DNA of 59,198 nucleotides, the filler included, from Nitrospinae bacterium RIFCSPLOWO2_12_FULL_45_22 (GTDB lineage: Bacteria > 2-12-FULL-45-22), in assembly GCA_001803565.1 (NCBI GenBank). It is 5 parts of 5 records of this genome, joined end to end, with 100 filler letters (N's around TTAATTAATTAA, not from the genome) between each part and the next. Parts side by side here need not be neighbours in the genome. Positions count along the whole stretch, not along the records: positions 1 to 12,429 come from MHDQ01000066.1; positions 12,530 to 25,627 come from MHDQ01000067.1; positions 25,728 to 38,122 come from MHDQ01000068.1; positions 38,223 to 51,155 come from MHDQ01000069.1; 1 more part is not named here. One strand, 5' to 3'. Under the pieces are notes generated by a model. That model ran no database searches and was not told the origin of the DNA. It saw only the letters and a list, made by a program, of their open reading frames with translations. Position 1 is the stretch's first letter, and the number at the start of each line of letters is the position of its first letter. Below, one piece after another: positions 1 through 59,198 of the stretch. The position numbers and the translations under genes were made by a program.

Positions 1-109
1 CTTTCAATATTCCCATTTCCTTCTCCCGACTTAATTCAAGCAGGAACGGTAGCGTATTATGTTGTTTGCTACCATATGAAAGGACTGCACCTTGGATTTT
101 CTGGTGTTA

Positions 110-1453
110 TTATTTTTGGGGGATAAAGCGGTCTAAAAAATCGGTATAGAATTGCCCCTGGACAAAATCTTTATCCCTTAATATCTTCAGGTGTAGAGGT
201 ATCGAGGTCTTAACCCCTTCTATAGTAAATTCTTCCAGGGCCCTTACCATCTTGGCAATAGCCTCTGCCCGCTCCTGGCCATGGGCAATGACTTTGGCTA
301 TCAATGGGTCATAATAGGAAGTTATAGCATAGTCAGCATGGGCAGCGCTATCTACCCTTACCCCATGACCACCAGGCAGATGTAGGACAGTGAGATTGCC
401 GGGTGATGGAGCGAAAGTATCCGGGTCCTCAGCATATATTCGGCATTCTATAGCATGGCCTAGTTGCTTAATCTCTTTCTGTTGCCTACTTAACGGTTCG
501 CCAGCCGCAATCCTTATCTGTTCTTTTATCAAATTCATATGGGTTACTACCTCAGTAATGGGGTGTTCTACCTGGATACGGGTATTCATCTCTATAAAAT
601 AGTAGTTACCTCCTTTATCGAGCAAAAATTCTATTGTCCCGGCATTCACATAATTGGTGGCCTTAGCGGCCTTTATAGCCATCCTGCCCATTTCTCGCCG
701 TAATTCCTTGTCTATAGCCGGGGATGGAGTTTCTTCCAATATCTTCTGATATCGGCGTTGGATGGTACATTCCCTTTCGCCTAGATGGAGCACATTTCCC
801 CACTGATCAGCAAATACCTGAAATTCAATATGCCTGGCTTGCTCGATATATTTTTCCAGATAGATTTCCGGGTTGTCAAAAGCTGCCTGGGCCTCTCTTT
901 GGGCCATAATAAAAGAAGTCTCCAGCCCTTCTTCTTTAGCTGCCAGCCGCATCCCCTTGCCCCCTCCACCAGCCACTGCCTTTATTAGAAGAGGATAGCC
1001 GATCTCGCGGGCAATCTTCAGGGCCTCTTCTAGCTTAGTTATCCTATGCTCATTGCTGGGCAAGATGGGCAGGCCCGCTTTCTTCATGACTTGTTTGGCT
1101 TCCCATTTGTTCGTCAACTGTCTCATGGTAACGGCGGGAGGGCCAATAAATTTTATCCCACATTCTTCGCACACCTCTACAAAATGTACATTTTCTGCCA
1201 GGAAACCATACCCGGGATGTATGGCCTCAGCACCCGTAATCTCGGCTGCGCTAATTATATGGGGTAGGTGTAAGTAGCTGTTGGAGCTATCAGCCGGCCC
1301 TATACAAACCGCCTCATCGGCGTACTTCACCGGCAATGAGTCCTTATCACTAAGCGAATAAACAGCTATGGTAGCAATACCCAACTCTTTGCAAGCCCTG
1401 ATTATCTGCAGGGCAATCTCTCCTCGATTTGCTACCAGTATCTTCTTAAACAA
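110..1453 (-). CDS. accC: Acetyl-CoA carboxylase biotin carboxylase subunit
   Basis: N-terminus FKKILVANRGEIA, motifs GGGGKGM and EMNTRIQVEH. TTG start at 1453 with GAGGAA RBS; the longer ORF start lies inside a repeat element. Confidence 0.97.
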   Translation of the reverse strand: MFKKILVANRGEIALQIIRACKELGIATIAVYSLSDKDSLPVKYADEAVCIGPADSSNSYLHLPHIISAAEITGAEAIHPGYGFLAENVHFVEVCEECGIKFIGPPAVTMRQLTNKWEAKQVMKKAGLPILPSNEHRITKLEEALKIAREIGYPLLIKAVAGGGGKGMRLAAKEEGLETSFIMAQREAQAAFDNPEIYLEKYIEQARHIEFQVFADQWGNVLHLGERECTIQRRYQKILEETPSPAIDKELRREMGRMAIKAAKATNYVNAGTIEFLLDKGGNYYFIEMNTRIQVEHPITEVVTHMNLIKEQIRIAAGEPLSRQQKEIKQLGHAIECRIYAEDPDTFAPSPGNLTVLHLPGGHGVRVDSAAHADYAITSYYDPLIAKVIAHGQERAEAIAKMVRALEEFTIEGVKTSIPLHLKILRDKDFVQGQFYTDFLDRFIPQK

Positions 1454-1454
1454 T

Positions 1455-1658
1455 GTAAATTCCTCTAAAAGATATAGCCACGGATACACACGGATAAACA
1501 CCGATTTTTGCCTTCATTGCAAAATTAGCACTAAAAAATTAACCATTAACAAGGGATGGAATTATTTTGAAATGTTAATTGCTAATTTTGCATTTTGCAT
1601 GGAAACGGGTTTTTAGCCCTCTGTGTCTATCTGTGTACATCTGTGGCTAAAAAGTTAC
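1455..1658. repeat. Nested hairpin cassette (empty): outer CACGGAT/CTGTG repeat arms plus inner 13-bp inverted repeat
   Basis: TAGCCACGGATACACACGGAT (1475) pairs with ATCTGTGTACATCTGTGGCTA (ends 1649). Inner TGCAAAATTAGCA (1518-1530) and TGCTAATTTTGCA (1580-1592). Degenerate right end GCTAAAAAGTTAC. Confidence 0.8.
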
Positions 1659-1703
1659 AAAATTTCATTGCTGAGCCCGTAAAGGGTTATGTAAGAGTGA
1701 TTT

Positions 1704-2132
1704 CTACATAGGTTCTATCAGGAAAAGAGGTTCGCCATACTCTACAGGCTGACTATTCTGGGGCAGGATAGCAACTACCCTGCCCCGTGCATCAGCTTCT
1801 ATCTCATTCATCACCTTCATAGCCTCTACAACGCATAATACCTGGCCCTTCTCTACAACATCATCCACTTCGACAAATGGCTCTGCCCCCGGGGATGGTG
1901 CCCGGTAAAAGGTCCCTACAATAGGCGATGTTATTTGAAGAAAATTGTTCTCCTTAGAGGGTTCTCCTGGGATATTATTCTGTTCCCCGGAAGGCTCATG
2001 AGAGGTTATAGGGCCGGGCTCTGGCACCTTTTTTTTCAATTTTATTCTGAATCCATCATGCTCTAACTCAAGCTCAGAGATATTTCTGGACTCGAAGAGA
2101 TCCAGGAGCTCTTTTAGTTCTTGTAAGTTCAT
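1704..2132 (-). CDS. accB: Biotin carboxyl carrier protein
   Basis: ITSPIVGTFYRAPSP and biotinylation motif EAMKVMN; adjacent to accC. Confidence 0.97.
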   Translation of the reverse strand: MNLQELKELLDLFESRNISELELEHDGFRIKLKKKVPEPGPITSHEPSGEQNNIPGEPSKENNFLQITSPIVGTFYRAPSPGAEPFVEVDDVVEKGQVLCVVEAMKVMNEIEADARGRVVAILPQNSQPVEYGEPLFLIEPM

Positions 2133-2150
2133 TACCCTTCTCCTTAAAAA

Positions 2151-3245
2151 CTATCCCCGGACCTGCCAGGAACTATTAATAGCCTGAGTCAATATATGGC
2201 ATCTGCCACCCTTCACCAAGACCATATCTTCTATCCTAACACCACCCCACGAAGGGATATAGATCCCTGGTTCAAGGGTAAAAACCATACCTTCTTTGAT
2301 AACAGAGCCATTATACCATGTTATTACCGGATCTTCATGCACGGCCATGCCTACTCCATGACCAGTACCATGACTGAAATAGTCCCCATAGCCCGCTTCT
2401 TCGATGACTTTGCGGCAACAACCATCTAAATCAACACTATTTATCCCCGGCTCAACCCCTTCTATGGCAGCCTGCTGGGCTTGCAAGACAATCTGGTATA
2501 TCTTTCTCTGTTCAGCCTCTTGCTCAGCAGTAGCCCCAGCCAGGGCAAAAGTACGCGTAATATCAGCATGGTAACCGTTTAAAGTGCATCCCCAGTCAAT
2601 AGTAACTAATTCTCCCGGCCTTAATCCTTTCTCAGACAGTTTCCCATGTGGCATAGCTGAGCGCTCTCCGGAGACCACTATAGTCTCAAAAGGGATCCTT
2701 TCTGCCCCTAATTTCTTCATTTGATATTCCAGTTCTATAGCCAAATCCACTTCTCTGGCCCCGGGCCGGATAAAGTCTTTAATAGTCTCTAATGCCTTAG
2801 CAGCTAATTGGATGGCCTTATCAATAAGCCTTATCTCCCCCTCCTCTTTTACTACCCGAAACTCTTCTATCGCCTTATTAATCGGGATAAGCTCCACGCC
2901 ATTTATCGCCAGGGTCTCCTTTAGCCTATTAAAACTGGAATAGACTAACGCTTCGGGTTCAAATCCTAGCTTCCTAATTTTTACTTCCTTAATTGTCTCT
3001 ATAATAAATTCCAGTTGTTTACCCCGGTATCCCCTCAACTCAAACCCCTTAACCTCTTCCTGGGTTTGAGTGGTGTAACGTCCATCAGCCAGAAATAAGG
3101 CCCGCTGAGCCGTAATTATGATAACCGCTGTAGAACCAGTAAATCCACTCAGATAGTGGATATTATCTATATTAGTGACCAGAAGGCCCTCTACCTCCCA
3201 TTCACTCAGTCTGTCTCTCACCCTATCTAAACGCTGCTTTACCAC
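2151..3245 (-). CDS. Xaa-Pro aminopeptidase (M24 family)
   Basis: Creatinase-type N-domain; metal-binding motifs HGTGHGVG, TLEPGIY and GGVRIED. Confidence 0.93.
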   Translation of the reverse strand: MVKQRLDRVRDRLSEWEVEGLLVTNIDNIHYLSGFTGSTAVIIITAQRALFLADGRYTTQTQEEVKGFELRGYRGKQLEFIIETIKEVKIRKLGFEPEALVYSSFNRLKETLAINGVELIPINKAIEEFRVVKEEGEIRLIDKAIQLAAKALETIKDFIRPGAREVDLAIELEYQMKKLGAERIPFETIVVSGERSAMPHGKLSEKGLRPGELVTIDWGCTLNGYHADITRTFALAGATAEQEAEQRKIYQIVLQAQQAAIEGVEPGINSVDLDGCCRKVIEEAGYGDYFSHGTGHGVGMAVHEDPVITWYNGSVIKEGMVFTLEPGIYIPSWGGVRIEDMVLVKGGRCHILTQAINSSWQVRG

Positions 3246-3293
3246 AAAAATCTTTGTCCTTAGGCCAGTTTTATCATTTGGGGCAAAAATATC

Positions 3294-3544
3294 GTAAGTA
3301 TTCAGTAAACCACGAGATTAACACAAGATTATCACAAGATTTTCTTCCTAATCTCTAAACTCTCCTCGCCAACATTTAGTAGCAAACCAACCCTCTTCCT
3401 GGTAGCCTTCAAATAATTTAAAAGTTGTGCCTCAGCATTAGCTGCACCAATAATCTTTTCAGTTATATCTTTATAGAGCCATTTCTCTTCATTATCTTGG
3501 GTAAATCTTGTGGTTTCATTAAACGGGGTTCAGTGAGTATTTAC
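3294..3544 (-). mobile_element. MITE-like cassette carrying an internally deleted GxxExxY (PD-(D/E)XK-like) gene
   Basis: Ends GTAAGTATTCA...TGAGTATTTAC with CACAAGAT-type repeat arms. Minus strand reads LYKDITEKIIGAA joined to EAQLLNYLKATRKRVGLLLNVGEESLEIRKKIL*. A related inverted copy lies at 17824-18051. Confidence 0.82.
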
Positions 3545-3584
3545 ATCAAATCTTACCATAGTCCAAGCAAAAACAGTGAAGTTT

Positions 3585-3612
3585 ATTATCATATTTTCCT
3601 ATAAAACGTCAA
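3585..3612 (-). promoter_or_regulatory. Possible sigma-70 promoter for the peptidase-accBC operon
   Basis: Minus strand TTGACG-16 nt-GATAAT. Confidence 0.4.
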
Positions 3613-3694
3613 GGTTATACAGCTTCAGCTTATCCTCCCTAACCAAATAATCTTTGCGGGTATTGGTAAGCGGTTCAAGCGTGAACTTCCTTAC

Positions 3695-4441
3695 CTATGC
3701 CTCCTCTTCCTCTTCTTTCTTCTTAGGGCGGAGAGAGAGGGTATCCCAAAGGGCTATGCTCAGGGCTATTATTGCTAGAAGTATAATAGTAGCATAGCCA
3801 TAACTCCTGGAAGAATAGAGGAGTAAATCATCGAAGCGGCCGATTAAGAGAGACATCCGGGCCATTACGGTATAGCCAAAAGCCGCCCCAAAAGATACCA
3901 TCAAGAAGTATATCCCGACCCGTGATACTCCCCTACCTATACCCCTATGTTGTACAGAAAAGAAAAAGTAAAATAGTACTGTGACTACCCCAACCAGGAT
4001 CAAGAAGGCATTAAAATTACTCCAGGTAAATATATGCAACCCTGAGCTACTGGCCTGTACCAGCGGCTTTAAGGTGCCTTGAATCTGCTGCAGTATATAA
4101 GAGGAGATAATCCGTGGGATAGCCACCCCAGAGCCAAACCCTACAATAAAAGCAAATGATATCCGGCTGAGCCAGGATATTCGGGGGATAAATCTGGCCA
4201 GGATCAAGATACCCAGGGTAGCTGGTAAGATAAGCCACCAACGCCCTTCCTGTACCATGGGACTATAAAGGGATTTAACCATTGTATCATAATATATCCT
4301 TACCAGGGTATAACCCATAGAGACCCCTATGTAGAGGTGTTCGCCTAGCTTGAAGAACGGGTTATCTTTATAGAGAAAGCTATACATGAATAGGGTCAGG
4401 CCGACTGCTACCCAACCCCCTAATAAAATATCACCCGGCAT
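3695..4441 (-). CDS. Conserved multi-pass membrane protein of unknown function
   Basis: About 7 hydrophobic segments; motifs YSFLYKDNPFFKLGEHLYIG and FGAAFGYTVMARMSLLIGR. Confidence 0.85.
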   Translation of the reverse strand: MPGDILLGGWVAVGLTLFMYSFLYKDNPFFKLGEHLYIGVSMGYTLVRIYYDTMVKSLYSPMVQEGRWWLILPATLGILILARFIPRISWLSRISFAFIVGFGSGVAIPRIISSYILQQIQGTLKPLVQASSSGLHIFTWSNFNAFLILVGVVTVLFYFFFSVQHRGIGRGVSRVGIYFLMVSFGAAFGYTVMARMSLLIGRFDDLLLYSSRSYGYATIILLAIIALSIALWDTLSLRPKKKEEEEEA

Positions 4442-4660
4442 CTTTACTCCTACAATTCAATTTAGCATTACCAAATCAAATAAACAGAAATTCCACCCAT
4501 TTAATTTATAAATATCCATTCAATATGTTTAGAAGTTGGCCACTTGAATTATCAGGCGTTTCCCATTGTTAATGGTAATCTGGGCATCAGTGATTTTCTT
4601 AGCGGCAAATTCCGCTAGCATCTGATGCTCAGGTTCCTGATCCTAATGATTCAATGATTT

Positions 4661-4771
4661 GGGTGTGGCTATTTTCTGTCAGAGAGACCCGTAACTCAAC
4701 CCTTCAGGGTTGACCAATCAGGGCTAAAGCCCCGAGTTACACCAACTTTATGACAAAGAATAGCCATACCC
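4661..4771. mobile_element. MITE-like element containing a REP-like doublet
   Basis: 21-bp imperfect TIRs GGGTGTGGCTATTTTCTGTCA / TGACAAAGAATAGCCATACCC, flanked by CAATGATTT / TAATGATTT. Inner inverted palindrome pair at 4691-4740. Confidence 0.7.
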
Positions 4772-4901
4772 TAATGATTTAATGTAATTGTCGAACTGGA
4801 AATAGCATGAAAAGAAAAGATGAGGTGGTGCACGATTCGTCTGCTGTTCATCCTTTTAATCCTCCTCTTAATCCTCCTCATGACTATGCTTTAATGAGAT
4901 T

Positions 4902-6182
4902 TTAGGGGTTCTTAGGTTTTATCTGGAGTTCTAGATCAAGTTTTTCTTTCCGATATTGCATTAACCTATCTCTTTCTTTAGCTAAAGTCAATTTTAGCCC
5001 CCTTAACTGATCTCTAGCTAGGTCTAGTTGGAAGGCGATATTGTCATGCGTTTCTGGTTTGAGCCAGTATAAAGAGAGGAGCTTCTCTGCCGCAGTCCCA
5101 TCAGTAGCCGTAACTGATACCCTCACCTTATTTAAACCCTCGGTTAAGGGTACCAGGGCCAAAAAGAAGCCCTCCGGACTCACCAGCATCTCTGAGGCCG
5201 GTTTGGTCAAGGTAGTGTTCTCTACTAGTATGTTTCGTAGCTTGATAAACCTTGCTTCCTCTAAACGGGTAATGATCTCCCCCAGGTTAGAAAGTCCGGT
5301 AAACTGGCCACCAGTAACCCGGGCTATCTCCTGGAGAGTAAAAGGAGAAGAAAGGGCATCTGGACCCAGGGCATAAGTATTGATTTGTATCCCAGCCATA
5401 TAGGCCAGATGGGCTGCACTGATGGTGAGGATTTTGTCCTCAGGATCGGCTGCATTGGCACTACCTACCGGAAAACTGGGGAAGCCGTCACTAAGGAGTA
5501 GGATGATTTTCTTTGTGCGATCATTGGTATGATAACCTGGCGGTTGAGTATCGCTCATCAGACCCATTAATGCCTCGATTCCTAACCGGATACCCGCTGC
5601 TATGTTGGTTCCTCCACGCGCTCCGTTGGTCTTCATCCTATTCAAGGCTTCAGTTATACGGGCATATTCTTTGGTCAGGGGTTGTTCACAATAAGCATCA
5701 GGCGTGGCAATATTGCTACGGCCACTACCGCCCTTAAAATCACCACTGAAACTGATTAAACCCACCTCAGTAGTATCGGGGTCTAATAGCCGCAGCAATC
5801 TCCGGGCTGCTAAAATCTCTGCCGCAAAAATAGAATCGTCCGGGTCAGTATTACCCTCTCCTATCAGACCTTCTAACTCCCGGTAAAGAGTAGGTGCCCG
5901 GCCAATTACTCCATCGTTATCGAGATCCATCCCACAAGGGGCGGCGGCGCTGCCAGAAGTATCCAGGGCAATGATTACTTCATATTTAATATCCTGGCTG
6001 TCAGTGGTATAGATATAGCCAGAGATCGGGGCAATAGGAGAAGTATAATCTAACTTCATACCCGGTAGAGGAAAGTCAATAACCAGCTCTATCTCAGCTA
6101 AAGAGCTTTTGGGTAAAAGCAAAGTAAGGAAGGTCAATATTAAGGCACAAGAGAACTTTTTTTTTAAAGGGACCTCATTCAT
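4902..6182 (-). CDS. Secreted von Willebrand factor A (vWA) domain protein
   Basis: Signal-peptide-like N-terminus; MIDAS DTSGS, GGTN and LLSDG; Ig-like C-terminal stretch. Confidence 0.88.
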   Translation of the reverse strand: MNEVPLKKKFSCALILTFLTLLLPKSSLAEIELVIDFPLPGMKLDYTSPIAPISGYIYTTDSQDIKYEVIIALDTSGSAAAPCGMDLDNDGVIGRAPTLYRELEGLIGEGNTDPDDSIFAAEILAARRLLRLLDPDTTEVGLISFSGDFKGGSGRSNIATPDAYCEQPLTKEYARITEALNRMKTNGARGGTNIAAGIRLGIEALMGLMSDTQPPGYHTNDRTKKIILLLSDGFPSFPVGSANAADPEDKILTISAAHLAYMAGIQINTYALGPDALSSPFTLQEIARVTGGQFTGLSNLGEIITRLEEARFIKLRNILVENTTLTKPASEMLVSPEGFFLALVPLTEGLNKVRVSVTATDGTAAEKLLSLYWLKPETHDNIAFQLDLARDQLRGLKLTLAKERDRLMQYRKEKLDLELQIKPKNP

Positions 6183-6216
6183 CTTCCCGTTAACCCTTTT
6201 AAACCATAAAAATATA

Positions 6217-6365
6217 GTAAGCGTTCAGTTGTCAGCAGTCAGTCTTCAGCTAAATTAATCGTGAGGCGTAAGGAGTAAGAAAAATTTCTACTCATGCCTT
6301 ACGATAAGTTTTGCTGACCGCTGACAACTGACGGCTCAGCGGTAAATACTACCCTAAACGCTTAT
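6217..6365. repeat. Nested hairpin cassette with IS66-like ends (empty)
   Basis: Starts GTAAGCGTTCAG and ends with degenerate CTAAACGCTTAT. GTCAGCA-type arms pair with CTGAC-type arms; inner GTGAGGCGTAAGGAGT / ACTCATGCCTTACG pair. Confidence 0.7.
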
Positions 6366-6369
6366 TTTG

Positions 6370-7113
6370 TTATTTCAGGAGGTATTTTATGGGGATAGTA
6401 CCCCATTGCTCTTCTTGTGGGGCATCGGGGGGTAAAGGATTAAAACGCCATTTCTTGAGATAGGCCATCATCTCTCCTTCCAAAGTAGGATCACCCCGCC
6501 GGATGGGGATAACCCTACCTATAGCGCCATCAGGCAGGACCCAAAACTTTAGCTCAATCTCTACTATGGCTCTAAGCTGCAGAGAAGGTGGTGGCGGTCT
6601 AAATATTACCTGTCTTTTACCAGCCGGTCCCTTAATCTGCCACGGCTCTTCTACAAGCAACTCTTTTTCTTTCTCAACAGGTATTTCTATCTTCTCAAGA
6701 AGCCGGGCCTCTTCGGCTCCGATAAGTTCTTGAGAGACTTCCGGACTGAGAAAAATCTCTCCCTTTTCGGTAAACATACCAGGGTCTAGGGGTATTTCTG
6801 TGGGTGGTAGAGAAAAAGTTTCTGGTAAATGTATAGTCGGTCTCCGGGTACGTTCCAGCGCTCCTTGCACATCCAGCTCCATACCTTTAGCCCATAGGGT
6901 TTCTGGTTTTATGGGTGGTTCTTGTAGCTTAGCCGCGGGGCTTTGCAGCGCAGATTCGGCTGGTATAAGGATAACTTCCGTGTATCTTGGCTCTGGCAAA
7001 GCATGGAGAGAAAAGCCCGGTACAAACATTAATATATATACATGCAAAAGAGCAGATAGGACAAGAGAGAGCCCCAGAAAGGAATTTTTATTTCTCATCT
7101 CACTGAGCGCCAT
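6370..7113 (-). CDS. tonB: TonB family energy transducer
   Basis: N-terminal TM with SxxLH motif, Pro-rich linker, TonB_C-like end (FWVLPDG...WRFNP); follows exbD. Confidence 0.8.
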   Translation of the reverse strand: MALSEMRNKNSFLGLSLVLSALLHVYILMFVPGFSLHALPEPRYTEVILIPAESALQSPAAKLQEPPIKPETLWAKGMELDVQGALERTRRPTIHLPETFSLPPTEIPLDPGMFTEKGEIFLSPEVSQELIGAEEARLLEKIEIPVEKEKELLVEEPWQIKGPAGKRQVIFRPPPPSLQLRAIVEIELKFWVLPDGAIGRVIPIRRGDPTLEGEMMAYLKKWRFNPLPPDAPQEEQWGTIPIKYLLK

Positions 7114-7519
7114 TCACTGATTTCTTTGGTAAGGCAGCAATGGCTATCCTCTCTATCCCGGCTACCTTTGCTGCATCCATAACCTCTACTACCCGGCCAT
7201 GCAATACTTCTTTATCGGCGCTGATAATCAAAAATGCCTCTTTATTGGCCGTCACTTCTTTCTTCAACTGGGTCTCAAATGCCTTCAGCGGAACCTTTTT
7301 GTCCCGGAAGAATAGGCTACCATCCCTGGTAATAAGGATTACCAGCTCTTTTCTTATGCTAGACTCAATAGTAGTGGCCTTGGGCAGGTCCACTTTTATG
7401 CCGGGCTGGAAGACAAAAGATGAGGTCAGCATAAAAAAGATCAGCAGGAGCAAGACACAATCTACCAGCGGAGTAATATCAAAAGTCGCCCTAACTCTTT
7501 TTCTGCGAGAGAACCACAT
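7100..7519 (-). CDS. exbD: ExbD/TolR biopolymer transport protein
   Basis: DITPLVDCVLLLLIFFM and ADKEV..G.VVEVMD motifs. Confidence 0.92.
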   Translation of the reverse strand: MWFSRRKRVRATFDITPLVDCVLLLLIFFMLTSSFVFQPGIKVDLPKATTIESSIRKELVILITRDGSLFFRDKKVPLKAFETQLKKEVTANKEAFLIISADKEVLHGRVVEVMDAAKVAGIERIAIAALPKKSVNGAQ

Positions 7520-8165
7520 CTTCTCTATCCTTTTCCCAGAATACTTCTAGAATATCCAGCGAGTTTTGTTCCATATCTAAAGTCAAAGAGTCTACCTTAT
7601 TTATAAAATAATTATAAAATAGCTGACTGGGGATGGCTACGGTCAAACCTGCCGCGGTAGTGAGTAATGCCTCCGAGATACCGCTGGCTAAGGCCGTAGG
7701 TTCTCCTACACCCCGTAAGGCAATGGTATAAAAGGCCCGGATCATACCTGTGACAGTCCCTAGCAACCCTAACAGGGGGGCAATGCTAACAATAGTCCCC
7801 AGGGTAGCCAAATGCCTCTCTAATACTCTTACCTCTTGCCGACCTGCTTCACTAACAGCTTCCTTGATTTCAGCTTTAGGCTGGTTAATATTTTTGATGG
7901 CAGCCAGGACAATGCGACTCATAGGAGAAGAGTTTTTTTGGCAAAGCTCTATAATATCTGCGATCCTTTCTATCCGGATTAGATCCTGGACCCTGAACAG
8001 GGTCTCAGGTCTTATTATTCGCCCTCGACGTAAACTGATGAGCCGCTCGATGATTATAGCCAGGGACAATATAGAACAAAAAAGGATGGGATACATTACT
8101 GGCCCACCTTTAATAAATAAGTCTATCAATCTCTCCCCACCAAATATGCCCTCTATCCCTTCCAT
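7491..8165 (-). CDS. exbB: MotA/TolQ/ExbB proton channel protein
   Basis: APLLGLLGTVTGMI and GISEALLTTAAGL motifs. Confidence 0.92.
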   Translation of the reverse strand: MEGIEGIFGGERLIDLFIKGGPVMYPILFCSILSLAIIIERLISLRRGRIIRPETLFRVQDLIRIERIADIIELCQKNSSPMSRIVLAAIKNINQPKAEIKEAVSEAGRQEVRVLERHLATLGTIVSIAPLLGLLGTVTGMIRAFYTIALRGVGEPTALASGISEALLTTAAGLTVAIPSQLFYNYFINKVDSLTLDMEQNSLDILEVFWEKDREDVVLSQKKS

Positions 8166-8183
8166 CTCTTCCTCCTTAAGTAA

Positions 8184-8625
8184 GTTCTAGGTTCTAGGTT
8201 CTAAGTTCTAGGTTCTAGGTTTTCGCAGGTATCTGATAAAACCATTGATAAGATTAATTACAGTATTTGCTTGGTTATAAATACTATCGAACTCTTCTAT
8301 AGAGAGATATTTTCTATCAAGAGCCACGTACATATGACTTTTAACCTCAGATACAGAAGCCCTTGCTATTATCAAGAATTGGATAAATTCCTTATTTGTC
8401 TCTCGATCAAAACCCTCGCTGATATTGGACATCGCCGAGATAGAGGCCCGTCGTATCTGATCCCTTAACCCATAATCGTTAGAAAAGTTACCATTATTAG
8501 AGACATCATAGATCATATTTACCAATTTCCTGGCCTCTCTCCATGCATCTATATCCTCAAACTTCTCTATCTTCATAACCTTACTCCCCTAACTTAGCAC
8601 TTAGCACCTAGAACTTAGAACCTAG
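8184..8625. repeat. Inverted heptamer arrays flanking a four-helix-bundle gene
   Basis: (GTTCTAR)x5 at 8184-8218 and (MACYTAG)x5 at 8591-8625 are mutually complementary. Confidence 0.9.
8208..8576 (-). CDS. Four helix bundle protein (23S rRNA IVP / Avd-like family)
   Basis: FEDIDAW...LRDQIRRASISAMSNISEGF...ARASVSEV signature. Confidence 0.93.
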   Translation of the reverse strand: MKIEKFEDIDAWREARKLVNMIYDVSNNGNFSNDYGLRDQIRRASISAMSNISEGFDRETNKEFIQFLIIARASVSEVKSHMYVALDRKYLSIEEFDSIYNQANTVINLINGFIRYLRKPRT

Positions 8626-11600
8626 AACTTTTTTTCTAGGCGCTCTTTGATCTCGGCAATCTTTTTTTTGACCAATTCTCTCTTTCCCGGATCTTTGCCC
8701 TCCTTTACCACCCTCTGGTAAATACTCAGGGCCTCAGACCATCTTTGTAGTTGTTCATAATTTTGCCCGGCCTTGATCAATGCCTCAGTAGATAGCTCTT
8801 TCTGTTCAGGATAGAGATAAGCCACTTTTAGATACTCTTCTATACCCTTCTGATACTCAGCAGCCCGGGTATAAGAATCGGCCAATTTGAAATGGGCCCT
8901 GGCACTTACTTCCTTATCAGGCGACTGGGTAGCTTTAGCAAACCACTCCTGCGCCTTTGCCAGTTCATTTTTCTCTGTGGATATGTCTCCCAGCGCTAGA
9001 TAGCTCCTGAAAGAATACGGCTCTTGGGGGAAGCTAGCTATCACCTTCTGGAAATAAGCTACCGCCTTATCCTTCTGACCGGATGAATAGAGGCAGGAGC
9101 CAATATAATAGAGGGCCTGGGGCACTAGGGGATGCTGAGAAAATTCTGCAATAAACCGCTCAAACCCATAACTGGCCTTTTGATATTCTCGGAGATAGAA
9201 GTTTGCTTCAGCCGTCTTGAACTGTGCTACTGGCCTGAGGCTACTGGCTGGATAGGATTCCAGGAGGCGCTGATAGGAGCGTAGAGCCGAGGCATAGTCT
9301 TTTGCCTGAAAATCCAATTCGCCTATCTGGAAAAAGGCCTTATCAGCTTCCGGGTTCTGGGGAAATACTTCTATGATAGCTTGATACATCTTCCTGGCTC
9401 CAGCGGTATCGCCTTCGGCTAATTGCTGTTCGCCCATCTGATACCTCAGGGTCATACTGAAGAGATGATGAGAATAACGGGTGAGGAATTTCTGGCTCAA
9501 GTCAAAAAACCCTTTTTTCTGGCCTTGTTGCAGGACGGTCTGGATAATAGCATATTCCGGTTCCGCTATCTGAGGATCAGAAGGATAGCTATTTATGATC
9601 TCCTGATAGGTCTTTAATGCCTGCGTATAATCCTTTTCGTTATAATAAGAATCGCCTATAGCCATCGAGGCCCGGAAGGCATAAGGGCTTTTGGGATAGT
9701 TTATAACCACCTTTTTCAACTCATTCCGCGCCACCGGGTAATTCTTTTGCAGAAAATAAGACATCCCATACCAGTACTGGGCATCATCACTCCATTCGCC
9801 CGGAGGTGACTTGGCTAATAGCCCCTCAAAGGCCCTCCTGGCTTCAGGATAATCCTCTCTTTTATAGCTGATCCACCCTAGTTGAAAAAGGGCTCCCTCC
9901 TGTAGACTACTCTGCGGAAATTGCTGTAAAAATCTCTGGAAATGGGTATAGGCCCGATCATATTCTTTAAGATTAAAATAGCACTCACCCAGCCGGAAAA
10001 GGGCCTCAGGCAGCAAGGTACTGTTAGGATATTTATCTATCAATTGCTGGAACAAGGGGGCGGCTTGTTGCCATTTCTCAGTGCGGTACAAGACCCAGGC
10101 CTTGCCATATAAGGCATAATCGGCCTTCTGTCCTTCAGGCGAGATAGCCCCATAGGCCTGCAGGGCTCGGCTAAACTCCTCTTGCTGGAAGCGGGATTCG
10201 GCCAGCCAGAAATTGGCCTCATCTATAAAAGGTGAGTCCGGGAATAGTTGTAAGAAACCTTCCAGGGCTTGGGCAGCCAGTTGATATTCGCCGGCTTGAT
10301 AATAGGATAAGCCTATACGTAACAGGGCCTTCTGATCAAGCTGTAGCGGCTTAACGCCGGTAGCTAGAAACTTTTCTGACTGGCGATAATACTCTATCGC
10401 CTTATGATACTCTTTGATCTGGTAATGACCTTCGCCTAACAAGAATAAGACCAGGGGCTTCAGGGAACTATCCGGATAATCCTTCAACAACTGACCGAAT
10501 ACCCGGATAGCCTCAGGGAAATCTTTTTGCTCTATCTGATAAGCCCCGACTTCGAATATAGCCTTATCCAGCCAGGGGTCCTGATGAGGGTGTTGAGTCT
10601 GGTAGGTTGACAGGAGGGCGGTAGCTTTAGGCAGATTCTTTAGTCCCAGGTAAGCCCGCATCTTGCCTATCAATACCGAGCCCTGGAAGCCACTCTGGGG
10701 GAAGTGCTTTTCTAGCTCCTCCCAGCTTGCTAATGCCTTAGCAAAGTCCTTTATATTAACCTGAGACCAGCCAATCCCATATAGGGCCCGCTCTGCTAAA
10801 GGGCTTGACGGATATTTTTGCCAATATTCTTCATACCGCCTCAGGGCATTAGGATAATCCCGGGCATAATAGAGACATTCCGCCTGCCAGAACAACGCAC
10901 TGTCCACTAAGGGACTGGTAGGTAATTTTTCTCTCAGCTCTTTAAATGCCTGACTGGCCTCACTAAATTTATCTAAGGTATAAAGGGCACCTCCACGCAA
11001 ATAGTAGCCCGACGAAACCAGGGCCGAGTTATTAACCGAGGAGGCATGCTTAATCACGAGGGCATATGCCTTCTCTGCCTGCAAATAATCCTTTTTTTCT
11101 AGATATGTCCAACCTGAAGAAAGATAGGCATAAGGGATATAGCGATGCTCAGGATGGTCTCTTATCAATTCTTCATAAGCCTTCAGGGCCTGAGCCGGCT
11201 CTTTTCGGTTGCTATACGCCTCACCCAACCAGTAGAGGGCTTCACCCCGGTATCTCCCCTGGCGATATTTACGCAGCAAAGTCTCCCAATTCTTTATCGC
11301 CCCAGTAAAATCCTCTTTCTGGAACTTATGCAACCCGATCTTATAATAGGCCTTTTCCTGTACCAGCAGCTTCATAATAGAGGCAGTTACAGCATTACGA
11401 TAGAACCAGCCGGGGCGCTTCTCCTGCGGAATATCCTTAACTATGGGTGTAGTCTCCAGGAATGCCAGTTCCTGCCTTATATCGGGTCTTTCTTTCTCCA
11501 GGCCATACCATATCTCCTGGGGCTGTAGCTTTTCTTTCTCCTCTTTTAGGACAGTAGTATCCTCACCAATTATTACTACCTCTGGCAACTGGATAGGCTC

Positions 11601-11687
11601 CTGAGCCTTTTTCTCCTGGGCCCAGATGCTCGGGCCAAGGGCAATCAGGATAATAATTACCAGGAAATAAAAGATTCTTTTCCTCAT
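8622..11687 (-). CDS. Large exported tetratricopeptide repeat protein (CpoB/BamD-like repeats)
   Basis: Signal peptide followed by many TPRs with YP.S..A..A motifs. Start is ATG 11687 or GTG 11702. Confidence 0.9.
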   Translation of the reverse strand: MRKRIFYFLVIIILIALGPSIWAQEKKAQEPIQLPEVVIIGEDTTVLKEEKEKLQPQEIWYGLEKERPDIRQELAFLETTPIVKDIPQEKRPGWFYRNAVTASIMKLLVQEKAYYKIGLHKFQKEDFTGAIKNWETLLRKYRQGRYRGEALYWLGEAYSNRKEPAQALKAYEELIRDHPEHRYIPYAYLSSGWTYLEKKDYLQAEKAYALVIKHASSVNNSALVSSGYYLRGGALYTLDKFSEASQAFKELREKLPTSPLVDSALFWQAECLYYARDYPNALRRYEEYWQKYPSSPLAERALYGIGWSQVNIKDFAKALASWEELEKHFPQSGFQGSVLIGKMRAYLGLKNLPKATALLSTYQTQHPHQDPWLDKAIFEVGAYQIEQKDFPEAIRVFGQLLKDYPDSSLKPLVLFLLGEGHYQIKEYHKAIEYYRQSEKFLATGVKPLQLDQKALLRIGLSYYQAGEYQLAAQALEGFLQLFPDSPFIDEANFWLAESRFQQEEFSRALQAYGAISPEGQKADYALYGKAWVLYRTEKWQQAAPLFQQLIDKYPNSTLLPEALFRLGECYFNLKEYDRAYTHFQRFLQQFPQSSLQEGALFQLGWISYKREDYPEARRAFEGLLAKSPPGEWSDDAQYWYGMSYFLQKNYPVARNELKKVVINYPKSPYAFRASMAIGDSYYNEKDYTQALKTYQEIINSYPSDPQIAEPEYAIIQTVLQQGQKKGFFDLSQKFLTRYSHHLFSMTLRYQMGEQQLAEGDTAGARKMYQAIIEVFPQNPEADKAFFQIGELDFQAKDYASALRSYQRLLESYPASSLRPVAQFKTAEANFYLREYQKASYGFERFIAEFSQHPLVPQALYYIGSCLYSSGQKDKAVAYFQKVIASFPQEPYSFRSYLALGDISTEKNELAKAQEWFAKATQSPDKEVSARAHFKLADSYTRAAEYQKGIEEYLKVAYLYPEQKELSTEALIKAGQNYEQLQRWSEALSIYQRVVKEGKDPGKRELVKKKIAEIKERLEKKF

Positions 11688-11739
11688 AGCTAACCTTACC
11701 ACCTAAAATTTATTATCCCCCATTTCAATATTAAAATTA

Positions 11740-11912
11740 GTAACCGTTCAGCCACCAAGGCACTAAGTCACCAAGAAGCTCAAAACTTAAAATGCAAAGT
11801 CTAAAATTAAGGTAATTATTCCTCAGCTTTGCACTTTTAGCTTTGCGTTTTACATTTCCTTGGTGCCCTTGTGTCTTAGTGGCTGATAAAGATTAGCCGG
11901 GTGAACGGTTAC
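11740..11912. mobile_element. IS66-like MITE with nested repeat hairpins
   Basis: Perfect TIR GTAACCGTTCA / TGAACGGTTAC and perfect 8-bp direct repeat TAAAATTA (11732-11739, 11913-11920). CACCAAG/CTTGGTG arms enclose a heptamer hairpin. Confidence 0.9.
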
Positions 11913-11917
11913 TAAAA

Positions 11918-12139
11918 TTATACCGGCTGAGCTGATTCACGATAGATGGCCAGATTAATAATCTGGGTGGGATCTTTTGTTGTCCTTTTACTGGCATCAA
12001 GGATTTCAATATCCACAATTCGTTTATCTTTAGCATAGTCAATGATTATTCCATCTACTTCTAACGAATCATCAATCTCCACATCCGGTAGAATTTCTAT
12101 ATTAAGCAAGTCATGAACTGGATCATACTCTATTTTCAT
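11918..12139 (-). CDS. DUF2283 family protein (putative antitoxin-like)
   Basis: MKIEYDP..D.L.I...IIIDY....IV.IEILDASK pattern. Confidence 0.85.
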   Translation of the reverse strand: MKIEYDPVHDLLNIEILPDVEIDDSLEVDGIIIDYAKDKRIVDIEILDASKRTTKDPTQIINLAIYRESAQPV

Positions 12140-12429
12140 AAATCCCTTTGCCTTCTATTTTTATCATAATATCACAATACAACTCCTTTTCAAAGATAAT
12201 GATAGATAATGGATAGGCAGTTAGGAAGGTTTTAGATAGGGCAACTCCGGGTAGCGAAACCGTGAGTGTCAGAGTTCTCACAAAGAGAAATTTAATCAAG
12301 TGAGAGAACCCTCTTTGATCTTTATATGGGGTAATCTATGGGATCGGTTGCGTTCATGCTAGCTCTAATAGGCTATATTGGAAAAATGTTAGGCAAATGA
12401 AAGTGGACATCGGAATTGTTATGAAATAA

Positions 12430-12529
12430 NNNNNNNNNNNNNNNNNNNNNNNNNNNNNNNNNNNNNNNNNNNNTTAATTAATTAANNNNNNNNNNNNNNN
12501 NNNNNNNNNNNNNNNNNNNNNNNNNNNNN
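12430..12529. other. Artificial contig linker
   Basis: N-run, TTAATTAATTAA (stops in all frames), N-run. Confidence 0.98.
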
Positions 12530-13215
12530 GCCTCCCGGCCAATCTCATCAATAACAATCACCTGGGGCATATGATTCTCCACCGCTTCAATCATTATATC
12601 ATGTTGCAGTTCTGGGTAGGGAACTTGCATGCGGCGTGCCCGGCCAATACCCGGATGGGGAATATCTCCATCGCCAGCAATTTCATTAGAGGTATCCACC
12701 ACCACAACCCTTTTGTCGAATTCTTCACTAAGTACCCGGGCTGCTTCTCGGCACATAGTGGTCTTGCCTACCCCAGGGCGGCCCAGGAGGAGTATGCTCT
12801 GACCGCGCTCTACTACATCCCTGATAATATCCAGGGTACCATAAACCGCCCGACCTATCCGGCAGGTAAGGCCAATTATCCTACCCTGGCGATTCCTGAT
12901 AGCGGATATTCGATGCAGAGTACGCGCAATCCCGGCCCGATTATCTTTGCCAAATTCTCCCACTCTACTCACTATATAATCCAGGTCTTCTGGTGTAACC
13001 TGCCGCTTTAATAAAGCAACTACCCTATTAGGAAAGCGGGCTTCCGGTAACCGGCCCAGGTCTACTACAATCTCTAATAGGTCTTCCGGATCATCCTCCC
13101 GCTCCAGTCCATTCTTTATCTCTCCCGGAAGAACGCCTAGTAGCTCCTCCAGGTTATCAGTTATCGGATAATTTTTAACTTCTGGCCTGGTAATTACCGA
13201 TAAAGATTCTTTCAT
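12530..13215 (-). CDS. Ycf45/SpoIIIAA-like AAA ATPase (3' truncated by contig end)
   Basis: [26 protein letters not shown], Walker [20 protein letters not shown], Walker B VIVIDEIG. Confidence 0.88.
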
Positions 13216-13233
13216 ATCAGCTCTTCCCCTCCC

Positions 13234-13718
13234 GTAACTACTCAATGTAAAATGCAAAATTAGCAATTAGCATTGTAAAATCAATTCTTTCCCTTTGCGG
13301 TAAGAATACTTTTTGCAATGATAGCACATAATTCTTCGCACTCCTGAAGGAGTGGTTCAATACGCTTAGGTGCCACGATGCCGGTCCTGTGGATAACCCG
13401 TAGCCAATAACGTGATTCTTTAAGCTCTTTTAGCACAATACTTAATTTGTGCGTAAAATCTGATCGGGATTCAGCCCCACAAGCTTCTTCGTAATTAGCT
13501 CCGGGAGACGTTCCAGACCGTATAAGTTGTCCCCCAATATGTTTGCTTATGCTTGTCTTTGGTAGAGTATTTACAAGTTTAATAATCCTAATCGCAAAAT
13601 CAATCAAACGCTCAGTAAGATTATCCACTTTATTCTTAATAATTTTAGCTTCATTCATTGCTTATTGCTAATTTTGCAATTTGCGTTTTGACACTTTTTA
13701 TTTTTCATTAGTGGTTAG
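13234..13718. mobile_element. Cassette with an IS66-like left end and heptamer arms carrying an intact four-helix-bundle gene
   Basis: GTAACTACTCAATG at 13234. Arms TGCAAAATTAGCA (13253-13265) and TGCTAATTTTGCA (13666-13678). A degenerate right end CATTAGTGGTTAG lies inside the carB 3' end. Confidence 0.7.
13281..13658 (-). CDS. Four helix bundle protein
   Basis: FAIRIIKL..LP...QLIRSGTSPGANYEEA..AESRSDF.HKLSI.LKEL.ES.YWL signature. Confidence 0.93.
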   Translation of the reverse strand: MNEAKIIKNKVDNLTERLIDFAIRIIKLVNTLPKTSISKHIGGQLIRSGTSPGANYEEACGAESRSDFTHKLSIVLKELKESRYWLRVIHRTGIVAPKRIEPLLQECEELCAIIAKSILTAKGKN

Positions 13719-16700
13719 GCTAGCCAGGTGGTATTCCTGGAGCGAGAGGACTTCGAGTTGTCCCTCGAGTATAGCCTTGATCCCTTGAGTGGCTGCCCAA
13801 GCCCCTGCTATCGTAGTGTAATAAGGCAGATTATAAACCAGGGCATTACGGCGAATATAATAAGAGTCGTGCTGGGAGGCTTTCCCTTCGGGAGTATTAA
13901 TAACCAGAGCTACTTCACCATTCTTTATATGATCCACGATATGGGGCCGACCTTCTTTATATTTAAGCACGCTCTCTACGGCTAAACCAGCACCTCTTAA
14001 ATACTCGCCCGTGCCGCGGGTAGCTAGCAACTGAAAGCCCAATTGTACCAGTTCGCGGGCAATCTTTAGCACAGCCGGCTTGTCCTTATCCCTAACACTG
14101 ATAAAGACCTTGCCCTTTCTGGGCAGTCCACCATCGGTACTTAATTGAGACTTAGCAAAGGCCTTGCCAAAAGCGCTATCTATCCCCATGACTTCTCCGG
14201 TAGACTTCATTTCCGGCCCCAGGATACTATCTACCCCAGGGAATTTGATAAAGGGGAACACTGCTTCTTTGACTGCCATATGCCTGACTATCCTTTCCTG
14301 CGTAAATCCTAACTCGCTTAAAGATTTACCTACCATAACCTTAGTAGCTAGCTTAGCCAGGGGCACACCGATGGCCTTACTGACAAAAGGTATGGTACGA
14401 GAAGCCCGGGGGTTAACCTCGAGGATATAGATGCTATCCCCCTGGATAGCCAGTTGTATATTGATTAATCCTACTACCTGCAACTCTTTAGCCAACCGAT
14501 AAGTATGTTCTTTGATGGTCTCGATCAGGGAAGGGGCAAGGGAATACGGGGGCAATGAACAAGAACTGTCCCCGGAATGGATACCAGCCTCTTCAATATG
14601 CTCCATTATCCCGCCAATGACTACGTCATGACCATCAGCAATAGCATCAACATCAATCTCGATAGCGTCTTCCAGAAACTTATCTATCAGGACCGGGTGC
14701 TCAGGCGAGGCGGTCATGGCCTTAGTTATATATTCCTCCAGACTGGATTCATCATAGACCACCTCCATAGCCCTACCCCCCAGGACATAGGATGGCCTTA
14801 CCAGTACCGGATAGCCGATCTGTTGGGTGATCTTTTTAGCCTCTTGAAAAGATAACGCAGTGCCGCTTACTGGTTGTTGGAGTCCTAGTTTATTTAGTAG
14901 TTGCCTGAATCTCTCCCGGTCTTCTGCCCGGTCTATGCTATCCGGTGAGGTGCCTATGATCTTAACCCCAGCCTTTTCTAGTGGGACAGCCAGCTTTAGT
15001 GGTGTTTGGCCGCCAAACTGGACTATCACCCCATCGGGCTCTTCTACCTCTACGATATTCAAGACATCTTCTAAGGTTAATGGCTCAAAATAGAGCCGGT
15101 CAGAGGTGTCATAATCCGTACTAACGGTCTCTGGGTTGCAGTTCACCATGATAGATTCATAGCCGATCTCTTTCAAGGCATAAGCAGCATGGACACAGCA
15201 ATAATCAAACTCTATCCCCTGGCCGATGCGGTTAGGGCCACTACCTAAGATAACGATCTTTTTTTGCCTGGTGGGTTGGGCTTCACACTCCCGCTCATAT
15301 GTAGAATAGAGGTATGGCGTATAAGCCTCAAACTCGGCCGCACAGGTATCAACCCGTTTGAAGGTAACCCTTATCCCGCCCTCTTTCCGCAATCTTCTTA
15401 CCCTAGCTTCCGAAGTATTCCAGATTTGTGCTAGCCCGCGATCGGAAAAGCCATATTCTTTGGCCTTACGCAATAGTGGCCCGGAGCTGGCTCCGGCAGT
15501 CTTTAATTCTTCCTCCAGGGCTACTATCTCCTGTATATTAGACAAAAACCAGGGATCAATCCTGGTAAGTTCATAAATCTCTTCTACCGTCCAACCTAGC
15601 CGCAAGGCCTGAGCAATATCCCAGACCCTCTCCCAAGTAGGTAATTTCAACTTTTCCTGTATTATCTCTTCTATGTCATCCCGAGCCCTTCGGCCCTGAA
15701 CAGGCCTCAGGGCAGGCTCCGCGAAGGGGAAGCGAGGAATCTTATCCTTTGCCTCTCTGTGAGACCTGTTCATTTCTTCCAACCCGTATCTATCAATCTC
15801 CAGTGAGCGGATGGCCTTTTGGAGGGCCTCCTTAAAAGTACGACCGATAGCCATCACCTCACCTACCGATTTCATTTGGGTAGTAAGGGTCTGGTCGGCC
15901 TGGGGGAATTTTTCAAAGGCAAAGCGGGGGAACTTCACTACACAATAGTCAATGGTAGGTTCGAAAGAAGCCGGGGTCTCACGGGTTATATCGTTAGGTA
16001 TCTCATCCAGGGTATAGCCAACCGCTAATTTAGCGGCAATCTTGGCAATAGGAAAGCCCGTGGCCTTGGAAGCCAGGGCCGAGCTGCGCGATACCCGGGG
16101 ATTCATCTCTATTACTACCATCTGGCCATTTTTGGGGTTGACCGCAAATTGTATATTGGAACCACCGGTCTCTACGCCAATTTCTCGGATAATGGCGATA
16201 GCAGCATCACGCATCAGTTGGTATTCTTTGTCGGTAAGGGTTTGCGCCGGCGCCACCGTGATGCTGTCACCCGTATGAATGCCCATAGGGTCAAAATTTT
16301 CTATGGAGCAGATAATGACCACATTATCTTTTAAATCCCGCATCACTTCCAGTTCATATTCCTTCCAGCCAATAACTGACTCTTCAATCAGTATCTGCCC
16401 AACCGGACTGGTATTCAAGCCCCATTCTACATAGGCGCTAAATTCTTCTATGTTGTAAGCGATATTGCCGCCCGTACCGCCTAAGGTAAAGGAGGGCCGA
16501 ATAATATTGGGAAAACCCACTTCTTCCAGGATTTGCCGGGCTTCTTTCTCTGAGCTGGCATAGCCGCTCTCAGGGATTTCCAGGTTAATGGCTTGCATGG
16601 CCTTTTTGAACAGGTTCCTATCCTCAGCCTTTTTTATCGCCTCAAGTTTTGCCCCTATCAGCTCTACACCATATTTGTCCAGGACACCGGTTTCCGCCAG

Positions 16701-17003
16701 GGTAACAGCAATGTTTAACCCCGTCTGGCCTCCCAGGGTAGGGAGTAGGGCCTCAGGGCGCTCCCGGGCAATGATCTTCTCGACTATCTCCGGAGTAATC
16801 GGCTCGATGTAAGTACGATCGGCCATCTCGGGATCAGTCATGATAGTAGCGGGATTGCTATTGATCAATACTACTTGATAACCCTCTTCTCTCAATGCCT
16901 TACAGGCCTGGGTGCCAGAATAGTCAAATTCGCATGCCTGGCCAATGACAATGGGTCCAGAGCCTATTAGCAATATCTTCCTGATATCTTTTCGCTTAGG
17001 CAA
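13698..17003 (-). CDS. carB: Carbamoyl-phosphate synthase large subunit
   Basis: MPKRKDI...[20 protein letters not shown], two ATP-grasp halves and an MGS domain; contains an in-frame repeat insertion. Confidence 0.98.
15675..15742. repeat. REP-like palindromic repeat inserted in frame in carB
   Basis: GTCATCCCGAGC-[CCTTCG...CTCAGGGCAGGCTCCGCGAAGG]-GGAAGCGAGGAATCT; translated as [22 protein letters not shown]. Confidence 0.75.
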
Positions 17004-17640
17004 GTTGCTCTCCTAACACTACCTCTAAGGCCCGGCGACTGAGCTGCCCTTCCCGGATTAGGGTAGGGGGTAAGGTAGTTACATCAACGATGGAAGAAGC
17101 CCTGTCTGTCCCACACACCCCTCCATCTACTATGAGGTCTATCCCGTCTCCCAGGAAAGTTTCTATTTCCTTGACACTCATCAGGTCGGGCTGGCCAGAT
17201 ATATTAGCGCTGGTGCCGGTTAAGGGCACCTTTGTCTCTTTAAGCAATAGATCAAGGAAGGGGTTTTTGGGTTGCCTGAAGGCTATTTTTGAAGTATTAC
17301 CCAGTAACGAAGGCGGGAGGTTATTTGCAGCTTCAAAGATCAAAGTAAGGGGCCCGGGCCAAAAAATCCTGATGAGCCTTTCTCCTGCTTCTGGTATAGT
17401 CTTTACCCGTCCTTTCAACTGCTCCTTGTCATGTATAAGGAGCAATATAGGTTTAGCGAAATCCCTTTTTTTTATCCGATAAACCCTTTTGATTGCTCTT
17501 TCATCTAGACTGTTTACCGCTATTCCATATAAGGTATCAGTGGGAATGACTACTAATCCCCCCGCTAGAATGGCTGCCACAATCTCCTCTACTAACTCTT
17601 TATTGGGGGAGGATGGATCAATCTTGAGGATTTTTACCAT
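16996..17640 (-). CDS. tsaC: L-threonylcarbamoyladenylate synthase (Sua5/TsaC)
   Basis: PTDTLYG, K.R...KP, FWPGPLT and TSANISG motifs. Confidence 0.93.
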
Positions 17641-17710
17641 GCAAATTATCGGCTAGGCTCTACCCAGCTCAAAAAGAGTCGTTTTTTGTCTAGCTATCAC
17701 TTCGTTTATT

Positions 17711-17740
17711 ATTATACCTTTCTCCTCTATCCTACGTCAA
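17711..17740 (-). promoter_or_regulatory. Sigma-70 promoter for tsaC-carB
   Basis: Minus strand TTGACG-18 nt-TATAAT. Confidence 0.6.
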
Positions 17741-17773
17741 GCCGCCTGGATGGCAAGATGGTCTCTCATCTAC

Positions 17774-17801
17774 TTGACAGGACTTTGAGAGGCAATATAA
17801 T
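17774..17801 (+). promoter_or_regulatory. Sigma-70 promoter for queA
   Basis: TTGACA-16 nt-TATAAT. Confidence 0.7.
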
Positions 17802-17823
17802 GCATTACAGATTAAGGCATCCT

Positions 17824-18051
17824 GTAAATACTCACTGAACCCCGTTTAATGAAACCACAAGATTTCACAAGATTTACACAAGATAATGAAGGGAAATGGC
17901 GGGGTGCACCCCGGGCACAACTTTTAAATTATTTGAAGGCTACCAGGAAAAGGGTTGGTTTGCTACTAAATTTTGGCAAGGAGAGTTTAGGGATTAGGAG
18001 GAAAATCTTGTGATAATCTCGTGTTAATCTCGTGGTTTACTGAATACTTCC
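17824..18051 (+). mobile_element. IS66-like MITE carrying a GxxExxY gene remnant
   Basis: Ends GTAAATACTCA...TGAATACTTCC with perfect 8-bp direct repeat GGCATCCT (17816-17823, 18052-18059). Encodes AQLLNYLKATRKRVGLLLNFGKESLGIRRKIL*. Confidence 0.88.
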
Positions 18052-18060
18052 GGCATCCTC

Positions 18061-18162
18061 TACACGAATAAAATAAGGTTACAATCAAGGCTAAAGGTTT
18101 GAGGTCGTATGGTGTTGTTTTAATTATTCGTGCAATTCGTCTATTCGTGTCATTGGTGGTTA
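18061..18162. repeat. Degenerate CACGAAT/ATTCGTG repeat hairpin relic
   Basis: TACACGAATA at left; TATTCGTGCAATTCGTCTATTCGTGTCATTGGTGG at right. Confidence 0.55.
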
Positions 18163-18180
18163 AGTCTTTGTTTGGAAAAG

Positions 18181-19221
18181 ATGGAAACCAAAGAGCTGTA
18201 TTATTCTCTACCAGAAGAATTTATTGCCCAATACCCGGCTGAGGAGCGGGAGGCCTCCCGGCTCATGATCCTTGACCGAAAGGGTAAGTCATGGGGGCAT
18301 AGCCGGTTCGATAGTCTACCAAATTATCTCCAGTCAGGGGACTTATTGGTGCTGAATGATACCAGGGTTATCCCGGCCCGCCTCATAGGGTGTAAAGTTA
18401 ATACCCATAGGAAAATAGAGGTATTACTGGTGAAGGAGGTTGCCCCTCGCTCCTGGGAAGCCTTAGTAAAACCAGGCAAAAAAGCCCCTATAAATACCCA
18501 GATCATCTTTGGCAAGGGCGACTTGAAGGGGGTAGTGACCGCGGTTTGTGGTCCGGGGAAGAGGGTGATAGAGTTTTTTGCTAACGGATACCTGGAGGCC
18601 AAGCTGAAACAATATGGCATGGTGCCAATACCACCCTACATCAAACGAGACTCTCATCATCCCCTGGAACTAGACCAGGTAAGGTACCAAACGGTCTATG
18701 CCAGGATAGAAGGGGCAATAGCAGCCCCTACCGCGGGATTACATTTTACTGAAAGGTTATTGGAAAGGATTAAAGAGCAAGGTGTCCAAATACTCTCTCT
18801 CACCCTGCATATAGGTCCCGGCACCTTCCGGCCGATAAAAAGCAGGGTAGTAGGAGAACACCCAATGGAGCCTGAATATTACATAATAGAACCCGAGACA
18901 GCCGATATAATAACCCGCGCTAAAGAAGATGGCAGGCGGATAGTAGCAGTAGGGACTAGTGTTACCAGGGCATTGGAGACCATATTTGGCTCACCTTACC
19001 AACCGAGACCCTTAGAAGGCTGGACCGACTTGTTCATGTATCCGGGATACTGCTTTAAGGTTGTGGATAGTCTGGTAACCAATTTCCATCTACCTGGCTC
19101 TACACTCCTGGCCCTGGTTTTTGCCTTTGCTGGTAAGGAATTGATCCTTAAGGCTTATCAAGCAGCGATAAAAGAAAGATACCGCTTTTACAGCTATGGT
19201 GATGCCATGCTAATTATCTGA
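18181..19221 (+). CDS. queA: S-adenosylmethionine:tRNA ribosyltransferase-isomerase
   Basis: IAQYP, NDTRVIPARL, PPYIKR, YQTVYA, AAPTAGLHFT and FYSYGDAMLI motifs; ATG start at 18181. Confidence 0.97.
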   Translation: METKELYYSLPEEFIAQYPAEEREASRLMILDRKGKSWGHSRFDSLPNYLQSGDLLVLNDTRVIPARLIGCKVNTHRKIEVLLVKEVAPRSWEALVKPGKKAPINTQIIFGKGDLKGVVTAVCGPGKRVIEFFANGYLEAKLKQYGMVPIPPYIKRDSHHPLELDQVRYQTVYARIEGAIAAPTAGLHFTERLLERIKEQGVQILSLTLHIGPGTFRPIKSRVVGEHPMEPEYYIIEPETADIITRAKEDGRRIVAVGTSVTRALETIFGSPYQPRPLEGWTDLFMYPGYCFKVVDSLVTNFHLPGSTLLALVFAFAGKELILKAYQAAIKERYRFYSYGDAMLII

Positions 19222-19234
19222 TAATTTCCCATAA

Positions 19235-19320
19235 AGGAGTCAAGGAATCAAGGGTTCGAGTGAAATGTTAAAAAGTTACAAACGAAAACAAACACTTGAA
19301 CCCCTGAATCCTCGAACCCT
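19235..19320 (+). pseudogene. Octamer-repeat hairpin enclosing probable first and last codons of a deleted four-helix-bundle gene
   Basis: GGAGTCAAGGAATCAAGGGTTCGAGTG / CACTTGAACCCCTGAATCCTCGAACCCT arms. Inside: ATG TTA AAA AGT TAC AAA (MLKSYK) and GAA AAC AAA CAC TTG AAC CCC TGA (ENKHLNP*). Confidence 0.65.
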
Positions 19321-20368
19321 ATATTGGGAGCATCTTTTCTAGCTTTTCTATCAACTGGGCCATCTCAGCTTCGGTGCCGATGGTTATCCTGATACAATCC
19401 TGCAGCCGAGGCTGAGTGAAGTATCGCACCAGGATGCCCTGGCTTTTTAACCATTCATAAAGGGAGAATAAATCCTGGCCGGGTAGCCGGGCCAGGATAA
19501 AGTTGCTTTCTGAAGGGAATACATAAAAGCCTAACTTTGTAAGGGCGAGGGTAACCTTTTTTCTGGTCTGGACGATACGGCCTATATTTTGCTGCATCCA
19601 TCCCAGGTCATCCAGGGCCGCTATCGCAGCGGCAATGCTTAACCGGTTGAGGTTATAAGAGTCTTTAACCTTGAGCAAACCATTAATAATCTCTTCATCG
19701 GCAAAGGCCAGCCCTATGCGTAAACCTGCCAGTGAAAAGGACTTAGAAAAGCTCCTGAGGATAATGAGATTATTATATTTTTTTATTAGGGGGATAGCGC
19801 TAGCCTGCCCAAAGTCACCATAAGCCTCATCTACTACCAATACCCCCTTTAGCTTAGCGGCTAATCCCTCTATCTCGGTTACCGGGATACAGGTACCGGA
19901 GGGTGAATTAGGGTTAGCTAAAAAGGTTAATCGGGCCTCTTTTTTACCGATCTCTGAGGGTAAGGAATAATCCTCCGGGTATTCTACGGTCTCTTTAATG
20001 CCTTCCTGGATATCTATTAAAGTATCATAAAGGGTATAGGTAGGAGTGGGATATACCACAAGGTCTCCTTTGCCTATAAAGGCCCGGACAATAATCGAGA
20101 GGAGTTCGTCAGAGCCATTACCGGCTAAAAGGTTTTCTCGTTGTAGGCCATACACCTTGGCTGCCTTATCTCGCAAGGGGTTTGCTAAAGGGTCTGGATA
20201 GAGCCGTAAAGAGGAATTAATTTCATCTTTTAGGGTTTGGATAACCCTTGGGGATGGTGGGTAGGGGTTCTCATTGGTATTGAGTTTGATATAAATATCT
20301 TTAGAGGACGGCTGTTCACCCGGGACATACCCCACCATATTTTCTATAACCGCACGTAGATAACCCAT
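19319..20368 (-). CDS. hisC: Histidinol-phosphate aminotransferase
   Basis: KLNTNENPYPPSP, GNGSDE, NPNSPSG, DEAY and RSFSKSFSLAGLRIG (PLP lysine). Confidence 0.96.
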   Translation of the reverse strand: MGYLRAVIENMVGYVPGEQPSSKDIYIKLNTNENPYPPSPRVIQTLKDEINSSLRLYPDPLANPLRDKAAKVYGLQRENLLAGNGSDELLSIIVRAFIGKGDLVVYPTPTYTLYDTLIDIQEGIKETVEYPEDYSLPSEIGKKEARLTFLANPNSPSGTCIPVTEIEGLAAKLKGVLVVDEAYGDFGQASAIPLIKKYNNLIILRSFSKSFSLAGLRIGLAFADEEIINGLLKVKDSYNLNRLSIAAAIAALDDLGWMQQNIGRIVQTRKKVTLALTKLGFYVFPSESNFILARLPGQDLFSLYEWLKSQGILVRYFTQPRLQDCIRITIGTEAEMAQLIEKLEKMLPI

Positions 20369-20377
20369 AATATTTTT

Positions 20378-20532
20378 GCAACCGTTCAGCCACCAGGGAA
20401 CAAGCCGTGAAGCGCGAGGAGTGAGCAGTAAGGAGTTAACAACTCTCGGCTCACTCTTTACTCCTCACTGCTCACGGTTTAGGGGTCTTTGTGCCTTGGT
20501 GGCAGATAAAGCTTACCTGGGTAAATGTTCAT
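20378..20532. mobile_element. Degenerate copy of the 11740 MITE shell with a different inner hairpin
   Basis: GCAACCGTTCAGCCACC...CTTGGTGGCAGATAAAGCTTACCTGGGTAAATG matches the 11740 shell; inner GTGAGCAGTAAGGAGT / ACTCCTCACTGCTCAC arms. Confidence 0.75.
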
Positions 20533-20586
20533 TTAATAATAACAGAAGTAGTAGAAAAAGCAAAAAAAAGGCAGGGAGAGGAATTA

Positions 20587-21219
20587 TTAGACCTGGCACC
20601 CATGGGGTAACCGGGCCCGCAGGAGCATCCTTTGCTGTTGGAAGATAAAGCGGATTATCTCTTCCCGGTCATCTTCATTAATAGCCACAAATTTCAACCC
20701 GGCCTCCCATCTGACCGAATCTTTACCCGTAATGCTTTTTGTCCAGACTACCTTCCCAATACAGGCAACAACTGCTATAGGGAGTAAAGGAATATCCATT
20801 TCCAGTTGTAAATACTCATCCACGTTTATCTCCCTGGGGGAGCTAATACGTATTCCGGAACCACTCAAGTCAAGGGATCTGGCTTCCCATTTTTCCAGAT
20901 CACGGAGATCATTATGCTCTAATATATCAATCAATCGGTTTAATTTGTTACTAATCTCCCATAGGAGACGGAGGGACAAAAGATTAAAATCCCCTTCACT
21001 ATCCACATTATCCCTTTTTTTATCGGCTATACGAGCAGTATTCCAGCCCATCCCTTCCAGACTACTGGGGCGTAGAGCTAACTCTTCTTGTCTTTCTGGC
21101 AGGTCTTCTTCCCTTATCTTCCTGCACTGAACCGGTAATGATACCTCAATGCGGACAAACTCCCTCCTTTGTTGCTGGCCTATGCCCTGATTGTTCAATA
21201 AGATGTCCTCCTTATCCAC
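20587..21219 (-). CDS. PilZ domain protein
   Basis: QRREFVR and DLSGSG c-di-GMP motifs; C-terminal IIRFIF.QQR. Confidence 0.9.
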   Translation of the reverse strand: MDKEDILLNNQGIGQQQRREFVRIEVSLPVQCRKIREEDLPERQEELALRPSSLEGMGWNTARIADKKRDNVDSEGDFNLLSLRLLWEISNKLNRLIDILEHNDLRDLEKWEARSLDLSGSGIRISSPREINVDEYLQLEMDIPLLPIAVVACIGKVVWTKSITGKDSVRWEAGLKFVAINEDDREEIIRFIFQQQRMLLRARLPHGCQV

Positions 21220-22691
21220 TGGTTAAAGGCTTTTACTATATCTTTATTGAAATGGGTTCCACTCTCTGCCTCTAGTTCCCTCAGGGCCTCTGCGGATGAT
21301 TTTGCTGACCGATAAGGCCGGTCAGAAGTAATAGCATCATAAACATCTGCTACCGCCAGGACAAGGGCTAAATAAGGGATCTGATCCCCAGCTAACCCAT
21401 CAGGGTACCCTTTCCCATCCCACCGCTCATGATGATGGCGGATAAGGGTTCTTTCCTGGGGCAGGAGCCCTAAGGGGAGGAGGATCTTTTCCCCAATGAT
21501 AGGGTGGGTCTTGATAATCTCATATTCTTCCGGAGTTAGTCTTCCTGGTTTCATCAGGATAGAGTCTCGGACCCCTACCTTACCAATATCATGGAGATAA
21601 CCAGCAAATTTTATAGTATCTTTATCTTCTTGTGAGCATCTCAACTCGTCAGCAATACCAAGGGATAGCTCGGTAACCCGTTGAGAATGGGCTTTAGTAT
21701 AAGGGTCTTTGGCCTCTAATACCTGCACCAATACCCTTAGGGTTTCACCAATATTCTGAAATATCCTTTCGTATAGAAAGCTATTCTCTATATTTAAAGC
21801 CGCCTTTTGTACCAGCGTATGGAGCAGAAACACTTCTTCCTGGGAAAAGGGGGTATCATCCAACTTATCTATTACATTGAGGATACCAAAAGGCCTATCC
21901 TTTATGGATAGGGGTACTGAGACCACTGATTTTCCCGTGAGGAAGGAGGGGAGCGGATATTTTTCTGGGTTTTCTATTAAAAGAGGTTGTGCTATATTGA
22001 CCACTTCATCCATAATATTCGCCGGCAGTGTAAATCGAGTTTTTTGAGCTATTTCTTGCCCCAACCCCCTGGCTGACTTTATTTCAATTTCGCCGGAATC
22101 TCTATCAAAGACCATAAAATATGCCTTTCTGGAGTTTACAATCTCGCAAGCTAACTCGACTAGCTTATCAAATAATTCCTCTATATCCTTAATAGAGTTC
22201 ATCATATCAGTTATTGAGTAGAGGATGTTTAGCTCCTTTATCTTTTTATTTAGTTGCTGGCTTACCTCTTCAAATTTCCTATTCGCTTCTGTCTTTCCTG
22301 CTAAACTGCCATTATTCCTTTTGTTTAGCAGTTTGTTTATGGTGAGATTAAGTTGGTCTAATTTGAAAGGTTTTACAATAAAATCGGCCGCCCCTTTTTT
22401 CATGGCCTCAATAGCTATTTCGACTCCAGGATATCCAGTTATCATTGCTACTGGCACCGAGGGGTCCAGCCTCAGTATTTCTGGTAATAAATCTATGCCA
22501 GTAATATCGGGTAGTCGAATATCTAGCAAGATCAAGTCAAGCTGGCCATTATTCCTGAGTAAGGTCAGGGCCTCATTGCCATTCTGGGCTTCTTGTATCC
22601 GGTAATTCATGTCCCTCAGAAAGTCCTTTAATAAGAACCTCATATCTGCATCATCATCTACTATTAGGATATTTTTCTGGGATCTGTTCAT
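21195..22691 (-). CDS. Response regulator with REC-GAF-HD-GYP domains (c-di-GMP phosphodiesterase)
   Basis: REC (VDDD, LLDI, KPF), GAF region, HSQRV, LHDIGK and HHERWDGKGYP. Confidence 0.93.
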   Translation of the reverse strand: MNRSQKNILIVDDDADMRFLLKDFLRDMNYRIQEAQNGNEALTLLRNNGQLDLILLDIRLPDITGIDLLPEILRLDPSVPVAMITGYPGVEIAIEAMKKGAADFIVKPFKLDQLNLTINKLLNKRNNGSLAGKTEANRKFEEVSQQLNKKIKELNILYSITDMMNSIKDIEELFDKLVELACEIVNSRKAYFMVFDRDSGEIEIKSARGLGQEIAQKTRFTLPANIMDEVVNIAQPLLIENPEKYPLPSFLTGKSVVSVPLSIKDRPFGILNVIDKLDDTPFSQEEVFLLHTLVQKAALNIENSFLYERIFQNIGETLRVLVQVLEAKDPYTKAHSQRVTELSLGIADELRCSQEDKDTIKFAGYLHDIGKVGVRDSILMKPGRLTPEEYEIIKTHPIIGEKILLPLGLLPQERTLIRHHHERWDGKGYPDGLAGDQIPYLALVLAVADVYDAITSDRPYRSAKSSAEALRELEAESGTHFNKDIVKAFNQWIRRTSY

Positions 22692-22728
22692 TTTTCTCTC
22701 TATCTTATAGTGACCGACTTTAAATTAA

Positions 22729-22751
22729 CGCAGGCTAAAGCCTGCGACTAC
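22729..22751 (-). repeat. GTAG-type REP palindrome
   Basis: Minus strand GTAGTCGCAGGCTTTAGCCTGCG. Confidence 0.65.
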
Positions 22752-22800
22752 CACAAAACCGCATTAATAAAATGAAAATTCCTATACTATCAAGTTAAAA

Positions 22801-22860
22801 GTGAGCTCACTGCTCACTCTTCACCGCTTACTGGTCTTTGTGCCTGGTTGAATGGTTATC
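22801..22860. repeat. Right-half relic of the 20378-type cassette
   Basis: CTCACTGCTCACTCTTCACCGCTTAC followed by GGTCTTTGTGCC and TGAATGGTTATC. Confidence 0.6.
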
Positions 22861-22863
22861 CTT

Positions 22864-23103
22864 TTACTGTGGCAGTTCATCTGCAAAAACTGGTTTCTGC
22901 TCTTTAAGCGTGAACCGCTCTACAGCTTGAGAGAGAATCTGTTCGATAAGTTGCCTCTTCTTGGCTTCTGAAGATATAGTGACATTATCTATAACCTCTG
23001 AGGAATAATCCTCCTTCCTGGTAGGGTTATTAGTCTTTTCCAGCTTCAGTTGCCTGTTATAGGTTTTGAGTACCGAATGGATCTGACTGAGCGAGATACT
23101 CAT
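22864..23103 (-). CDS. DVU0524 family FlgM-associated protein
   Basis: QIHSVLKTYNRQL...D.VTIS.EAKK pattern; flagellar context. Confidence 0.75.
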   Translation of the reverse strand: MSISLSQIHSVLKTYNRQLKLEKTNNPTRKEDYSSEVIDNVTISSEAKKRQLIEQILSQAVERFTLKEQKPVFADELPQ

Positions 23104-23126
23104 GATGTAACCCCATTCTAAATGAT

Positions 23127-23200
23127 GAATTCAGAAGTTAGAATTCAGAATTCAGAATGGCAGAGCAGCTTTTATTCTGACTCCTGACTACTGAATTCTG
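23127..23200. repeat. Heptamer-repeat hairpin (empty cassette)
   Basis: GAATTCAGAAGTTAGAATTCAGAATTCAGAAT / ATTCTGACTCCTGACTACTGAATTC. Confidence 0.75.
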
Positions 23201-23208
23201 CATTCTAA

Positions 23209-23931
23209 CTATATTTTGGATAATAATCTCTTTTTATAAAGCATAAATTCCTCTTCTGCGATAATCCCTTCCTCGCGTAACTCAGCCAGCTTCTTTATTT
23301 CGTCCAGAATCCTTGTCTTGTCCTCTCTATACGGGTTAGTATAGTGAAACGGGAGGATATTCCTTGGGAATAAATAGAGCGACGATGATCGCTCATTTAT
23401 CTCTAGTTGGCTCTTCTCCATCTTTTTATTTACGAGTTGTAGTTTCTGTTCTAGTTCTTTTTTGGTTGTTTTAAGGGTTTCTAGTTCGCCATACACCGCC
23501 TTTAGCGCCGCCAACAGGCCTTCATTTTCTCTTATCAACTGGATGTTTTCGGTAGCGTTGTTTACCAGGATTTCTATCTCATCTAATTTGAACGGTTTGG
23601 TCAGATAGCTATATGCCCCCGCCTCAATGGCCTCCAGGGCAGTATTTAATGTGGCGAAACCAGTGATGACTATTACTAAAACCTTGGGATTAATCTTCCG
23701 GGCAGTTTTTAATACCTCGATGCCGCTGGCCCCGGGCATTTTAAGATCAGTAATGACCAGGTCAAAATCCTTCTCCTCCAGCTTTTTTATAGCTCCCAGC
23801 CCCTCCTCCGCGGTTTCAATCTTTCTGCCCTCTTTATCTAAAAGTTGGGAAAGGAATTCGACAGATTTTTTATCATCATCAACTATCAGTATATTGACAT
23901 ACCCTTTACTCAAAAGCTCCCTCGGCATCAT
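23209..23931 (-). CDS. Response regulator (REC, coiled coil, SHOCT-like tail)
   Basis: VDDD, TDLKMP, KPF; C-terminal LAELREEGIIAEEEF...KKRLL. Confidence 0.85.
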   Translation of the reverse strand: MMPRELLSKGYVNILIVDDDKKSVEFLSQLLDKEGRKIETAEEGLGAIKKLEEKDFDLVITDLKMPGASGIEVLKTARKINPKVLVIVITGFATLNTALEAIEAGAYSYLTKPFKLDEIEILVNNATENIQLIRENEGLLAALKAVYGELETLKTTKKELEQKLQLVNKKMEKSQLEINERSSSLYLFPRNILPFHYTNPYREDKTRILDEIKKLAELREEGIIAEEEFMLYKKRLLSKI

Positions 23932-24368
23932 ATTTCCCTTTCCATGAACTTAGGAGCAGCAGTCTGAGCTACCCGATTTATATATAGCTTCCTCAATCCC
24001 TTTTTTCTATGATGATCAACCAGCTCTTCCCTCAATGATAATTGGCTGTGGAAGAGGCTTTGGTAACTGACTTCTTCCAGGGAGACCATCTCTTTCATTA
24101 TTTGGACCAGGGGAACGGTCTTCTCTTTATTAATAGCCGAAGACTCGCTCAGGCCCTTCCTCTTTAGCAAGTGATCAATTTCCTTTATCCTGGCCAACCG
24201 GTCTTCTTTCTGCTGCAGAATAAGCTCCAGGCTTTTCAGATTTATATGTTCTTCTTTAGTTATACTTACCTGTTCTCGGGTAAGGTCTAACAAAGCATTA
24301 AAGCAGGCTAATTTCTCTTCTAAATAACTCTCCATTTGTTGAGTAATTTTCTCTCCTACTATATTCAT
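23928..24368 (-). CDS. Flagellar chaperone-like protein (FlgN/FliT-like)
   Basis: Helical 146-aa ORF directly downstream of fliS. Confidence 0.55.
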   Translation of the reverse strand: MNIVGEKITQQMESYLEEKLACFNALLDLTREQVSITKEEHINLKSLELILQQKEDRLARIKEIDHLLKRKGLSESSAINKEKTVPLVQIMKEMVSLEEVSYQSLFHSQLSLREELVDHHRKKGLRKLYINRVAQTAAPKFMEREI

Positions 24369-24402
24369 CGGTATACCGCGATAATTTTATTAGGGGAAAT
24401 AA

Positions 24403-24828
24403 TTACCTCACTGCAACTCCTACCCTCATCCTGTCCATTGTCCGGCTGCTGGATATGTTGTTGGGTTGAAGGGCTATAGTTTCCCAGGCCTCTTTTAGTT
24501 CACTTAATATTTTTATTACCTCCTGAATAATTTGTTGGTCAGAAGTCTGGTCAGCCAGGATGAGGCGGCGGATCATATAGTTATAGAGGCTCTGCAATGA
24601 ATAGGCTATCTTCCCTGCCTCAAAGTTTAAAGTGTTCATCAATTCCAGGATGATGTTTTGGGCCTTCAGGATCAGTTGGTTCCTTTGATAATAATCCCCG
24701 GCTACGATCTTTTCCTGGGCTTGCTTCAAAGAGAAGATCGCCCGCTCATAGAGCATAACGATTAATCTACCTTGATCCGCTGTCCGGATCTGGTTCTCCT
24801 GATAGAAGCTAGAAACATTTTGCTGCAT
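24403..24828 (-). CDS. fliS: Flagellar export chaperone FliS
   Basis: TADQGRLIVMLYERAI, L..LY.YM and EL.EAW motifs. Confidence 0.93.
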   Translation of the reverse strand: MQQNVSSFYQENQIRTADQGRLIVMLYERAIFSLKQAQEKIVAGDYYQRNQLILKAQNIILELMNTLNFEAGKIAYSLQSLYNYMIRRLILADQTSDQQIIQEVIKILSELKEAWETIALQPNNISSSRTMDRMRVGVAVR

Positions 24829-24845
24829 ACCTTCCTCCTCTCTCC

Positions 24846-24922
24846 GTAATAGGTGATTACGTGATTAGGTAATTGGGTAATTGAATCACCCAATAGCGTA
24901 ATAACCTAATGACCTAATGACC
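24846..24922. repeat. Octamer-repeat hairpin (empty cassette)
   Basis: GGTGATTACGTGATTAGGTAATTGGGTAATT / AATCACCCAATAGCGTAATAACCTAATGACCTAATGACC. Confidence 0.75.
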
Positions 24923-24928
24923 GTGGCC

Positions 24929-25627
24929 TTATCTCCACATATTATTCAAGGAACCTAACTGCTGGGAGAGCCAGTTACTGATGCTTTGCATCCGGGCCAG
25001 GGCACTCTCCATGGCAATATATTGGTTATATAAGGTATCAGTACGGCCCTCCAGCCGCTTCTCCATCTCATCCATCCGGTCTTGCAGATAATCAATATTA
25101 TCTTGCAGGCCATCCATCCTGGTGGTGACATAGCCATCTATGGGATCAGTGATAAATTTTAGGCGGTTATCCAGTTGTTCCGCTACACCGAAGGTCAAGG
25201 TTATGTTACCCATGGATCCGGTACTGGTGCCACTATAGCTAATGGATAACCCCGCAATATTGGGTTGGTCACTATTACCGGTAAGTATCTGACCACTACC
25301 GGTCACAGTCTCTCCATTGATCGTACCGGCTACATCTACCCCGGCATAGCTCCCGTTAGTGATACCAGTATAGTTGGCCGTCTGAGAGATCGTGAAGCCA
25401 TTGCTATCACCGTAAATGTTATGGGTAATCTTCAGGTAGTTGCCGCTGGCAGAGGCAGTGATAGACATGGCGGAACGCCCCTGGGTAGTCACACTCATGG
25501 TACCAAAGTCTAAGGAACCGGCATTCTCGGTCAGACTAAGGGATATATTGCTGTCACCGGTATACTTATCCGTCAGGACCAGCCGGCCACTGGTATCAAT
25601 GGTGGCATAGACCTCGTTATTGAAGGC
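24929..25627 (-). CDS. fliD: Flagellar filament cap FliD (5' truncated by contig end)
   Basis: FliD C-terminal coiled coil (LYNQYIAMESALARMQS...WLSQQL), upstream of fliS. Confidence 0.88.
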   Translation of the reverse strand, partial: AFNNEVYATIDTSGRLVLTDKYTGDSNISLSLTENAGSLDFGTMSVTTQGRSAMSITASASGNYLKITHNIYGDSNGFTISQTANYTGITNGSYAGVDVAGTINGETVTGSGQILTGNSDQPNIAGLSISYSGTSTGSMGNITLTFGVAEQLDNRLKFITDPIDGYVTTRMDGLQDNIDYLQDRMDEMEKRLEGRTDTLYNQYIAMESALARMQSISNWLSQQLGSLNNMWR

Positions 25628-25727
25628 NNNNNNNNNNNNNNNNNNNNNNNNNNNNNNNNNNNNNNNNNNNNTTAATTAATTAANNNNNNNNNNNNNNNNN
25701 NNNNNNNNNNNNNNNNNNNNNNNNNNN
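25628..25727. other. Artificial contig linker
   Basis: N-run, TTAATTAATTAA, N-run. Confidence 0.98.
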
Positions 25728-25738
25728 GACTAAAAGGG

Positions 25739-27334
25739 TCAGGGGCCATTTTGTTTCTTAAGGGATTCGGGCAGGAAGCGACTAAAGGCACCGTCCGAGC
25801 TTTTTTTTCGGAAATGCCTGAACTCGGGCTTTTGGGCAATAGTACGGGCATAAAGGTTCAAGCCCTTGATAAAGACGGTCTCCCATACCTGCCCACCGAG
25901 GACAAATATAGTCCCCGGGACGGCCTGCAGTCCGATCTCTCCTACTTCCCTGCCACTATCTCTATCTATCACCCGATACTCTCTGTGGGATGGTATATTG
26001 GAGTGGATAAGACCCCGCTCGGCCAGGTCCATAAGCTTAGTAGTAGCACAGAACCGCTCCGGGCGATAAGTGATATATTCCAGGTCTATGAGGTGGTTCA
26101 AGATAGCTTCTAGTTGGGAAGGATTAGCCAGGGGTCTGAGCAATGCCTCCAGGTTAGCCTTTTGTTCTCCCCTGGTATGGCAAAAGAGATAGGAAAATAT
26201 CTGCTGCACGATTACTGATAAATCTGGCTCATAATCTAATGGCTCGATCTCACCCAGCCGCGCCATATCGGCATAGAGCTGGAAGCAGGCCCGCTCACCT
26301 TCATCAGCAAAATAACCCAGGGCCTGCATGACTTCCTCGCGGCGACACCCACGGCCAATACGCTGCTGGAAAGAAGAGGGTGTAGGGGGTGGGTGATAAC
26401 AGGCGACACCGTCAAAATCCCCAATATCTATCCCGATCTCGAGGGTAGTAGTCGCTACACAGATACCCCAGCGCCATTCCCGTAAGACCTTCTCGGTGGT
26501 CTCCCGCACCTGTTTGGATAGGCTCCCATGATGGATAACGATCCGGTCTGCTGGCCAGAGGGCCTTTAGCTCTGTCCCCAGTCGCTCTACATCCCGTCTG
26601 CTATTGGCAAAGATAAGGACTTTATGCATCCCCTCTCGCCTAATGAATCCGATCAACTCCCCTAAGTCAGAAAATAGATGCAGATGAAAGGGTCTGGGCT
26701 CTCCTAATTTAATCGGCATAACGGGCTGGAAATAGCGTTGAGCCGTCTCTTCGGGGTTATATAGCGTAGCAGATAAGGCGGCATAATGCAGGGGCTCAGT
26801 AACATGCTCCCACCTTATCCGCTCCAGCAAGACCCGCAGTTGATCACCCCGGTAACTGGCATCTACCAGATGGATCTCATCCAGTATAATGGCTTTTAGG
26901 GTTTTCCAGATCTGAGGGTAACGACAGAGCATAGAGTCAAGGGACTCTGGTGTAGTAAAGAGCACTTGCTCGGGCTTTCTTACGGAGTATTCAGGCCGGT
27001 CACCCGTCCTCATGGCTGCCCTTAACCCACACCTCTCCAGGATATCTTTTAGCCGATAATAGATATTGTTCACTAAGGCCCGGGTAGGCGCTACATAGAG
27101 GATATTGAGCCCGGTATCTGTCCCGCTTCCTTCCAGCCTTTCGACCAGGGGGGCAAATGCCGCTTCTGTTTTTCCACTAGCTGCCGGAGAGGATATAATA
27201 ACGTTCTCACCCGCAAGGATACAGGGGATAGCAGCTAATTGTATTGGGTTGAGCCTGCCGAACCGGCTGAAGAAGGGGCTCCAGGTCTTCCTGAGCTTCT
27301 TTTTAAGGCTGAACAGTTCTGCCGTGGAATGCAT
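25739..27334 (-). CDS. Lhr-like DEAD/DEAH-box helicase (BrxHI/SngC-like), short form
   Basis: Q motif FGRLNPIQ, I SPAASGKT, Ia PTRAL, II DEIH, III SAT, HHGSLS, V TTTLEIGIDIG, VI QRIGRGCR. Confidence 0.9.
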   Translation of the reverse strand: MHSTAELFSLKKKLRKTWSPFFSRFGRLNPIQLAAIPCILAGENVIISSPAASGKTEAAFAPLVERLEGSGTDTGLNILYVAPTRALVNNIYYRLKDILERCGLRAAMRTGDRPEYSVRKPEQVLFTTPESLDSMLCRYPQIWKTLKAIILDEIHLVDASYRGDQLRVLLERIRWEHVTEPLHYAALSATLYNPEETAQRYFQPVMPIKLGEPRPFHLHLFSDLGELIGFIRREGMHKVLIFANSRRDVERLGTELKALWPADRIVIHHGSLSKQVRETTEKVLREWRWGICVATTTLEIGIDIGDFDGVACYHPPPTPSSFQQRIGRGCRREEVMQALGYFADEGERACFQLYADMARLGEIEPLDYEPDLSVIVQQIFSYLFCHTRGEQKANLEALLRPLANPSQLEAILNHLIDLEYITYRPERFCATTKLMDLAERGLIHSNIPSHREYRVIDRDSGREVGEIGLQAVPGTIFVLGGQVWETVFIKGLNLYARTIAQKPEFRHFRKKSSDGAFSRFLPESLKKQNGP

Positions 27335-28679
27335 GGGACAATAGGAGATCCGGGTCTTCTGACGGATAGAAGCGATGGAAGTCTAGACACTCTACCATGG
27401 CCTTGATAAACCTGCGAGTAGAATGATAACTGTTGGCCTTTACCAGTTCAAAGAGCCGCCTCCGGTACCCTTTGGGCATCTGGAGTTGATATACCCTTTC
27501 GTATAGCTCTATGAACCGATAAAAAAGATATTCCATCTGCTGTGCGGCTAGAGATTCTAATTCTATCTCGTAAATATTGTAGCCGCGAGGGATATTTAGC
27601 TTAAAGTCCGGGGTAAAGGCAAAGACAACTTTAAGAAAACTCGGCAACTGATATATGTAACGAATGGGTTGATGGCCAGAATATACCAGTCCGGTTTGTT
27701 TGCCATAGTAATAATAATCTCCCCGCACCACCCTCTCTTCTTCTAGCTCCGGCTCGTCATTAGCTACCATCGAGAGGGCATTAAAGAAATTAACTGCCCG
27801 AGCCCATTCATAGATATAGCGATAAGTGCGGGAGGTCTCTGCCTCATCAAACATCAGGAGCATACCCCGGAGCCCCAATTCTCTTACCGCCAGCATACTT
27901 ATCCCGCTAAGGATATGACAGTATATATTAGCAGCAGTAGTATGATCATAAAGGGCGCCTAGCTCCGAATAGTTTGTCTCCTGGCCTTCTATCCATTCCC
28001 ACATCTCCGGGGTATCCCTGGCTTCCCTAATCTTCTCTAAGACTTTTCCTAAGAACCGGTGGTCGGACAAGGGATTCGGCTGGGAGTTTTTGCTTACCAG
28101 GCTTAACATTTCGCGGAAGTTATAGTACTGGCCCTGGTAAGGGAACCTGAGGTTTCGGATCAGGTGGCGATACACCCTCTTAGGGAAGGCAGCCTGGGCA
28201 TCGCAAGGGTCTATCCCTACGAGGCTGACGGCATAATTTAGCTCAAATCCGTTATCATGCAGATACTCAATCAGGTGACTCTTACCACTGCCATATTCCC
28301 CCCGGATAACCATAGTACCGGAAGACTCATCCCGGAGCCATCCCTGAACTTTTTCTAGCTCGCGGGCCCGACCCACAGTCCATTCTCTTATTGCCTGGGC
28401 CGGGACAATCCCTAAGCGGAATGCCTCAATGACCGAGCGGGCTTCTTTGGGTATCTGGGGCTTAGGCCTTATCTCTGGTTTAAGCTGGTAGGTTCTACGC
28501 GGCTGCTTCGCTAGAAAGGTTGCAGTCCCTAAAAAGGTAAGGTAGGGCTTCTTTATCCAGAGCTGCAAAGAATTAGGGAATCGGACCAGGTACTCATGAC
28601 CATAATGCCGCTGGTCAATCACTACGCCATCACCAAATATGCCATGTCTCACCCGGGGATATTCAATTAACTCCACCAC
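27303..28679 (-). CDS. BrxD/DUF2791-like P-loop ATPase with an N-terminal Tudor-like (HxxFGxG) domain
   Basis: ARSVIEAFRLGIVP, Walker A GEYGSGKSH, Walker B LLMFDEAE; N-terminal RVRHGIFGDGVV. Confidence 0.8.
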   Translation of the reverse strand: MVELIEYPRVRHGIFGDGVVIDQRHYGHEYLVRFPNSLQLWIKKPYLTFLGTATFLAKQPRRTYQLKPEIRPKPQIPKEARSVIEAFRLGIVPAQAIREWTVGRARELEKVQGWLRDESSGTMVIRGEYGSGKSHLIEYLHDNGFELNYAVSLVGIDPCDAQAAFPKRVYRHLIRNLRFPYQGQYYNFREMLSLVSKNSQPNPLSDHRFLGKVLEKIREARDTPEMWEWIEGQETNYSELGALYDHTTAANIYCHILSGISMLAVRELGLRGMLLMFDEAETSRTYRYIYEWARAVNFFNALSMVANDEPELEEERVVRGDYYYYGKQTGLVYSGHQPIRYIYQLPSFLKVVFAFTPDFKLNIPRGYNIYEIELESLAAQQMEYLFYRFIELYERVYQLQMPKGYRRRLFELVKANSYHSTRRFIKAMVECLDFHRFYPSEDPDLLLSHAFHGRTVQP

Positions 28680-28681
28680 CT

Positions 28682-29932
28682 TTATCCCTCCAGGAGTTTT
28701 ATGCTTAGTTCTCTATTAAGGGTTTTCGTTGGCTCCTTCCTCAGCATATGGAAGGCCCTAATGGCTCCTTGAACAAAGAGTCTTATGTAACCTATATCAC
28801 CAAATCGGCGCTCATATGCCTCTTCGGCCAGGCGGCGAATGATATCACCGGCTATATCGCCAGCAAAAGAGTGTTCATAAGCTTCTTCATATATGCTCCT
28901 GAGCTTCTGGCCAATCTCCTCCAGCAAGGCTATAGGCTCACGATCCATATCTTCCAGGTTGATCTTTACCCCCGAGGGGTTATAGAAGTCAAATACACTG
29001 GATATGCGCTGTTTCAATGCCTCATATACATTGGAAGCGCCTTCAAAGATATTCTCATCTGGTATAGCATAAAAGATCATCACGTTCTTGAAAGAGGCAT
29101 GACCACATTCATCAATCAGCTCCCGGAGGTTGCTAAGCATCAGTTCGCGCTGTTTACTGCTGAGGCTAGGCACTTGCTCAGCCTCATCAAATAGGATCAC
29201 TAAGCCCGAATATCCTATATTCCTTACCCATTGAATAAGCGAACGGATCATAGAAAAGGCATTGCTGCGCTCAATGGGATGCAACAGGCCATACTCCTTA
29301 TGCAAATTACGTTCATAACCCTCTACCCGTAACCACTGGATGATATTACGAGAGTCTTCTTCCCGGTCCTGATGTAGGAAGAGGAAGGCCTGGGATATTG
29401 CCCGAGCAAAATTGACATTTTCGAGGTCCCTTTGGATAGCCTTGGCATAGTTAATAAGCTCCTGGTCCAGGGTCTCTCCCTGCAACCCCGCATCCCGGAA
29501 GCTCTCAGTCTGTCTCTCATACCAGTTTATAATAAAAGGCTCAATCCCCTTTTCTACCCCTTTCAAAAGCTCTTCGGCATCCATGGGATACATGAGATTA
29601 TTGACAATAGCCCGGTAGACCAATTCTAGCCGGTGGAATGGGGCCTCTTCCGGGCTCAAGTTGACATAGCTTACAACAAAGTTTTCGTTCCAGGCCAGCT
29701 CCCGGACATTATATAAAAAGTGGGTCTTGCCACCGCCATAAGCGCCAATTACCAGCTTGATGGTAGAGCCACCATCGTCTTTAATGAAGGTCTTTAAGTA
29801 TTCTTCGTCAATCAGGTTAAGATACTCCTCCAGTCCTACGGTAAAGTACTGAAATCCCCACTCGGGTGGTGTGCCAAAAGAGCCCACCGTCTCAATGATC
29901 CGCCGTGCGCTCTTTTTATCCAACTGATTCAT
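28682..29932 (-). CDS. BrxD/DUF2791-like P-loop ATPase
   Basis: ARRIIE...GTPP, Walker A GAYGGGKTHF, PFHRLELVY, IGYSGLVILFDEAE, LRELIDE. Confidence 0.85.
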   Translation of the reverse strand: MNQLDKKSARRIIETVGSFGTPPEWGFQYFTVGLEEYLNLIDEEYLKTFIKDDGGSTIKLVIGAYGGGKTHFLYNVRELAWNENFVVSYVNLSPEEAPFHRLELVYRAIVNNLMYPMDAEELLKGVEKGIEPFIINWYERQTESFRDAGLQGETLDQELINYAKAIQRDLENVNFARAISQAFLFLHQDREEDSRNIIQWLRVEGYERNLHKEYGLLHPIERSNAFSMIRSLIQWVRNIGYSGLVILFDEAEQVPSLSSKQRELMLSNLRELIDECGHASFKNVMIFYAIPDENIFEGASNVYEALKQRISSVFDFYNPSGVKINLEDMDREPIALLEEIGQKLRSIYEEAYEHSFAGDIAGDIIRRLAEEAYERRFGDIGYIRLFVQGAIRAFHMLRKEPTKTLNRELSIKLLEG

Positions 29933-29984
29933 ACAAACCTTCTCCTACATGCATCTATTCATGCTATCCGTGTTCTATGTCGTT

Positions 29985-30854
29985 CTATGTCGTGGCCCCC
30001 TGACGGAAGTATACCGAGGCAAAGTGGGTACCATCACCCCTTGGATTAGTCGGGATCCAAAGGTTATCCTCTTTCGTTTTGGTCTGTTCCCGGCTAGCTA
30101 CTGCCAACCGTAATTCGTATTGGCCGTATTCTCGCTGTTTTAAGCAATAGAGATCGTAGCTCAGTTGCGTGCGGCCATAACTCTTGAAATGCTCTCTGCG
30201 GGGATCAGTGAGAAAGTCCTTACCCTGCTTGAGCCAGGCTATCTCCCTGAGCCAATAAATAATAGAAACATTGGCCCCCAATTCCAACCCCTCCCTCTTC
30301 ATCAAACTACTATAAGCCTCAAACAGAAGTTTAAGGAAATCCCTCTCCTCCTTAAAGCTGGCATTATCCAGGTCGGTATAGGTTTTTATTACGGTATTTA
30401 CCAGCTCATCAGTTACGAGCTGGGCCCGGCCCAGCAGCTCTATCTTGGGACCATACCAAATTCTAACCTGGCCCTGGGATAATAAAAACTCCAGGGTCAA
30501 CACTCCTACCCTTAACTCGGGTAAATTACCTTCTATCTTCCAGCCTTTCTCCTCAAACCTGCGCTCCAGCTCTGCCCCTAAATAAGCCTTGAGCTTATGC
30601 TTAGGATGCTCCAGTAATTTTTTCCTCTCTTCCACAAATTCCTTTACATTTTTCAAGTTCTCGTGGAGCTCCTCCAGCTCCTTTATCTGGCCTAGCCTTT
30701 GCTCCACCTTCTTTAGTCTCTCCTCTATCTGATAGGCATTTTTATCTATATCTTTTTCTAAATACTCTCCTTCCTTGAGATACTTCTCTATCTCCCCTAG
30801 TATCTGCCTACTCTGATTTATCTTTTTACGCAATTCCTGATAAGTATTTGCCAT
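29985..30854 (-). CDS. Hypothetical protein with an N-terminal coiled coil; first gene of the ATPase-helicase operon
   Basis: E/K/L-rich heptads in roughly the first 100 aa, GGAGG RBS, co-oriented with the ATPases. Confidence 0.8.
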   Translation of the reverse strand: MANTYQELRKKINQSRQILGEIEKYLKEGEYLEKDIDKNAYQIEERLKKVEQRLGQIKELEELHENLKNVKEFVEERKKLLEHPKHKLKAYLGAELERRFEEKGWKIEGNLPELRVGVLTLEFLLSQGQVRIWYGPKIELLGRAQLVTDELVNTVIKTYTDLDNASFKEERDFLKLLFEAYSSLMKREGLELGANVSIIYWLREIAWLKQGKDFLTDPRREHFKSYGRTQLSYDLYCLKQREYGQYELRLAVASREQTKTKEDNLWIPTNPRGDGTHFASVYFRQGATT

Positions 30855-31000
30855 GTTTAATAAACCTCCAATGGGATCAGTTTAACAGATAGGGAGAAAA
30901 ATTCAAGAATGGATGTCTGCTCACTTGCCACGGCAGGCACGGGGTCTAAGCTTGAAGGCTTCATCAAAATTATTTGCGTTAAGAATTTTTTTTCAGTCCT

Positions 31001-31903
31001 TCATAAAGAGGTCTTAAGGCATTCTAGTAGGAAATCGTTAAGGGCCTGGCATAAAGGCGAGGTCGTCCTGGTTTTATTGACAACTATATAAAAATCTCTC
31101 TGAAAAATTATCCCCTGAATGGGGATCTCTTTCAAAAGGCTACCCCTCAATTCCTCCTCCACTGCCCTTTTAGAGACAATAGATACTCCTACGCCGGTCT
31201 TGATCCCCTGGATAACCGCTTCAGTGCTACCCATCTCGGCTACTACCTGCAAAGATCTGCTATTTATCCCTCGCTTTGCCAGAGCTTGCTCCATAATCTT
31301 TCTGGTACCAGAACCTTTCTCCCGCATAATGAAAGGCTCTTCCAGCAGTTGCCTGGCAGATATAGACCTTTTCTTTACCCAGGGGTGCTTCGGTGGGACT
31401 ACTAAGATCAATACATCCTTCACAAAGTCTCTATAATCAAGCTTCCCATCCTCCCATTTAGCCCCCACCACACCTAATTCTAATCGCCCTTCCAAAACAT
31501 CCTGAACCACTTCCTGGCTATCGCTTATCTTCAAAATAATCTGGATCTCGGGATATTCTTCCTTAAACTTACCTAGCGCCTGGGGCAAGATATAAGTACC
31601 AGGGATAGTGCTGCCCCCTATAGTTAGCCTCCCCCGCATCCGCCCCTGGAACTGATTGATGGCTTGCTGGGCCTCTTGATACAACCCTAAAAGCTTCTGC
31701 GCATAGCTATAGAGGACTTCCCCACCTTTAGTAAGAACCACTTCTCTTCCCAGGCGGTCAAAGAGCTTAACCCCAAAGGCCTCTTCCAGTGACTGGATAT
31801 GCTCACTGACCGTAGGCTGAGACAGGAGCACCGCCTCGGCTGCCTTAGAAAAGCTCTTCAGGTCCGCAATCTTACAAAATATCTCTAATCGTCTTAAGTC
31901 CAT
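31001..31903 (-). CDS. LysR family regulator (CysL/selenium-metabolism-associated type)
   Basis: SFSKAAE...SQPTVSEHI HTH; GGSTIPGTYILP and REKGSGTR. Confidence 0.92.
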   Translation of the reverse strand: MDLRRLEIFCKIADLKSFSKAAEAVLLSQPTVSEHIQSLEEAFGVKLFDRLGREVVLTKGGEVLYSYAQKLLGLYQEAQQAINQFQGRMRGRLTIGGSTIPGTYILPQALGKFKEEYPEIQIILKISDSQEVVQDVLEGRLELGVVGAKWEDGKLDYRDFVKDVLILVVPPKHPWVKKRSISARQLLEEPFIMREKGSGTRKIMEQALAKRGINSRSLQVVAEMGSTEAVIQGIKTGVGVSIVSKRAVEEELRGSLLKEIPIQGIIFQRDFYIVVNKTRTTSPLCQALNDFLLECLKTSL

Positions 31904-32801
31904 CCAGCCTATACAAACTCACTCTTAGCGCAGCCTTGACCGCCGCTTCATATTCATCTGAGGTTATACGCCGGCCCAGGTACGGGTCCCCTATAGCCTT
32001 AAAGCAAGGCCTATACTGATCCATCATATTAACGTAAGTGTTGGAAGAAACCTCCCGGGCGATAAAAGACATGATTTCCTCAGTGCCAGCCAGACCCTGT
32101 GGTAATACCAGATGGCGTACCAGTAAGCCCCGTTGAGCTATACCCCGGCTATCTATAATTAAATCACCTACCTGACGGTGCATCTCTTGTAAGGCTGCCT
32201 TAGCCCTCTCGGGATAGTCCCTTGCCAGGGAGTATTTCTCTGCTACTTCCGGGTCGGCATACTTGAAATCGGGCATATAGATATCAAAGATACCCTCCAG
32301 GAGTTGCAATATTGTCAGGGACTCGTAGCCGCCACAGTTATATACCAGGGGTAGGTTCAGCCCCCCTTCCACCGCTAGCCCCAGGGCTTGAAGGATTTGG
32401 GGGACAAAGTGGGTTGGGGTAACAAAATTGATATTATGACAGCCCTGCCTTTGTAATTCCAGCATGTATTGAGCCAGGTGCCCGGCTGAGACCTTATGCC
32501 CTTGGGCCTTATGGCTTATATCGTAATTCTGGCAGAAGATACAACCAAGGTTACAATTGGTAAGGAATATGGTCCCGGAACCACTATAGCCTACCAGGGG
32601 CCGTTCCTCACCATAGTGGGGGCCATAACTGGATACCATAGCTTGTTTGCCACTGCGACAAAACCCCTCTTCATCAGCCAGGCGATTCACGCCGCAATGC
32701 CGTGGACAGAGAGAGCATTTTTCCATAAGCTTATATGCCGCTGCTATTCTCTCTCTTAGTACCCCTTTCGCAGCCAGCTCCAAATATGCTGCCCGGAACA
32801 T
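31872..32801 (-). CDS. Radical SAM protein (PflX-like)
   Basis: CSLCPRHC, CNLGCIFC, NINFVTPTH, DIYMPDFKY and VRHLVLP. Confidence 0.9.
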   Translation of the reverse strand: MFRAAYLELAAKGVLRERIAAAYKLMEKCSLCPRHCGVNRLADEEGFCRSGKQAMVSSYGPHYGEERPLVGYSGSGTIFLTNCNLGCIFCQNYDISHKAQGHKVSAGHLAQYMLELQRQGCHNINFVTPTHFVPQILQALGLAVEGGLNLPLVYNCGGYESLTILQLLEGIFDIYMPDFKYADPEVAEKYSLARDYPERAKAALQEMHRQVGDLIIDSRGIAQRGLLVRHLVLPQGLAGTEEIMSFIAREVSSNTYVNMMDQYRPCFKAIGDPYLGRRITSDEYEAAVKAALRVSLYRLDGLKTIRDIL

Positions 32802-32834
32802 CTTTTCCTTTCCTTTATCTTAAACTAAATATAA

Positions 32835-32859
32835 GACTCGTTCGGGAAACGAGCCCTCC
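32835..32859 (-). repeat. REP-like palindrome
   Basis: Minus strand GGAGGGCTCGTTTCCCGAACGAGTC. Confidence 0.4.
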
Positions 32860-32890
32860 TTGCCCAAATCCTTCAGGAAGCAATTATAGC

Positions 32891-33617
32891 TCAGGAATAG
32901 AAATCTGCCTCTAACCACCCTTTGACCTTCCAATATTCATAATCCGCTTTGAAGATATCCTTATTTTTAATTATAATATTTTTAAAACCTTGAAAACTGA
33001 GCAGATCCATCTGACTGGGTGGATACTCTCTCGCCTCCTCTATTGCCCTTATAAGGTCATTTGCCAGTTCAATAACCCTATTAAAGATTTTCCCTTGTTC
33101 TATGGAGGTATCTTCAAAGCCTAACCTGGCCCCTAGCTCACCTATCGGCCTAGCACCGAATATCCGGAAAACATCTCTTAAGTAAGCCGAAACTCCCTTT
33201 TCCCCGGTTACCGCTGTCGTTGCAACCGCCACAAAGTATTTGCCAATAAGTGGGGGCCTATGAGTCCAAAAACAGCACCGGTCAAGAAAGGCCTTAGCCT
33301 GGGCGCTGACTTGAAGGAGATATGTTGGACTACCAAATATTATACCATCCGAGGCTAATATCTTATCCTGGATAAAAGCTACATCATCCCTTTGCGGGCA
33401 ACTGCCTTCCGTTAAACAAAGGAAACAGGCATTACAGCAATTTATCTGGAAGTCACTTAAATNNNNNNNNNNNNCAGCAATTTATCTGGAAGTCACTTAA
33501 ATGTATCAATTCGATATCCGCTCCTCGGGTAGAGACCTCTCTCATCATCTCATCTACGATTTTATAAGTATTCCCCTTTTCTTTACGGGGACTTGCTAGA
33601 ATGCCTATAATTTTCAT
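32891..33617 (-). CDS. Flavodoxin family / iron-sulfur flavoprotein (split by an assembly gap)
   Basis: MKIIGILASPR..GNT, C..C..C...C cluster and GSPTY. Removing 12 N plus the duplicated 28 bp (33435-33462 = 33475-33502) gives one open 229-codon frame. Confidence 0.85.
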
Positions 33618-33707
33618 AGCTTCCATCTCCCACTCAAACCCATCCGCATTGGAAAATAAGTTAACATACACGTTATTTATGTACAATTAAACTTATTATT
33701 TGTCAAT

Positions 33708-34470
33708 ATGGATGCCCACTCTATTCCTCTGTATTCCAGGCCTGTAGTGAGCAGAGCGAATCTAAGGGAAATCAAGGCATCTTATATTTCCCAGGAGAAG
33801 GTATATGTGAAGGTTATAAGAGCCTTCTATACCCAGGATCAAGAAGGAGGAAAGCCCCTTTTTATTCGGGCATGCTACTCAGGAACGACGGCGGGCCAGG
33901 CTACCCCTGCCTTGGTAGAGGCCGCCCAAGCTATCCTGGGGAGCACTTTCCTCAGCGTTACTGATAAAGAGTGGTATGTCGCCCAACTCCTGGAATACCT
34001 GGATAAAATTTATAAGATCGAAGTCCTCTTGCCGGTTAAACGCACGGCCAAAAGGCTCCAAGAGATGGAAGCGATAGATTTCCCGACCTTCGAGGCTAAG
34101 GCCGGTGATGCGCCTTTAGCTACCTTATTTACTGCCTTGGATGGTTTTACCGGGCGACTAAGGCTTTTTGTAAAGAGGAATCCCGACGGGACTCTTTTCG
34201 GTTTAACCACTATGTGGTATCAGATGACCCTATGACAACATTTGGTAGCCTATCACCTGATGGACAATTTCAGAATGAACCTGGCCTCTAAATTTGCCAC
34301 GATGACTCCAGAACTTATTCACCGCCATATTATCCAGGGAGTTCAAGGAAAGTCTTTCAAAAATTTACCATGGATAAGAATAACCGATGAGGATTCATCT
34401 CAATGGTCCTAAAACTGGAAACTCCTTCTGGTCAAATATGAAGAGGATGCCCAAAGTCAAACAAAGTAAT
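33708..34470 (+). pseudogene. Degenerate DDE-type transposase-like pseudogene
   Basis: VNMDAH and LSVTDKEWY resemble DDE acidic motifs. The frame continues past TGA 34233 (QHLVAYHLMDNFRMNL...) with a further internal stop. Confidence 0.45.
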
Positions 34471-34479
34471 GAAAATAAA

Positions 34480-34517
34480 TTCCCAATTTAGGAAATTTTA
34501 TTCCCAATTTAGGAAAT
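34480..34517. promoter_or_regulatory. Direct repeat, candidate enhancer (UAS)
   Basis: ATTCCCAATTTAGGAAAT twice, about 100-140 bp upstream of the sigma-54 motif. Confidence 0.5.
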
Positions 34518-34617
34518 GAAATACCTTTTTATCCACTTCGTTAGAGATCTAGATTGGGAAAAAAAACTTGAAAAAAGACTTGATAGTTAAGATTTTCAGA
34601 AGAAAAATGAATGGGAA

Positions 34618-34633
34618 TGGCATAAATATTGCT
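34618..34633 (+). promoter_or_regulatory. Sigma-54 (-24/-12) promoter
   Basis: TGGCAT-AAATA-TTGCT with the correct GG-N10-GC spacing. Confidence 0.7.
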
Positions 34634-35164
34634 ATATTTTCTCTATTAGTTGTTTCAAGAGGCTCAATATTTATTAATCTCCATTCATAAGAAACACTCA
34701 TAGACCTATGGGCCAGGAGTGTTTCGTCAAAAAGACACAAAGTAAATTCCTATCAGCTCAAATTAGTCCGGGAGCTGGACCCATGCGGAGGTGATTAGTC
34801 ATTGTTTTAGCTGAAAAGGGATACTTTGAATCTTATCATGCCCTTCTTTTCAAGGGGGAAAATAGGGCGAGATATCCCTTTTGGAATGCTAGCAATCCAG
34901 TAAAAATTGTTAGGCTCATATTTTACTCATTGATTGTGGTTTCTCTTGTCCTACCTAGGTTTATTACTCATGCCATTATAAAAGCCATGATAGTTAAAAT
35001 GAGGAGTGACCGAGCCCTTCCATTGGGCCGGAAGGAGGTGATGTTCTATAGGGAGTCTCAGTTTGCTGACCCAATAACCCTTATCGTGGAGATGGGGAGG
35101 AGTGAATTTGTCCCGGTTGCTGATGTCTATACATAAATTTTGTGAGTAGGAGAGGAGAGAGATT

Positions 35165-35668
35165 ATGAAAAGGTTATTATTACTGATAAGTTTATTTCTG
35201 GGGATTACTCTAGCATTAGCAGGGCAGGCTCAGGCCACATGGTATTGGACCCATGGGCATAGTGGCAAAATACAAGATAGGAGTAAAGTCATTCCCTGGG
35301 CTAACAATTCGATTGAATATGGATGGGGTTTGGATTTTCGGCTGAACCCTTTCAACAATACCTGGGTCCATTTTGCTGTTCCATCTGAAGGCAGCGGTGC
35401 TAAGGGTGTCCGATACATAAGGCTCAAATTCACGACCCAGAGCAATGTCGCTACGGTAACTGCCATCGATGTCTATGACGGTAATGTCATGTTTAAGCAC
35501 TTAGCAGGAAATTGGTTCGGGTCGCAGGACATACAACTGGATTTAGGTCAAAAGTGGAAGATTTCGAGGGCCCTTGGCATTTCAGTCCGAGTTGGTGTTG
35601 GGGATACGGGGTCGGCGCAGTGGTTCCGTTTTATTTTCGTGGGTGCTGACTTTGTACCTTTCCCGTAA
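35165..35668 (+). CDS. Secreted beta-rich protein (DUF6623-like)
   Basis: Signal peptide ending AQA, W.HG and WVHFAVP motifs, AGGAG RBS. Confidence 0.7.
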   Translation: MKRLLLLISLFLGITLALAGQAQATWYWTHGHSGKIQDRSKVIPWANNSIEYGWGLDFRLNPFNNTWVHFAVPSEGSGAKGVRYIRLKFTTQSNVATVTAIDVYDGNVMFKHLAGNWFGSQDIQLDLGQKWKISRALGISVRVGVGDTGSAQWFRFIFVGADFVPFP

Positions 35669-35975
35669 AATTATTGACCAACATTATCCACCTCCACGAT
35701 AAGGGTAACAATTAAACCTGGATCCAAAGCGGTGCGCGAATCGCAGGACAAAACCATTAATGAGTAAGGCCAAAGGCCGGCTTTATATAAGAGGCGCATA
35801 TTGAAGGACATGAAGAAAGAGGATCAACCCTGAACCAATGCAGATTTAAAATTGGAAGAATCACATCCTAAAACTGTTTGTTTATCTTGAGGTCATCCAT
35901 CATTTCGTCATGACGGTTCTTCGCCGATACTTTTAAGGGTAAGCATGTCATATGATAAAGGCATAGTGGATAACG

Positions 35976-36971
35976 ATGAACAAAGTTAATTGTAAAGTTT
36001 CTATTGCCCTTAATACCTGCCCGAGGAGATATAAGGTAGCTTGCATAAGCATTCCCCTCATCCTCTATTTTATCATCGGTGTTGCTGCTCCCAACGATAT
36101 AGCTAAGGCAGGTAATAATCTTGAGAGAGCTGAGATATACACCTCTACCGGAAAAAATATTTCTTTTATTAAAATCCAAAACGATCTCTTGACTGTGCGG
36201 TTAAAAGATACGCCCCTGCAAAAGGTCTTGAAAGAGATCGCCCGTCAAAGTGGTCTGAAAATCCTTCTTTATATTCCCATAGAAGATAAGGTTTCGTTAG
36301 AATTTTATGCTCTGCCCTTGGAGAGGGGGTTACATAGAATATTGTGCGATAAAAATCATATCTTTCTATATTTTAAAACAAAATCTGAGCCAGGAAAATT
36401 TTCTCCTATTCGCTTAAGGGAGGTAAGGGTCTATCCTAATGGTTACTGGATAGCAGGAAATGAACATGAAGGCGAGAAAGAGCAGCTTCACCAATTAAAA
36501 AGGCGGCTTTTAGAAGACCCGGATGCGAATGTTCGAGAAAGTGCTGCCGAAGCCCTGGGCAAAAGTGGAGACCCAAGAGCAATGGATCTTCTTTTACAGG
36601 CCCTTATGGATGAGAACCCCAATATCCGCATTCGGGCTCTCTTCGCCTTATCCGAGCTGGTAGGCCCTATTCCTTTAGAACCTATAAAAGATATAGCCCT
36701 TCATGATGGAGAGCCGGAAGTAAAAATATATGCCATAGAGGCCCTCAGAGATATAGGTAAAAATGAGTCTATAGAAATCTTTAAGTTAGCATTAAATGAC
36801 ATGAATAGAGGAGTTCGCTTGGCCGTGATAGAAGCCTTAGGTGATATAGGGGGGGCTGAAGCCTTGAATGTATTAAAACTTGCTTCTTATGATGATGATG
36901 TAAATGTTAGAATTATGGCGGCAGAGCTAGTGAAGACCATGGAGATGGAAGATGAATATCCAGCCGATTGA
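35976..36971 (+). CDS. HEAT repeat protein with an N-terminal STN/secretin-N-like domain
   Basis: LTVRLKDTPLQKVLKEIARQSG, then repeated L.D....VR..AA.ALG. Confidence 0.8.
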   Translation: MNKVNCKVSIALNTCPRRYKVACISIPLILYFIIGVAAPNDIAKAGNNLERAEIYTSTGKNISFIKIQNDLLTVRLKDTPLQKVLKEIARQSGLKILLYIPIEDKVSLEFYALPLERGLHRILCDKNHIFLYFKTKSEPGKFSPIRLREVRVYPNGYWIAGNEHEGEKEQLHQLKRRLLEDPDANVRESAAEALGKSGDPRAMDLLLQALMDENPNIRIRALFALSELVGPIPLEPIKDIALHDGEPEVKIYAIEALRDIGKNESIEIFKLALNDMNRGVRLAVIEALGDIGGAEALNVLKLASYDDDVNVRIMAAELVKTMEMEDEYPAD

Positions 36972-37091
36972 TGCTCTTTTATAGCCCCAGTTCTGCCCAT
37001 TGCCAGATCCTCTGGCTCAAGGTGATAAAATGTTTTTCTCTAGCCCATATCCTATCTATTATTGAGCCCGTGTCTTCCATGGCTATTATCC

Positions 37092-38122
37092 CTATAACGA
37101 CATTTAAATAATTTTTAGTGGCACTTCGATACATAATCTGCTCTATATATTTGGTAAAAAATTGACCTGCCTGGCGGCAGACAGGAAGGAGGCAGATTAT
37201 GTTACCAAAATGTCGGAGCGAAGGTGATTTGTTTTCGATCCCAAAATTTTTAGCATTGAGAAAGATGGTGTTGAAGGCTTTATNNNNNNNNNNNNNNNNN
37301 NNNNNNNNNNNNNNNNNNNNNNNNNNNNNNNNNNNNNNNNNNNNNAGAATTTTTTTCAATACATGGTGGGCCAATTTAGTGAATTGGAGAGGAAATCTAT
37401 AGAACCGATCGCCTTGACTGTTCAAGATGGAAAAGTTCGGTCTATGCAAAGGTTTATAAGTGACGTGGTTTGGGACGAAGAAAAAGTATTGTACAAATAT
37501 CGTGGTCTGGTTAATGAAGATCTGGGTGATCCCAAGGGGGTACTGATTTTTGATGAGACAGGATTTCTCAAAAAGGGCAACGATTCTGTAGGCGTTGCCA
37601 AACAGTATTGTGGAAGTATAGGCAAGATTGAGAATTGCCAAGTGGGGGTTTTTGCCGCATATGCATCTGCCCATGGCTATGCCCTATTAGACAAACGGCT
37701 ATTTATACCCGAGAAGTGGTTTACAGAGGAGTACGCTGGCAGGAGAAAAAAATGTGATGTTCTTGAAGAGACAGAATTCAAGAGCAAACCCCAGTTGGCC
37801 GTTGAGATGTTACGGGGGCTTCAAAATCAAGAAACCCTATTACCTAAGTAATGCTCCGGTAAGCACTCGATTGAAAGTTTTTGTCTGGCTAAGCGGCATA
37901 CGCTGGGCAGTAGAACAATGTTTTGAAGAGACAAAAACTGAACTGGGAATGGATCAATATGAGGTAAGAAAATACCCAGGATGGAATCACCATATTCTGA
38001 CTTGCATGTTGGCCCATTTTTTCCTCTGGCATTTGAAGATAAGGTTGGGGGAAAAAAAGCACCATCCATTACGCTGTCGCAGCTTAGGATTTTACTGAAG
38101 GTCGTGTTACCATTGAGAACCT
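37092..38122 (+). mobile_element. IS701 family insertion sequence; transposase internally deleted/frameshifted
   Basis: RKSIEPIA, LIFDETGFLKKG..SVGVAKQYCG..GKIENCQVGV and, in another frame, RWAVEQCFEETKTELGMDQYEVR. The middle of the transposase is missing; gap at 37284-37345. Confidence 0.88.
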
Positions 38123-38222
38123 NNNNNNNNNNNNNNNNNNNNNNNNNNNNNNNNNNNNNNNNNNNNTTAATTAATTAANNNNNNNNNNNNNNNNNNNNNN
38201 NNNNNNNNNNNNNNNNNNNNNN
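38123..38222. other. Artificial contig linker
   Basis: N-run, TTAATTAATTAA, N-run. Confidence 0.98.
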
Positions 38223-39194
38223 AAGATATTGATTACTGGTGGCGCAGGGTTTATTGGTTCTCATCTGGCAGAGGAATTGATCTGCCGGGGTGACGAGGTC
38301 TATATAATTGATGACCTTTCTACCGGCACCTTAAATAACATAAACCATCTGCGGGAACACAAAAATTTTCACCTCGTGATTGATACTATCCTTAACGAAG
38401 GGGTGATGAATGAGCTGATCAATAAATGTGATCAGGTCTATCACCTGGCCGCCGCGGTAGGTGTGAAGCTCATCATGAATAAACCGGTAGAAACCATAGA
38501 AACCAATGTGAAAGGTACAGAGATCATCTTGAGATTAGCCAATAAGTTCAAGAAGAAGGTCTTATTAGCCTCTTCCTCGGAGGTTTACGGAAAGTCTCTG
38601 GAGATCAATGGTGCTAATGAAACTCTAAGCGAAACAGATGACCGGCTCTTAGGGGCTACCAGTAAGAGGCGTTGGGCATATGCCTGTTCCAAGACTATTG
38701 ATGAATTCCTGGCCCTGGCTTATTATGAAGAGAAGAGACTGCCAGTAATCATTGTCCGCTTCTTCAATACCGTGGGTCCCAGGCAGACCGGGCAATATGG
38801 CATGGTGGTGCCAAATTTTGTCCAGAAGGCCCTGCTCGGAAGGCCCATTACGGTTTATGGTGATGGTAACCAGACTCGGAGCTTCATTTATGTGGGGGAT
38901 ACGGTGCGGGCTATTATTGATCTTATGACCTGTCCGGCCGCTATAGGCCAAATAATTAACCTGGGGTCAGGTAAAGAGATCTCTATAGCCGAATTGGCTA
39001 AAAAGGTCAAAGAAATGACCCGTAGCTCTTCAGAGATTATCTATATTCCTTATGCGCAGATCTATGGCCCGGGATTTGAAGATATGCAACGCCGGACACC
39101 CAATATTAATAAGGTCAGGGCCCTTATAGGATTTGAGCCAAAGATCACATTAGAAGAGATGCTCCGGAGTGTAATCGAATATTATCAGGATTAG
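38223..39194 (+). CDS. NAD-dependent nucleotide-sugar epimerase/dehydratase (start codon cut off)
   Basis: ILITGGAGFIGSH, HLAAAVGV, SSSEVYG, YACSK and RFFNTVGPRQ. Confidence 0.92.
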   Translation, partial: KILITGGAGFIGSHLAEELICRGDEVYIIDDLSTGTLNNINHLREHKNFHLVIDTILNEGVMNELINKCDQVYHLAAAVGVKLIMNKPVETIETNVKGTEIILRLANKFKKKVLLASSSEVYGKSLEINGANETLSETDDRLLGATSKRRWAYACSKTIDEFLALAYYEEKRLPVIIVRFFNTVGPRQTGQYGMVVPNFVQKALLGRPITVYGDGNQTRSFIYVGDTVRAIIDLMTCPAAIGQIINLGSGKEISIAELAKKVKEMTRSSSEIIYIPYAQIYGPGFEDMQRRTPNINKVRALIGFEPKITLEEMLRSVIEYYQD

Positions 39195-39201
39195 AAACCA
39201 T

Positions 39202-40971
39202 ATGCCCTATGCCTACTTATTTTCTTTTTTGACCGCCTTAGGCTTAGCCCTGGCCCTAACCCCCATCATAAGGCGATTGGCCTTGCGCTGGGGGTATGTG
39301 GATAGGCCTAAAGAGGATCGCTGGCACCGGGAGCAGACGGCCATTTTGGGTGGTGTGGGGATCTATCTTGCCTTTCTGCTGACCACTATATTATTCTTGC
39401 CTATAGCACAAATCCCTACCCTCCAGGGACTGGTGCTCGGGGCAAGCGCCATATTTTTATTGGGCTTATGGGATGACATGAGGGGTATGAAGCCCGTACA
39501 TAAGCTCTTAGGCCAGGGGCTAATAGCTATTATGATGGTAGTACCCTATGGGATAGAGATAACAGCCCTTCCTTATCAGTTTATTGCCATACCGCTGACT
39601 ATCCTGTGGCTGGTAATGATAACCAATGCCTTTAATCTGCTGGATAATATAGATGGACTCTGTGCTGGTGTGGTTTTTATTGCCTCTACTATCTTATCTA
39701 TCCACTCCTATTTGAATGATCTTCATCTGGTAGGGAATCTGGGGGCTATTTTAGCCGGGACGTCCCTGGGCTTCCTCTATTATAATTTCAATCCTGCCAG
39801 GATATTTATGGGGGATTGTGGCAGCATGCTCTTAGGTTTTATCCTGGCAGTAGTAGCAATTATGGGCACCGGTCGGCATGTCTCTAATCTCTTGGTAACC
39901 CTGGCTATCCCAGTCTTGATCCTGGGCCTCCCTATCTTTGATACCCTATTTGTTACCTCTAGCCGCCAGGCCAGAAACCAACCCATTACGCAGGGTGGAA
40001 AAGACCATACCTCCCACCGGCTGGTATTCCTCGGTTTATCCGAGCGGAAGGCCGTCTTATTGCTCTATTTTATCGCTGCCCTATGTGGCGCTATTGCCCT
40101 CTTTTACCACAGATTAGATGCGATCATGGTGAGTGTATTAGGTGCTTTGACCCTGATTATCCTATTTCTATTCGGACTATTTTTGGGTGAAGTAGAGGTC
40201 CATGCTGATAAGAAAGGGGACAACCATTCGCTGGTTCCGAAAATACCCTGGGTCTATCAACGCCGATTTTGGGAATTATTGATGGATATGGTTTTGATAA
40301 TTATATCATTTGTCAGCGCCTATCTTATCCGTTTTGAAGGGGGCATTCCGCCTGAATTTAAACCGGCTCTCCTGAAATCCCTTCCCTTAATTATTATTTT
40401 AAAGCTGGCCTCTTTCTACTATTTCGGTCTATATCGAGGACTCTGGCGCTACATAAGTATCCATGACCTGGTGGCTATCTTCAAAGCAGTATCGCTCGGC
40501 TCTATCCTGTGCGTCTTTAGCATGACTATAATCTTTAGGTTTGAGGATTATTCCCGGGGCGTCTTTGTGATTGATTGGCTCCAGATGATAATCCTGGTCT
40601 CTGCCGTGCGGATATTGCAGCGGGTATGGAAAGAGGCCTTTGCTGCGCTTAGTCAGGGGGAAAAACGGGTATTGATTATGGGTGCCGGTGATGCAGGTGA
40701 GATGGTCTTACGGGAGATCAAGAATAATCGCCATCTGAATTACCAGCCCATAGGTTTTCTGGATGATGATCCTAAGAAGATTGGCTGCCGTATCCATGGC
40801 TTACCTGTCTTAGGGAGCCGCAGAGATATTCCCGTCTTCGTCCCGCAGAAAAGGATTGATGAGATATTAATCGCTATTCCTTCCGTCAGGGAATACGATT
40901 TAGAAGAGATAATAGGTTACTGTACCAAGAGCGGTGCTGGTTACCGGGTCATAGCCGGCATAATTGGGTAA
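39202..40971 (+). CDS. WecA/MraY-family phosphoglycosyltransferase fused to a PglF/CapD-like membrane + Rossmann region
   Basis: GLWDD, NAFNLLDNIDGL, YNFNPARIFMGDCGS, DHTSHRL; then GLYRGLWRY.S..D, GAGDAG and GFLDDD. Confidence 0.85.
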   Translation: MPYAYLFSFLTALGLALALTPIIRRLALRWGYVDRPKEDRWHREQTAILGGVGIYLAFLLTTILFLPIAQIPTLQGLVLGASAIFLLGLWDDMRGMKPVHKLLGQGLIAIMMVVPYGIEITALPYQFIAIPLTILWLVMITNAFNLLDNIDGLCAGVVFIASTILSIHSYLNDLHLVGNLGAILAGTSLGFLYYNFNPARIFMGDCGSMLLGFILAVVAIMGTGRHVSNLLVTLAIPVLILGLPIFDTLFVTSSRQARNQPITQGGKDHTSHRLVFLGLSERKAVLLLYFIAALCGAIALFYHRLDAIMVSVLGALTLIILFLFGLFLGEVEVHADKKGDNHSLVPKIPWVYQRRFWELLMDMVLIIISFVSAYLIRFEGGIPPEFKPALLKSLPLIIILKLASFYYFGLYRGLWRYISIHDLVAIFKAVSLGSILCVFSMTIIFRFEDYSRGVFVIDWLQMIILVSAVRILQRVWKEAFAALSQGEKRVLIMGAGDAGEMVLREIKNNRHLNYQPIGFLDDDPKKIGCRIHGLPVLGSRRDIPVFVPQKRIDEILIAIPSVREYDLEEIIGYCTKSGAGYRVIAGIIG

Positions 40972-41061
40972 TAGGTCATTAGGTAGGGGAAGGATTCATT
41001 TCCCAATAGACGGAAATTTACACGAGATCCCAGAGGTGTACGTTATGAAGTGGACTGTTCC

Positions 41062-42231
41062 TTATATTTTCAGGATATTTATGGTGACGGAGGAGACTTC
41101 GGCTAGCTCCAGGCTCTCCTGGAAGCCACCAGCGCAATGGGTAAGACCTATGCGGGCACCGGCTACTTGCCGTTCACCAGCTTGCTGCCGGAGTTGCCAG
41201 ACTATCTCGGCTATCTGGGCAATACCGGTAGCACCCAGGGGATGCCCTTTGGATAATAGCCCACCACTGGTATTAACCGCTACTTTACCACCGATCTGAC
41301 TGTGTCCTTCAGCAATAAATCTACCACCCTCACCTTTAACACAGAAGCCCAGGTCTTCATAATGGACGATCTCGGCCGGGGTAAAGCAGTCATGCACCTC
41401 AGCAACATCAATATCTTGCGGGCCGATCCCTGCCCGCTCATAGGCTTCCTGAGCGCCTTTGACGGTTGCACCCAGTGAGGTTATCTCCCGCCCTTGCTTA
41501 TATTCCCCGGAACGTAGGACTGATGCGGCTACAGTGATGGGTTTAGAGGAGTATTTTTTCGCTATCTTTTTACTGGCCAGGATAGCAGCAGCCCCACCAT
41601 CACCCGTCGGGCAACAACTGAGCAAGGTTAAGGGCTCGACTATTACTGGGGCATGCAAGACCTCTTCAATGGTTACTTCTTTACGGTACTGAGCCCGGGG
41701 GTTGTAGCAGGCATTCTTGCGGTTCTTTACCGCTACCATGGCCAGTTGCTCACGGGTAGTGCCAAAGTCGTACATATGGCGCATAGCCATCTGGGCAAAA
41801 AAGGTTGGGGGTGAAAAGCCCATAGCGGTCAATAGCTCTACACCGTCCGAGGTCAGTGGTTTACCCTTGGTGGCCCGGGCCGTAAGCTGCTCTACACCAA
41901 TAGCCAGCACCAGGTCATATAGGCCAGAGGCAACGGCTAACCAGGCATCCCGAAAGGCCGTGGAGCCACTGGCACAGAAGTTACCTACGCTAGAGATAGG
42001 TATGCCTGAGATGCCCAGTTCCCAGAGGATAGATTGGCCTACACCACACTCGCGGCCCAGGAGCCTACCGGTACGGGCATGGCCACAATAAGCCGCCTCG
42101 ATAGCCGTAGGAGGAATATTGGCATCTTTGATGGCTTCCCAGCAGGATTCGCGGCCTAGCGCTAAGATACTTTTATCTGGAAACTTACCAAATGGGGTCA
42201 TCCCCACACCAATAACATATGCTTCACGCAT
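41062..42231 (-). CDS. Thiolase family protein (SCP2/SCP-x type)
   Basis: GVGMTPFG, N.CASGS, DGGAA, AEVHDCF and SGGLLSKGHPLGATG. Confidence 0.92.
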   Translation of the reverse strand: MREAYVIGVGMTPFGKFPDKSILALGRESCWEAIKDANIPPTAIEAAYCGHARTGRLLGRECGVGQSILWELGISGIPISSVGNFCASGSTAFRDAWLAVASGLYDLVLAIGVEQLTARATKGKPLTSDGVELLTAMGFSPPTFFAQMAMRHMYDFGTTREQLAMVAVKNRKNACYNPRAQYRKEVTIEEVLHAPVIVEPLTLLSCCPTGDGGAAAILASKKIAKKYSSKPITVAASVLRSGEYKQGREITSLGATVKGAQEAYERAGIGPQDIDVAEVHDCFTPAEIVHYEDLGFCVKGEGGRFIAEGHSQIGGKVAVNTSGGLLSKGHPLGATGIAQIAEIVWQLRQQAGERQVAGARIGLTHCAGGFQESLELAEVSSVTINILKI

Positions 42232-42313
42232 TGTTCTATCCCTCGCTATGTTTTAATATCTTAATAAGCACTCGTCGCAGAAGCACAGGGAGCTGTGGTT
42301 CACGCTGAATAAG

Positions 42314-42781
42314 TCACAGCAGATTAAACTTTTTCAGGGCCTCTGCTACCCTACTATCCGCTTTTGCTATCTCCCGCAGAGAATTGATAAGGCTCTTTAA
42401 CCCCTTCTCATCCATCTCTTCTATCTTTTCCTCTAGCTCCTTCGTCTTAGCTTCAAAGGGCCTGATCATCGTCCTCCGGTCCCAGATAGCAAAGCCTATG
42501 GTAAAGACCGTCAAAGCAGTAAATATCCCGCTAATGATCCAGAGAAAGGTAAATAGCTGCTCGAACCTTTTATCTACCGAGTCCTTAAATTCTCCAAACC
42601 TTTTATCTACCTGCTCGAACCTTTTATCTACCGAGTCCTTAAATTCCTTAAGGGTAGCCTCCAGCCTTATAAGCCGGTCTCTATCCTGCAGGGTAAAGGG
42701 TACCTCTTGTGCCCATATCGGACTACTCATACCCATAAGCCAGAAGAAAAGAAATACTTTGGTAAACGTTCTTAGCGCCAT
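42314..42781 (-). CDS. Hypothetical coiled-coil membrane protein with internal repeats
   Basis: Signal-like N-terminus, EFKDSVDKRFEQ twice (54-bp period), TM, WDRRT..RP. Confidence 0.8.
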   Translation of the reverse strand: MALRTFTKVFLFFWLMGMSSPIWAQEVPFTLQDRDRLIRLEATLKEFKDSVDKRFEQVDKRFGEFKDSVDKRFEQLFTFLWIISGIFTALTVFTIGFAIWDRRTMIRPFEAKTKELEEKIEEMDEKGLKSLINSLREIAKADSRVAEALKKFNLL

Positions 42782-42799
42782 CTTGACCTATCCTATTTT

Positions 42800-42957
42800 G
42801 TAACAGTTCACGGGGATCAGTTGCCAGGGTTCAGGAAAATACTTTAAATTTCAAGAATTATCGATATTTGGAGGTTGTGATAGGGTTTAATAGCACTCTA
42901 GAGGTCTTTGAAAAAAGCCCCTCTGACAACTGATCCCTGACCCCTGTGAACTGTTAC
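42800..42957. mobile_element. IS66-like MITE with heptamer arms and a possible four-helix gene relic
   Basis: Perfect 12-bp TIR GTAACAGTTCAC / GTGAACTGTTAC with GGGATCAGTTG / CAACTGATCCC arms; no 8-bp duplication. Confidence 0.8.
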
Positions 42958-42988
42958 GTTTTAAGTATAGTCAACTGTTACCAATGCC

Positions 42989-43408
42989 TTATATGGGACA
43001 GAATTTATAGCCCAGGATATTACGCCCTTCAGGGTCTTGTCTGATGGGCTCGATAACCAGTTCTAACTCCATACCTATACGTAGCGCTGAAGGCTCAATG
43101 CCCGTGATAAGGGCATAGACCCGCGGGCCTTCAGGCAAGTCTACATAGCCTAACACATAGGGTGCAGTGAACCCCTCGGGGGCCACCTGAACTATACAAT
43201 AGGTGTATAACGTGCCTTTGTTGCTCAGCCGTATCTCTTCCATAGTCCCATCCTTATGGCAATGGGGACAGAGATAGCGTTTAGGGAAGAAATATGCCTG
43301 GCAAGCAGAACACCTGCTACCCAATAGTCTGGGAGCTTCTCCCGGTAGAGCCGGGTAAGTAAAAAGCCCTTCTTTTAACAAAACGGATTCTTTCGGATCA
43401 TCAACCAT
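42989..43408 (-). CDS. Zn-ribbon OB-fold protein (DUF35), thiolase partner
   Basis: C..C...FFP....CP.C, G.LYTY and PY..G.VDL.EG. Confidence 0.9.
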   Translation of the reverse strand: MVDDPKESVLLKEGLFTYPALPGEAPRLLGSRCSACQAYFFPKRYLCPHCHKDGTMEEIRLSNKGTLYTYCIVQVAPEGFTAPYVLGYVDLPEGPRVYALITGIEPSALRIGMELELVIEPIRQDPEGRNILGYKFCPI

Positions 43409-44144
43409 AACGCCCTCCGGTTACATGAAGCACATCCCCGGTAATATAGCCTGCTTCATCGGAAGCCAGGAAGAGTATTGCATTAGCAATATCTATTGGC
43501 TCGCCTAATCTGCCCAGGGGAGTGCTCTGGATAGCCCGTTCAGCCACCTTTTCGTAATGAGCCAGGGTAATAACCCCTGGGGTTTTGATCAAACCTGGGG
43601 CAATAGCATTGACCGTGATATTGTACCTCCCTAGCTCCATAGCTAGCGACCTGGTTAAGCCCAGGATACCGGCTTTAGAAGAAGAATAGTTGGCCTGGCC
43701 CGGGTTACCCATATAGGCCCGGGAAGAGAGGTTGATGATCCGGCCATATTTCTGCTCTATCATATACTTGGCGGCAAACTGGGCACAGTTGAATGCCCCT
43801 TTCAGATTGACGTTGAGTACCATATCCCAGTCTTCCTCGGTCATCTTCCTTATAGAGGTATCGCGGGTTATCCCGGCATTATTGACCAGGATATCTATCC
43901 GGCCAAAGGTCTTTACCGCGGTCTCGATCAGTTCCTCAGCTTCTTTCCGTTGAGAGACATCGGTCTTTACCGCAATAGCCTCGCGGCCCATGGCCTTGAT
44001 CCTGTCGGCGGTTTGTTGGGCCGATGCCAGGTCAATATCAGAAACTACCACCCTGCCCCCCTCTTCTGCCAACCTGATAGCCGATGCCTCTCCTAGACCC
44101 CTCCCCGCTCCAGTTACCACTGCTACTTTGTCTTTTACTCTCAT
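43401..44144 (-). CDS. fabG: Short-chain dehydrogenase (FabG-like 3-oxoacyl reductase)
   Basis: TGAGRGLG, NNAGITRD, GQANYSSSK and VNAIAPG. Confidence 0.85.
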   Translation of the reverse strand: MRVKDKVAVVTGAGRGLGEASAIRLAEEGGRVVVSDIDLASAQQTADRIKAMGREAIAVKTDVSQRKEAEELIETAVKTFGRIDILVNNAGITRDTSIRKMTEEDWDMVLNVNLKGAFNCAQFAAKYMIEQKYGRIINLSSRAYMGNPGQANYSSSKAGILGLTRSLAMELGRYNITVNAIAPGLIKTPGVITLAHYEKVAERAIQSTPLGRLGEPIDIANAILFLASDEAGYITGDVLHVTGGRYG

Positions 44145-44159
44145 GGCCCTTTTCCTCCT

Positions 44160-44609
44160 TTACCTTCTAGCGATCATCATCGTAGTCTCTCCCTGTTGCA
44201 CCACCTCTCCCCGCTGATTCATCACGGTCCTTTCTAATACAATAATACCGCGATCTGGCTTTTTAGTCTCCTTCTTCTCTATGAGTTTGACCTTTACAGA
44301 GATAGTATCACCCATCTTTATCGGCCCGGCAAATTTCCAATTCAGGCTCAGGAAGGCCATCAGGGATTTTTGGATCCGTTGCATAAACTCCGTCCGGGTA
44401 AACAGTCCTGAGGCAATAGCCAGGCCCAGGAGGCCATGGGCTATCCGGCCCTGGAAGATGGTGGTCTTGGCAAACTCTTCGTTGGTATGAAGGGCGTTAT
44501 AGTCGCCCGATAAGCCCGCAAAGGTCACGATATCGGCCTCTGTGACAGTGCGGGCCGGGGTGGTACATTCAAAGCCTACATCCAGGTCTTCATAATACCA
44601 GTCAGTCAT
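44160..44609 (-). CDS. MaoC family dehydratase
   Basis: RTVTEADI..FAGLSGDYN.LH...RIAHG. Confidence 0.92.
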   Translation of the reverse strand: MTDWYYEDLDVGFECTTPARTVTEADIVTFAGLSGDYNALHTNEEFAKTTIFQGRIAHGLLGLAIASGLFTRTEFMQRIQKSLMAFLSLNWKFAGPIKMGDTISVKVKLIEKKETKKPDRGIIVLERTVMNQRGEVVQQGETTMMIARR

Positions 44610-45286
44610 TTATCAGACCCCCTTTCCATTAGTGGTTCCCTACTCCCGGCCTTTACTCTACCCTCTTTCAGGGCTTCCACCAATTCTCTTTCGCAACTTA
44701 CCCCATCATCAAAGATAGTAAAAAATTTCCCTACATCTTTGGCACAATGAGCATCGCTACCACCGGTAGCTACCAGATTTAGCTCTCTACTCACTTCTAA
44801 GGCCATAAGGTTTTGTATATCCAGGTCATTGCCATTATATGTCTCCATACCATCTACCCAGCGCAGGAGGATCCTGGAGCAGACTTCCTGGATTTTTTTA
44901 TAAAATATCTCGGTCCGGTAACTGTCCTGGGATAAGAAGACGCTCCGTAAGGGATGAGCAGCTATTATAGCCCCACCTATTTGGTTGACAATGCCCCTGA
45001 TCTTTCTTACCGAGATGACCTCCCGAATCTCTTCGAGGAGCTCAGGAATATGTTCAGAAAATAGGAGTATATCGCCCTCCAGGGTAACCATCTCTACCCC
45101 CTGGAGAACCGTGATGCCGTATCTCTGGGATAAGTCCTGGATAAAGGTAGGGTCATGGACTTTATTATGCTCTGTCAGGCATACTCCATCCAGACCTATC
45201 TCTTTGACCCTCTGCACCAGTTCCTCTGGCGGCATAATGCTGCACGTAGAGGCTGGCCGGGTATGGGTATGCAAATCAATAATCAT
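44606..45286 (-). CDS. PHP domain metallophosphoesterase
   Basis: DLHTHT, TEH, AHP and GGSDAH. Confidence 0.9.
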   Translation of the reverse strand: MIIDLHTHTRPASTCSIMPPEELVQRVKEIGLDGVCLTEHNKVHDPTFIQDLSQRYGITVLQGVEMVTLEGDILLFSEHIPELLEEIREVISVRKIRGIVNQIGGAIIAAHPLRSVFLSQDSYRTEIFYKKIQEVCSRILLRWVDGMETYNGNDLDIQNLMALEVSRELNLVATGGSDAHCAKDVGKFFTIFDDGVSCERELVEALKEGRVKAGSREPLMERGSDK

Positions 45287-45298
45287 TATATCAAAATA

Positions 45299-45541
45299 TC
45301 AGGAGCGGGGGAAGAACTGTTGTTTTTCTCTGTTGCTCAGGGTAGGGTCATGCAAGATATCGCGGGCACCATATCTCCTATCAAATAGGTATACGCCGGC
45401 TTTTTTCGAGCCATGAGAGAGGGATATCTTACGATAGGCTTCACTGGCGCATAATTTACAAGTCGGTAAAACGGGATCATCTATCCGCTGGATAGCTTCA
45501 AACTCATGACCATTATCACAATAATATTCATAAATAGGCAT
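45299..45541 (-). CDS. FmdB family zinc-ribbon protein
   Basis: MPIYEY.C..GH.FE...C..C. Confidence 0.85.
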   Translation of the reverse strand: MPIYEYYCDNGHEFEAIQRIDDPVLPTCKLCASEAYRKISLSHGSKKAGVYLFDRRYGARDILHDPTLSNREKQQFFPRS

Positions 45542-45544
45542 TTT

Positions 45545-45901
45545 TTATTTTTTCTCCATCCTATCTCTAAGCAGGGACCTTATTACATCGCTCCGTCTAC
45601 CGATGCTTTTATCGGACTTCTTGATCTCTAGCACGATTTCATCTGGTTCTATCTCCTCCAGTATCTCCAGATACCAGGGATTATCTGGCCGTTCTTCTGG
45701 CTTATGACCTGCCCGGCCATAGAACCATAGGATATCACTATCTGGCAAGTCCTCCTTGCTACGTCGGAGGACAGCTTTTATCCTCTTTTCTTCAAAGGTA
45801 TCGGCATCCCTGACCTGAAGCTCTATCGGTATGCCTTCCGGTGGGTCTTCATCCTTCACACCCCACCCCTTTCCCTTAATTAGATGATACTCTTTCGCCA
45901 T
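45545..45901 (-). CDS. Small protein resembling the phenylphosphate carboxylase gamma subunit
   Basis: PEG..IEL.VR...R.KA......LPD pattern recalled from the Ppc small subunit; directly downstream of UbiD. Confidence 0.55.
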   Translation of the reverse strand: MAKEYHLIKGKGWGVKDEDPPEGIPIELQVRDADTFEEKRIKAVLRRSKEDLPDSDILWFYGRAGHKPEERPDNPWYLEILEEIEPDEIVLEIKKSDKSIGRRSDVIRSLLRDRMEKK

Positions 45902-45917
45902 TTTGTCTTCTCCCCTT

Positions 45918-47408
45918 TCAAGAATCTAGACCATACTCCTTCCATCTTCTGGTGATAAGCTCTTCCGTTTCAGGAGTAATATCGGTAGCCAACGGGGGAT
46001 AGATATCACCACCATATTGCTCTTGCCGCTCCAGTTCCCAGTTTTTTGTGGCATCAATAAGCATCCGGGTCCATTTTCCCTGACCATATTTAAAGATATT
46101 CCTTTGCTCCAAAGGAACACTAGGGTCCAACATAGAACCTATTGTGCCAGGAAATAATATTACGTCACCCATGCCAGCATTGACCCGGTAAGCCATGGCC
46201 CACTCCAGGGCCTCCTCGTCGAATATATCTATATCCTCATCTACGACAATTAGGTGCTTGGCAGCATAGTTGCACAGGGAGGAACTCCAGAGGGCATTAG
46301 CTACTTGTTTAGCATGTCCCCGATACATTTTATGTATTTGTACCCGCATGTTAGTGCTGCAGGTTACTGGATTGGCCCATACTCCAAGAACACCGGGTAC
46401 GCCAACCAGGTTCAAAAAATTCCAGGCCACCGCACAAAACCCTGCAGCAGCATAATGGGCACTTTCAGCCCATCTATGAGGGCTGGTCCCTTCCAAGCTC
46501 CCCATAAATATCGGGTCATCACGGTGGGTAATACATTCTACCTTGATCCTGGGCTTAGGGGATCTCATCCCGCCATAGTATCCCGGATATTCACCAAAGG
46601 GTCCCTCCATTTCATAGGTATTGGGATCCGCAGAGATATATCCTTCAATAACCATCTCTGCCTTTGCTGGGATCAGAAGGTTTGAGGTCTCACATCTCAC
46701 CAGCTCTACTGGCTCTTGCCTCAATGCCCCGGTTATTTCATATTCAGAGTATCCCTTGTGCTGGTGGGGGGTTGAGGCATTGATGAACAGGGTTGGATCC
46801 CCTCCATATACCACTGCTACCGGCATGTCCTCCCCCCGCTCCCTATATTTAGCAAAATGTATTCCCCAATGCTGCGAAGCGGCCAATAAAACGGGTATAG
46901 TGCTTTTGCTTCCCAGCATCCCTCTATAGAGGCCGATATTGTGTTCTCCGGTATCGCGGTCCATGGTTACTACACCACAAAAGGTATTAAAATACCTTCC
47001 ACCATCCAGATGATGCCATTTAGGGGTAGGAAATTGATAGAGGTCTACTTCATCACCTTTTACGATTTTCTCCTTTACGGGCCCACTTTTTACTATAACA
47101 TTGCTGATGGGCTTGGAGAATCGTTCTTTCATTACCCTGACAATCTCTCTATAGGGTGTATCTTTAGGGAGGCCCAAAGCCAATGCCAGCCGCCTACGGG
47201 AACCAAGCCCATTAGTAAAAAGTCTGGTACATTTAGTATTATTATGATCCTTTATATTTTCAAACAATAAGGCTGGGCCTTCTTGGCCGAGTACTTTCCT
47301 GGTTATGGCCCCGATCTCAAGTTCCCAGTCCACTTCGGCCTCTATTCTCTTGAATTCACCCTCTACTTCCAGCCTTTCAATCCACTCTCTCAAATCATTA
47401 AAGGCCAT
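45918..47408 (-). CDS. UbiD family prFMN-dependent (de)carboxylase
   Basis: DLREWI..LE..G, GPALLFENIK, DGGRY, N.GLYR, EGPFGEYPGYY and VVDEDID. Confidence 0.95.
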   Translation of the reverse strand: MAFNDLREWIERLEVEGEFKRIEAEVDWELEIGAITRKVLGQEGPALLFENIKDHNNTKCTRLFTNGLGSRRRLALALGLPKDTPYREIVRVMKERFSKPISNVIVKSGPVKEKIVKGDEVDLYQFPTPKWHHLDGGRYFNTFCGVVTMDRDTGEHNIGLYRGMLGSKSTIPVLLAASQHWGIHFAKYRERGEDMPVAVVYGGDPTLFINASTPHQHKGYSEYEITGALRQEPVELVRCETSNLLIPAKAEMVIEGYISADPNTYEMEGPFGEYPGYYGGMRSPKPRIKVECITHRDDPIFMGSLEGTSPHRWAESAHYAAAGFCAVAWNFLNLVGVPGVLGVWANPVTCSTNMRVQIHKMYRGHAKQVANALWSSSLCNYAAKHLIVVDEDIDIFDEEALEWAMAYRVNAGMGDVILFPGTIGSMLDPSVPLEQRNIFKYGQGKWTRMLIDATKNWELERQEQYGGDIYPPLATDITPETEELITRRWKEYGLDS

Positions 47409-47426
47409 TGTCCTTTTTCCTTTTTC

Positions 47427-49370
47427 TTAAATCCCCGAGGCTACCCGAATACCGCTTTCCATGGCCTCTGCTATCTTTTGCGGTTTAAGTTGGTCTCCAA
47501 TAGTGTAGACCTCTGCCCCGATACCTGTCAAGTACTTCCCTAACTCCCCCTCGGGTTTCATACCCGCAGCAATTACAATATTATTTCCTTTAAAAAATTC
47601 CACTTCTCCATTTCGCTTTCCGTTAACACCATTTTCCGTTATCTCAATTATATTTACCTTAGTCTCCATCCTAACTCCAGCTTTTCCCAGCCTTTGCAAT
47701 AGTTCCCACCTGACAGCCTTAGGTATATCACTTGCCAAGCGCTCCAGCATCTCTAAAATAGTTACTTTCTTGCCCCTTTGGGCCAAATACTCAGCAGTCT
47801 CACAGCCCACCATGCCTCCCCCGATAATAACCACCTCTTCGCCCACTTCCTTACGTCCGGTTAAGACCTCCAAAGCGGTAATGACATTCTTTCCTTCCGC
47901 TCCCGGGATGGAAGGAATTAAGGGACTGGCACCAGTCGCTACGATTACGGCATCGGCCATAATACTTTTTATCGCTTGAGGGGTAATTTCCTCTCCCAGC
48001 CTTACCTCCACCCCACTTTTCTCTACCTGGTGGTTCAGGTAATCCCTGAATTTACTAATCTCGTCCTTGTATGGTGGAATGGCTGCTATAATGAGTTGCC
48101 CCCCTAACTGGGAACCTTTTTCGCAAAGGGTGACCCGGTGTCCCCTTAGCGCTGCTACAGAAGCCGCCTCCATCCCAGCGGGACCGCCTCCAATAATCGC
48201 AATTTTCTTAGGCTTTGCGGATGGCTTGATATCATACTGGCCTTCTCTTCCTGCTCGAGCATTAACACTACATATTACCCCGGTATCCACTGTCTCAAAG
48301 CAGCGGCAACAGCAGATACATGGTCGAATATCATCAAAACGGCCTTTTTTGGCCTTAATCGGAAGATCGGGATCAGCTATTAGCGCACGGGCTAGTGAAA
48401 CCAAGTCCGCTCTTCCTTGAGAGATGATTTGTTCTGCTAGAATCGGATCGGTAATCCTACCATTGGCTGCTACCGGAATATTGACCGCCTGCTTGATTTC
48501 TTCAGCAAAAAAGATTTTAGCCCCTGGTGGAACCGAGCTTGTCAAAGAAGCAACGGAAGCCTCGTGCCATCCTCCCCCTATCACATCAATGGCACAGATA
48601 CCCGCCTTTTCTAACATAGAGGCAATCAATTTACTATCCTCTAAAGTATAGCCACCCTCAATAAGCTGGGCCCCTGAAATTCGGCACATAAGGGGATAGT
48701 CCTCGCCAACACTTTTTTTACAACTTTCTATAATCTCCAGTAGAAATCGCATCCTATTTTCAAAAGAACCGCCATACTGATCAGTTCGTTTATTTGTCAG
48801 GGGAGATATGAACCGACTGACCATATATCCGGTTGAGGCTATAAATTCAACAGCATCAAGGCCAGCCTCCTTTGCCCGGTGGGCCGCTTCTCCATAGGTA
48901 GTCATTATACTCTTAATTTCATCAATAGTTAGTGCCCTTTCTACTGCATGCCTCTGGTCCAAGGGACCTCCTAGCCTAAAGGGGGTACCGGGGCGTTTGG
49001 AAAGAGAAGTACCCGAAGGGCCCACCAGCTCCACAGGGCCATCGCTAAATGACCAGTAATAGCCCGCACCAAACTGGGCAAAGATCTTTGCCCCATAGTT
49101 ATGAACGACCTCGACTATCTCCTTGAGGCCAGGGATAAATTTGTCATCATATATACCCGGGAAGGGGCCCTGTTCTAATCTGGTAAGACCAAAAGACAAA
49201 CCAATAAAACCTACTCCACCCTTTGCCCGTTCGGCATAAAAATTTTTCAAGCGATCAGTTACCATATCATCAACGGCATAACTGAGGGCTAAGGGCGGGA
49301 ACTTTATCCTATTTGGCAACTCTATTGTTCCAATTCTAATGGGTTCAAATAACTTTTTTATCTGCTCCAT
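47427..49370 (-). CDS. NADH:flavin oxidoreductase (OYE family, FadH/dienoyl-CoA reductase-like, Fe-S + FAD)
   Basis: LFEPI.IG...NRI, ERAKGG, FISPLTNKRTDQYGGS, CICCCRC and GGGPAGMEAA; ATG 49370 with GGAGG RBS. Confidence 0.92.
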   Translation of the reverse strand: MEQIKKLFEPIRIGTIELPNRIKFPPLALSYAVDDMVTDRLKNFYAERAKGGVGFIGLSFGLTRLEQGPFPGIYDDKFIPGLKEIVEVVHNYGAKIFAQFGAGYYWSFSDGPVELVGPSGTSLSKRPGTPFRLGGPLDQRHAVERALTIDEIKSIMTTYGEAAHRAKEAGLDAVEFIASTGYMVSRFISPLTNKRTDQYGGSFENRMRFLLEIIESCKKSVGEDYPLMCRISGAQLIEGGYTLEDSKLIASMLEKAGICAIDVIGGGWHEASVASLTSSVPPGAKIFFAEEIKQAVNIPVAANGRITDPILAEQIISQGRADLVSLARALIADPDLPIKAKKGRFDDIRPCICCCRCFETVDTGVICSVNARAGREGQYDIKPSAKPKKIAIIGGGPAGMEAASVAALRGHRVTLCEKGSQLGGQLIIAAIPPYKDEISKFRDYLNHQVEKSGVEVRLGEEITPQAIKSIMADAVIVATGASPLIPSIPGAEGKNVITALEVLTGRKEVGEEVVIIGGGMVGCETAEYLAQRGKKVTILEMLERLASDIPKAVRWELLQRLGKAGVRMETKVNIIEITENGVNGKRNGEVEFFKGNNIVIAAGMKPEGELGKYLTGIGAEVYTIGDQLKPQKIAEAMESGIRVASGI

Positions 49371-49380
49371 AAGTTCCTCC

Positions 49381-50670
49381 TCAATTCTTATTCCCTCCCG
49401 GGGTAAGGGCGAGAACGGCAAGAAATTCCTCTAAGGCTTCTTTCAGGGCTTTTTCAGTAGCCGATGAAGGGTCCAGCATGTCTAGATCAAAAGTAAGGGT
49501 AGGTATCCCTACCTTCTCTTTTAAGGTATCCTTCATTATCTTTGCTACCGCACCGCCCATCCTACACTTTGAATTAAACCAGTTAACAGCCCCATTTGCC
49601 TTGCTCTCTAGGGCGTCATTTACCGCCATATCCAAGGATTCGGATAACTTTCCGTACCAGCGGTAGTAAGGTTCATGATAGTATTTACGCGCCAGGCTCT
49701 CCAGGGGCTTTGAGGGATCAGGAATCCACTCCTCCCACCTAAAATAATAAGGTTCTGAAACAATGGCCGCACAACGTTCATTCTCTAGCCAATCCAATAC
49801 CTTCATCTGATGCTGAGGAGGGGTAAACAGGCTTATGAGGCGAAACTTTTCTTCAGTCGCAACCCCCTTCTTTTGATCTACCAACTCTTTCAGCTCATCC
49901 CTAAAGGTTTCAAAGTAATTGATGCCTTCCTGTCTCCCCGCATAGAGCCAATAAAGCCAGTGGGCCTGAGTAGCTGCCCTGGCCCGCATAGGACACGGGG
50001 TAGCCATCCCCAGGGCATGGATTTCTCGTATTAACTTCACCTGCTCCATGGATAATTTGTTCGCTTCGTTAAGCTTATCATAATCTAACTTCCGTTTCGT
50101 ATGTTCTTCCAGAAAATAAACCAGGTCCTCTAATTCTCCAGTCATATATTCTACCCCCCGGTCATACCACCAATAGTAGGGACGGTCAACAAAAAAGGTA
50201 GGTATATCATAAAGCTCACCCAGGAGATGCCCATTTTTGCTCACATTATCGCACAGGGATAAATTGGTATATATAAGAGCAGCCGGGCGGGGGAACCACC
50301 CCTTGGAAAAAAAGCCGATGGGAAGCAACTGAGCAGAGCAAATCTCCGGCTTTATGCCTAGCTTCGATGCAGCATCAGTGCCTTCTTCATGGGCCTTTAA
50401 AACGGATGCTATAGCGCCAGCGGCCATATCGTATTCCATAGCGACAATACCCATGGCCTCAAAGATCTCATTAGGTATCCCCATGCTATAATAAATGAAG
50501 GGCTTCCCTGCGTCCTCGGCCGCCAGTATCTCCCGGAAATGCTTTGCCATTAGTTCATAATAAAGCTCTTCGCTTCGGGTGGTTGGGTTTCTTTTTCTAT
50601 GTTCGTGGATCTTTTCCAAAATAGTGGCTGCTTGGTTAAATTTACTCAAATCTATAGTATCTACTTTCAC
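49381..50670 (-). CDS. 2-hydroxyacyl-CoA dehydratase / class I benzoyl-CoA reductase family subunit
   Basis: EICS, CD..SK, L.E.T.RKLD.DKL, PCP, P.KPLESLA, CR and GIPTL.FD.D. Confidence 0.85.
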   Translation of the reverse strand: MKVDTIDLSKFNQAATILEKIHEHRKRNPTTRSEELYYELMAKHFREILAAEDAGKPFIYYSMGIPNEIFEAMGIVAMEYDMAAGAIASVLKAHEEGTDAASKLGIKPEICSAQLLPIGFFSKGWFPRPAALIYTNLSLCDNVSKNGHLLGELYDIPTFFVDRPYYWWYDRGVEYMTGELEDLVYFLEEHTKRKLDYDKLNEANKLSMEQVKLIREIHALGMATPCPMRARAATQAHWLYWLYAGRQEGINYFETFRDELKELVDQKKGVATEEKFRLISLFTPPQHQMKVLDWLENERCAAIVSEPYYFRWEEWIPDPSKPLESLARKYYHEPYYRWYGKLSESLDMAVNDALESKANGAVNWFNSKCRMGGAVAKIMKDTLKEKVGIPTLTFDLDMLDPSSATEKALKEALEEFLAVLALTPGGNKN

Positions 50671-50679
50671 ATTCCCTCC

Positions 50680-51096
50680 TTACATTTCAATAAATTTCTC
50701 TAAAAAGGCCTCTACCCGGGTTCTTATCTGTCCACTAAAGCCTTCTCCATATTCTAAATCCAGTTCTATAACTGGCACGCCATTTTCCTTCAACTTTTCG
50801 GCCAGCAGAGGCTGATCATGGGCAATAGGGGCACAATTCCGTATTACCTGATTGATTACCCCTTTGACCCTATATTCTTTTGCTAACCCTACAACCTGAT
50901 TGATTCTATCAGTCGGGGGCACCATACGGGCGCAGGGGAATCCATTTAGATAACGTTTAGAGATCGCTTCCAGGGGATCAGTGTCTATACTGGTATCCAC
51001 GGGGTTCCAACAGTATCTAGCCCCGGTACATAACTCATCTACTACCACAATGGCACCCAGGTCTTCTATCCCTTTTATAAATTCATAATTTTGCAT
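50680..51096 (-). CDS. 2-hydroxyacyl-CoA dehydratase / benzoyl-CoA reductase subunit, C-terminal part only
   Basis: VVDELCTG.R, PLEAI..RY, PCAR and GQIRTRVEAF.E. The 5' part is replaced by unrelated sequence near the contig end. Confidence 0.82.
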   Translation of the reverse strand: MQNYEFIKGIEDLGAIVVVDELCTGARYCWNPVDTSIDTDPLEAISKRYLNGFPCARMVPPTDRINQVVGLAKEYRVKGVINQVIRNCAPIAHDQPLLAEKLKENGVPVIELDLEYGEGFSGQIRTRVEAFLEKFIEM

Positions 51097-51155
51097 ATGC
51101 ACTTGTCTCCGGCAAATATCTTACAAAAACAACGTAACCTAGTAAAAATACTGCA

Positions 51156-51255
51156 NNNNNNNNNNNNNNNNNNNNNNNNNNNNNNNNNNNNNNNNNNNNT
51201 TAATTAATTAANNNNNNNNNNNNNNNNNNNNNNNNNNNNNNNNNNNNNNNNNNNN
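51156..51255. other. Artificial contig linker
   Basis: N-run, TTAATTAATTAA, N-run. Confidence 0.98.
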
Positions 51256-52243
51256 AACCTTCCAGGCATCTTGTGGGCAAAAGGAATAGGTCAGCAGCCT
51301 GATAGTATTGAGGGAGCTTCGCTTCCGGTATGAACCCTTCGAAACGTATATATGGTTCTAGCCCTAACTGAAAAGTCAAGGATTGTAATTCCGTTTCCAA
51401 AGAACCGGCCCCGCCGATAACTAAATAGACATCTTGCCTTTTAGCAACCACCATTGCCATAGCCTTTACCAGGTTATCCAGTCCCATTCGAGGTCCCAGA
51501 TTTCGTACTGTTAACAGCAAAAAGCCCTCTTCAGGCACTCCTAGCTCTCGCTTGACAATTTTCCTCCTTTGGTCTGGTAAGGGGATGAATCGTTCAGTAT
51601 CAACCCCACCTGGGATAAGGGAAATCTTGGAGGCAGGAACCCGATGATATTTTATGAGTTGTTCCTTAGAGAAGTCACTTAAGACAATTATCTGGTTAGC
51701 TGCTTTGAGACAAACCTTTTCGATTATCCGCCTTAGTCCTATATTGAGTTGAATCCAAAACAAGGATAGGGTCTTTTTAAAGAAACCCATACTATTCTCG
51801 TCTTTGGTTATCCTAATCTCATATTCTTGAAACCAGAGGGAGTGAAAGGTATAGACCCTGGGGATATTCCAACTCTTATAGACAGTAAGTACACCCATTG
51901 CCGAGAGGGGTTGATGAAAATTTATGATATCAAAAGTGTTATCTCTAAGGAGATATTTAAATTTCCTTCGACACCTCCACAGGAATGAGACAAAAAAGAG
52001 GGCTGTAGAGTTCGATACCCCACGGAAACAGTGGAGCACTCCCCCGCCTATCCTATTTGGGACATTCTCTTCCTTCTCTTCAGTTTTAGTCAAACAATGT
52101 ACCGCATGACCCTCCCTGGCCAGCCGGCTCATATGTTCGTAAAGTACCCTCTCCGCACCCCCAATCACCTGAGTAGGTGATACATCAGCCACCAATAAGA
52201 CTCTTAACCTCTTCCCACTTTGTGTCTCTCTTCCTTTGTCCAC
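51256..52243 (-). CDS. GT4 family glycosyltransferase (3' truncated)
   Basis: GGAER, IPGGVD..RF and YQAADLF..P...EG. Confidence 0.9.
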
Positions 52244-52286
52244 CTGTCCCTCCGGGTTGTAGCTTTAGGTCGTTTCCGCATCCCCT

Positions 52287-54209
52287 TCAGTCCATATAGA
52301 TCTGATGCCACAGCTCCAGTGAAATGAGGGCGTAGATCTGATCAGTGAAGTTTTGCCTCCCATCATAGTGTTGATCCAATACCCATCTGATAAAATCGGG
52401 TCGGAAATACCCCCTCTTCTTTATTCTCTCTTCAGATAGTAAATCCAGGGTAAAACCTTTAAGCTCATTTTGGAACCACTTTGCTAAGGGCACCATAAAT
52501 CCCTGCTTCTTACGCTGCAAAATATCTTCTGGGAGAAATCCCTTCAATGCCTTTTTAAATAGAGATTTAAGTTTTAACCCTTTAAATTTGAGCTCAGCCG
52601 GTATGGTAGCAGCAAACTCTATTAACTTATGATCACAGAATGGAACCCTGAGTTCTAGTGAGTGGGCCATGCTCATCTTATCTCCCATCATCAGTAGGTC
52701 ATCCGCCAGGTAGGTCTTTATGTCCAGGTAAAATATCTTGTCTAAGATATTCTCGAGGTTATTCTCGGAATAAAATGCCTTATGGACTTCATAGACAGGA
52801 AAATCTTTGGTCTGGGCTAAAAAGTCCTCCGTGAATAACTGTGTCTTCTGACGATCGGTCAAAAAAGAGACCCAACTAATGTACCTCTCATCCACAGGAA
52901 GGAGACCACCTCTGATAAACCTCTTTATCCAACCCGGGATATTACGGCTTGTGCTCGATTCAGGAATCACTTCAACACCCCTGGCTAATGACCTCCTTAG
53001 CCAGAATGGAAGTTTCGCATATTGTCTGGATACCCGGGCACCCAAATATCTGGGATAGCCCCCAAATACCTCATCCCCCCCAATACCGGTCAGAGCCACA
53101 GTCACATACTTTCGGGCCGCCTCTGAAACCAGATAGGTAGGAATAGCAGAAGAGTCAGCAAAAGGCTCATCCAGATGCCAGACAATATTCGGCAATACTT
53201 CTATTATGCTGGGGTTAAGAATAAATTCCTGATGTTCTGTGCCAAAGTACTTAGAGACCTCCTTGCTATATTCTAACTCGTTGTAAGACTTTCCTTCTCT
53301 CCCCTCATACCCAATAGAAAAAGTCTTGACCGGATTGGAGGAAAGCTTGCTCATCATACCTGCCACAGTGCTGGAATCTATCCCCCCACTGAGAAATACC
53401 CCCAACGGAACATCGCTTATCATATGGCTCTCCACAATCTCCTGGAGGATTTCCATTATCTGCCGTTTATAATACTCTTCAGCCTCAGCCGGGGTTGCCT
53501 GACTACTGGAAACTTGTAATGGAGGGCTAAAGACTAAGTCCCAATATCTTTTAACCTCCACCCTCCCCTTCTCCATAGTAAGGATATGGGCAGGGGGTAG
53601 TTTCCTTATCCCCTTAAATATGGTAAAGGGACACGGGATATATAAGAAAGTCATGAAATAAAGGAGGGCCTGGTAATCAACCTCCCTCTCAACCCCGTCA
53701 TATTCTAAGATAGCCTTTATTTCCGAAGCAAAGACAAACCTTCCATTGTCTTCCAAATAGTACAATGGCTTAATGCCCAATCTATCCCGGGCCAGAAACA
53801 GTCTCTCCTTTGCCTTGTCCCAGATAGCGAAGGCAAACATACCATTCAGCTCATTTACACAGTCATCACCCATCTCTTCATATAGATGCAAGATTGTTTC
53901 TGTGTCTGAATTTGATTTAAACTTATGCCCTTGAGCTTTGAGCTTTGAGCTTAAGGCTTTATAGTTATAGATCTCGCCATTATACGTTATCCAAATACTC
54001 TCATCCTCATTGGACATAGGCTGATGTCCAGCAAGAGAAAGATCAATAATACTCAACCTCGTATGCCCCAGAGAAACTTTCAACTTTGATCTTTCACCTT
54101 TGAACACAACACAGCCGCTATCATCCGGCCCTCGGTGACGCAATACATTGAGCATCTTCGAGAGTACCGTATCATCCAGATTTCCTATAAAGCCACAGAT
54201 TCCACACAT
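52287..54209 (-). CDS. asnB: Asparagine synthase (glutamine-hydrolysing) family amidotransferase
   Basis: MCGICG, HRGPD, NGEIYN, RDRLGIKPLYY, LSGGIDS and GGDEVFGGY. Confidence 0.95.
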   Translation of the reverse strand: MCGICGFIGNLDDTVLSKMLNVLRHRGPDDSGCVVFKGERSKLKVSLGHTRLSIIDLSLAGHQPMSNEDESIWITYNGEIYNYKALSSKLKAQGHKFKSNSDTETILHLYEEMGDDCVNELNGMFAFAIWDKAKERLFLARDRLGIKPLYYLEDNGRFVFASEIKAILEYDGVEREVDYQALLYFMTFLYIPCPFTIFKGIRKLPPAHILTMEKGRVEVKRYWDLVFSPPLQVSSSQATPAEAEEYYKRQIMEILQEIVESHMISDVPLGVFLSGGIDSSTVAGMMSKLSSNPVKTFSIGYEGREGKSYNELEYSKEVSKYFGTEHQEFILNPSIIEVLPNIVWHLDEPFADSSAIPTYLVSEAARKYVTVALTGIGGDEVFGGYPRYLGARVSRQYAKLPFWLRRSLARGVEVIPESSTSRNIPGWIKRFIRGGLLPVDERYISWVSFLTDRQKTQLFTEDFLAQTKDFPVYEVHKAFYSENNLENILDKIFYLDIKTYLADDLLMMGDKMSMAHSLELRVPFCDHKLIEFAATIPAELKFKGLKLKSLFKKALKGFLPEDILQRKKQGFMVPLAKWFQNELKGFTLDLLSEERIKKRGYFRPDFIRWVLDQHYDGRQNFTDQIYALISLELWHQIYMD

Positions 54210-54260
54210 TAGATCAATCGCACAAGCATGTCGGGAAAGGTGTCGGATTCTTCCTTATCC

Positions 54261-55403
54261 TTAGGATAATTGTAAGAGTTCTTGATAAACTCCTTCTACC
54301 TTTCCTACCATAGTGTTAACACTAAACCTTTCCTCTACCACTCTTCTAGCTGTCAGACCCATCTGGCGGGCCTTATCTCTATGTGTAAGCGAATCAATTA
54401 TAGCTTCTGATAAGGCCCTCGGCTCTTTAGGCAACACTAGCAGACCCGTTTTTCCATTATCCAATAGCTCTGAAATACCATCAATATCGCTGGCTACTAT
54501 GGGTTTTCTCATTGCCATTGCTTCTAAAAGAACCATAGGCAATCCTTCCAACAATGACGGCATAGCTAAAAGGTCTATTGAGGCCAAAATTTCCTTAATG
54601 TCCCTCCTGAATCCAGTAAATATTATGTTGTCTCTGACCTTTAATCTTTCACTTTTAACTGCTAAGCTCTCTTTTAATGGTCCCTCTCCAACAATTAAAA
54701 ACTTTGTCTCGGGTAATTTCTTTGTAATCAGTGGAACTGCCTCTATTAAGTATTCAAAGCCCTTCTGCCAGACCAGCCTCCCAATCGCCCCAATAACCGG
54801 CACACCATCTCCCAAACCAAATTCTTTCCTGACCCCTGACCCTTGACCCCTAATTCCCTCACCCTCTATATTATATTCATCAATCTCTATCCCATTATAG
54901 ATCTTAACTACCTTTTCCGGATCAATCCTATGTTTCTGTATTAGGGTCTGTCGCAAGGGCTCTGATACCACCATGAATCGGTCAACAAAGCGTTCTGAGA
55001 AACGGTCTAAGACTATATATATCAATCTTCTCATTAGCTTCACATCATACCCTTCAACGGGCATGGCAATAGTCGAAACAACAATAGGAACCCTGGCCCA
55101 CCTGGCAGCCATTCGGGCAAAAAAATCTGCCCGCCCGCCCTGGCTGTGGACAATATCTATCTTCTCCCTTTTCATCAAACCAGCCAGCCGCAAAATAATT
55201 CTCAGATTAAATCTATTTCTCATATCTACCGGCTCAAGCTGGGCGCCACTTCCTTTAATCTCCTCCTCAAATATCCCTCCCGGCAGACAGGCCACTAGAA
55301 TCCTATATCTATCCCTCGGTAACCTACTGATTAGTTGAGTAAAGACCCTCTCCCCACCACCAAATTCTATATTGTCAATCACATAGAGGACCCCATACCT
55401 CAT
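54261..55403 (-). CDS. GT4 family glycosyltransferase
   Basis: GGGER, GRL..QKG and EGLPMVLLEAMA. Confidence 0.93.
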   Translation of the reverse strand: MRYGVLYVIDNIEFGGGERVFTQLISRLPRDRYRILVACLPGGIFEEEIKGSGAQLEPVDMRNRFNLRIILRLAGLMKREKIDIVHSQGGRADFFARMAARWARVPIVVSTIAMPVEGYDVKLMRRLIYIVLDRFSERFVDRFMVVSEPLRQTLIQKHRIDPEKVVKIYNGIEIDEYNIEGEGIRGQGSGVRKEFGLGDGVPVIGAIGRLVWQKGFEYLIEAVPLITKKLPETKFLIVGEGPLKESLAVKSERLKVRDNIIFTGFRRDIKEILASIDLLAMPSLLEGLPMVLLEAMAMRKPIVASDIDGISELLDNGKTGLLVLPKEPRALSEAIIDSLTHRDKARQMGLTARRVVEERFSVNTMVGKVEGVYQELLQLS

Positions 55404-55437
55404 AACTCATTTCCCCCGCCTTACCTACTTTATGAAC

Positions 55438-55641
55438 CTAAGCCGGTTTGTTAGCAAAGACTTCTATTGAGGGTCCGCAGAGGAGTCTCCTTCTGGAGAG
55501 ATAATATATCGCCTCACAAATAATAAAGAAACTACTCTTTATAAATGTCAACGGTCTACCCCCCAGCAATGGGAATTCCGCAGATACCGCACATTCAAAT
55601 CCACCCCTCAAGCAAACCATACAAAACCAAACCTCAGTCAA
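55438..55641 (-). pseudogene. Probable 3' gene fragment
   Basis: Short ORF between the methyltransferase and the glycosyltransferase, with no recognisable complete domain. Confidence 0.35.
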
Positions 55642-56489
55642 TTTTTTTTACCAATAATTAAAATGTCTCCCCGCAAGTGAGGTATGAGTTCAAATGGAGC
55701 TTTTGCTAAGTCAATCAATTTTTGTTTGATATCCTTATATACAAATTCTGTATGATCGCTAAAAAATGTTGCATCTATGACTTCGAATCCTCTCTCACCT
55801 AATAAATGGTTTAGCTCATCCATTGAATATTCCCTGAAATGTGGACGCCACTCATCCTCGGGATTGGAATAACCAACTAGCATAAGGCGATCATAATTCG
55901 ACCTGCCAATAAGTAATTTAAAAACTGAACCAATCCGTGAAACATTAGGCGTAGTAATAATAATGACACCTGATGATTTCAAAAGACGATGTGCCTCAGA
56001 AAGTAGATGATTTGGATTAGTTAAATGTTCAACAATTTCAGTAGCAAAAATCATATCAACACTATTATCTTCAAAAAGTATCCTACTAGTATAAGGTTTT
56101 CCTTTCAAATCAGGGTTATCAGGGTCAAGATTTACTGTTTTAATTGTCGCTTTATATCTCTTTTCCATAAGAGTTGTAAATTCTGATGTTATAGATAATC
56201 CTACTCCCCAAAAAACGGGGTGAAGGTCATACCGACGGAGTAAATCAGATAATATACAGAGTAAAGTCCCGGGGTAAACGCCAATATCAAGAATTACGGG
56301 ATGAGCCGAATGAAGATATTTCAATGCAAATCGTAAGGTATGGTAAAACCTTACTCTATTAAAAAGTGCATAGTGCATCGGCTTTTTCTTCAGTTTTCTC
56401 CAAGTATGATCCTCCATGAACTGATTAGGTAACGGTTCCCATTGCTCTATGTATTTATAAAAATGTTTCCTTTTTAATTTTTTATACAT
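55638..56489 (-). CDS. Class I SAM-dependent methyltransferase
   Basis: ILDIG..PG, F.DNSVD, EIVEHL, TTPN and HFREYS. Confidence 0.88.
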   Translation of the reverse strand: MYKKLKRKHFYKYIEQWEPLPNQFMEDHTWRKLKKKPMHYALFNRVRFYHTLRFALKYLHSAHPVILDIGVYPGTLLCILSDLLRRYDLHPVFWGVGLSITSEFTTLMEKRYKATIKTVNLDPDNPDLKGKPYTSRILFEDNSVDMIFATEIVEHLTNPNHLLSEAHRLLKSSGVIIITTPNVSRIGSVFKLLIGRSNYDRLMLVGYSNPEDEWRPHFREYSMDELNHLLGERGFEVIDATFFSDHTEFVYKDIKQKLIDLAKAPFELIPHLRGDILIIGKKN

Positions 56490-56689
56490 CTTTGCACCAG
56501 CTTAGGTCTGGCTCTGAAGCACAAGGAGATTTACATACCCTACCTCAAGGCAAAGAAGGCCGATATACGACTGTTTACATTTAAAATGTTCAGTAGCAAG
56601 GAAGTCTTTGTTTCCGCGGACAATAAAATAATTGTTGCTCGGGTCATTTTCAAAGGTATGTAAGTGGCGATGGTTGCCTCAAAGGTTGA

Positions 56690-56896
56690 TCATAACTCTT
56701 GTTTCCCTACCTTGCCGATAATTCCATGATAGATGGCTTTCAAAATTACCTTTATCTCTCCAGCATTTATCCCCTTATTTACCAGGAGAGAATCCAGAAT
56801 AATTTTGGGCAGCCAGAAGAAGGTATACAGAGTTAGAGAGGTTAGCTTCTGCAAAGTGGAAGCATTCTTTCTTATCAAAAGCAGCTTATTTCCATA
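56690..56896 (-). pseudogene. Diverged duplicate of the 3' end of the GT2 gene
   Basis: Ungapped 207-bp alignment to 58145-58351. Confidence 0.85.
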
Positions 56897-56920
56897 TTCG
56901 TATCATTTGTATTCAAGTCG

Positions 56921-57343
56921 TTAGATTTGGTTAAGGATACCCATAATCACATCACGATAGATCAGAAAGTCATCAAGATGCCTTTTCAATATGCCGATAA
57001 CAATGGATTCATCAACCTTGTCATAGCGATGAACCACAATATTTCTAAACTTTGCCATATCTTCCATCATTTTAAAGATGTCTTCTGCCAAAACACCCTC
57101 TTCATAAAGCACCCTGAAGGTATCAGCATAACTCTTGGGGACACGATATTCTTTATCCGCTATGATATGGTTAGCAATATCAACGCCTATCTCTACCATC
57201 ATCTGTAAGGTTCTTTCAACGATCCTCTGCGTTTTCCAATCCTTCTGGTAGTCTTTTATGGAGATATTCGAAAACTCTTTTACCTGTTTCAAATATTCCT
57301 CAAGTTCAGACAGCTTTCTGAGAATAAGGGCCTTATCTATCAA
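56921..57343 (-). CDS. hepT: HEPN toxin (DUF86)
   Basis: VERTLQ, DIANHII and the FRNIVVHRY (R-X4-H) motif. Confidence 0.92.
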   Translation of the reverse strand: MIDKALILRKLSELEEYLKQVKEFSNISIKDYQKDWKTQRIVERTLQMMVEIGVDIANHIIADKEYRVPKSYADTFRVLYEEGVLAEDIFKMMEDMAKFRNIVVHRYDKVDESIVIGILKRHLDDFLIYRDVIMGILNQI

Positions 57344-57758
57344 TAGAGTATCTCCTTTCGTATATTTCCATCTCTTTTACTGAAAAATCGAGATATTCTC
57401 TGAGGGTTAGGGATTCGAATTTATGTCTCACAAACGGGGCATTGTCCACTATAACCCTTTTCTTCTCCAATATCCTTGCCCTAAGAGGAAGAGATGCCGT
57501 GTTTAATATCACTAGGTCTATCTCATCGGTCCACAAAAGCTCCATGAGTCTCCCAAGTATCTCCATCTTTTCTTGAGCAACATCCCCACCTTCTGAAAGA
57601 TACACTGCAATATCTACATCGCTTAAAGGGCTGGGTTTCCCCTTAGCAAGACCCCCAAAGAGATAGGCAAAAAGCACCCTTGGGTGTGACGCCAGATAGA
57701 CCTTGGCCTTAGATATATGGTCTACAATATCTCCCGGAATCTTATGGGTTTTTATCAT
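57333..57758 (-). CDS. mntA: Minimal nucleotidyltransferase antitoxin
   Basis: AYLFGG.AKG....SDVDIAV and IDLV.LN; overlaps the HEPN gene. Confidence 0.9.
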   Translation of the reverse strand: MIKTHKIPGDIVDHISKAKVYLASHPRVLFAYLFGGLAKGKPSPLSDVDIAVYLSEGGDVAQEKMEILGRLMELLWTDEIDLVILNTASLPLRARILEKKRVIVDNAPFVRHKFESLTLREYLDFSVKEMEIYERRYSIDR

Positions 57759-57834
57759 TGGCAGAAACCTCTATTTGTTGATTGAAGCACTTATCCTTAT
57801 GCCTCTCAATCTCTCGATCGCATCTTCCACTCAT

Positions 57835-58131
57835 CTAATCCTCCTCACCCAGATTGTGCCTTTTTGTAATCCTTATTATAAAGCCAAATATGTGAAAAAC
57901 CAAAGCTAAAAAGGCTGGATAAAGAGGGGGATGATCGAACTGCCAGGAATAATTTATTCCTCTTGCCCAATTTTCAGCAGCTATGAGAGCGACACGGTCC
58001 CAGTCAGTCAACGGGACATCTAGCTTTACAGTAGCTCCCACTAAAAAAGAAGCAATTGAAAAAAAGAAGAAAAACCATGAAAAAGCTTTAGGCTTGAACA
58101 TTGCCGTTGTGTATACCTCTGTGCAATTCAT
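57835..58131 (-). pseudogene. 5' fragment of a GT39/ArnT-like membrane glycosyltransferase
   Basis: TM segment, D..A and DHPPLYP motif, then a premature end. Confidence 0.5.
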
Positions 58132-58144
58132 TTATATGGGCTAA

Positions 58145-59056
58145 TCATATCTTTTGTTTTCCTACCCTACCTATAATTCCGTGATAGATGGCTTTCATAA
58201 TCACCTTGATCTCTTCTGCATTAATTCTCTTATTTACCCGGAAAGAATCCCGAATAATTTTGGGCAGCCAGAATAAGGTATACAAAGTTAGAGAAGTAAG
58301 CTTCTGTAAAAAGGTAGCATTTTTCTCAATTAAGAGTAGTTTGTTTCTATAAAGGTAATAGAGCCTTTCTGGATTTCGGGTGCCCATGTCGGGAATTTTG
58401 TGTAACGCAATAGCCTTCGGTTCGTAAATAATTTTATATCCATTTTTTTTAGCACGAAGGCAATAATCAACCTCCCACTGGTTGATATAATAATCGGGAT
58501 CAAACCCGCCTAGTTCCTCAAAGATTGCTTTTTTCAAGAGCCAGCAACAGCCGATTACATAATCGCATTCGATTCCTTTCTGTGTGTCCTTTTCACTATA
58601 ACTTCCGATCCACAGATTCACGAATCCGGCTCCGTGAGCCGTTCTTTCAGGAAAGTCGTAATATACGGAGCGTGCACCGACCGTAGCAACCTGATCATCC
58701 TTACAGGCATCGATTAGGCTCAGAAGCGTGGCCGGTTCTAATTCTACATCAGCGTCCAGACCCAATATGAATTCAGTACGGGGTGACATATGCTGCAAGC
58801 CCAAGTTATACGGGATGTAACTTCCATCATTCTTATTCCATTCGATTAGGGAAAGATTAGACCAGCCCTCCTCCTTCATTTTTAGAAATTGTTTTCGAAC
58901 CATTTGAATGGTATTGTCTTGCGATGAGTTATCCCATATCAGAATTTCCATGCTTTGCTTGGGATAATCCAAGCATCGAATTGATTCGATGCAGGCCGAT
59001 AAGTCTAGGCAATCATTATATGTAGGAATGAAGATAGTAACAAACTGTTTTGCCAT
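58145..59056 (-). CDS. GT2 family glycosyltransferase
   Basis: IPTYN, DNSSQD, DAD, G.C.L, GGFD..Y and EVDYC.R. Confidence 0.92.
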   Translation of the reverse strand: MAKQFVTIFIPTYNDCLDLSACIESIRCLDYPKQSMEILIWDNSSQDNTIQMVRKQFLKMKEEGWSNLSLIEWNKNDGSYIPYNLGLQHMSPRTEFILGLDADVELEPATLLSLIDACKDDQVATVGARSVYYDFPERTAHGAGFVNLWIGSYSEKDTQKGIECDYVIGCCWLLKKAIFEELGGFDPDYYINQWEVDYCLRAKKNGYKIIYEPKAIALHKIPDMGTRNPERLYYLYRNKLLLIEKNATFLQKLTSLTLYTLFWLPKIIRDSFRVNKRINAEEIKVIMKAIYHGIIGRVGKQKI

Positions 59057-59058
59057 AT

Positions 59059-59198
59059 CTATTTCCTTGCGATGATCCTGATGGCATATGATTGTGGATT
59101 ATTCTTCCACAAAGTATCCATGTATCCCCAGGTAAAGAGGAAAGGTTGAAGGAGATGTTTAATCGTTTTATTACAATCTGTTAGCAAATCGAGTTCCC
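59059..59198 (-). CDS. 3' end of an upstream gene (partial)
   Basis: Open frame ...NPQSYAIRIIARK* ending just before the GT2 start. Confidence 0.55.
   Translation of the reverse strand, partial: ELDLLTDCNKTIKHLLQPFLFTWGYMDTLWKNNPQSYAIRIIARK

Follow-up and report, generated by a model that had tools for sequence, protein, structure and literature searches.

Hairpin cassettes around tiny genes and IS66-type miniature transposons nest in the intergenic gaps of an uncultured groundwater bacterium

The window (the whole 59,198-nucleotide stretch of DNA analysed here) holds a series of intergenic hairpins, some of them wrapped around small genes, which raises the question of what kind of DNA they are and how they spread. 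A first-pass annotation had listed 14 such elements as variants of one design, and had read them as a cassette system in which long stems loop small genes out of mRNAs and IS66-type MITE shells provide dispersal. The window is composed of five or more contigs from one assembly (3.67 Mb, 321 contigs) separated by N/TTAATTAATTAA linkers, and its three longest 'palindromes' are these linkers, with no biology. Counting a hairpin as strong when its z against dinucleotide-type shuffles was -3 or lower for one strand or both, we found that the shared design is real, with 12 of the 14 elements (1455, 3294, 6217, 8184, 11740, 13234, 17824, 19235, 20378, 23127, 24846 and 42800) folding far better than shuffled sequence; the other two, 18061 (z 0.2/-2.6) and 22801 (z -1.8), fold weakly. 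Inverted arrays of short tandem units, 7-11 nt long, were seen at these places, and the GTAA...TTAC ends are indeed optional, being present on some elements such as 11740-11912 and 17824-18051. The centres were described correctly as intact four-helix genes (two), further hairpins or nothing, but both gene remnants are of the GxxExxY family and not four-helix; no intact GxxExxY gene was found in the window.

We consider it probable that the listed elements represent two kinds of non-autonomous mobile DNA, independent but nesting within one another. Nested palindromic mobile elements crowd the intergenic gaps of this uncultured groundwater bacterium, in two independent layers: classical IS66-type MITEs (kind A) and word-array 'foldback' cassettes (kind B). 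The miniature transposons are of an ordinary type. Hairpin cassettes wrapping tiny genes are a little-described kind, and the literature searched yielded no description of such cassettes outside rRNA intervening sequences.

For kind A, the genome contains 102 left-right pairs of GTAA..GTTCA/TGAAC..TTAC ends within 60-450 bp, compared with 10 left-left pairs. The 8-mers flanking the 102 pairs are identical at 8/8 positions in 34 cases and at 7/8 in 8, and none of the offset controls reaches 6/8. The proposed identity of the GTAA-ended shells, as IS66-type MITEs that make 8-bp duplications, was thus borne out, both by these 34 perfect duplications and by two cases in the window (11740 and 17824, below). 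Kind A elements number about 100 copies, are roughly 60-270 bp long, make 8-bp target duplications and carry terminal inverted repeats of 11-14 bp (GTAAC[C/A]GTTCA, GTAAGCGTTCAGC or GTAA..GTTTAGCC). An IS66 with matching ends, which the first-pass annotation had suggested looking for, was recovered in part: the single PF03050 match in the genome, on contig C275, is a truncated transposase gene (DDE positions 5-165 of 284) fused to an HD domain, and the left boundary of the region reads GTAACCGTTCACCC, the GTAACCGTTCA-type MITE-end sequence, but the 85%-complete assembly holds no intact IS66 transposase. Among IS66 relatives (10 loci examined of 16 fetched), inverted ends were found in 5/10; these five, intact relatives in other phyla, are 1.9-2.0 kb long and have ends such as GTAACAGTCCAGC and GTAATAGTTTAGCC, with 8/8 duplications in two of them. 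Kind A would then be MITEs of a single-ORF IS66-family transposon, presumably moved in trans by a transposase of which this assembly retains the truncated gene only.

One kind A member in the window is the IS66-type MITE at 11740..11912 (ends GTAACCGTTCA...TGAACGGTTAC; z -7.0), which has the perfectly duplicated 8-mer TAAAATTA on its two sides (11732-11739 and 11913-11920), encloses two nested word-array hairpins and has copies on contigs C320, C174, C291 and C21. The MITE at 17824..18051 (+), a strong hairpin with CACAAGATTT arrays, likewise lies within a perfect duplication (GGCATCCT, 17816-17823 and 18052-18059) and carries a GxxExxY C-terminal remnant at 17912-18004 (+). A second such C-terminal remnant, at 3341-3439 (-), sits in the GTAA-ended MITE-like shell at 3294..3544 (-), which has CACAAGATT-type inverted arrays, flanking 8-mers identical at only 5/8 positions, and copies on contigs C67, C114 and C64 at 77-80%. 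At 42800..42957, an IS66-type MITE of the GTAACAGTTCACGGGG subfamily (z -6.4) has its outermost 14 bases perfectly inverted and no clear target duplication (2/8 flanking positions identical). Also present are the GTAAGCGTTCAG-type MITE at 6217..6353, with (N)TCAGC heptamer arms (z -8.1), an inner CGTGAGG/CGTAAGG hairpin and a degenerate right end, and the degenerate IS66-type MITE at 20378..20526 (z -5.2), with GCAACCGTTCAGCC... on the left, a decayed right end and an inner hairpin of GTGAGCA/GTAAGGA units. One array arm plus GGTCTTTGTGCC...GAATGGTTAT at 22795..22865 (z -1.8) is probably a solo half of a 20378-type element. The weak member at 18061..18165 consists mainly of a one-sided TATTCGTG tandem array (18125-18149) and one distal inverted copy.

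Two foldback cassettes with intact cargo represent kind B. The first, at 8181..8630 (-), lies between a TPR gene (8622-11702, -) and tolQ (7491-8165, -), with GTTCTAG arrays at 8181-8221 and 8591-8630 as arms (40 nt, 85%) around a four-helix gene at 8208-8576 (-; TIGR02436, 110.5 bits), and its first unit contains the stop codon of the upstream gene. The second, at 13234..13690 (-), is flanked by carB (13698-17003, -) and by an ATPase-like ORF of 262 aa. Its four-helix gene, at 13281-13658 (-; TIGR02436, 96.6 bits), is framed by GCAAAAT/TAGCAAT arrays at 13244-13275 and 13656-13687, and GTAAC occurs at one outer end only. Gene-less hairpins occur at 19230..19322 (AAGGAATC units; z -8.0) between the convergent queA and hisC, at 23127..23210 (GAATTCA units; z -5.5) between DVU0524-family and response-regulator genes, and at 24846..24925 (8-nt units GGTAATTG / AATAACCT; z -4.4) between fliS and fliD. 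In the first of these, unit number varies in natural populations: runs X2 and X8 have one more 8-nt unit following 19233. Both kinds meet in the composite three-layer element at 1455..1660 (dG -59.6, z -5.7), between accB (BCCP; 1704-2132, -) and accC (biotin carboxylase; 110-1501, -): degenerate GTAA...GTTAC ends enclose outer arrays CACGGATAAA (1479-1505) and TCTGTGTCTA (1620-1649), and these enclose an inner hairpin of four-helix-cassette type (1518-1600). This inner hairpin belongs to an 18-copy mini-hairpin family with arms matching the arms of the 13234 cassette and a loop that, judged by eye, looks like the sequence immediately after the four-helix stop codon.

Across the whole genome, short-period tandem arrays form 165 inverted pairs. 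Of 1404 such arrays, 338 have an inverted partner no more than 1.5 kb away, and 66 have a direct partner. Loops are at most 150 nt in 132/165 pairs and 350-450 nt in 8, and other genomic copies exist for 98/132 hairpins. Together with the scores of gene flanks against controls, this census upholds a real, nested, genome-wide family tied to four-helix and GxxExxY genes. In this genome a flanking inverted-repeat score of at least 16 was reached by 8/9 four-helix genes and 4/5 GxxExxY genes (the fifth scored 15.5), compared with 1/367 control small ORFs. In other genomes a score of at least 12 was reached by 20/24 four-helix loci, compared with 1/47 controls, and by 15/19 GxxExxY loci. The four-helix genes of the window belong to TIGR02436/PF05635, and the GxxExxY remnants form a deletion series within one shell family. 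Searches for empty sites gave none for any element in the genome collection, where there were no close relatives, and in metagenome contigs only the contig itself matched; exact excision joints were absent from the four runs searched, and no RNA run was listed among those containing the sequence.

While the annotation was right about the family and about the IS66-type nature of the GTAA shells, its claim that these shells are the general means of dispersal did not hold. A GTAA-type end lies near only 33/165 array hairpins (on both sides in 7, on one side in 26) and is missing from the other 132, so that IS66 shells are a secondary vehicle. Four-helix gene flanks read by eye never showed GTAA-type ends on both sides, and only 1/19 GxxExxY loci of other genomes lay inside a GTAA-type shell. 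We propose that kind B consists of two inverted arrays of 7-11-nt words around a tiny gene, which encodes either a PF05635/TIGR02436 protein of the four-helix-bundle type or a PD-(D/E)XK nuclease of the GxxExxY family, or of a deletion derivative of such a cassette. Its place is after one gene's stop codon and ahead of the ribosome-binding site of the following gene, in the same orientation as the upstream gene, and it is therefore probably expressed by read-through. Its arrays turn over by unit slippage, and in the GxxExxY-remnant and 1455-composite families it lodges in kind A shells and other hairpins and is then copied as a passenger. As to how kind B moves by itself, our best guess is that the cargo protein recognises the arms at the DNA level, since the arm word of GxxExxY cassettes is conserved in sequence. 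The long transcript stem would be a by-product; by analogy with 23S rRNA intervening sequences it could be cut by RNase III, which would make operon insertions tolerable.

The original reading, an RNA-level system whose stems loop small genes out of operon mRNAs via RNase III and whose main dispersal is by IS66-type MITE shells, appears doubtful. Coding-strand folds do close the stem around the whole gene (-135 kcal/mol, z -3.1), but folding of the opposite strand is about equally significant (z -3.5). Duplex energies favour the sense strand in 14/21 cassettes (Wilcoxon p 0.03), and in all 13 cases where the upstream neighbour of an intact cargo gene could be assessed, the two genes point the same way, as the annotation had it for host operons, although this signal is only marginal because the background of adjacent genes is already 79%. 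One cassette adjoins a tRNA-Ser gene, after the apparent 3' part of another tRNA, the genome has an RNase III gene, and the heptamer-containing stem of the Coxiella S23p intervening sequence is reported to be cleaved by RNase III in vitro (PMC4990558). The looping of genes out of mRNAs by long stems nevertheless remains conjectural, and one test speaks against it: sense-strand arm mismatches show no excess of G·U-compatible over A·C-compatible changes (72 vs 62 in total; 29 vs 22 in this genome, and in other genomes 28 vs 23 and 15 vs 17), and transversions dominate the same tallies (176 'other'). Permuting unit order in the arms barely lowers complementarity (17.6 vs 16.9; 11/113 exceed 95% of permutations), and the unit order of the two arms is not mirrored. 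The scarcity of GTAA-type ends and shells weighs against the dispersal part.

Homing-type spread, in which cargo nucleases (GxxExxY, with DUF559 or GIY-YIG elsewhere) would cut palindromic arrays of words or extruded cruciforms and repair from a gene-bearing copy would install the cassette, seems unlikely to us. It would make gene-less hairpins targets or decayed copies, and would account for nesting because hairpin centres would be the cut sites; insertions at the centres of other hairpins do occur, as a 27-nt mini-palindrome in the innermost loop of 11740-type copies (contigs C275, C132 and C223) and a 113-nt palindrome inside a 123-bp MITE. The GxxExxY protein is of the PD-(D/E)XK nuclease family (PF13366, 151 bits), and other small ORFs flanked by inverted repeats have DUF559 and GIY-YIG nuclease folds. 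The word CRCNRAK and its orientation relative to the gene are conserved in GxxExxY arms across unrelated genomes, with 41 sense-upstream and 50 antisense-downstream occurrences at 19 foreign loci (controls 8 and 14), a count that is partly circular because the motif had been composed with those very loci in view. The arm words of four-helix cassettes, however, are not conserved, and four-helix proteins, without known nuclease activity, are packaged alike. Moreover, the stretch beside the four-helix stop codon that the 18-copy family seems to retain would make those gene-less copies deletion derivatives and not naive targets. A role of the hairpins in host regulation (as terminators, attenuators or REP-like mRNA stabilisers), with the small genes incidental, is highly improbable. 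It would fit the intergenic position of 119/132 hairpins, the many located precisely from a stop codon to the ribosome-binding site that follows, and the element at 17824, which has a sigma-70-like promoter match (12/12, 17774-17801) on one side and queA on the other. Yet not one of the 30 terminator-like sites between 6000 and 25600 falls on an array hairpin, T tails are missing from the arms, no Rfam family matches the hairpins, and junction types (75 co-directional, 13 convergent, 9 divergent) equal the genomic background, whereas target duplications, multi-copy families, gene remnants and unit-number polymorphism are marks of mobile DNA.

The two kinds of mobile DNA that we favour have several relatives in form. 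ORF-bearing 23S rRNA intervening sequences are present in Leptospira as well as in Coxiella. In Coxiella burnetii, terminal inverted repeats forming a long stem enclose the S23p gene, the 5' arm has tandem heptamers in strain-variable number, and the sequence is regarded as a selfish element (PMC4990558). The four-helix cassettes share this gene family (PF05635), the gene inside a long inverted-repeat stem and the variable heptamers. Unlike intervening sequences in rRNA helices, they are found in gaps between protein-coding genes and next to a tRNA gene, both arms are whole word arrays, the packaging is shared by a second cargo family, GxxExxY, that is unrelated, and many copies are gene-less. 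IS66-family MITEs and MICs (IS66 in ISfinder; MIC231 of Bacillus cereus) have GTAA-starting inverted repeats and 8-bp duplications without a transposase. The shells here share these ends and duplications, many copies, an intergenic bias and passenger DNA, but their interiors are stacked unrelated hairpin modules and GxxExxY remnants instead of deleted transposase genes, and the cognate IS is not intact in this assembly.

Short tandemly repeated heptamers (STRR) were reportedly described by Mazel in 1990, and small dispersed repeats are said to have been treated by Elhai in 2008. In another study, the short tandem heptamers of cyanobacteria and Xanthomonas are treated as G-quadruplex-forming arrays (PMC4692102). 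The likeness lies in 7-nt tandem units over-represented between co-oriented genes and in variable unit number; the units here differ in not being G-rich and in forming inverted pairs around genes, with inverted partners exceeding direct ones (338 vs 66). Very small palindromes inserting into other repeats are a further likeness to the cyanobacterial and Xanthomonas repeats. Eukaryotic foldback (FB) transposons have long inverted termini of short tandem subrepeats in variable number. They resemble the cassettes in these subrepeat-built termini and in a centre that is a gene, other sequence or nothing, an analogy of form only, across host domains. REP/REPIN elements, which RAYT transposases mobilise, are, like the hairpins here, dispersed intergenic palindromes. 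For each RAYT, however, REPINs keep a single conserved sequence, and they produce no duplications; the hairpins here have many unit sequences and tandem-word arms and, in the shelled subset, 8-bp duplications. This genome has five matches to RAYT-like Y1 transposase genes, one of which is flanked by an inverted repeat.

The intergenic elements of the window listed in the first-pass annotation (starting at 1455, 3294, 6217, 8184, 11740, 13234, 17824, 18061, 19235, 20378, 22801, 23127, 24846 and 42800) had been described there as hairpins built from inverted arrays, and folding and repeat analysis bore this out. Tandem Repeats Finder and an inverted-repeat scan placed short-period arrays in inverted pairs at these positions, and 12 of the 14 elements folded more strongly than shuffled sequence on at least one strand (z ≤ -3), with 18061 and 22801 the weak folders. 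The elements are of two kinds: IS66-type MITEs (kind A) and word-array foldback cassettes around four-helix or GxxExxY genes (kind B). Genes of the window are housekeeping and flagellar (accB, accC, tolQ/R, tonB, carB, tsaC, queA, hisC, fliS, fliD), and an Rfam search of the window returned no rRNA and no other family. The three longest 'palindromes' of the inverted-repeat scan were discarded as contig linkers rather than biology; the contigs in the window (C66, C67, C68, C69 onward) come from an assembly of 3.67 Mb in 321 contigs (45% G+C, 85% complete) and are linked by N runs around TTAATTAATTAA.

Genome-wide, 2007 tandem arrays were found, most commonly with a period of 7 (453), followed by 8 (314), 9 (265) and 10 (209). 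Among merged arrays of period 7-11, 338 of 1404 had an inverted partner within 1.5 kb at a partner score of at least 12, and 66 had a direct partner. The 165 left-right array pairs mostly enclosed loops of at most 150 nt (n = 132), with a second, small mode of 8 pairs at 350-450 nt, a span that corresponds to a small gene. Short-loop hairpins were intergenic in 119 of 132 cases (proxy coding fraction of the genome, 82%), at junction types that follow the genomic background; 98 of them recurred elsewhere in the genome at least once, and 32 at least ten times. We also considered intrinsic terminators, defined as a G+C-rich stem followed by a T run, and rejected this reading, as none of 30 terminator-like sites between 6000 and 25600 overlapped an array hairpin.

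Intact four-helix genes form the centres of two window hairpins, at 8208-8576 (- strand; TIGR02436, 110.5 bits, and PF05635) and 13281-13658 (- strand; TIGR02436, 96.6 bits, and PF05635), as first described. Deleted gene remnants also occupy element centres, but those at 3341-3439 and 17912-18004 proved to be C-terminal remnants of GxxExxY genes and not of four-helix genes. The genome encodes nine four-helix genes over the cut-off and one fragment, together with five near-full GxxExxY genes, seven C-terminal remnants and one N-terminal remnant. Consistent with the proposed association, our genome-wide census found inverted arms enriched at both families: a flank-to-flank inverted-repeat score of at least 16 was reached by all but one of the nine four-helix genes and by four of the five GxxExxY genes, with 15.5 for the remaining one; among 367 control ORFs 90-200 aa long, a single one did so. 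Among all ORFs of at most 400 aa in the genome, 22 of 2043 reached this score, and those outside the two families include genes for a DUF559 protein, a GIY-YIG protein and an IS200-like Y1 transposase. The association extends to other genomes, where 20 of 24 four-helix loci scored at least 12, in comparison to 1 of 47 shifted controls, as did 15 of 19 GxxExxY loci.

Where an upstream neighbour could be assessed, intact cargo genes shared its orientation in every case (13 of 13), usually across a gap of 14-130 nt; this agrees with the suggestion that cargo is co-oriented with the host operon but is only marginal against a background of 79% co-orientation among adjacent genes. Against solved structures, the four-helix protein matched 2gsc and 2rld only, and the GxxExxY protein had no sequence match. 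PF13366 (GxxExxY) has been placed in the PD-(D/E)XK families, with function unknown and multiple transfers (PMC3424549). Four-helix genes have been observed between cas genes, where a survey counted them as cas-associated (PMC3936711), and in insertions within the rRNA of CPR bacteria (PMC11270868). One four-helix cassette of this genome, at G000:C129:1-660 (locus L027), directly follows an apparent tRNA 3' part, truncated at the contig end, and precedes tRNA-Ser(GCT), and is therefore located in a spacer of stable-RNA genes.

The arms themselves behave as inverted arrays of a common degenerate word and not as mirror copies of one another, because permuting the unit order of one arm barely lowered complementarity (mean 17.6 observed, 16.9 permuted); observed complementarity exceeded 95% of permutations in 11 of 113 cases and lay at or below the median range in 64 of 113. 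Contigs from two of four metagenome runs each carried one extra 8-nt unit after 19233, so that arrays alter by whole units in nature. Four-helix cassettes carry unrelated words at different loci. Arms of GxxExxY cassettes, both here and in unrelated genomes, are variants of one word (CACAGAG, CACAAAG, CGCAGAT, CACGGAT, CACGAAG), fixed in orientation to the gene. At 19 GxxExxY loci, the motif CRCNRAK occurred 41 times sense-upstream and 50 times antisense-downstream, compared to 8 and 14 in controls, a count that is partly circular because the motif was written after inspection of these same loci. We rejected the idea that units carry stops closing the three frames of the upstream gene, as fewer frames were closed by 5' arms than by their 3' counterparts (co-directional hairpins, 23 vs 42 of 87; p = 0.025).

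Kind A elements were characterized through their ends. Pairs of GTAA NN GTTCA and TGAAC NN TTAC, 60-450 bp apart, occurred 102 times in left-right arrangement and 10 times in the same direction (left-left). The flanking 8-mers of these 102 pairs were identical at 8 of 8 positions in 34 cases and at 7 of 8 in 8 cases, and no control offset by 8 nt reached 6 of 8. The 42 elements with duplications span 63-267 bp and encode no transposase. In the window, terminal inverted repeats beginning with GTAA are found at 11740, 17824 and 42800, and perfect 8-bp duplications flank the MITEs at 11740-11912 (TAAAATTA) and 17824-18051 (GGCATCCT); the window MITEs have copies on other contigs. Three end types were distinguished (GTAACCGTTCA, GTAACAGTTCA and GTAAGCGTTCAGC), along with GTAA..GTTTAGCC. 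A perfect 12/12 sigma-70 consensus (TTGACA, 16 nt, TATAAT) lies at 17774-17801 (+), 22 nt 5' of MITE 17824, which would place this MITE within the queA leader.

An IS66 element with matching terminal repeats was also sought. The sole IS66-family transposase gene of this 85% complete assembly (one PF03050 match) is truncated and has one matching boundary, GTAACCGTTCACCC on the left; the gene ends after about half of the DDE domain and continues into an HD domain. This reading frame with an HD-domain C-terminus (G000:C275:12283-13971, locus L007) is either an in-frame fusion by deletion or the product of a chimeric contig. Just downstream lies another 11740-type MITE, flanked by a duplication of its own (AAGAAAGA). 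Similar ends were present in relatives elsewhere: from 16 IS66-relative loci fetched from other phyla, ten were examined and five had inverted ends (such as GTAACAGTCCAGC, GTAATAGTTTAGCC and GTAATTATTTAGT) bounding 1.9-2.0 kb, two of the five with 8/8 duplications. Together, the end pairs, duplications and IS66 ends indicate that kind A represents ordinary MITEs belonging to a known IS family. Heptamer arrays as an intrinsic part of IS66 ends were rejected, being absent inside all five relatives with recognisable ends. In the first 70 nt of each end of two Planctomycetia IS66 relatives (loci L014 and L016), GTCATTGCGAG...GAAGCAATCT modules with variable inner stem-loops lie immediately internal to the terminal repeats; many MITEs of the present genome are filled with modules of this type (30 plus-strand and 26 minus-strand matches), and a related word, GGAATGAC, flanks the genome's GIY-YIG gene.

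Inside the MITEs, we found stacks of hairpin modules that also occur alone, and not transposase remnants. Copies of the GTAAGCGTTCAGC subfamily share the end and three (N)TCAGC units but differ in the centre. Element 1455 is a three-layer composite of IS66-type ends, CACGGAT-type arrays and an inner hairpin with arms matching the four-helix cassette at 13234 and with a loop that, by eye, resembles the stretch just after the stop codon of that cassette's gene; the inner hairpin has 18 copies, some inside the composite and some outside. Kind B is carried as a passenger and leaves deletion derivatives. A family of GxxExxY genes in IS66-type shells on contigs C96, C64, C67, C66, C297 and C114 makes up a deletion series, with a 114-aa ORF at one extreme and 31-37-aa remnants at the other, and its five assessable copies include two with 8/8 and one with 7/8 duplications. 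Array hairpins had GTAA-type ends on both sides in 7 of 165 cases and on one side in 26, compared to 0 and 24 of 825 random places. Of 19 foreign GxxExxY loci, one lay in a GTAA-type shell, around an intact gene (GTAACTAT.. ends; flanks 6/8 identical). The idea that IS66-type shells disperse the cassettes is thus upheld insofar as shells are enriched, but these proportions make them a minor vehicle.

Among known systems, the closest likeness is to 23S rRNA intervening sequences (IVS), in which terminal inverted repeats form a long stem around an optional PF05635 ORF, as they do here. The Coxiella IVS combines an S23p ORF and tandem GACAGAT heptamers with a 28-bp stem that is cut by RNase III in vitro (PMC4990558). 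IVS, however, lie inside the 23S rRNA gene (helix 9, 25 or 45), whereas both window cassettes are located between protein-coding genes. Kinship links the four-helix family to the Avd protein of diversity-generating retroelements (DGRs; PMC10053308), but an Avd reading was rejected: the genome's one RVT_1 match lies on contig C291, with no four-helix gene there, and the window four-helix genes neighbour tolQ, a TPR gene and carB. Mobile insertion cassettes (MICs) pair IS-type ends and a duplication with a passenger gene and no transposase; the GxxExxY shells of this genome have the duplications given above but hold truncated genes throughout, and the one foreign shell holds an intact gene. REPIN/RAYT systems have one palindrome family per RAYT and no duplication, in contrast to the many unrelated units and the duplications of the shelled subset seen here. 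Tandem heptamers have also been treated as quadruplex-forming repeats (PMC4692102). Within literature largely outside subscription journals, we found no description of gene-plus-word-array cassettes beyond rRNA genes, in keeping with the first-pass annotation's view of the architecture as little described.

That annotation further proposed a cassette system acting at the RNA level, with stems looping genes out of mRNAs, and strand asymmetry bears on this directly. Arm mismatches on the coding strand showed no G·U preference (29 vs 22 here, 28 vs 23 and 15 vs 17 elsewhere), transversions made up the majority, and the closing stem of the 8160-8650 cassette folded on both strands. Duplex stability did favour the sense strand in 14 of 21 cases (p = 0.03), a result of little weight because long duplex alignments over-extend and the cleaner mismatch count has no asymmetry. 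The genome has an RNase III gene (rnc) and, by analogy with the Coxiella IVS, the stems may be processed by this enzyme; since the strand tests lend no support to selection on the transcript, such cutting would probably be a by-product and not the purpose. The earlier interpretation is supported in part: it stands for the family and its IS66 MITE layer, and stems acting on RNA gained no support from the strand tests. The organism occurs in roughly 20 public sequencing runs from 15 studies, with no RNA run carrying the sequence among those listed.

Evidence of movement was sought as empty sites, with negative results throughout. A DNA search of 30 'relatives' in this sparsely sampled lineage gave none, the one genome of the same order having no match and the others sharing only the domain; scanning metagenomes with QueA recovered nothing beyond the contig itself and two distant loci, and four metagenome runs had no joint removing a cassette together with its duplication. 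Two records with replaced centres were present in the runs, one joining 13258 to 13670 across 36 intervening letters and the other 17869 to 18002 across 24; these may be paralogous copies or alleles. A working mechanism would involve mobilisation of kind A in trans by an IS66 transposase, expression of cargo through read-through, and a cargo protein that recognises the arm words.

To our knowledge, four-helix-bundle ('23S IVS') and GxxExxY proteins are very large families of unknown function, and tandem heptamers between bacterial genes have gone decades without explanation. We tentatively suggest, with rather less than even confidence, that word-array foldback cassettes are a selfish gene-cassette class spread across phyla, in which cargo recognises its own flanking words (CRCNRAK for GxxExxY), and that they account for the long-noted over-representation of 7-9-nt tandem repeats between bacterial genes, were the source of ORF-bearing rRNA IVS, and are caught here inside IS66-type MITEs as a first concrete route of spread. 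If both families do belong to one insertable cassette kind, three annotation puzzles would become one testable system. To this the genome adds a dispersal route for some copies, inside shells flanked by target duplications, a deletion series that leads from the gene to hairpins lacking one, and a negative result on the popular RNA-stem reading, which together point experiments to DNA recognition by the cargo proteins. Such elements also break assemblies and can be mistaken for regulatory hairpins.

Several further repeats were noted. A 113-nt palindromic element at 4661-4773 (GGGTGTGGCTATTTTCTGTCAGAG...CCACACCC) is a second MITE kind, unrelated to the IS66-type; its 99% copy on contig C148 lies inside a 123-bp IS66-type MITE, with an apparent 10-11-nt duplication (TTTTCGATAGG/TTTTCTATAGG). 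A 19-nt inverted repeat (95% complementary) at 35077-35706 brackets a 167-aa ORF (35165-35668, +) with a signal-peptide-like start and no match in a Pfam search, which may represent a further small gene enclosed by repeats, though of another kind. The ~43-nt stretch at 22755-22797 (ACAAAACCGCATTAATAAAATGAAAATTCC...) reached a summed contig depth of up to 8742 in the metagenome runs, compared to ~15 around it, and many contigs diverge on either side, marking it as a very abundant dispersed repeat, possibly common to other organisms too; a similar word flanks an ORF on contig C302. Lastly, a 20-27-nt mini-palindrome, CCTG[T/C]CTG...CAG[G/A]CAGG, occurs 43 times in the genome (for example at G000:C275:14050-14080), compared to 0 in a scrambled control, with none in the window. 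It is inserted without duplication in the loops of some MITE copies and missing from their paralogues, and resembles the very small dispersed repeats of cyanobacteria.

Follow-up and report, generated by a model that had tools for sequence, protein, structure and literature searches.

A cassette of four genes, termed A, B, C and D, was characterized on the minus strand of the window, which is the whole stretch of 59,198 nucleotides from Nitrospinae bacterium RIFCSPLOWO2_12_FULL_45_22 analyzed here. The cassette is neither Shango, as it is without TerB, nor BREX, as PglZ was not found in the 85%-complete genome. Judging from sequence, the chances are about even that it represents a horizontally spread and repeatedly domesticated genome-maintenance helicase loader. 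The cassette genes are kept like housekeeping genes in several deep-branching bacterial lineages, which makes helicase loading for upkeep likelier than phage defense. Of the two roles offered in the preliminary description, anti-phage or DNA surveillance, the latter fits better. The anti-phage role is poorly supported as the main reading in view of the near-fixed single-copy presence, the genes that are split yet co-retained, the few defense neighbors and the host-like composition.

Organization of the cassette

The four genes had been described as co-oriented and tightly packed, and this was confirmed by four minus-strand open reading frames with gaps of 52 bp and 2 bp and an overlap of 32 bp. 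Gene A (29985..30854, minus strand) encodes a 289-aa protein of an unnamed family with a coiled coil, an alpha/beta domain and a winged helix. ATPase B (28682..29932, minus strand, 416 aa) is a DUF2791/BrxD-like AAA+ protein, and ATPase C (27303..28679, minus strand, 458 aa) is a divergent DUF2791 paralog that carries a PcrA/UvrD-type Tudor domain at its N-terminus (28530..28679, minus strand, about residues 1-50). Helicase D (25739..27334, minus strand, 531 aa) is a short form of the Lhr/BrxHI/SngC-like SF2 helicases. The Tudor domain of C and the winged helix of A are additions to the preliminary description.

The contig ends 11 bp past the stop of helicase D (the N run ends at 25727). A metagenome scan for DNA beyond the contig end (25728) returned a sole contig that stops at the same place. 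Contigs of runs X1 and X2 extend 6.6 and 7.4 kb beyond the contig end, and X1 may be where this DNA came from. Promoter and terminator scanning of the cassette gave chance-level results. An AT-rich island was considered and rejected, with a cassette GC of 0.455-0.518 and a GC3 of 0.53-0.56; for comparison, GC3 is 0.52-0.53 in the two upstream genes, and the genome mean is 0.477. The window's copy of the cassette is host-like in composition and similar to its neighbors.

Conservation and horizontal spread

After removal of 7 duplicate loci, 85 loci were compared. The order A-B-C-D is complete in 58/85, and B and C are adjacent in 84/85. The earlier proposal of a conserved, distinct four-gene system outside the Shango/BREX models is upheld. 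No description of this four-gene system was found in the literature searched; the supplement of PMC12839542 may list such neighborhoods.

Near-fixation was seen in a large lineage of the phylum of the WOR-3 genome G443 (locus L075). Of the 242 genomes of this phylum, 116 carry gene A and 114 carry ATPase C, nearly always as single copies (both in 111, A only in 5, C only in 3, neither in 123), and 96 of the 97 consecutive genomes G564-G660 carry A, C or both. In small families the cassette is found in 3/3, 2/2 and 3/4 genomes, with 0/3 in a sister family. Seven Acidobacteriota loci share common flanking genes. The genes are often split into housekeeping operons, yet they are retained together. 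Where B-C stands without A, gene A was located elsewhere in 5/5 genomes tested, and where D is non-adjacent despite room, a D ortholog (>500 bits) was located elsewhere in 12/19 draft genomes. A lone A lies within a metabolic operon, and a lone D adjoins a DNA polymerase III alpha-like gene (names from reading the sequences).

The window's genome shares 81-83% identity in ATPase B with genomes to which it is just 67-68% identical over the RpoB part, and one genome holds two cassette copies from different clades. The cassette moves horizontally, across phyla and into archaea. This mobility counts against an upkeep role, as does the number of carriers among the sampled genomes (11/400, leaving out 13 coiled-coil-only matches).

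Structure of gene A

The gene A family comprises 564 representatives at 50% identity (E<=0.001). Gene A gave only coiled-coil noise against Pfam (E>=0.024), and 138 members of its family share no Pfam family, with no TerB family among their matches. No SngA or BREX model matched gene A in PADLOC at E<=0.1, and SngA was not found among 69 C-terminal parts. The lead gene is without a recognizable TerB or Pgl signature, as had been stated before.

The AF2 model of gene A (pLDDT 96) predicts a coiled-coil hairpin (residues 5-102), a small alpha/beta domain (about 91-166) and a C-terminal winged helix (about 168-289). The C-terminal domain matches winged helices, and the best rows are ORC/Cdc6 entries with a middling Z of 7.0 and an rmsd of 3.6 over 80 aa. 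The values against ORC/Cdc6 chains were Z 7.0, 6.4, 5.9 and 5.3, and unrelated winged helices tie with them. The middle domain gave generic structural rows with Z up to 7.8. Foldseek with gene A, whole or as the C-terminal part, gave no match at E<=0.001, and coiled coils filled the matches of the whole-protein structural search (VIA).

ATPases B and C and helicase D

Both ATPases matched Pfam BrxC_BrxD (PF10923), B with E=1.6e-52 and C with E=3.9e-20. In PADLOC, B scored 150 bits on BrxD and 104 on SngB, and C scored 54 and 37 bits, respectively. Against NCBIfam BrxD, B reached 152 bits, far under the cut-off of 350. B and C share 25% identity over 253 columns, as expected of the two divergent paralogs reported previously, and hhalign related them at 99.8% over 345 columns. 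The Walker A/B motifs are GAYGGGKT/FDEAE in B and GEYGSGKS/FDEAE in C, and the ATPase and helicase motifs described earlier as intact are indeed so.

In ATPase B, K69 (86/86), D249 (86/86), E250 (85/86), R270 (86/86), R309 (85/86) and R384 (83/83) are conserved. R309 is a putative arginine finger and R384 a putative sensor-II residue, with the roles assigned from AAA+ knowledge and the accessible text of PMC12839542. In ATPase C, conservation was found for K133 (85/85), D278 and E279 (84/84) and R422 (82/82), and the Walker A/B and the sensor-II arginine are kept. No conserved arginine column was found in C within residues 358-370, hence C has no conserved arginine finger. The absence from C of the finger conserved in B suggests an asymmetric B/C loader for helicase D. 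Together with the adjacency of B and C, it renders the hetero-oligomeric ATPase put forward earlier plausible. No solved structure related to B by sequence (E<=0.01) and no viral-contig relative of B were found.

Helicase D matched Pfam DEAD and Helicase_C, with PADLOC scores of 230 bits on SngC and 229.5 bits on BrxHI. Truncation of D by the contig end was rejected. Alignment with long forms indicates a natural short form, in which most of the C-terminal domain is deleted internally and the terminal GAFSRFLP motif is kept. Among 61 aligned D proteins, 37 are 480-560 aa and 22 are >620 aa in length. A role of Lhr in cross-link repair is described in the available part of PMC9841417.

Tudor domain of ATPase C

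A profile of 64 C Tudor sequences was compared with PDB sequences and matched the UvrD tail (7egs_B, E=1e-6; 6yi2_A, 1.2e-6; 7egt_B, 5.9e-4) and PcrA (5dma_A, 1.3e-3). PF21196 matched 15/64 members (E<=0.1, best 6.6e-5), and the window's own C Tudor, searched alone, gave no Pfam match. The Tudor is present in 75/84 C proteins and is retained in archaeal copies. To judge from these profile matches, the first 50 residues of C are homologous to the PcrA/UvrD Tudor (PF21196; PDB 7EGS, 5DMA).

The partners of the PcrA Tudor are RNA polymerase (RNAP) and UvrB (PMC8318588, PMC5397179), and RNAP binding needs H681, W684, K712 and L714 (PMC5397179), as given in the accessible portions of these papers. 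With the residue mapping inferred from the profile-PDB alignment, the matching sites in 77 C proteins hold His in 76 and, at +3, an aromatic residue (F, Y, W) in 51 and Leu in 19. At the RNAP-binding lysine site, 26 have Arg and 27 have Leu, and the following hydrophobic site is V/L/I in 73. Thus, the His and the next aromatic/hydrophobic position are kept in C, whereas the key lysine site is variable and a family-specific Arg24 is present. The copy in C is N-terminal on an AAA+ ATPase, in contrast to the C-terminal Tudor on the SF1 helicase. The RpoB hairpin motif is present in the window's genome (as IDEETGELL in the RpoB insert) and in G465, nearly so in G401, and degenerate in G443 and G636. 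Both of the WOR-3 genomes read that carry the cassette have a degenerate motif, so the C Tudor probably does not bind RpoB there.

Tethering of helicase D by the Tudor was considered and found unsupported. The hairpin [DNE]-x-x-[TS]-G occurs in 41/58 D sequences and the strict helicase-interaction motif in 1, no covariation of the hairpin with the C Tudor was seen by eye, and 4/7 Tudor-less systems checked still keep D. The complex prediction for D with the C Tudor scored 0.00 and is uninformative either way.

The PcrA-type Tudor (PF21196) in the G443 phylum was found in 32/123 cassette-free versus 1/119 cassette-bearing genomes, a contrast drawn from few independent lineages with Tudor detection near threshold. 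PcrA ends after its core in cassette-bearing G443 and G597 (642 and 657 aa) and keeps the Tudor in cassette-free G542 and G465 (701 and 713 aa). However, Tudor-bearing PcrA and the cassette occur together in 21-23/50 cassette genomes from many phyla. This indicates that displacement is not general, and the idea that the cassette always replaces the PcrA Tudor was rejected.

Proposed helicase-loading mechanism

According to PMC12839542, BrxD is an ATPase of the ORC/Cdc6 type that lacks a DNA-binding domain and is a proposed BrxHI loader. The cassette shares with ORC/Cdc6 loaders this AAA+ clade assigned to BrxD, paralogous subunits with unequal arginine fingers, and a winged helix, that of gene A, whose best structural rows are ORC/Cdc6 entries at middling scores that do not demonstrate homology. 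It differs in that the winged helix is on a separate protein and an SF2 helicase takes the place of the ring helicase as partner. B and C would assemble into an asymmetric, ORC/Cdc6-type AAA+ hetero-oligomer. Here, B would give the arginine finger, and C would bind ATP yet be unable to activate its neighbor, resulting in an open-ended assembly. A would provide in trans the winged-helix DNA-binding domain missing from BrxD-type ATPases and may dimerize via its coiled coil. The Tudor of C would dock the assembly on a partner protein, for which UvrD/PcrA offer the RNAP beta subunit or UvrB as precedents. The assembly would load or activate the Lhr-like D, which would remove nucleic-acid structures that are stalled or damaged, such as R-loops, cross-links and stalled transcription.

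Against an upkeep role stand the closest characterized kin of B and D, which are defense components (PADLOC), as well as the coexistence of Tudor-bearing PcrA with the cassette, the degenerate RpoB motif in the WOR-3 genomes, the archaeal Tudor retention, the variable RNAP-binding lysine and a winged-helix Z of only 5.3-7.0. A more specific version appears unlikely. It holds that a bacterial split ORC/Cdc6-like loader brings the Lhr-type helicase to stalled transcription/excision-repair complexes via the PcrA/UvrD-derived Tudor, and that host PcrA lost its Tudor in the fixing lineages because the cassette took over docking. If true, the BrxD-BrxHI and Shango defense modules would be offshoots of a genome-maintenance machine. 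In the literature consulted, no demonstrated function was found for the pair of BrxD-type ATPase and Lhr-type helicase, whether in Shango or in type 2 BREX. The cassette isolates this pair and adds a recognizable docking domain and a DNA-binding partner. It appears to belong to the core genes of a large uncultured lineage, and provides a four-protein system for in vitro study of how the helicase is loaded, of the asymmetry between the ATPases and of what the Tudor binds. It also warns that BrxD/SngC-like matches are not always defense genes.

Comparison with defense systems

By raw count, a clear defense neighbor was found in 10/85 loci, with 7 of them within one mixed-phylum clade. By clade of the ATPase B tree, such neighbors occur in 7/28 rows of the mixed-phylum clade, 0/22 of the long-helicase clades and 1/29 of the window's clade. 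Those in the mixed clade are type I and II RM, Old, a Mokosh/Hhe-like helicase with Mrr_N, CARF, RmrA-like and SNF2.

It is possible, though somewhat improbable, that the cassette is a stand-alone anti-phage/anti-plasmid system and, with Shango and the BrxD-BrxHI pair of BREX-2, the third of three siblings. Phage DNA or hijacked RNAP would be sensed by A together with the Tudor, B/C would license D to disrupt phage replication or transcription, and lineages would have fixed the cassette as a defense that is cheap and always of use. Shango, with modest protection, likewise combines an ATPase and a helicase with a single accessory protein (10.1101/2022.11.11.516204). Both Shango (SngA TerB-like, SngB, SngC) and the cassette have a stand-alone accessory gene, DUF2791 ATPase and helicase in the same order with no methylase or nuclease, and the last gene, the DEAD/DEAH helicase SngC, is matched by D. 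However, the cassette's lead gene is a coiled-coil/winged-helix protein without a TerB or SngA match, and the cassette has two DUF2791 paralogs instead of SngB alone, with B scoring higher on BrxD than on SngB. Shango was reported from defense hotspots, whereas the cassette comes mostly from housekeeping contexts. The best scores of B and D (on BrxD/SngB and SngC/BrxHI), the transfer across phyla and into archaea, and the mixed-clade neighbors agree with an anti-phage role. The scarcity of such neighbors in the other clades, the near-fixed single-copy presence in a large lineage and the co-retention of genes split into housekeeping operons argue against it. In addition, gene A was not found in the plasmid and phage collections searched, and no nuclease or other effector domain was found in the four proteins (Pfam, PADLOC).

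Still less probable is a dual role, in which one surveillance machine for aberrant DNA or stalled RNAP serves as mobile defense in one clade and as repair where fixed. The clustering of defense neighbors in one clade, with other clades in housekeeping contexts, would be consistent with it, but domains and motifs are alike in all clades with no feature found that separates a defense from a repair form, and the seven fixed Acidobacteriota loci sit within the mixed clade.

Type 2 BREX contains a tight BrxD-BrxHI dyad (PMC12839542). In both type 2 BREX (Pgl) and the cassette, the gene for a DUF2791 AAA+ ATPase is directly followed by that for an Lhr-like SF2 helicase. In the cassette, however, B is below the NCBIfam equivalog cut-off for BrxD, two ATPase paralogs (one with a Tudor) and an extra gene A are present, and the window's helicase is without most of the C-terminal domain. 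No PglW, PglX, PglZ or BrxC was found upstream on the cassette's contig. A detached type 2 BREX accessory module, whose pgl partners in trans would lie elsewhere in the genome or immediately past the contig end, is highly improbable: the dyad, the unread DNA beyond 25728 and a PglZ-domain match in 5/5 other cassette genomes tested favor it, but PglZ had no match in the window's own genome at 85% completeness, no BREX core gene was found among the scanned neighbors of homologous loci, and B scored far below 350 bits. Moreover, the four of these five PglZ-domain matches that were read are proteins of 500-520 aa with an N-terminal receiver motif, located behind a sensor-kinase-like gene and far from the cassette. 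These four proteins are presumably PorX-type regulators.

Gene content and order of the cassette

The four genes are encoded on the minus strand: A (29985-30854, 289 aa), B (28682-29932, 416 aa), C (27303-28679, 458 aa) and D (25739-27334, 531 aa). Re-reading of the window returned the same gaps of 52 and 2 bp, the same 32-bp overlap and the same contig end, 11 bp past the last stop, as the preliminary description. A matched no Pfam family. B and C matched PF10923 (E=1.6e-52 and 3.9e-20) and are 25% identical to each other, and D carries Pfam DEAD and Helicase_C domains. No second DUF2791 locus was found in the window's own genome, G000 (85% complete). Upstream of the cassette are genes for a LysR regulator and a radical SAM protein. 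The five contigs of the window are separated by N runs (e.g. 25628-25727), and the flagellar-type genes left of 25628 were rejected as neighbours, being on another contig (C67) beyond the spacer.

Conservation and spread

The A family comprises 564 representatives at 50% identity and has no name. Of 400 sampled genomes, 11 carry a full-length match to A; this count leaves out 13 further hits to the coiled coil only. A GTDB scan was performed with B as the query; because only the best 80 of 396 stretches were taken, this set leans to close relatives. Among 85 non-duplicate loci, B-C were adjacent at 84, A-B at 76 and C-D at 59, and the order A-B-C-D, whose conservation the preliminary description had wished to see surveyed, was complete at 58; several of the missing cases are due to contig ends. 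The record titles name, among others, Myxococcota, Acidobacteriota, WOR-3, Desulfofervidaceae, Chloroflexota, Methanoperedens and Methanomassiliicoccales. Across 56 complete sets, pairwise identity in one gene correlates with that in the others (Spearman 0.73-0.81), as expected if the genes travel together. The cassette is a real, widespread four-gene ATPase-helicase system, so far without a name; no description was found in the literature searched, a search that lay outside the supplement of PMC12839542.

The cassette is mobile. B is 81-83% identical to copies whose host genomes have an RpoB part just 67-68% identical to that of the window's genome. Archaeal copies are nested among bacterial ones, and in one genome (G310) two cassettes, each complete or nearly so (L006, L007), belong to separate clades of the ATPase B tree. 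The window copy is not a fresh island, since its composition resembles that of neighbouring genes.

Two divergent loci were also observed. At L014:5798-10696, the helicase (1632 aa) is a fusion of an Lhr-like core to an SF1 (AAA_11/AAA_12) helicase, and the stretch between the two gives a weak Cas4-like match. At L015:3981-9368, a very divergent A-B-C trio stands without a helicase, and no D was found elsewhere in its genome. After the trio come a type II methylase and a short nuclease-like gene.

Protein anatomy

In the confident A model (pLDDT 96), a coiled-coil hairpin is joined to a small alpha/beta domain, and the C-terminal part forms a winged helix. The best structural rows of the winged helix in ORC/Cdc6 entries were 8s0e_G (Z 7.0, rmsd 3.6, 80 residues), 7jpo_A (Z 6.4), 7jgr_G (5.9) and 1fnn_B (5.3); this modelled likeness is a lead only, because unrelated winged helices tie. 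BrxD is described in PMC12839542 as an ORC/Cdc6-type AAA+ protein without a DNA-binding domain and as a suggested loader of BrxHI. A may supply in trans the domain that BrxD-type ATPases are without.

Walker A and B are kept in essentially all B and C sequences. At the putative arginine-finger position, R309 of B is kept in 85/86, whereas C has no conserved arginine column; a putative sensor-II arginine of C is kept in 82/82. This contrast fits an asymmetric B/C oligomer. D is short through an internal deletion common to 37/61 sequences.

Upkeep or defence

The preliminary description proposed an anti-phage or DNA-surveillance system. The conserved system stood; its defensive role did not fare as well, as fixation, scattering with co-retention and neighbour content all favour upkeep. 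A genome-maintenance loader is our first reading, at about even chances. Lhr has a role in repair (PMC9841417).

Among 242 genomes of the phylum of G443 (titled WOR-3), A occurs in 116 and C in 114, with both in 111, one only in 8 and neither in 123. A and/or C are held by 96 of 97 consecutive genome handles, nearly always in single copy, which would indicate fixation provided that handle order follows kinship. Small families hold cassette genes in 3/3, 2/2 and 3/4 genomes, and a sister family in 0/3. Where B-C stand alone (seven loci, five tested), A was found elsewhere in all five genomes; of 19 draft genomes in which no D adjoins the cassette, 12 carry a D orthologue at another place. Lone cassette genes are placed within housekeeping operons.

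An anti-phage system is a real but lesser prospect. It would be a sibling of Shango, whose three genes encode a TerB-like protein, an ATPase and a helicase and whose protection is reported as modest (10.1101/2022.11.11.516204, 10.1101/2022.05.11.491447; gene names and TerB also in PMC11973324 and 10.1101/2025.09.30.679545). Defence neighbours are in the minority: within up to three ORFs per side, on many short contigs, a clear defence gene stood at 10 of 85 loci by raw count (L013, L015, L024, L025, L027, L032, L034, L042, L058 and L082). Six more loci had ambiguous neighbours (toxin-antitoxin pairs, Cas4-like nucleases, PDC-S47). In two Myxococcales loci (L020:7216-8709, L072:628-1578), the gene upstream of A is divergently oriented and encodes a Cas4-like nuclease. 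The 293 distinct ORFs scanned were representatives, one per similarity cluster with some clusters omitted (117 by Pfam, 106 and 88 by PADLOC, 18 in both). A had no match in plasmid or phage collections.

Both roles, divided by clade, is an unlikely reading. On a quick ATPase B tree, seven of the ten loci fall in a mixed-phylum clade (28 rows), one in the window's clade (29 rows), none in the long-helicase clades (0/22 rows) and two on outlying branches.

Comparison with Shango and BREX

The cassette is taken to work like Shango and the BrxD-BrxHI dyad, yet it belongs to neither. In PADLOC, B scored higher as BrxD (150 bits) than as SngB (104) and D tied between SngC and BrxHI, but A matched neither SngA nor any BREX protein, B reached 152 against the NCBIfam BrxD cut-off of 350, and PglZ had no match in G000 (85% complete). 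The proposal of a system apart from both models is thereby borne out, and a BREX accessory is highly improbable. PglZ-domain proteins are present in five other cassette genomes; the four that were read were rejected as BREX, being receiver-domain regulators behind a sensor-kinase-like gene (L153-L156, WOR-3 and related genomes), which we take to be PorX-like.

The Tudor domain of C and PcrA

Residues 1-50 of C are homologous to the UvrD/PcrA C-terminal Tudor (profile E=1e-6 to 7egs_B, 1.3e-3 to 5dma_A). The domain is present in 75/84 C proteins, and PF21196 matched 15/64. The UvrD/PcrA Tudor is described as binding a hairpin motif of RpoB and UvrB (PMC8318588) through H681, W684, K712 and L714 (PMC5397179). 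Of these residues, the His is kept in C, as are for the most part the aromatic and hydrophobic positions, and the lysine position is occupied by Arg in 26/77 and by Leu in 27/77. The Tudor is missing, apparently through more than one loss, at L021, L030, L080, L084, L085 and L089, and D is kept in four of these six genomes.

In G443's phylum, PF21196 was found in 33/242 genomes, 32/123 cassette-free versus 1/119 cassette-bearing, although these genomes are kin and many matches lie near threshold. PcrA orthologues end after the helicase core in cassette-bearing G443 and G597 and in a Tudor in cassette-free G542 and G465. In genomes of the Desulfofervidaceae clade, the UvrD-family proteins that were read lack a Tudor too, and C was the sole PcrA-type Tudor match in G000 (85% complete). 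A general replacement of the PcrA Tudor by the cassette was rejected, as both are present in 21-23 of 50 cassette genomes of many phyla. G443 and G636 have a degenerate RpoB hairpin motif, G000 an intact one and G401 a nearly intact one; joint loss of PcrA Tudor and RpoB motif, independent of the cassette, explains the WOR-3 contrast equally well. RpoB of G000 (L100, G000:C207) carries a perfect helicase-interaction motif, IDEETGELL, at residue 346; upstream of it, a lineage insert contains another hairpin of similar kind.
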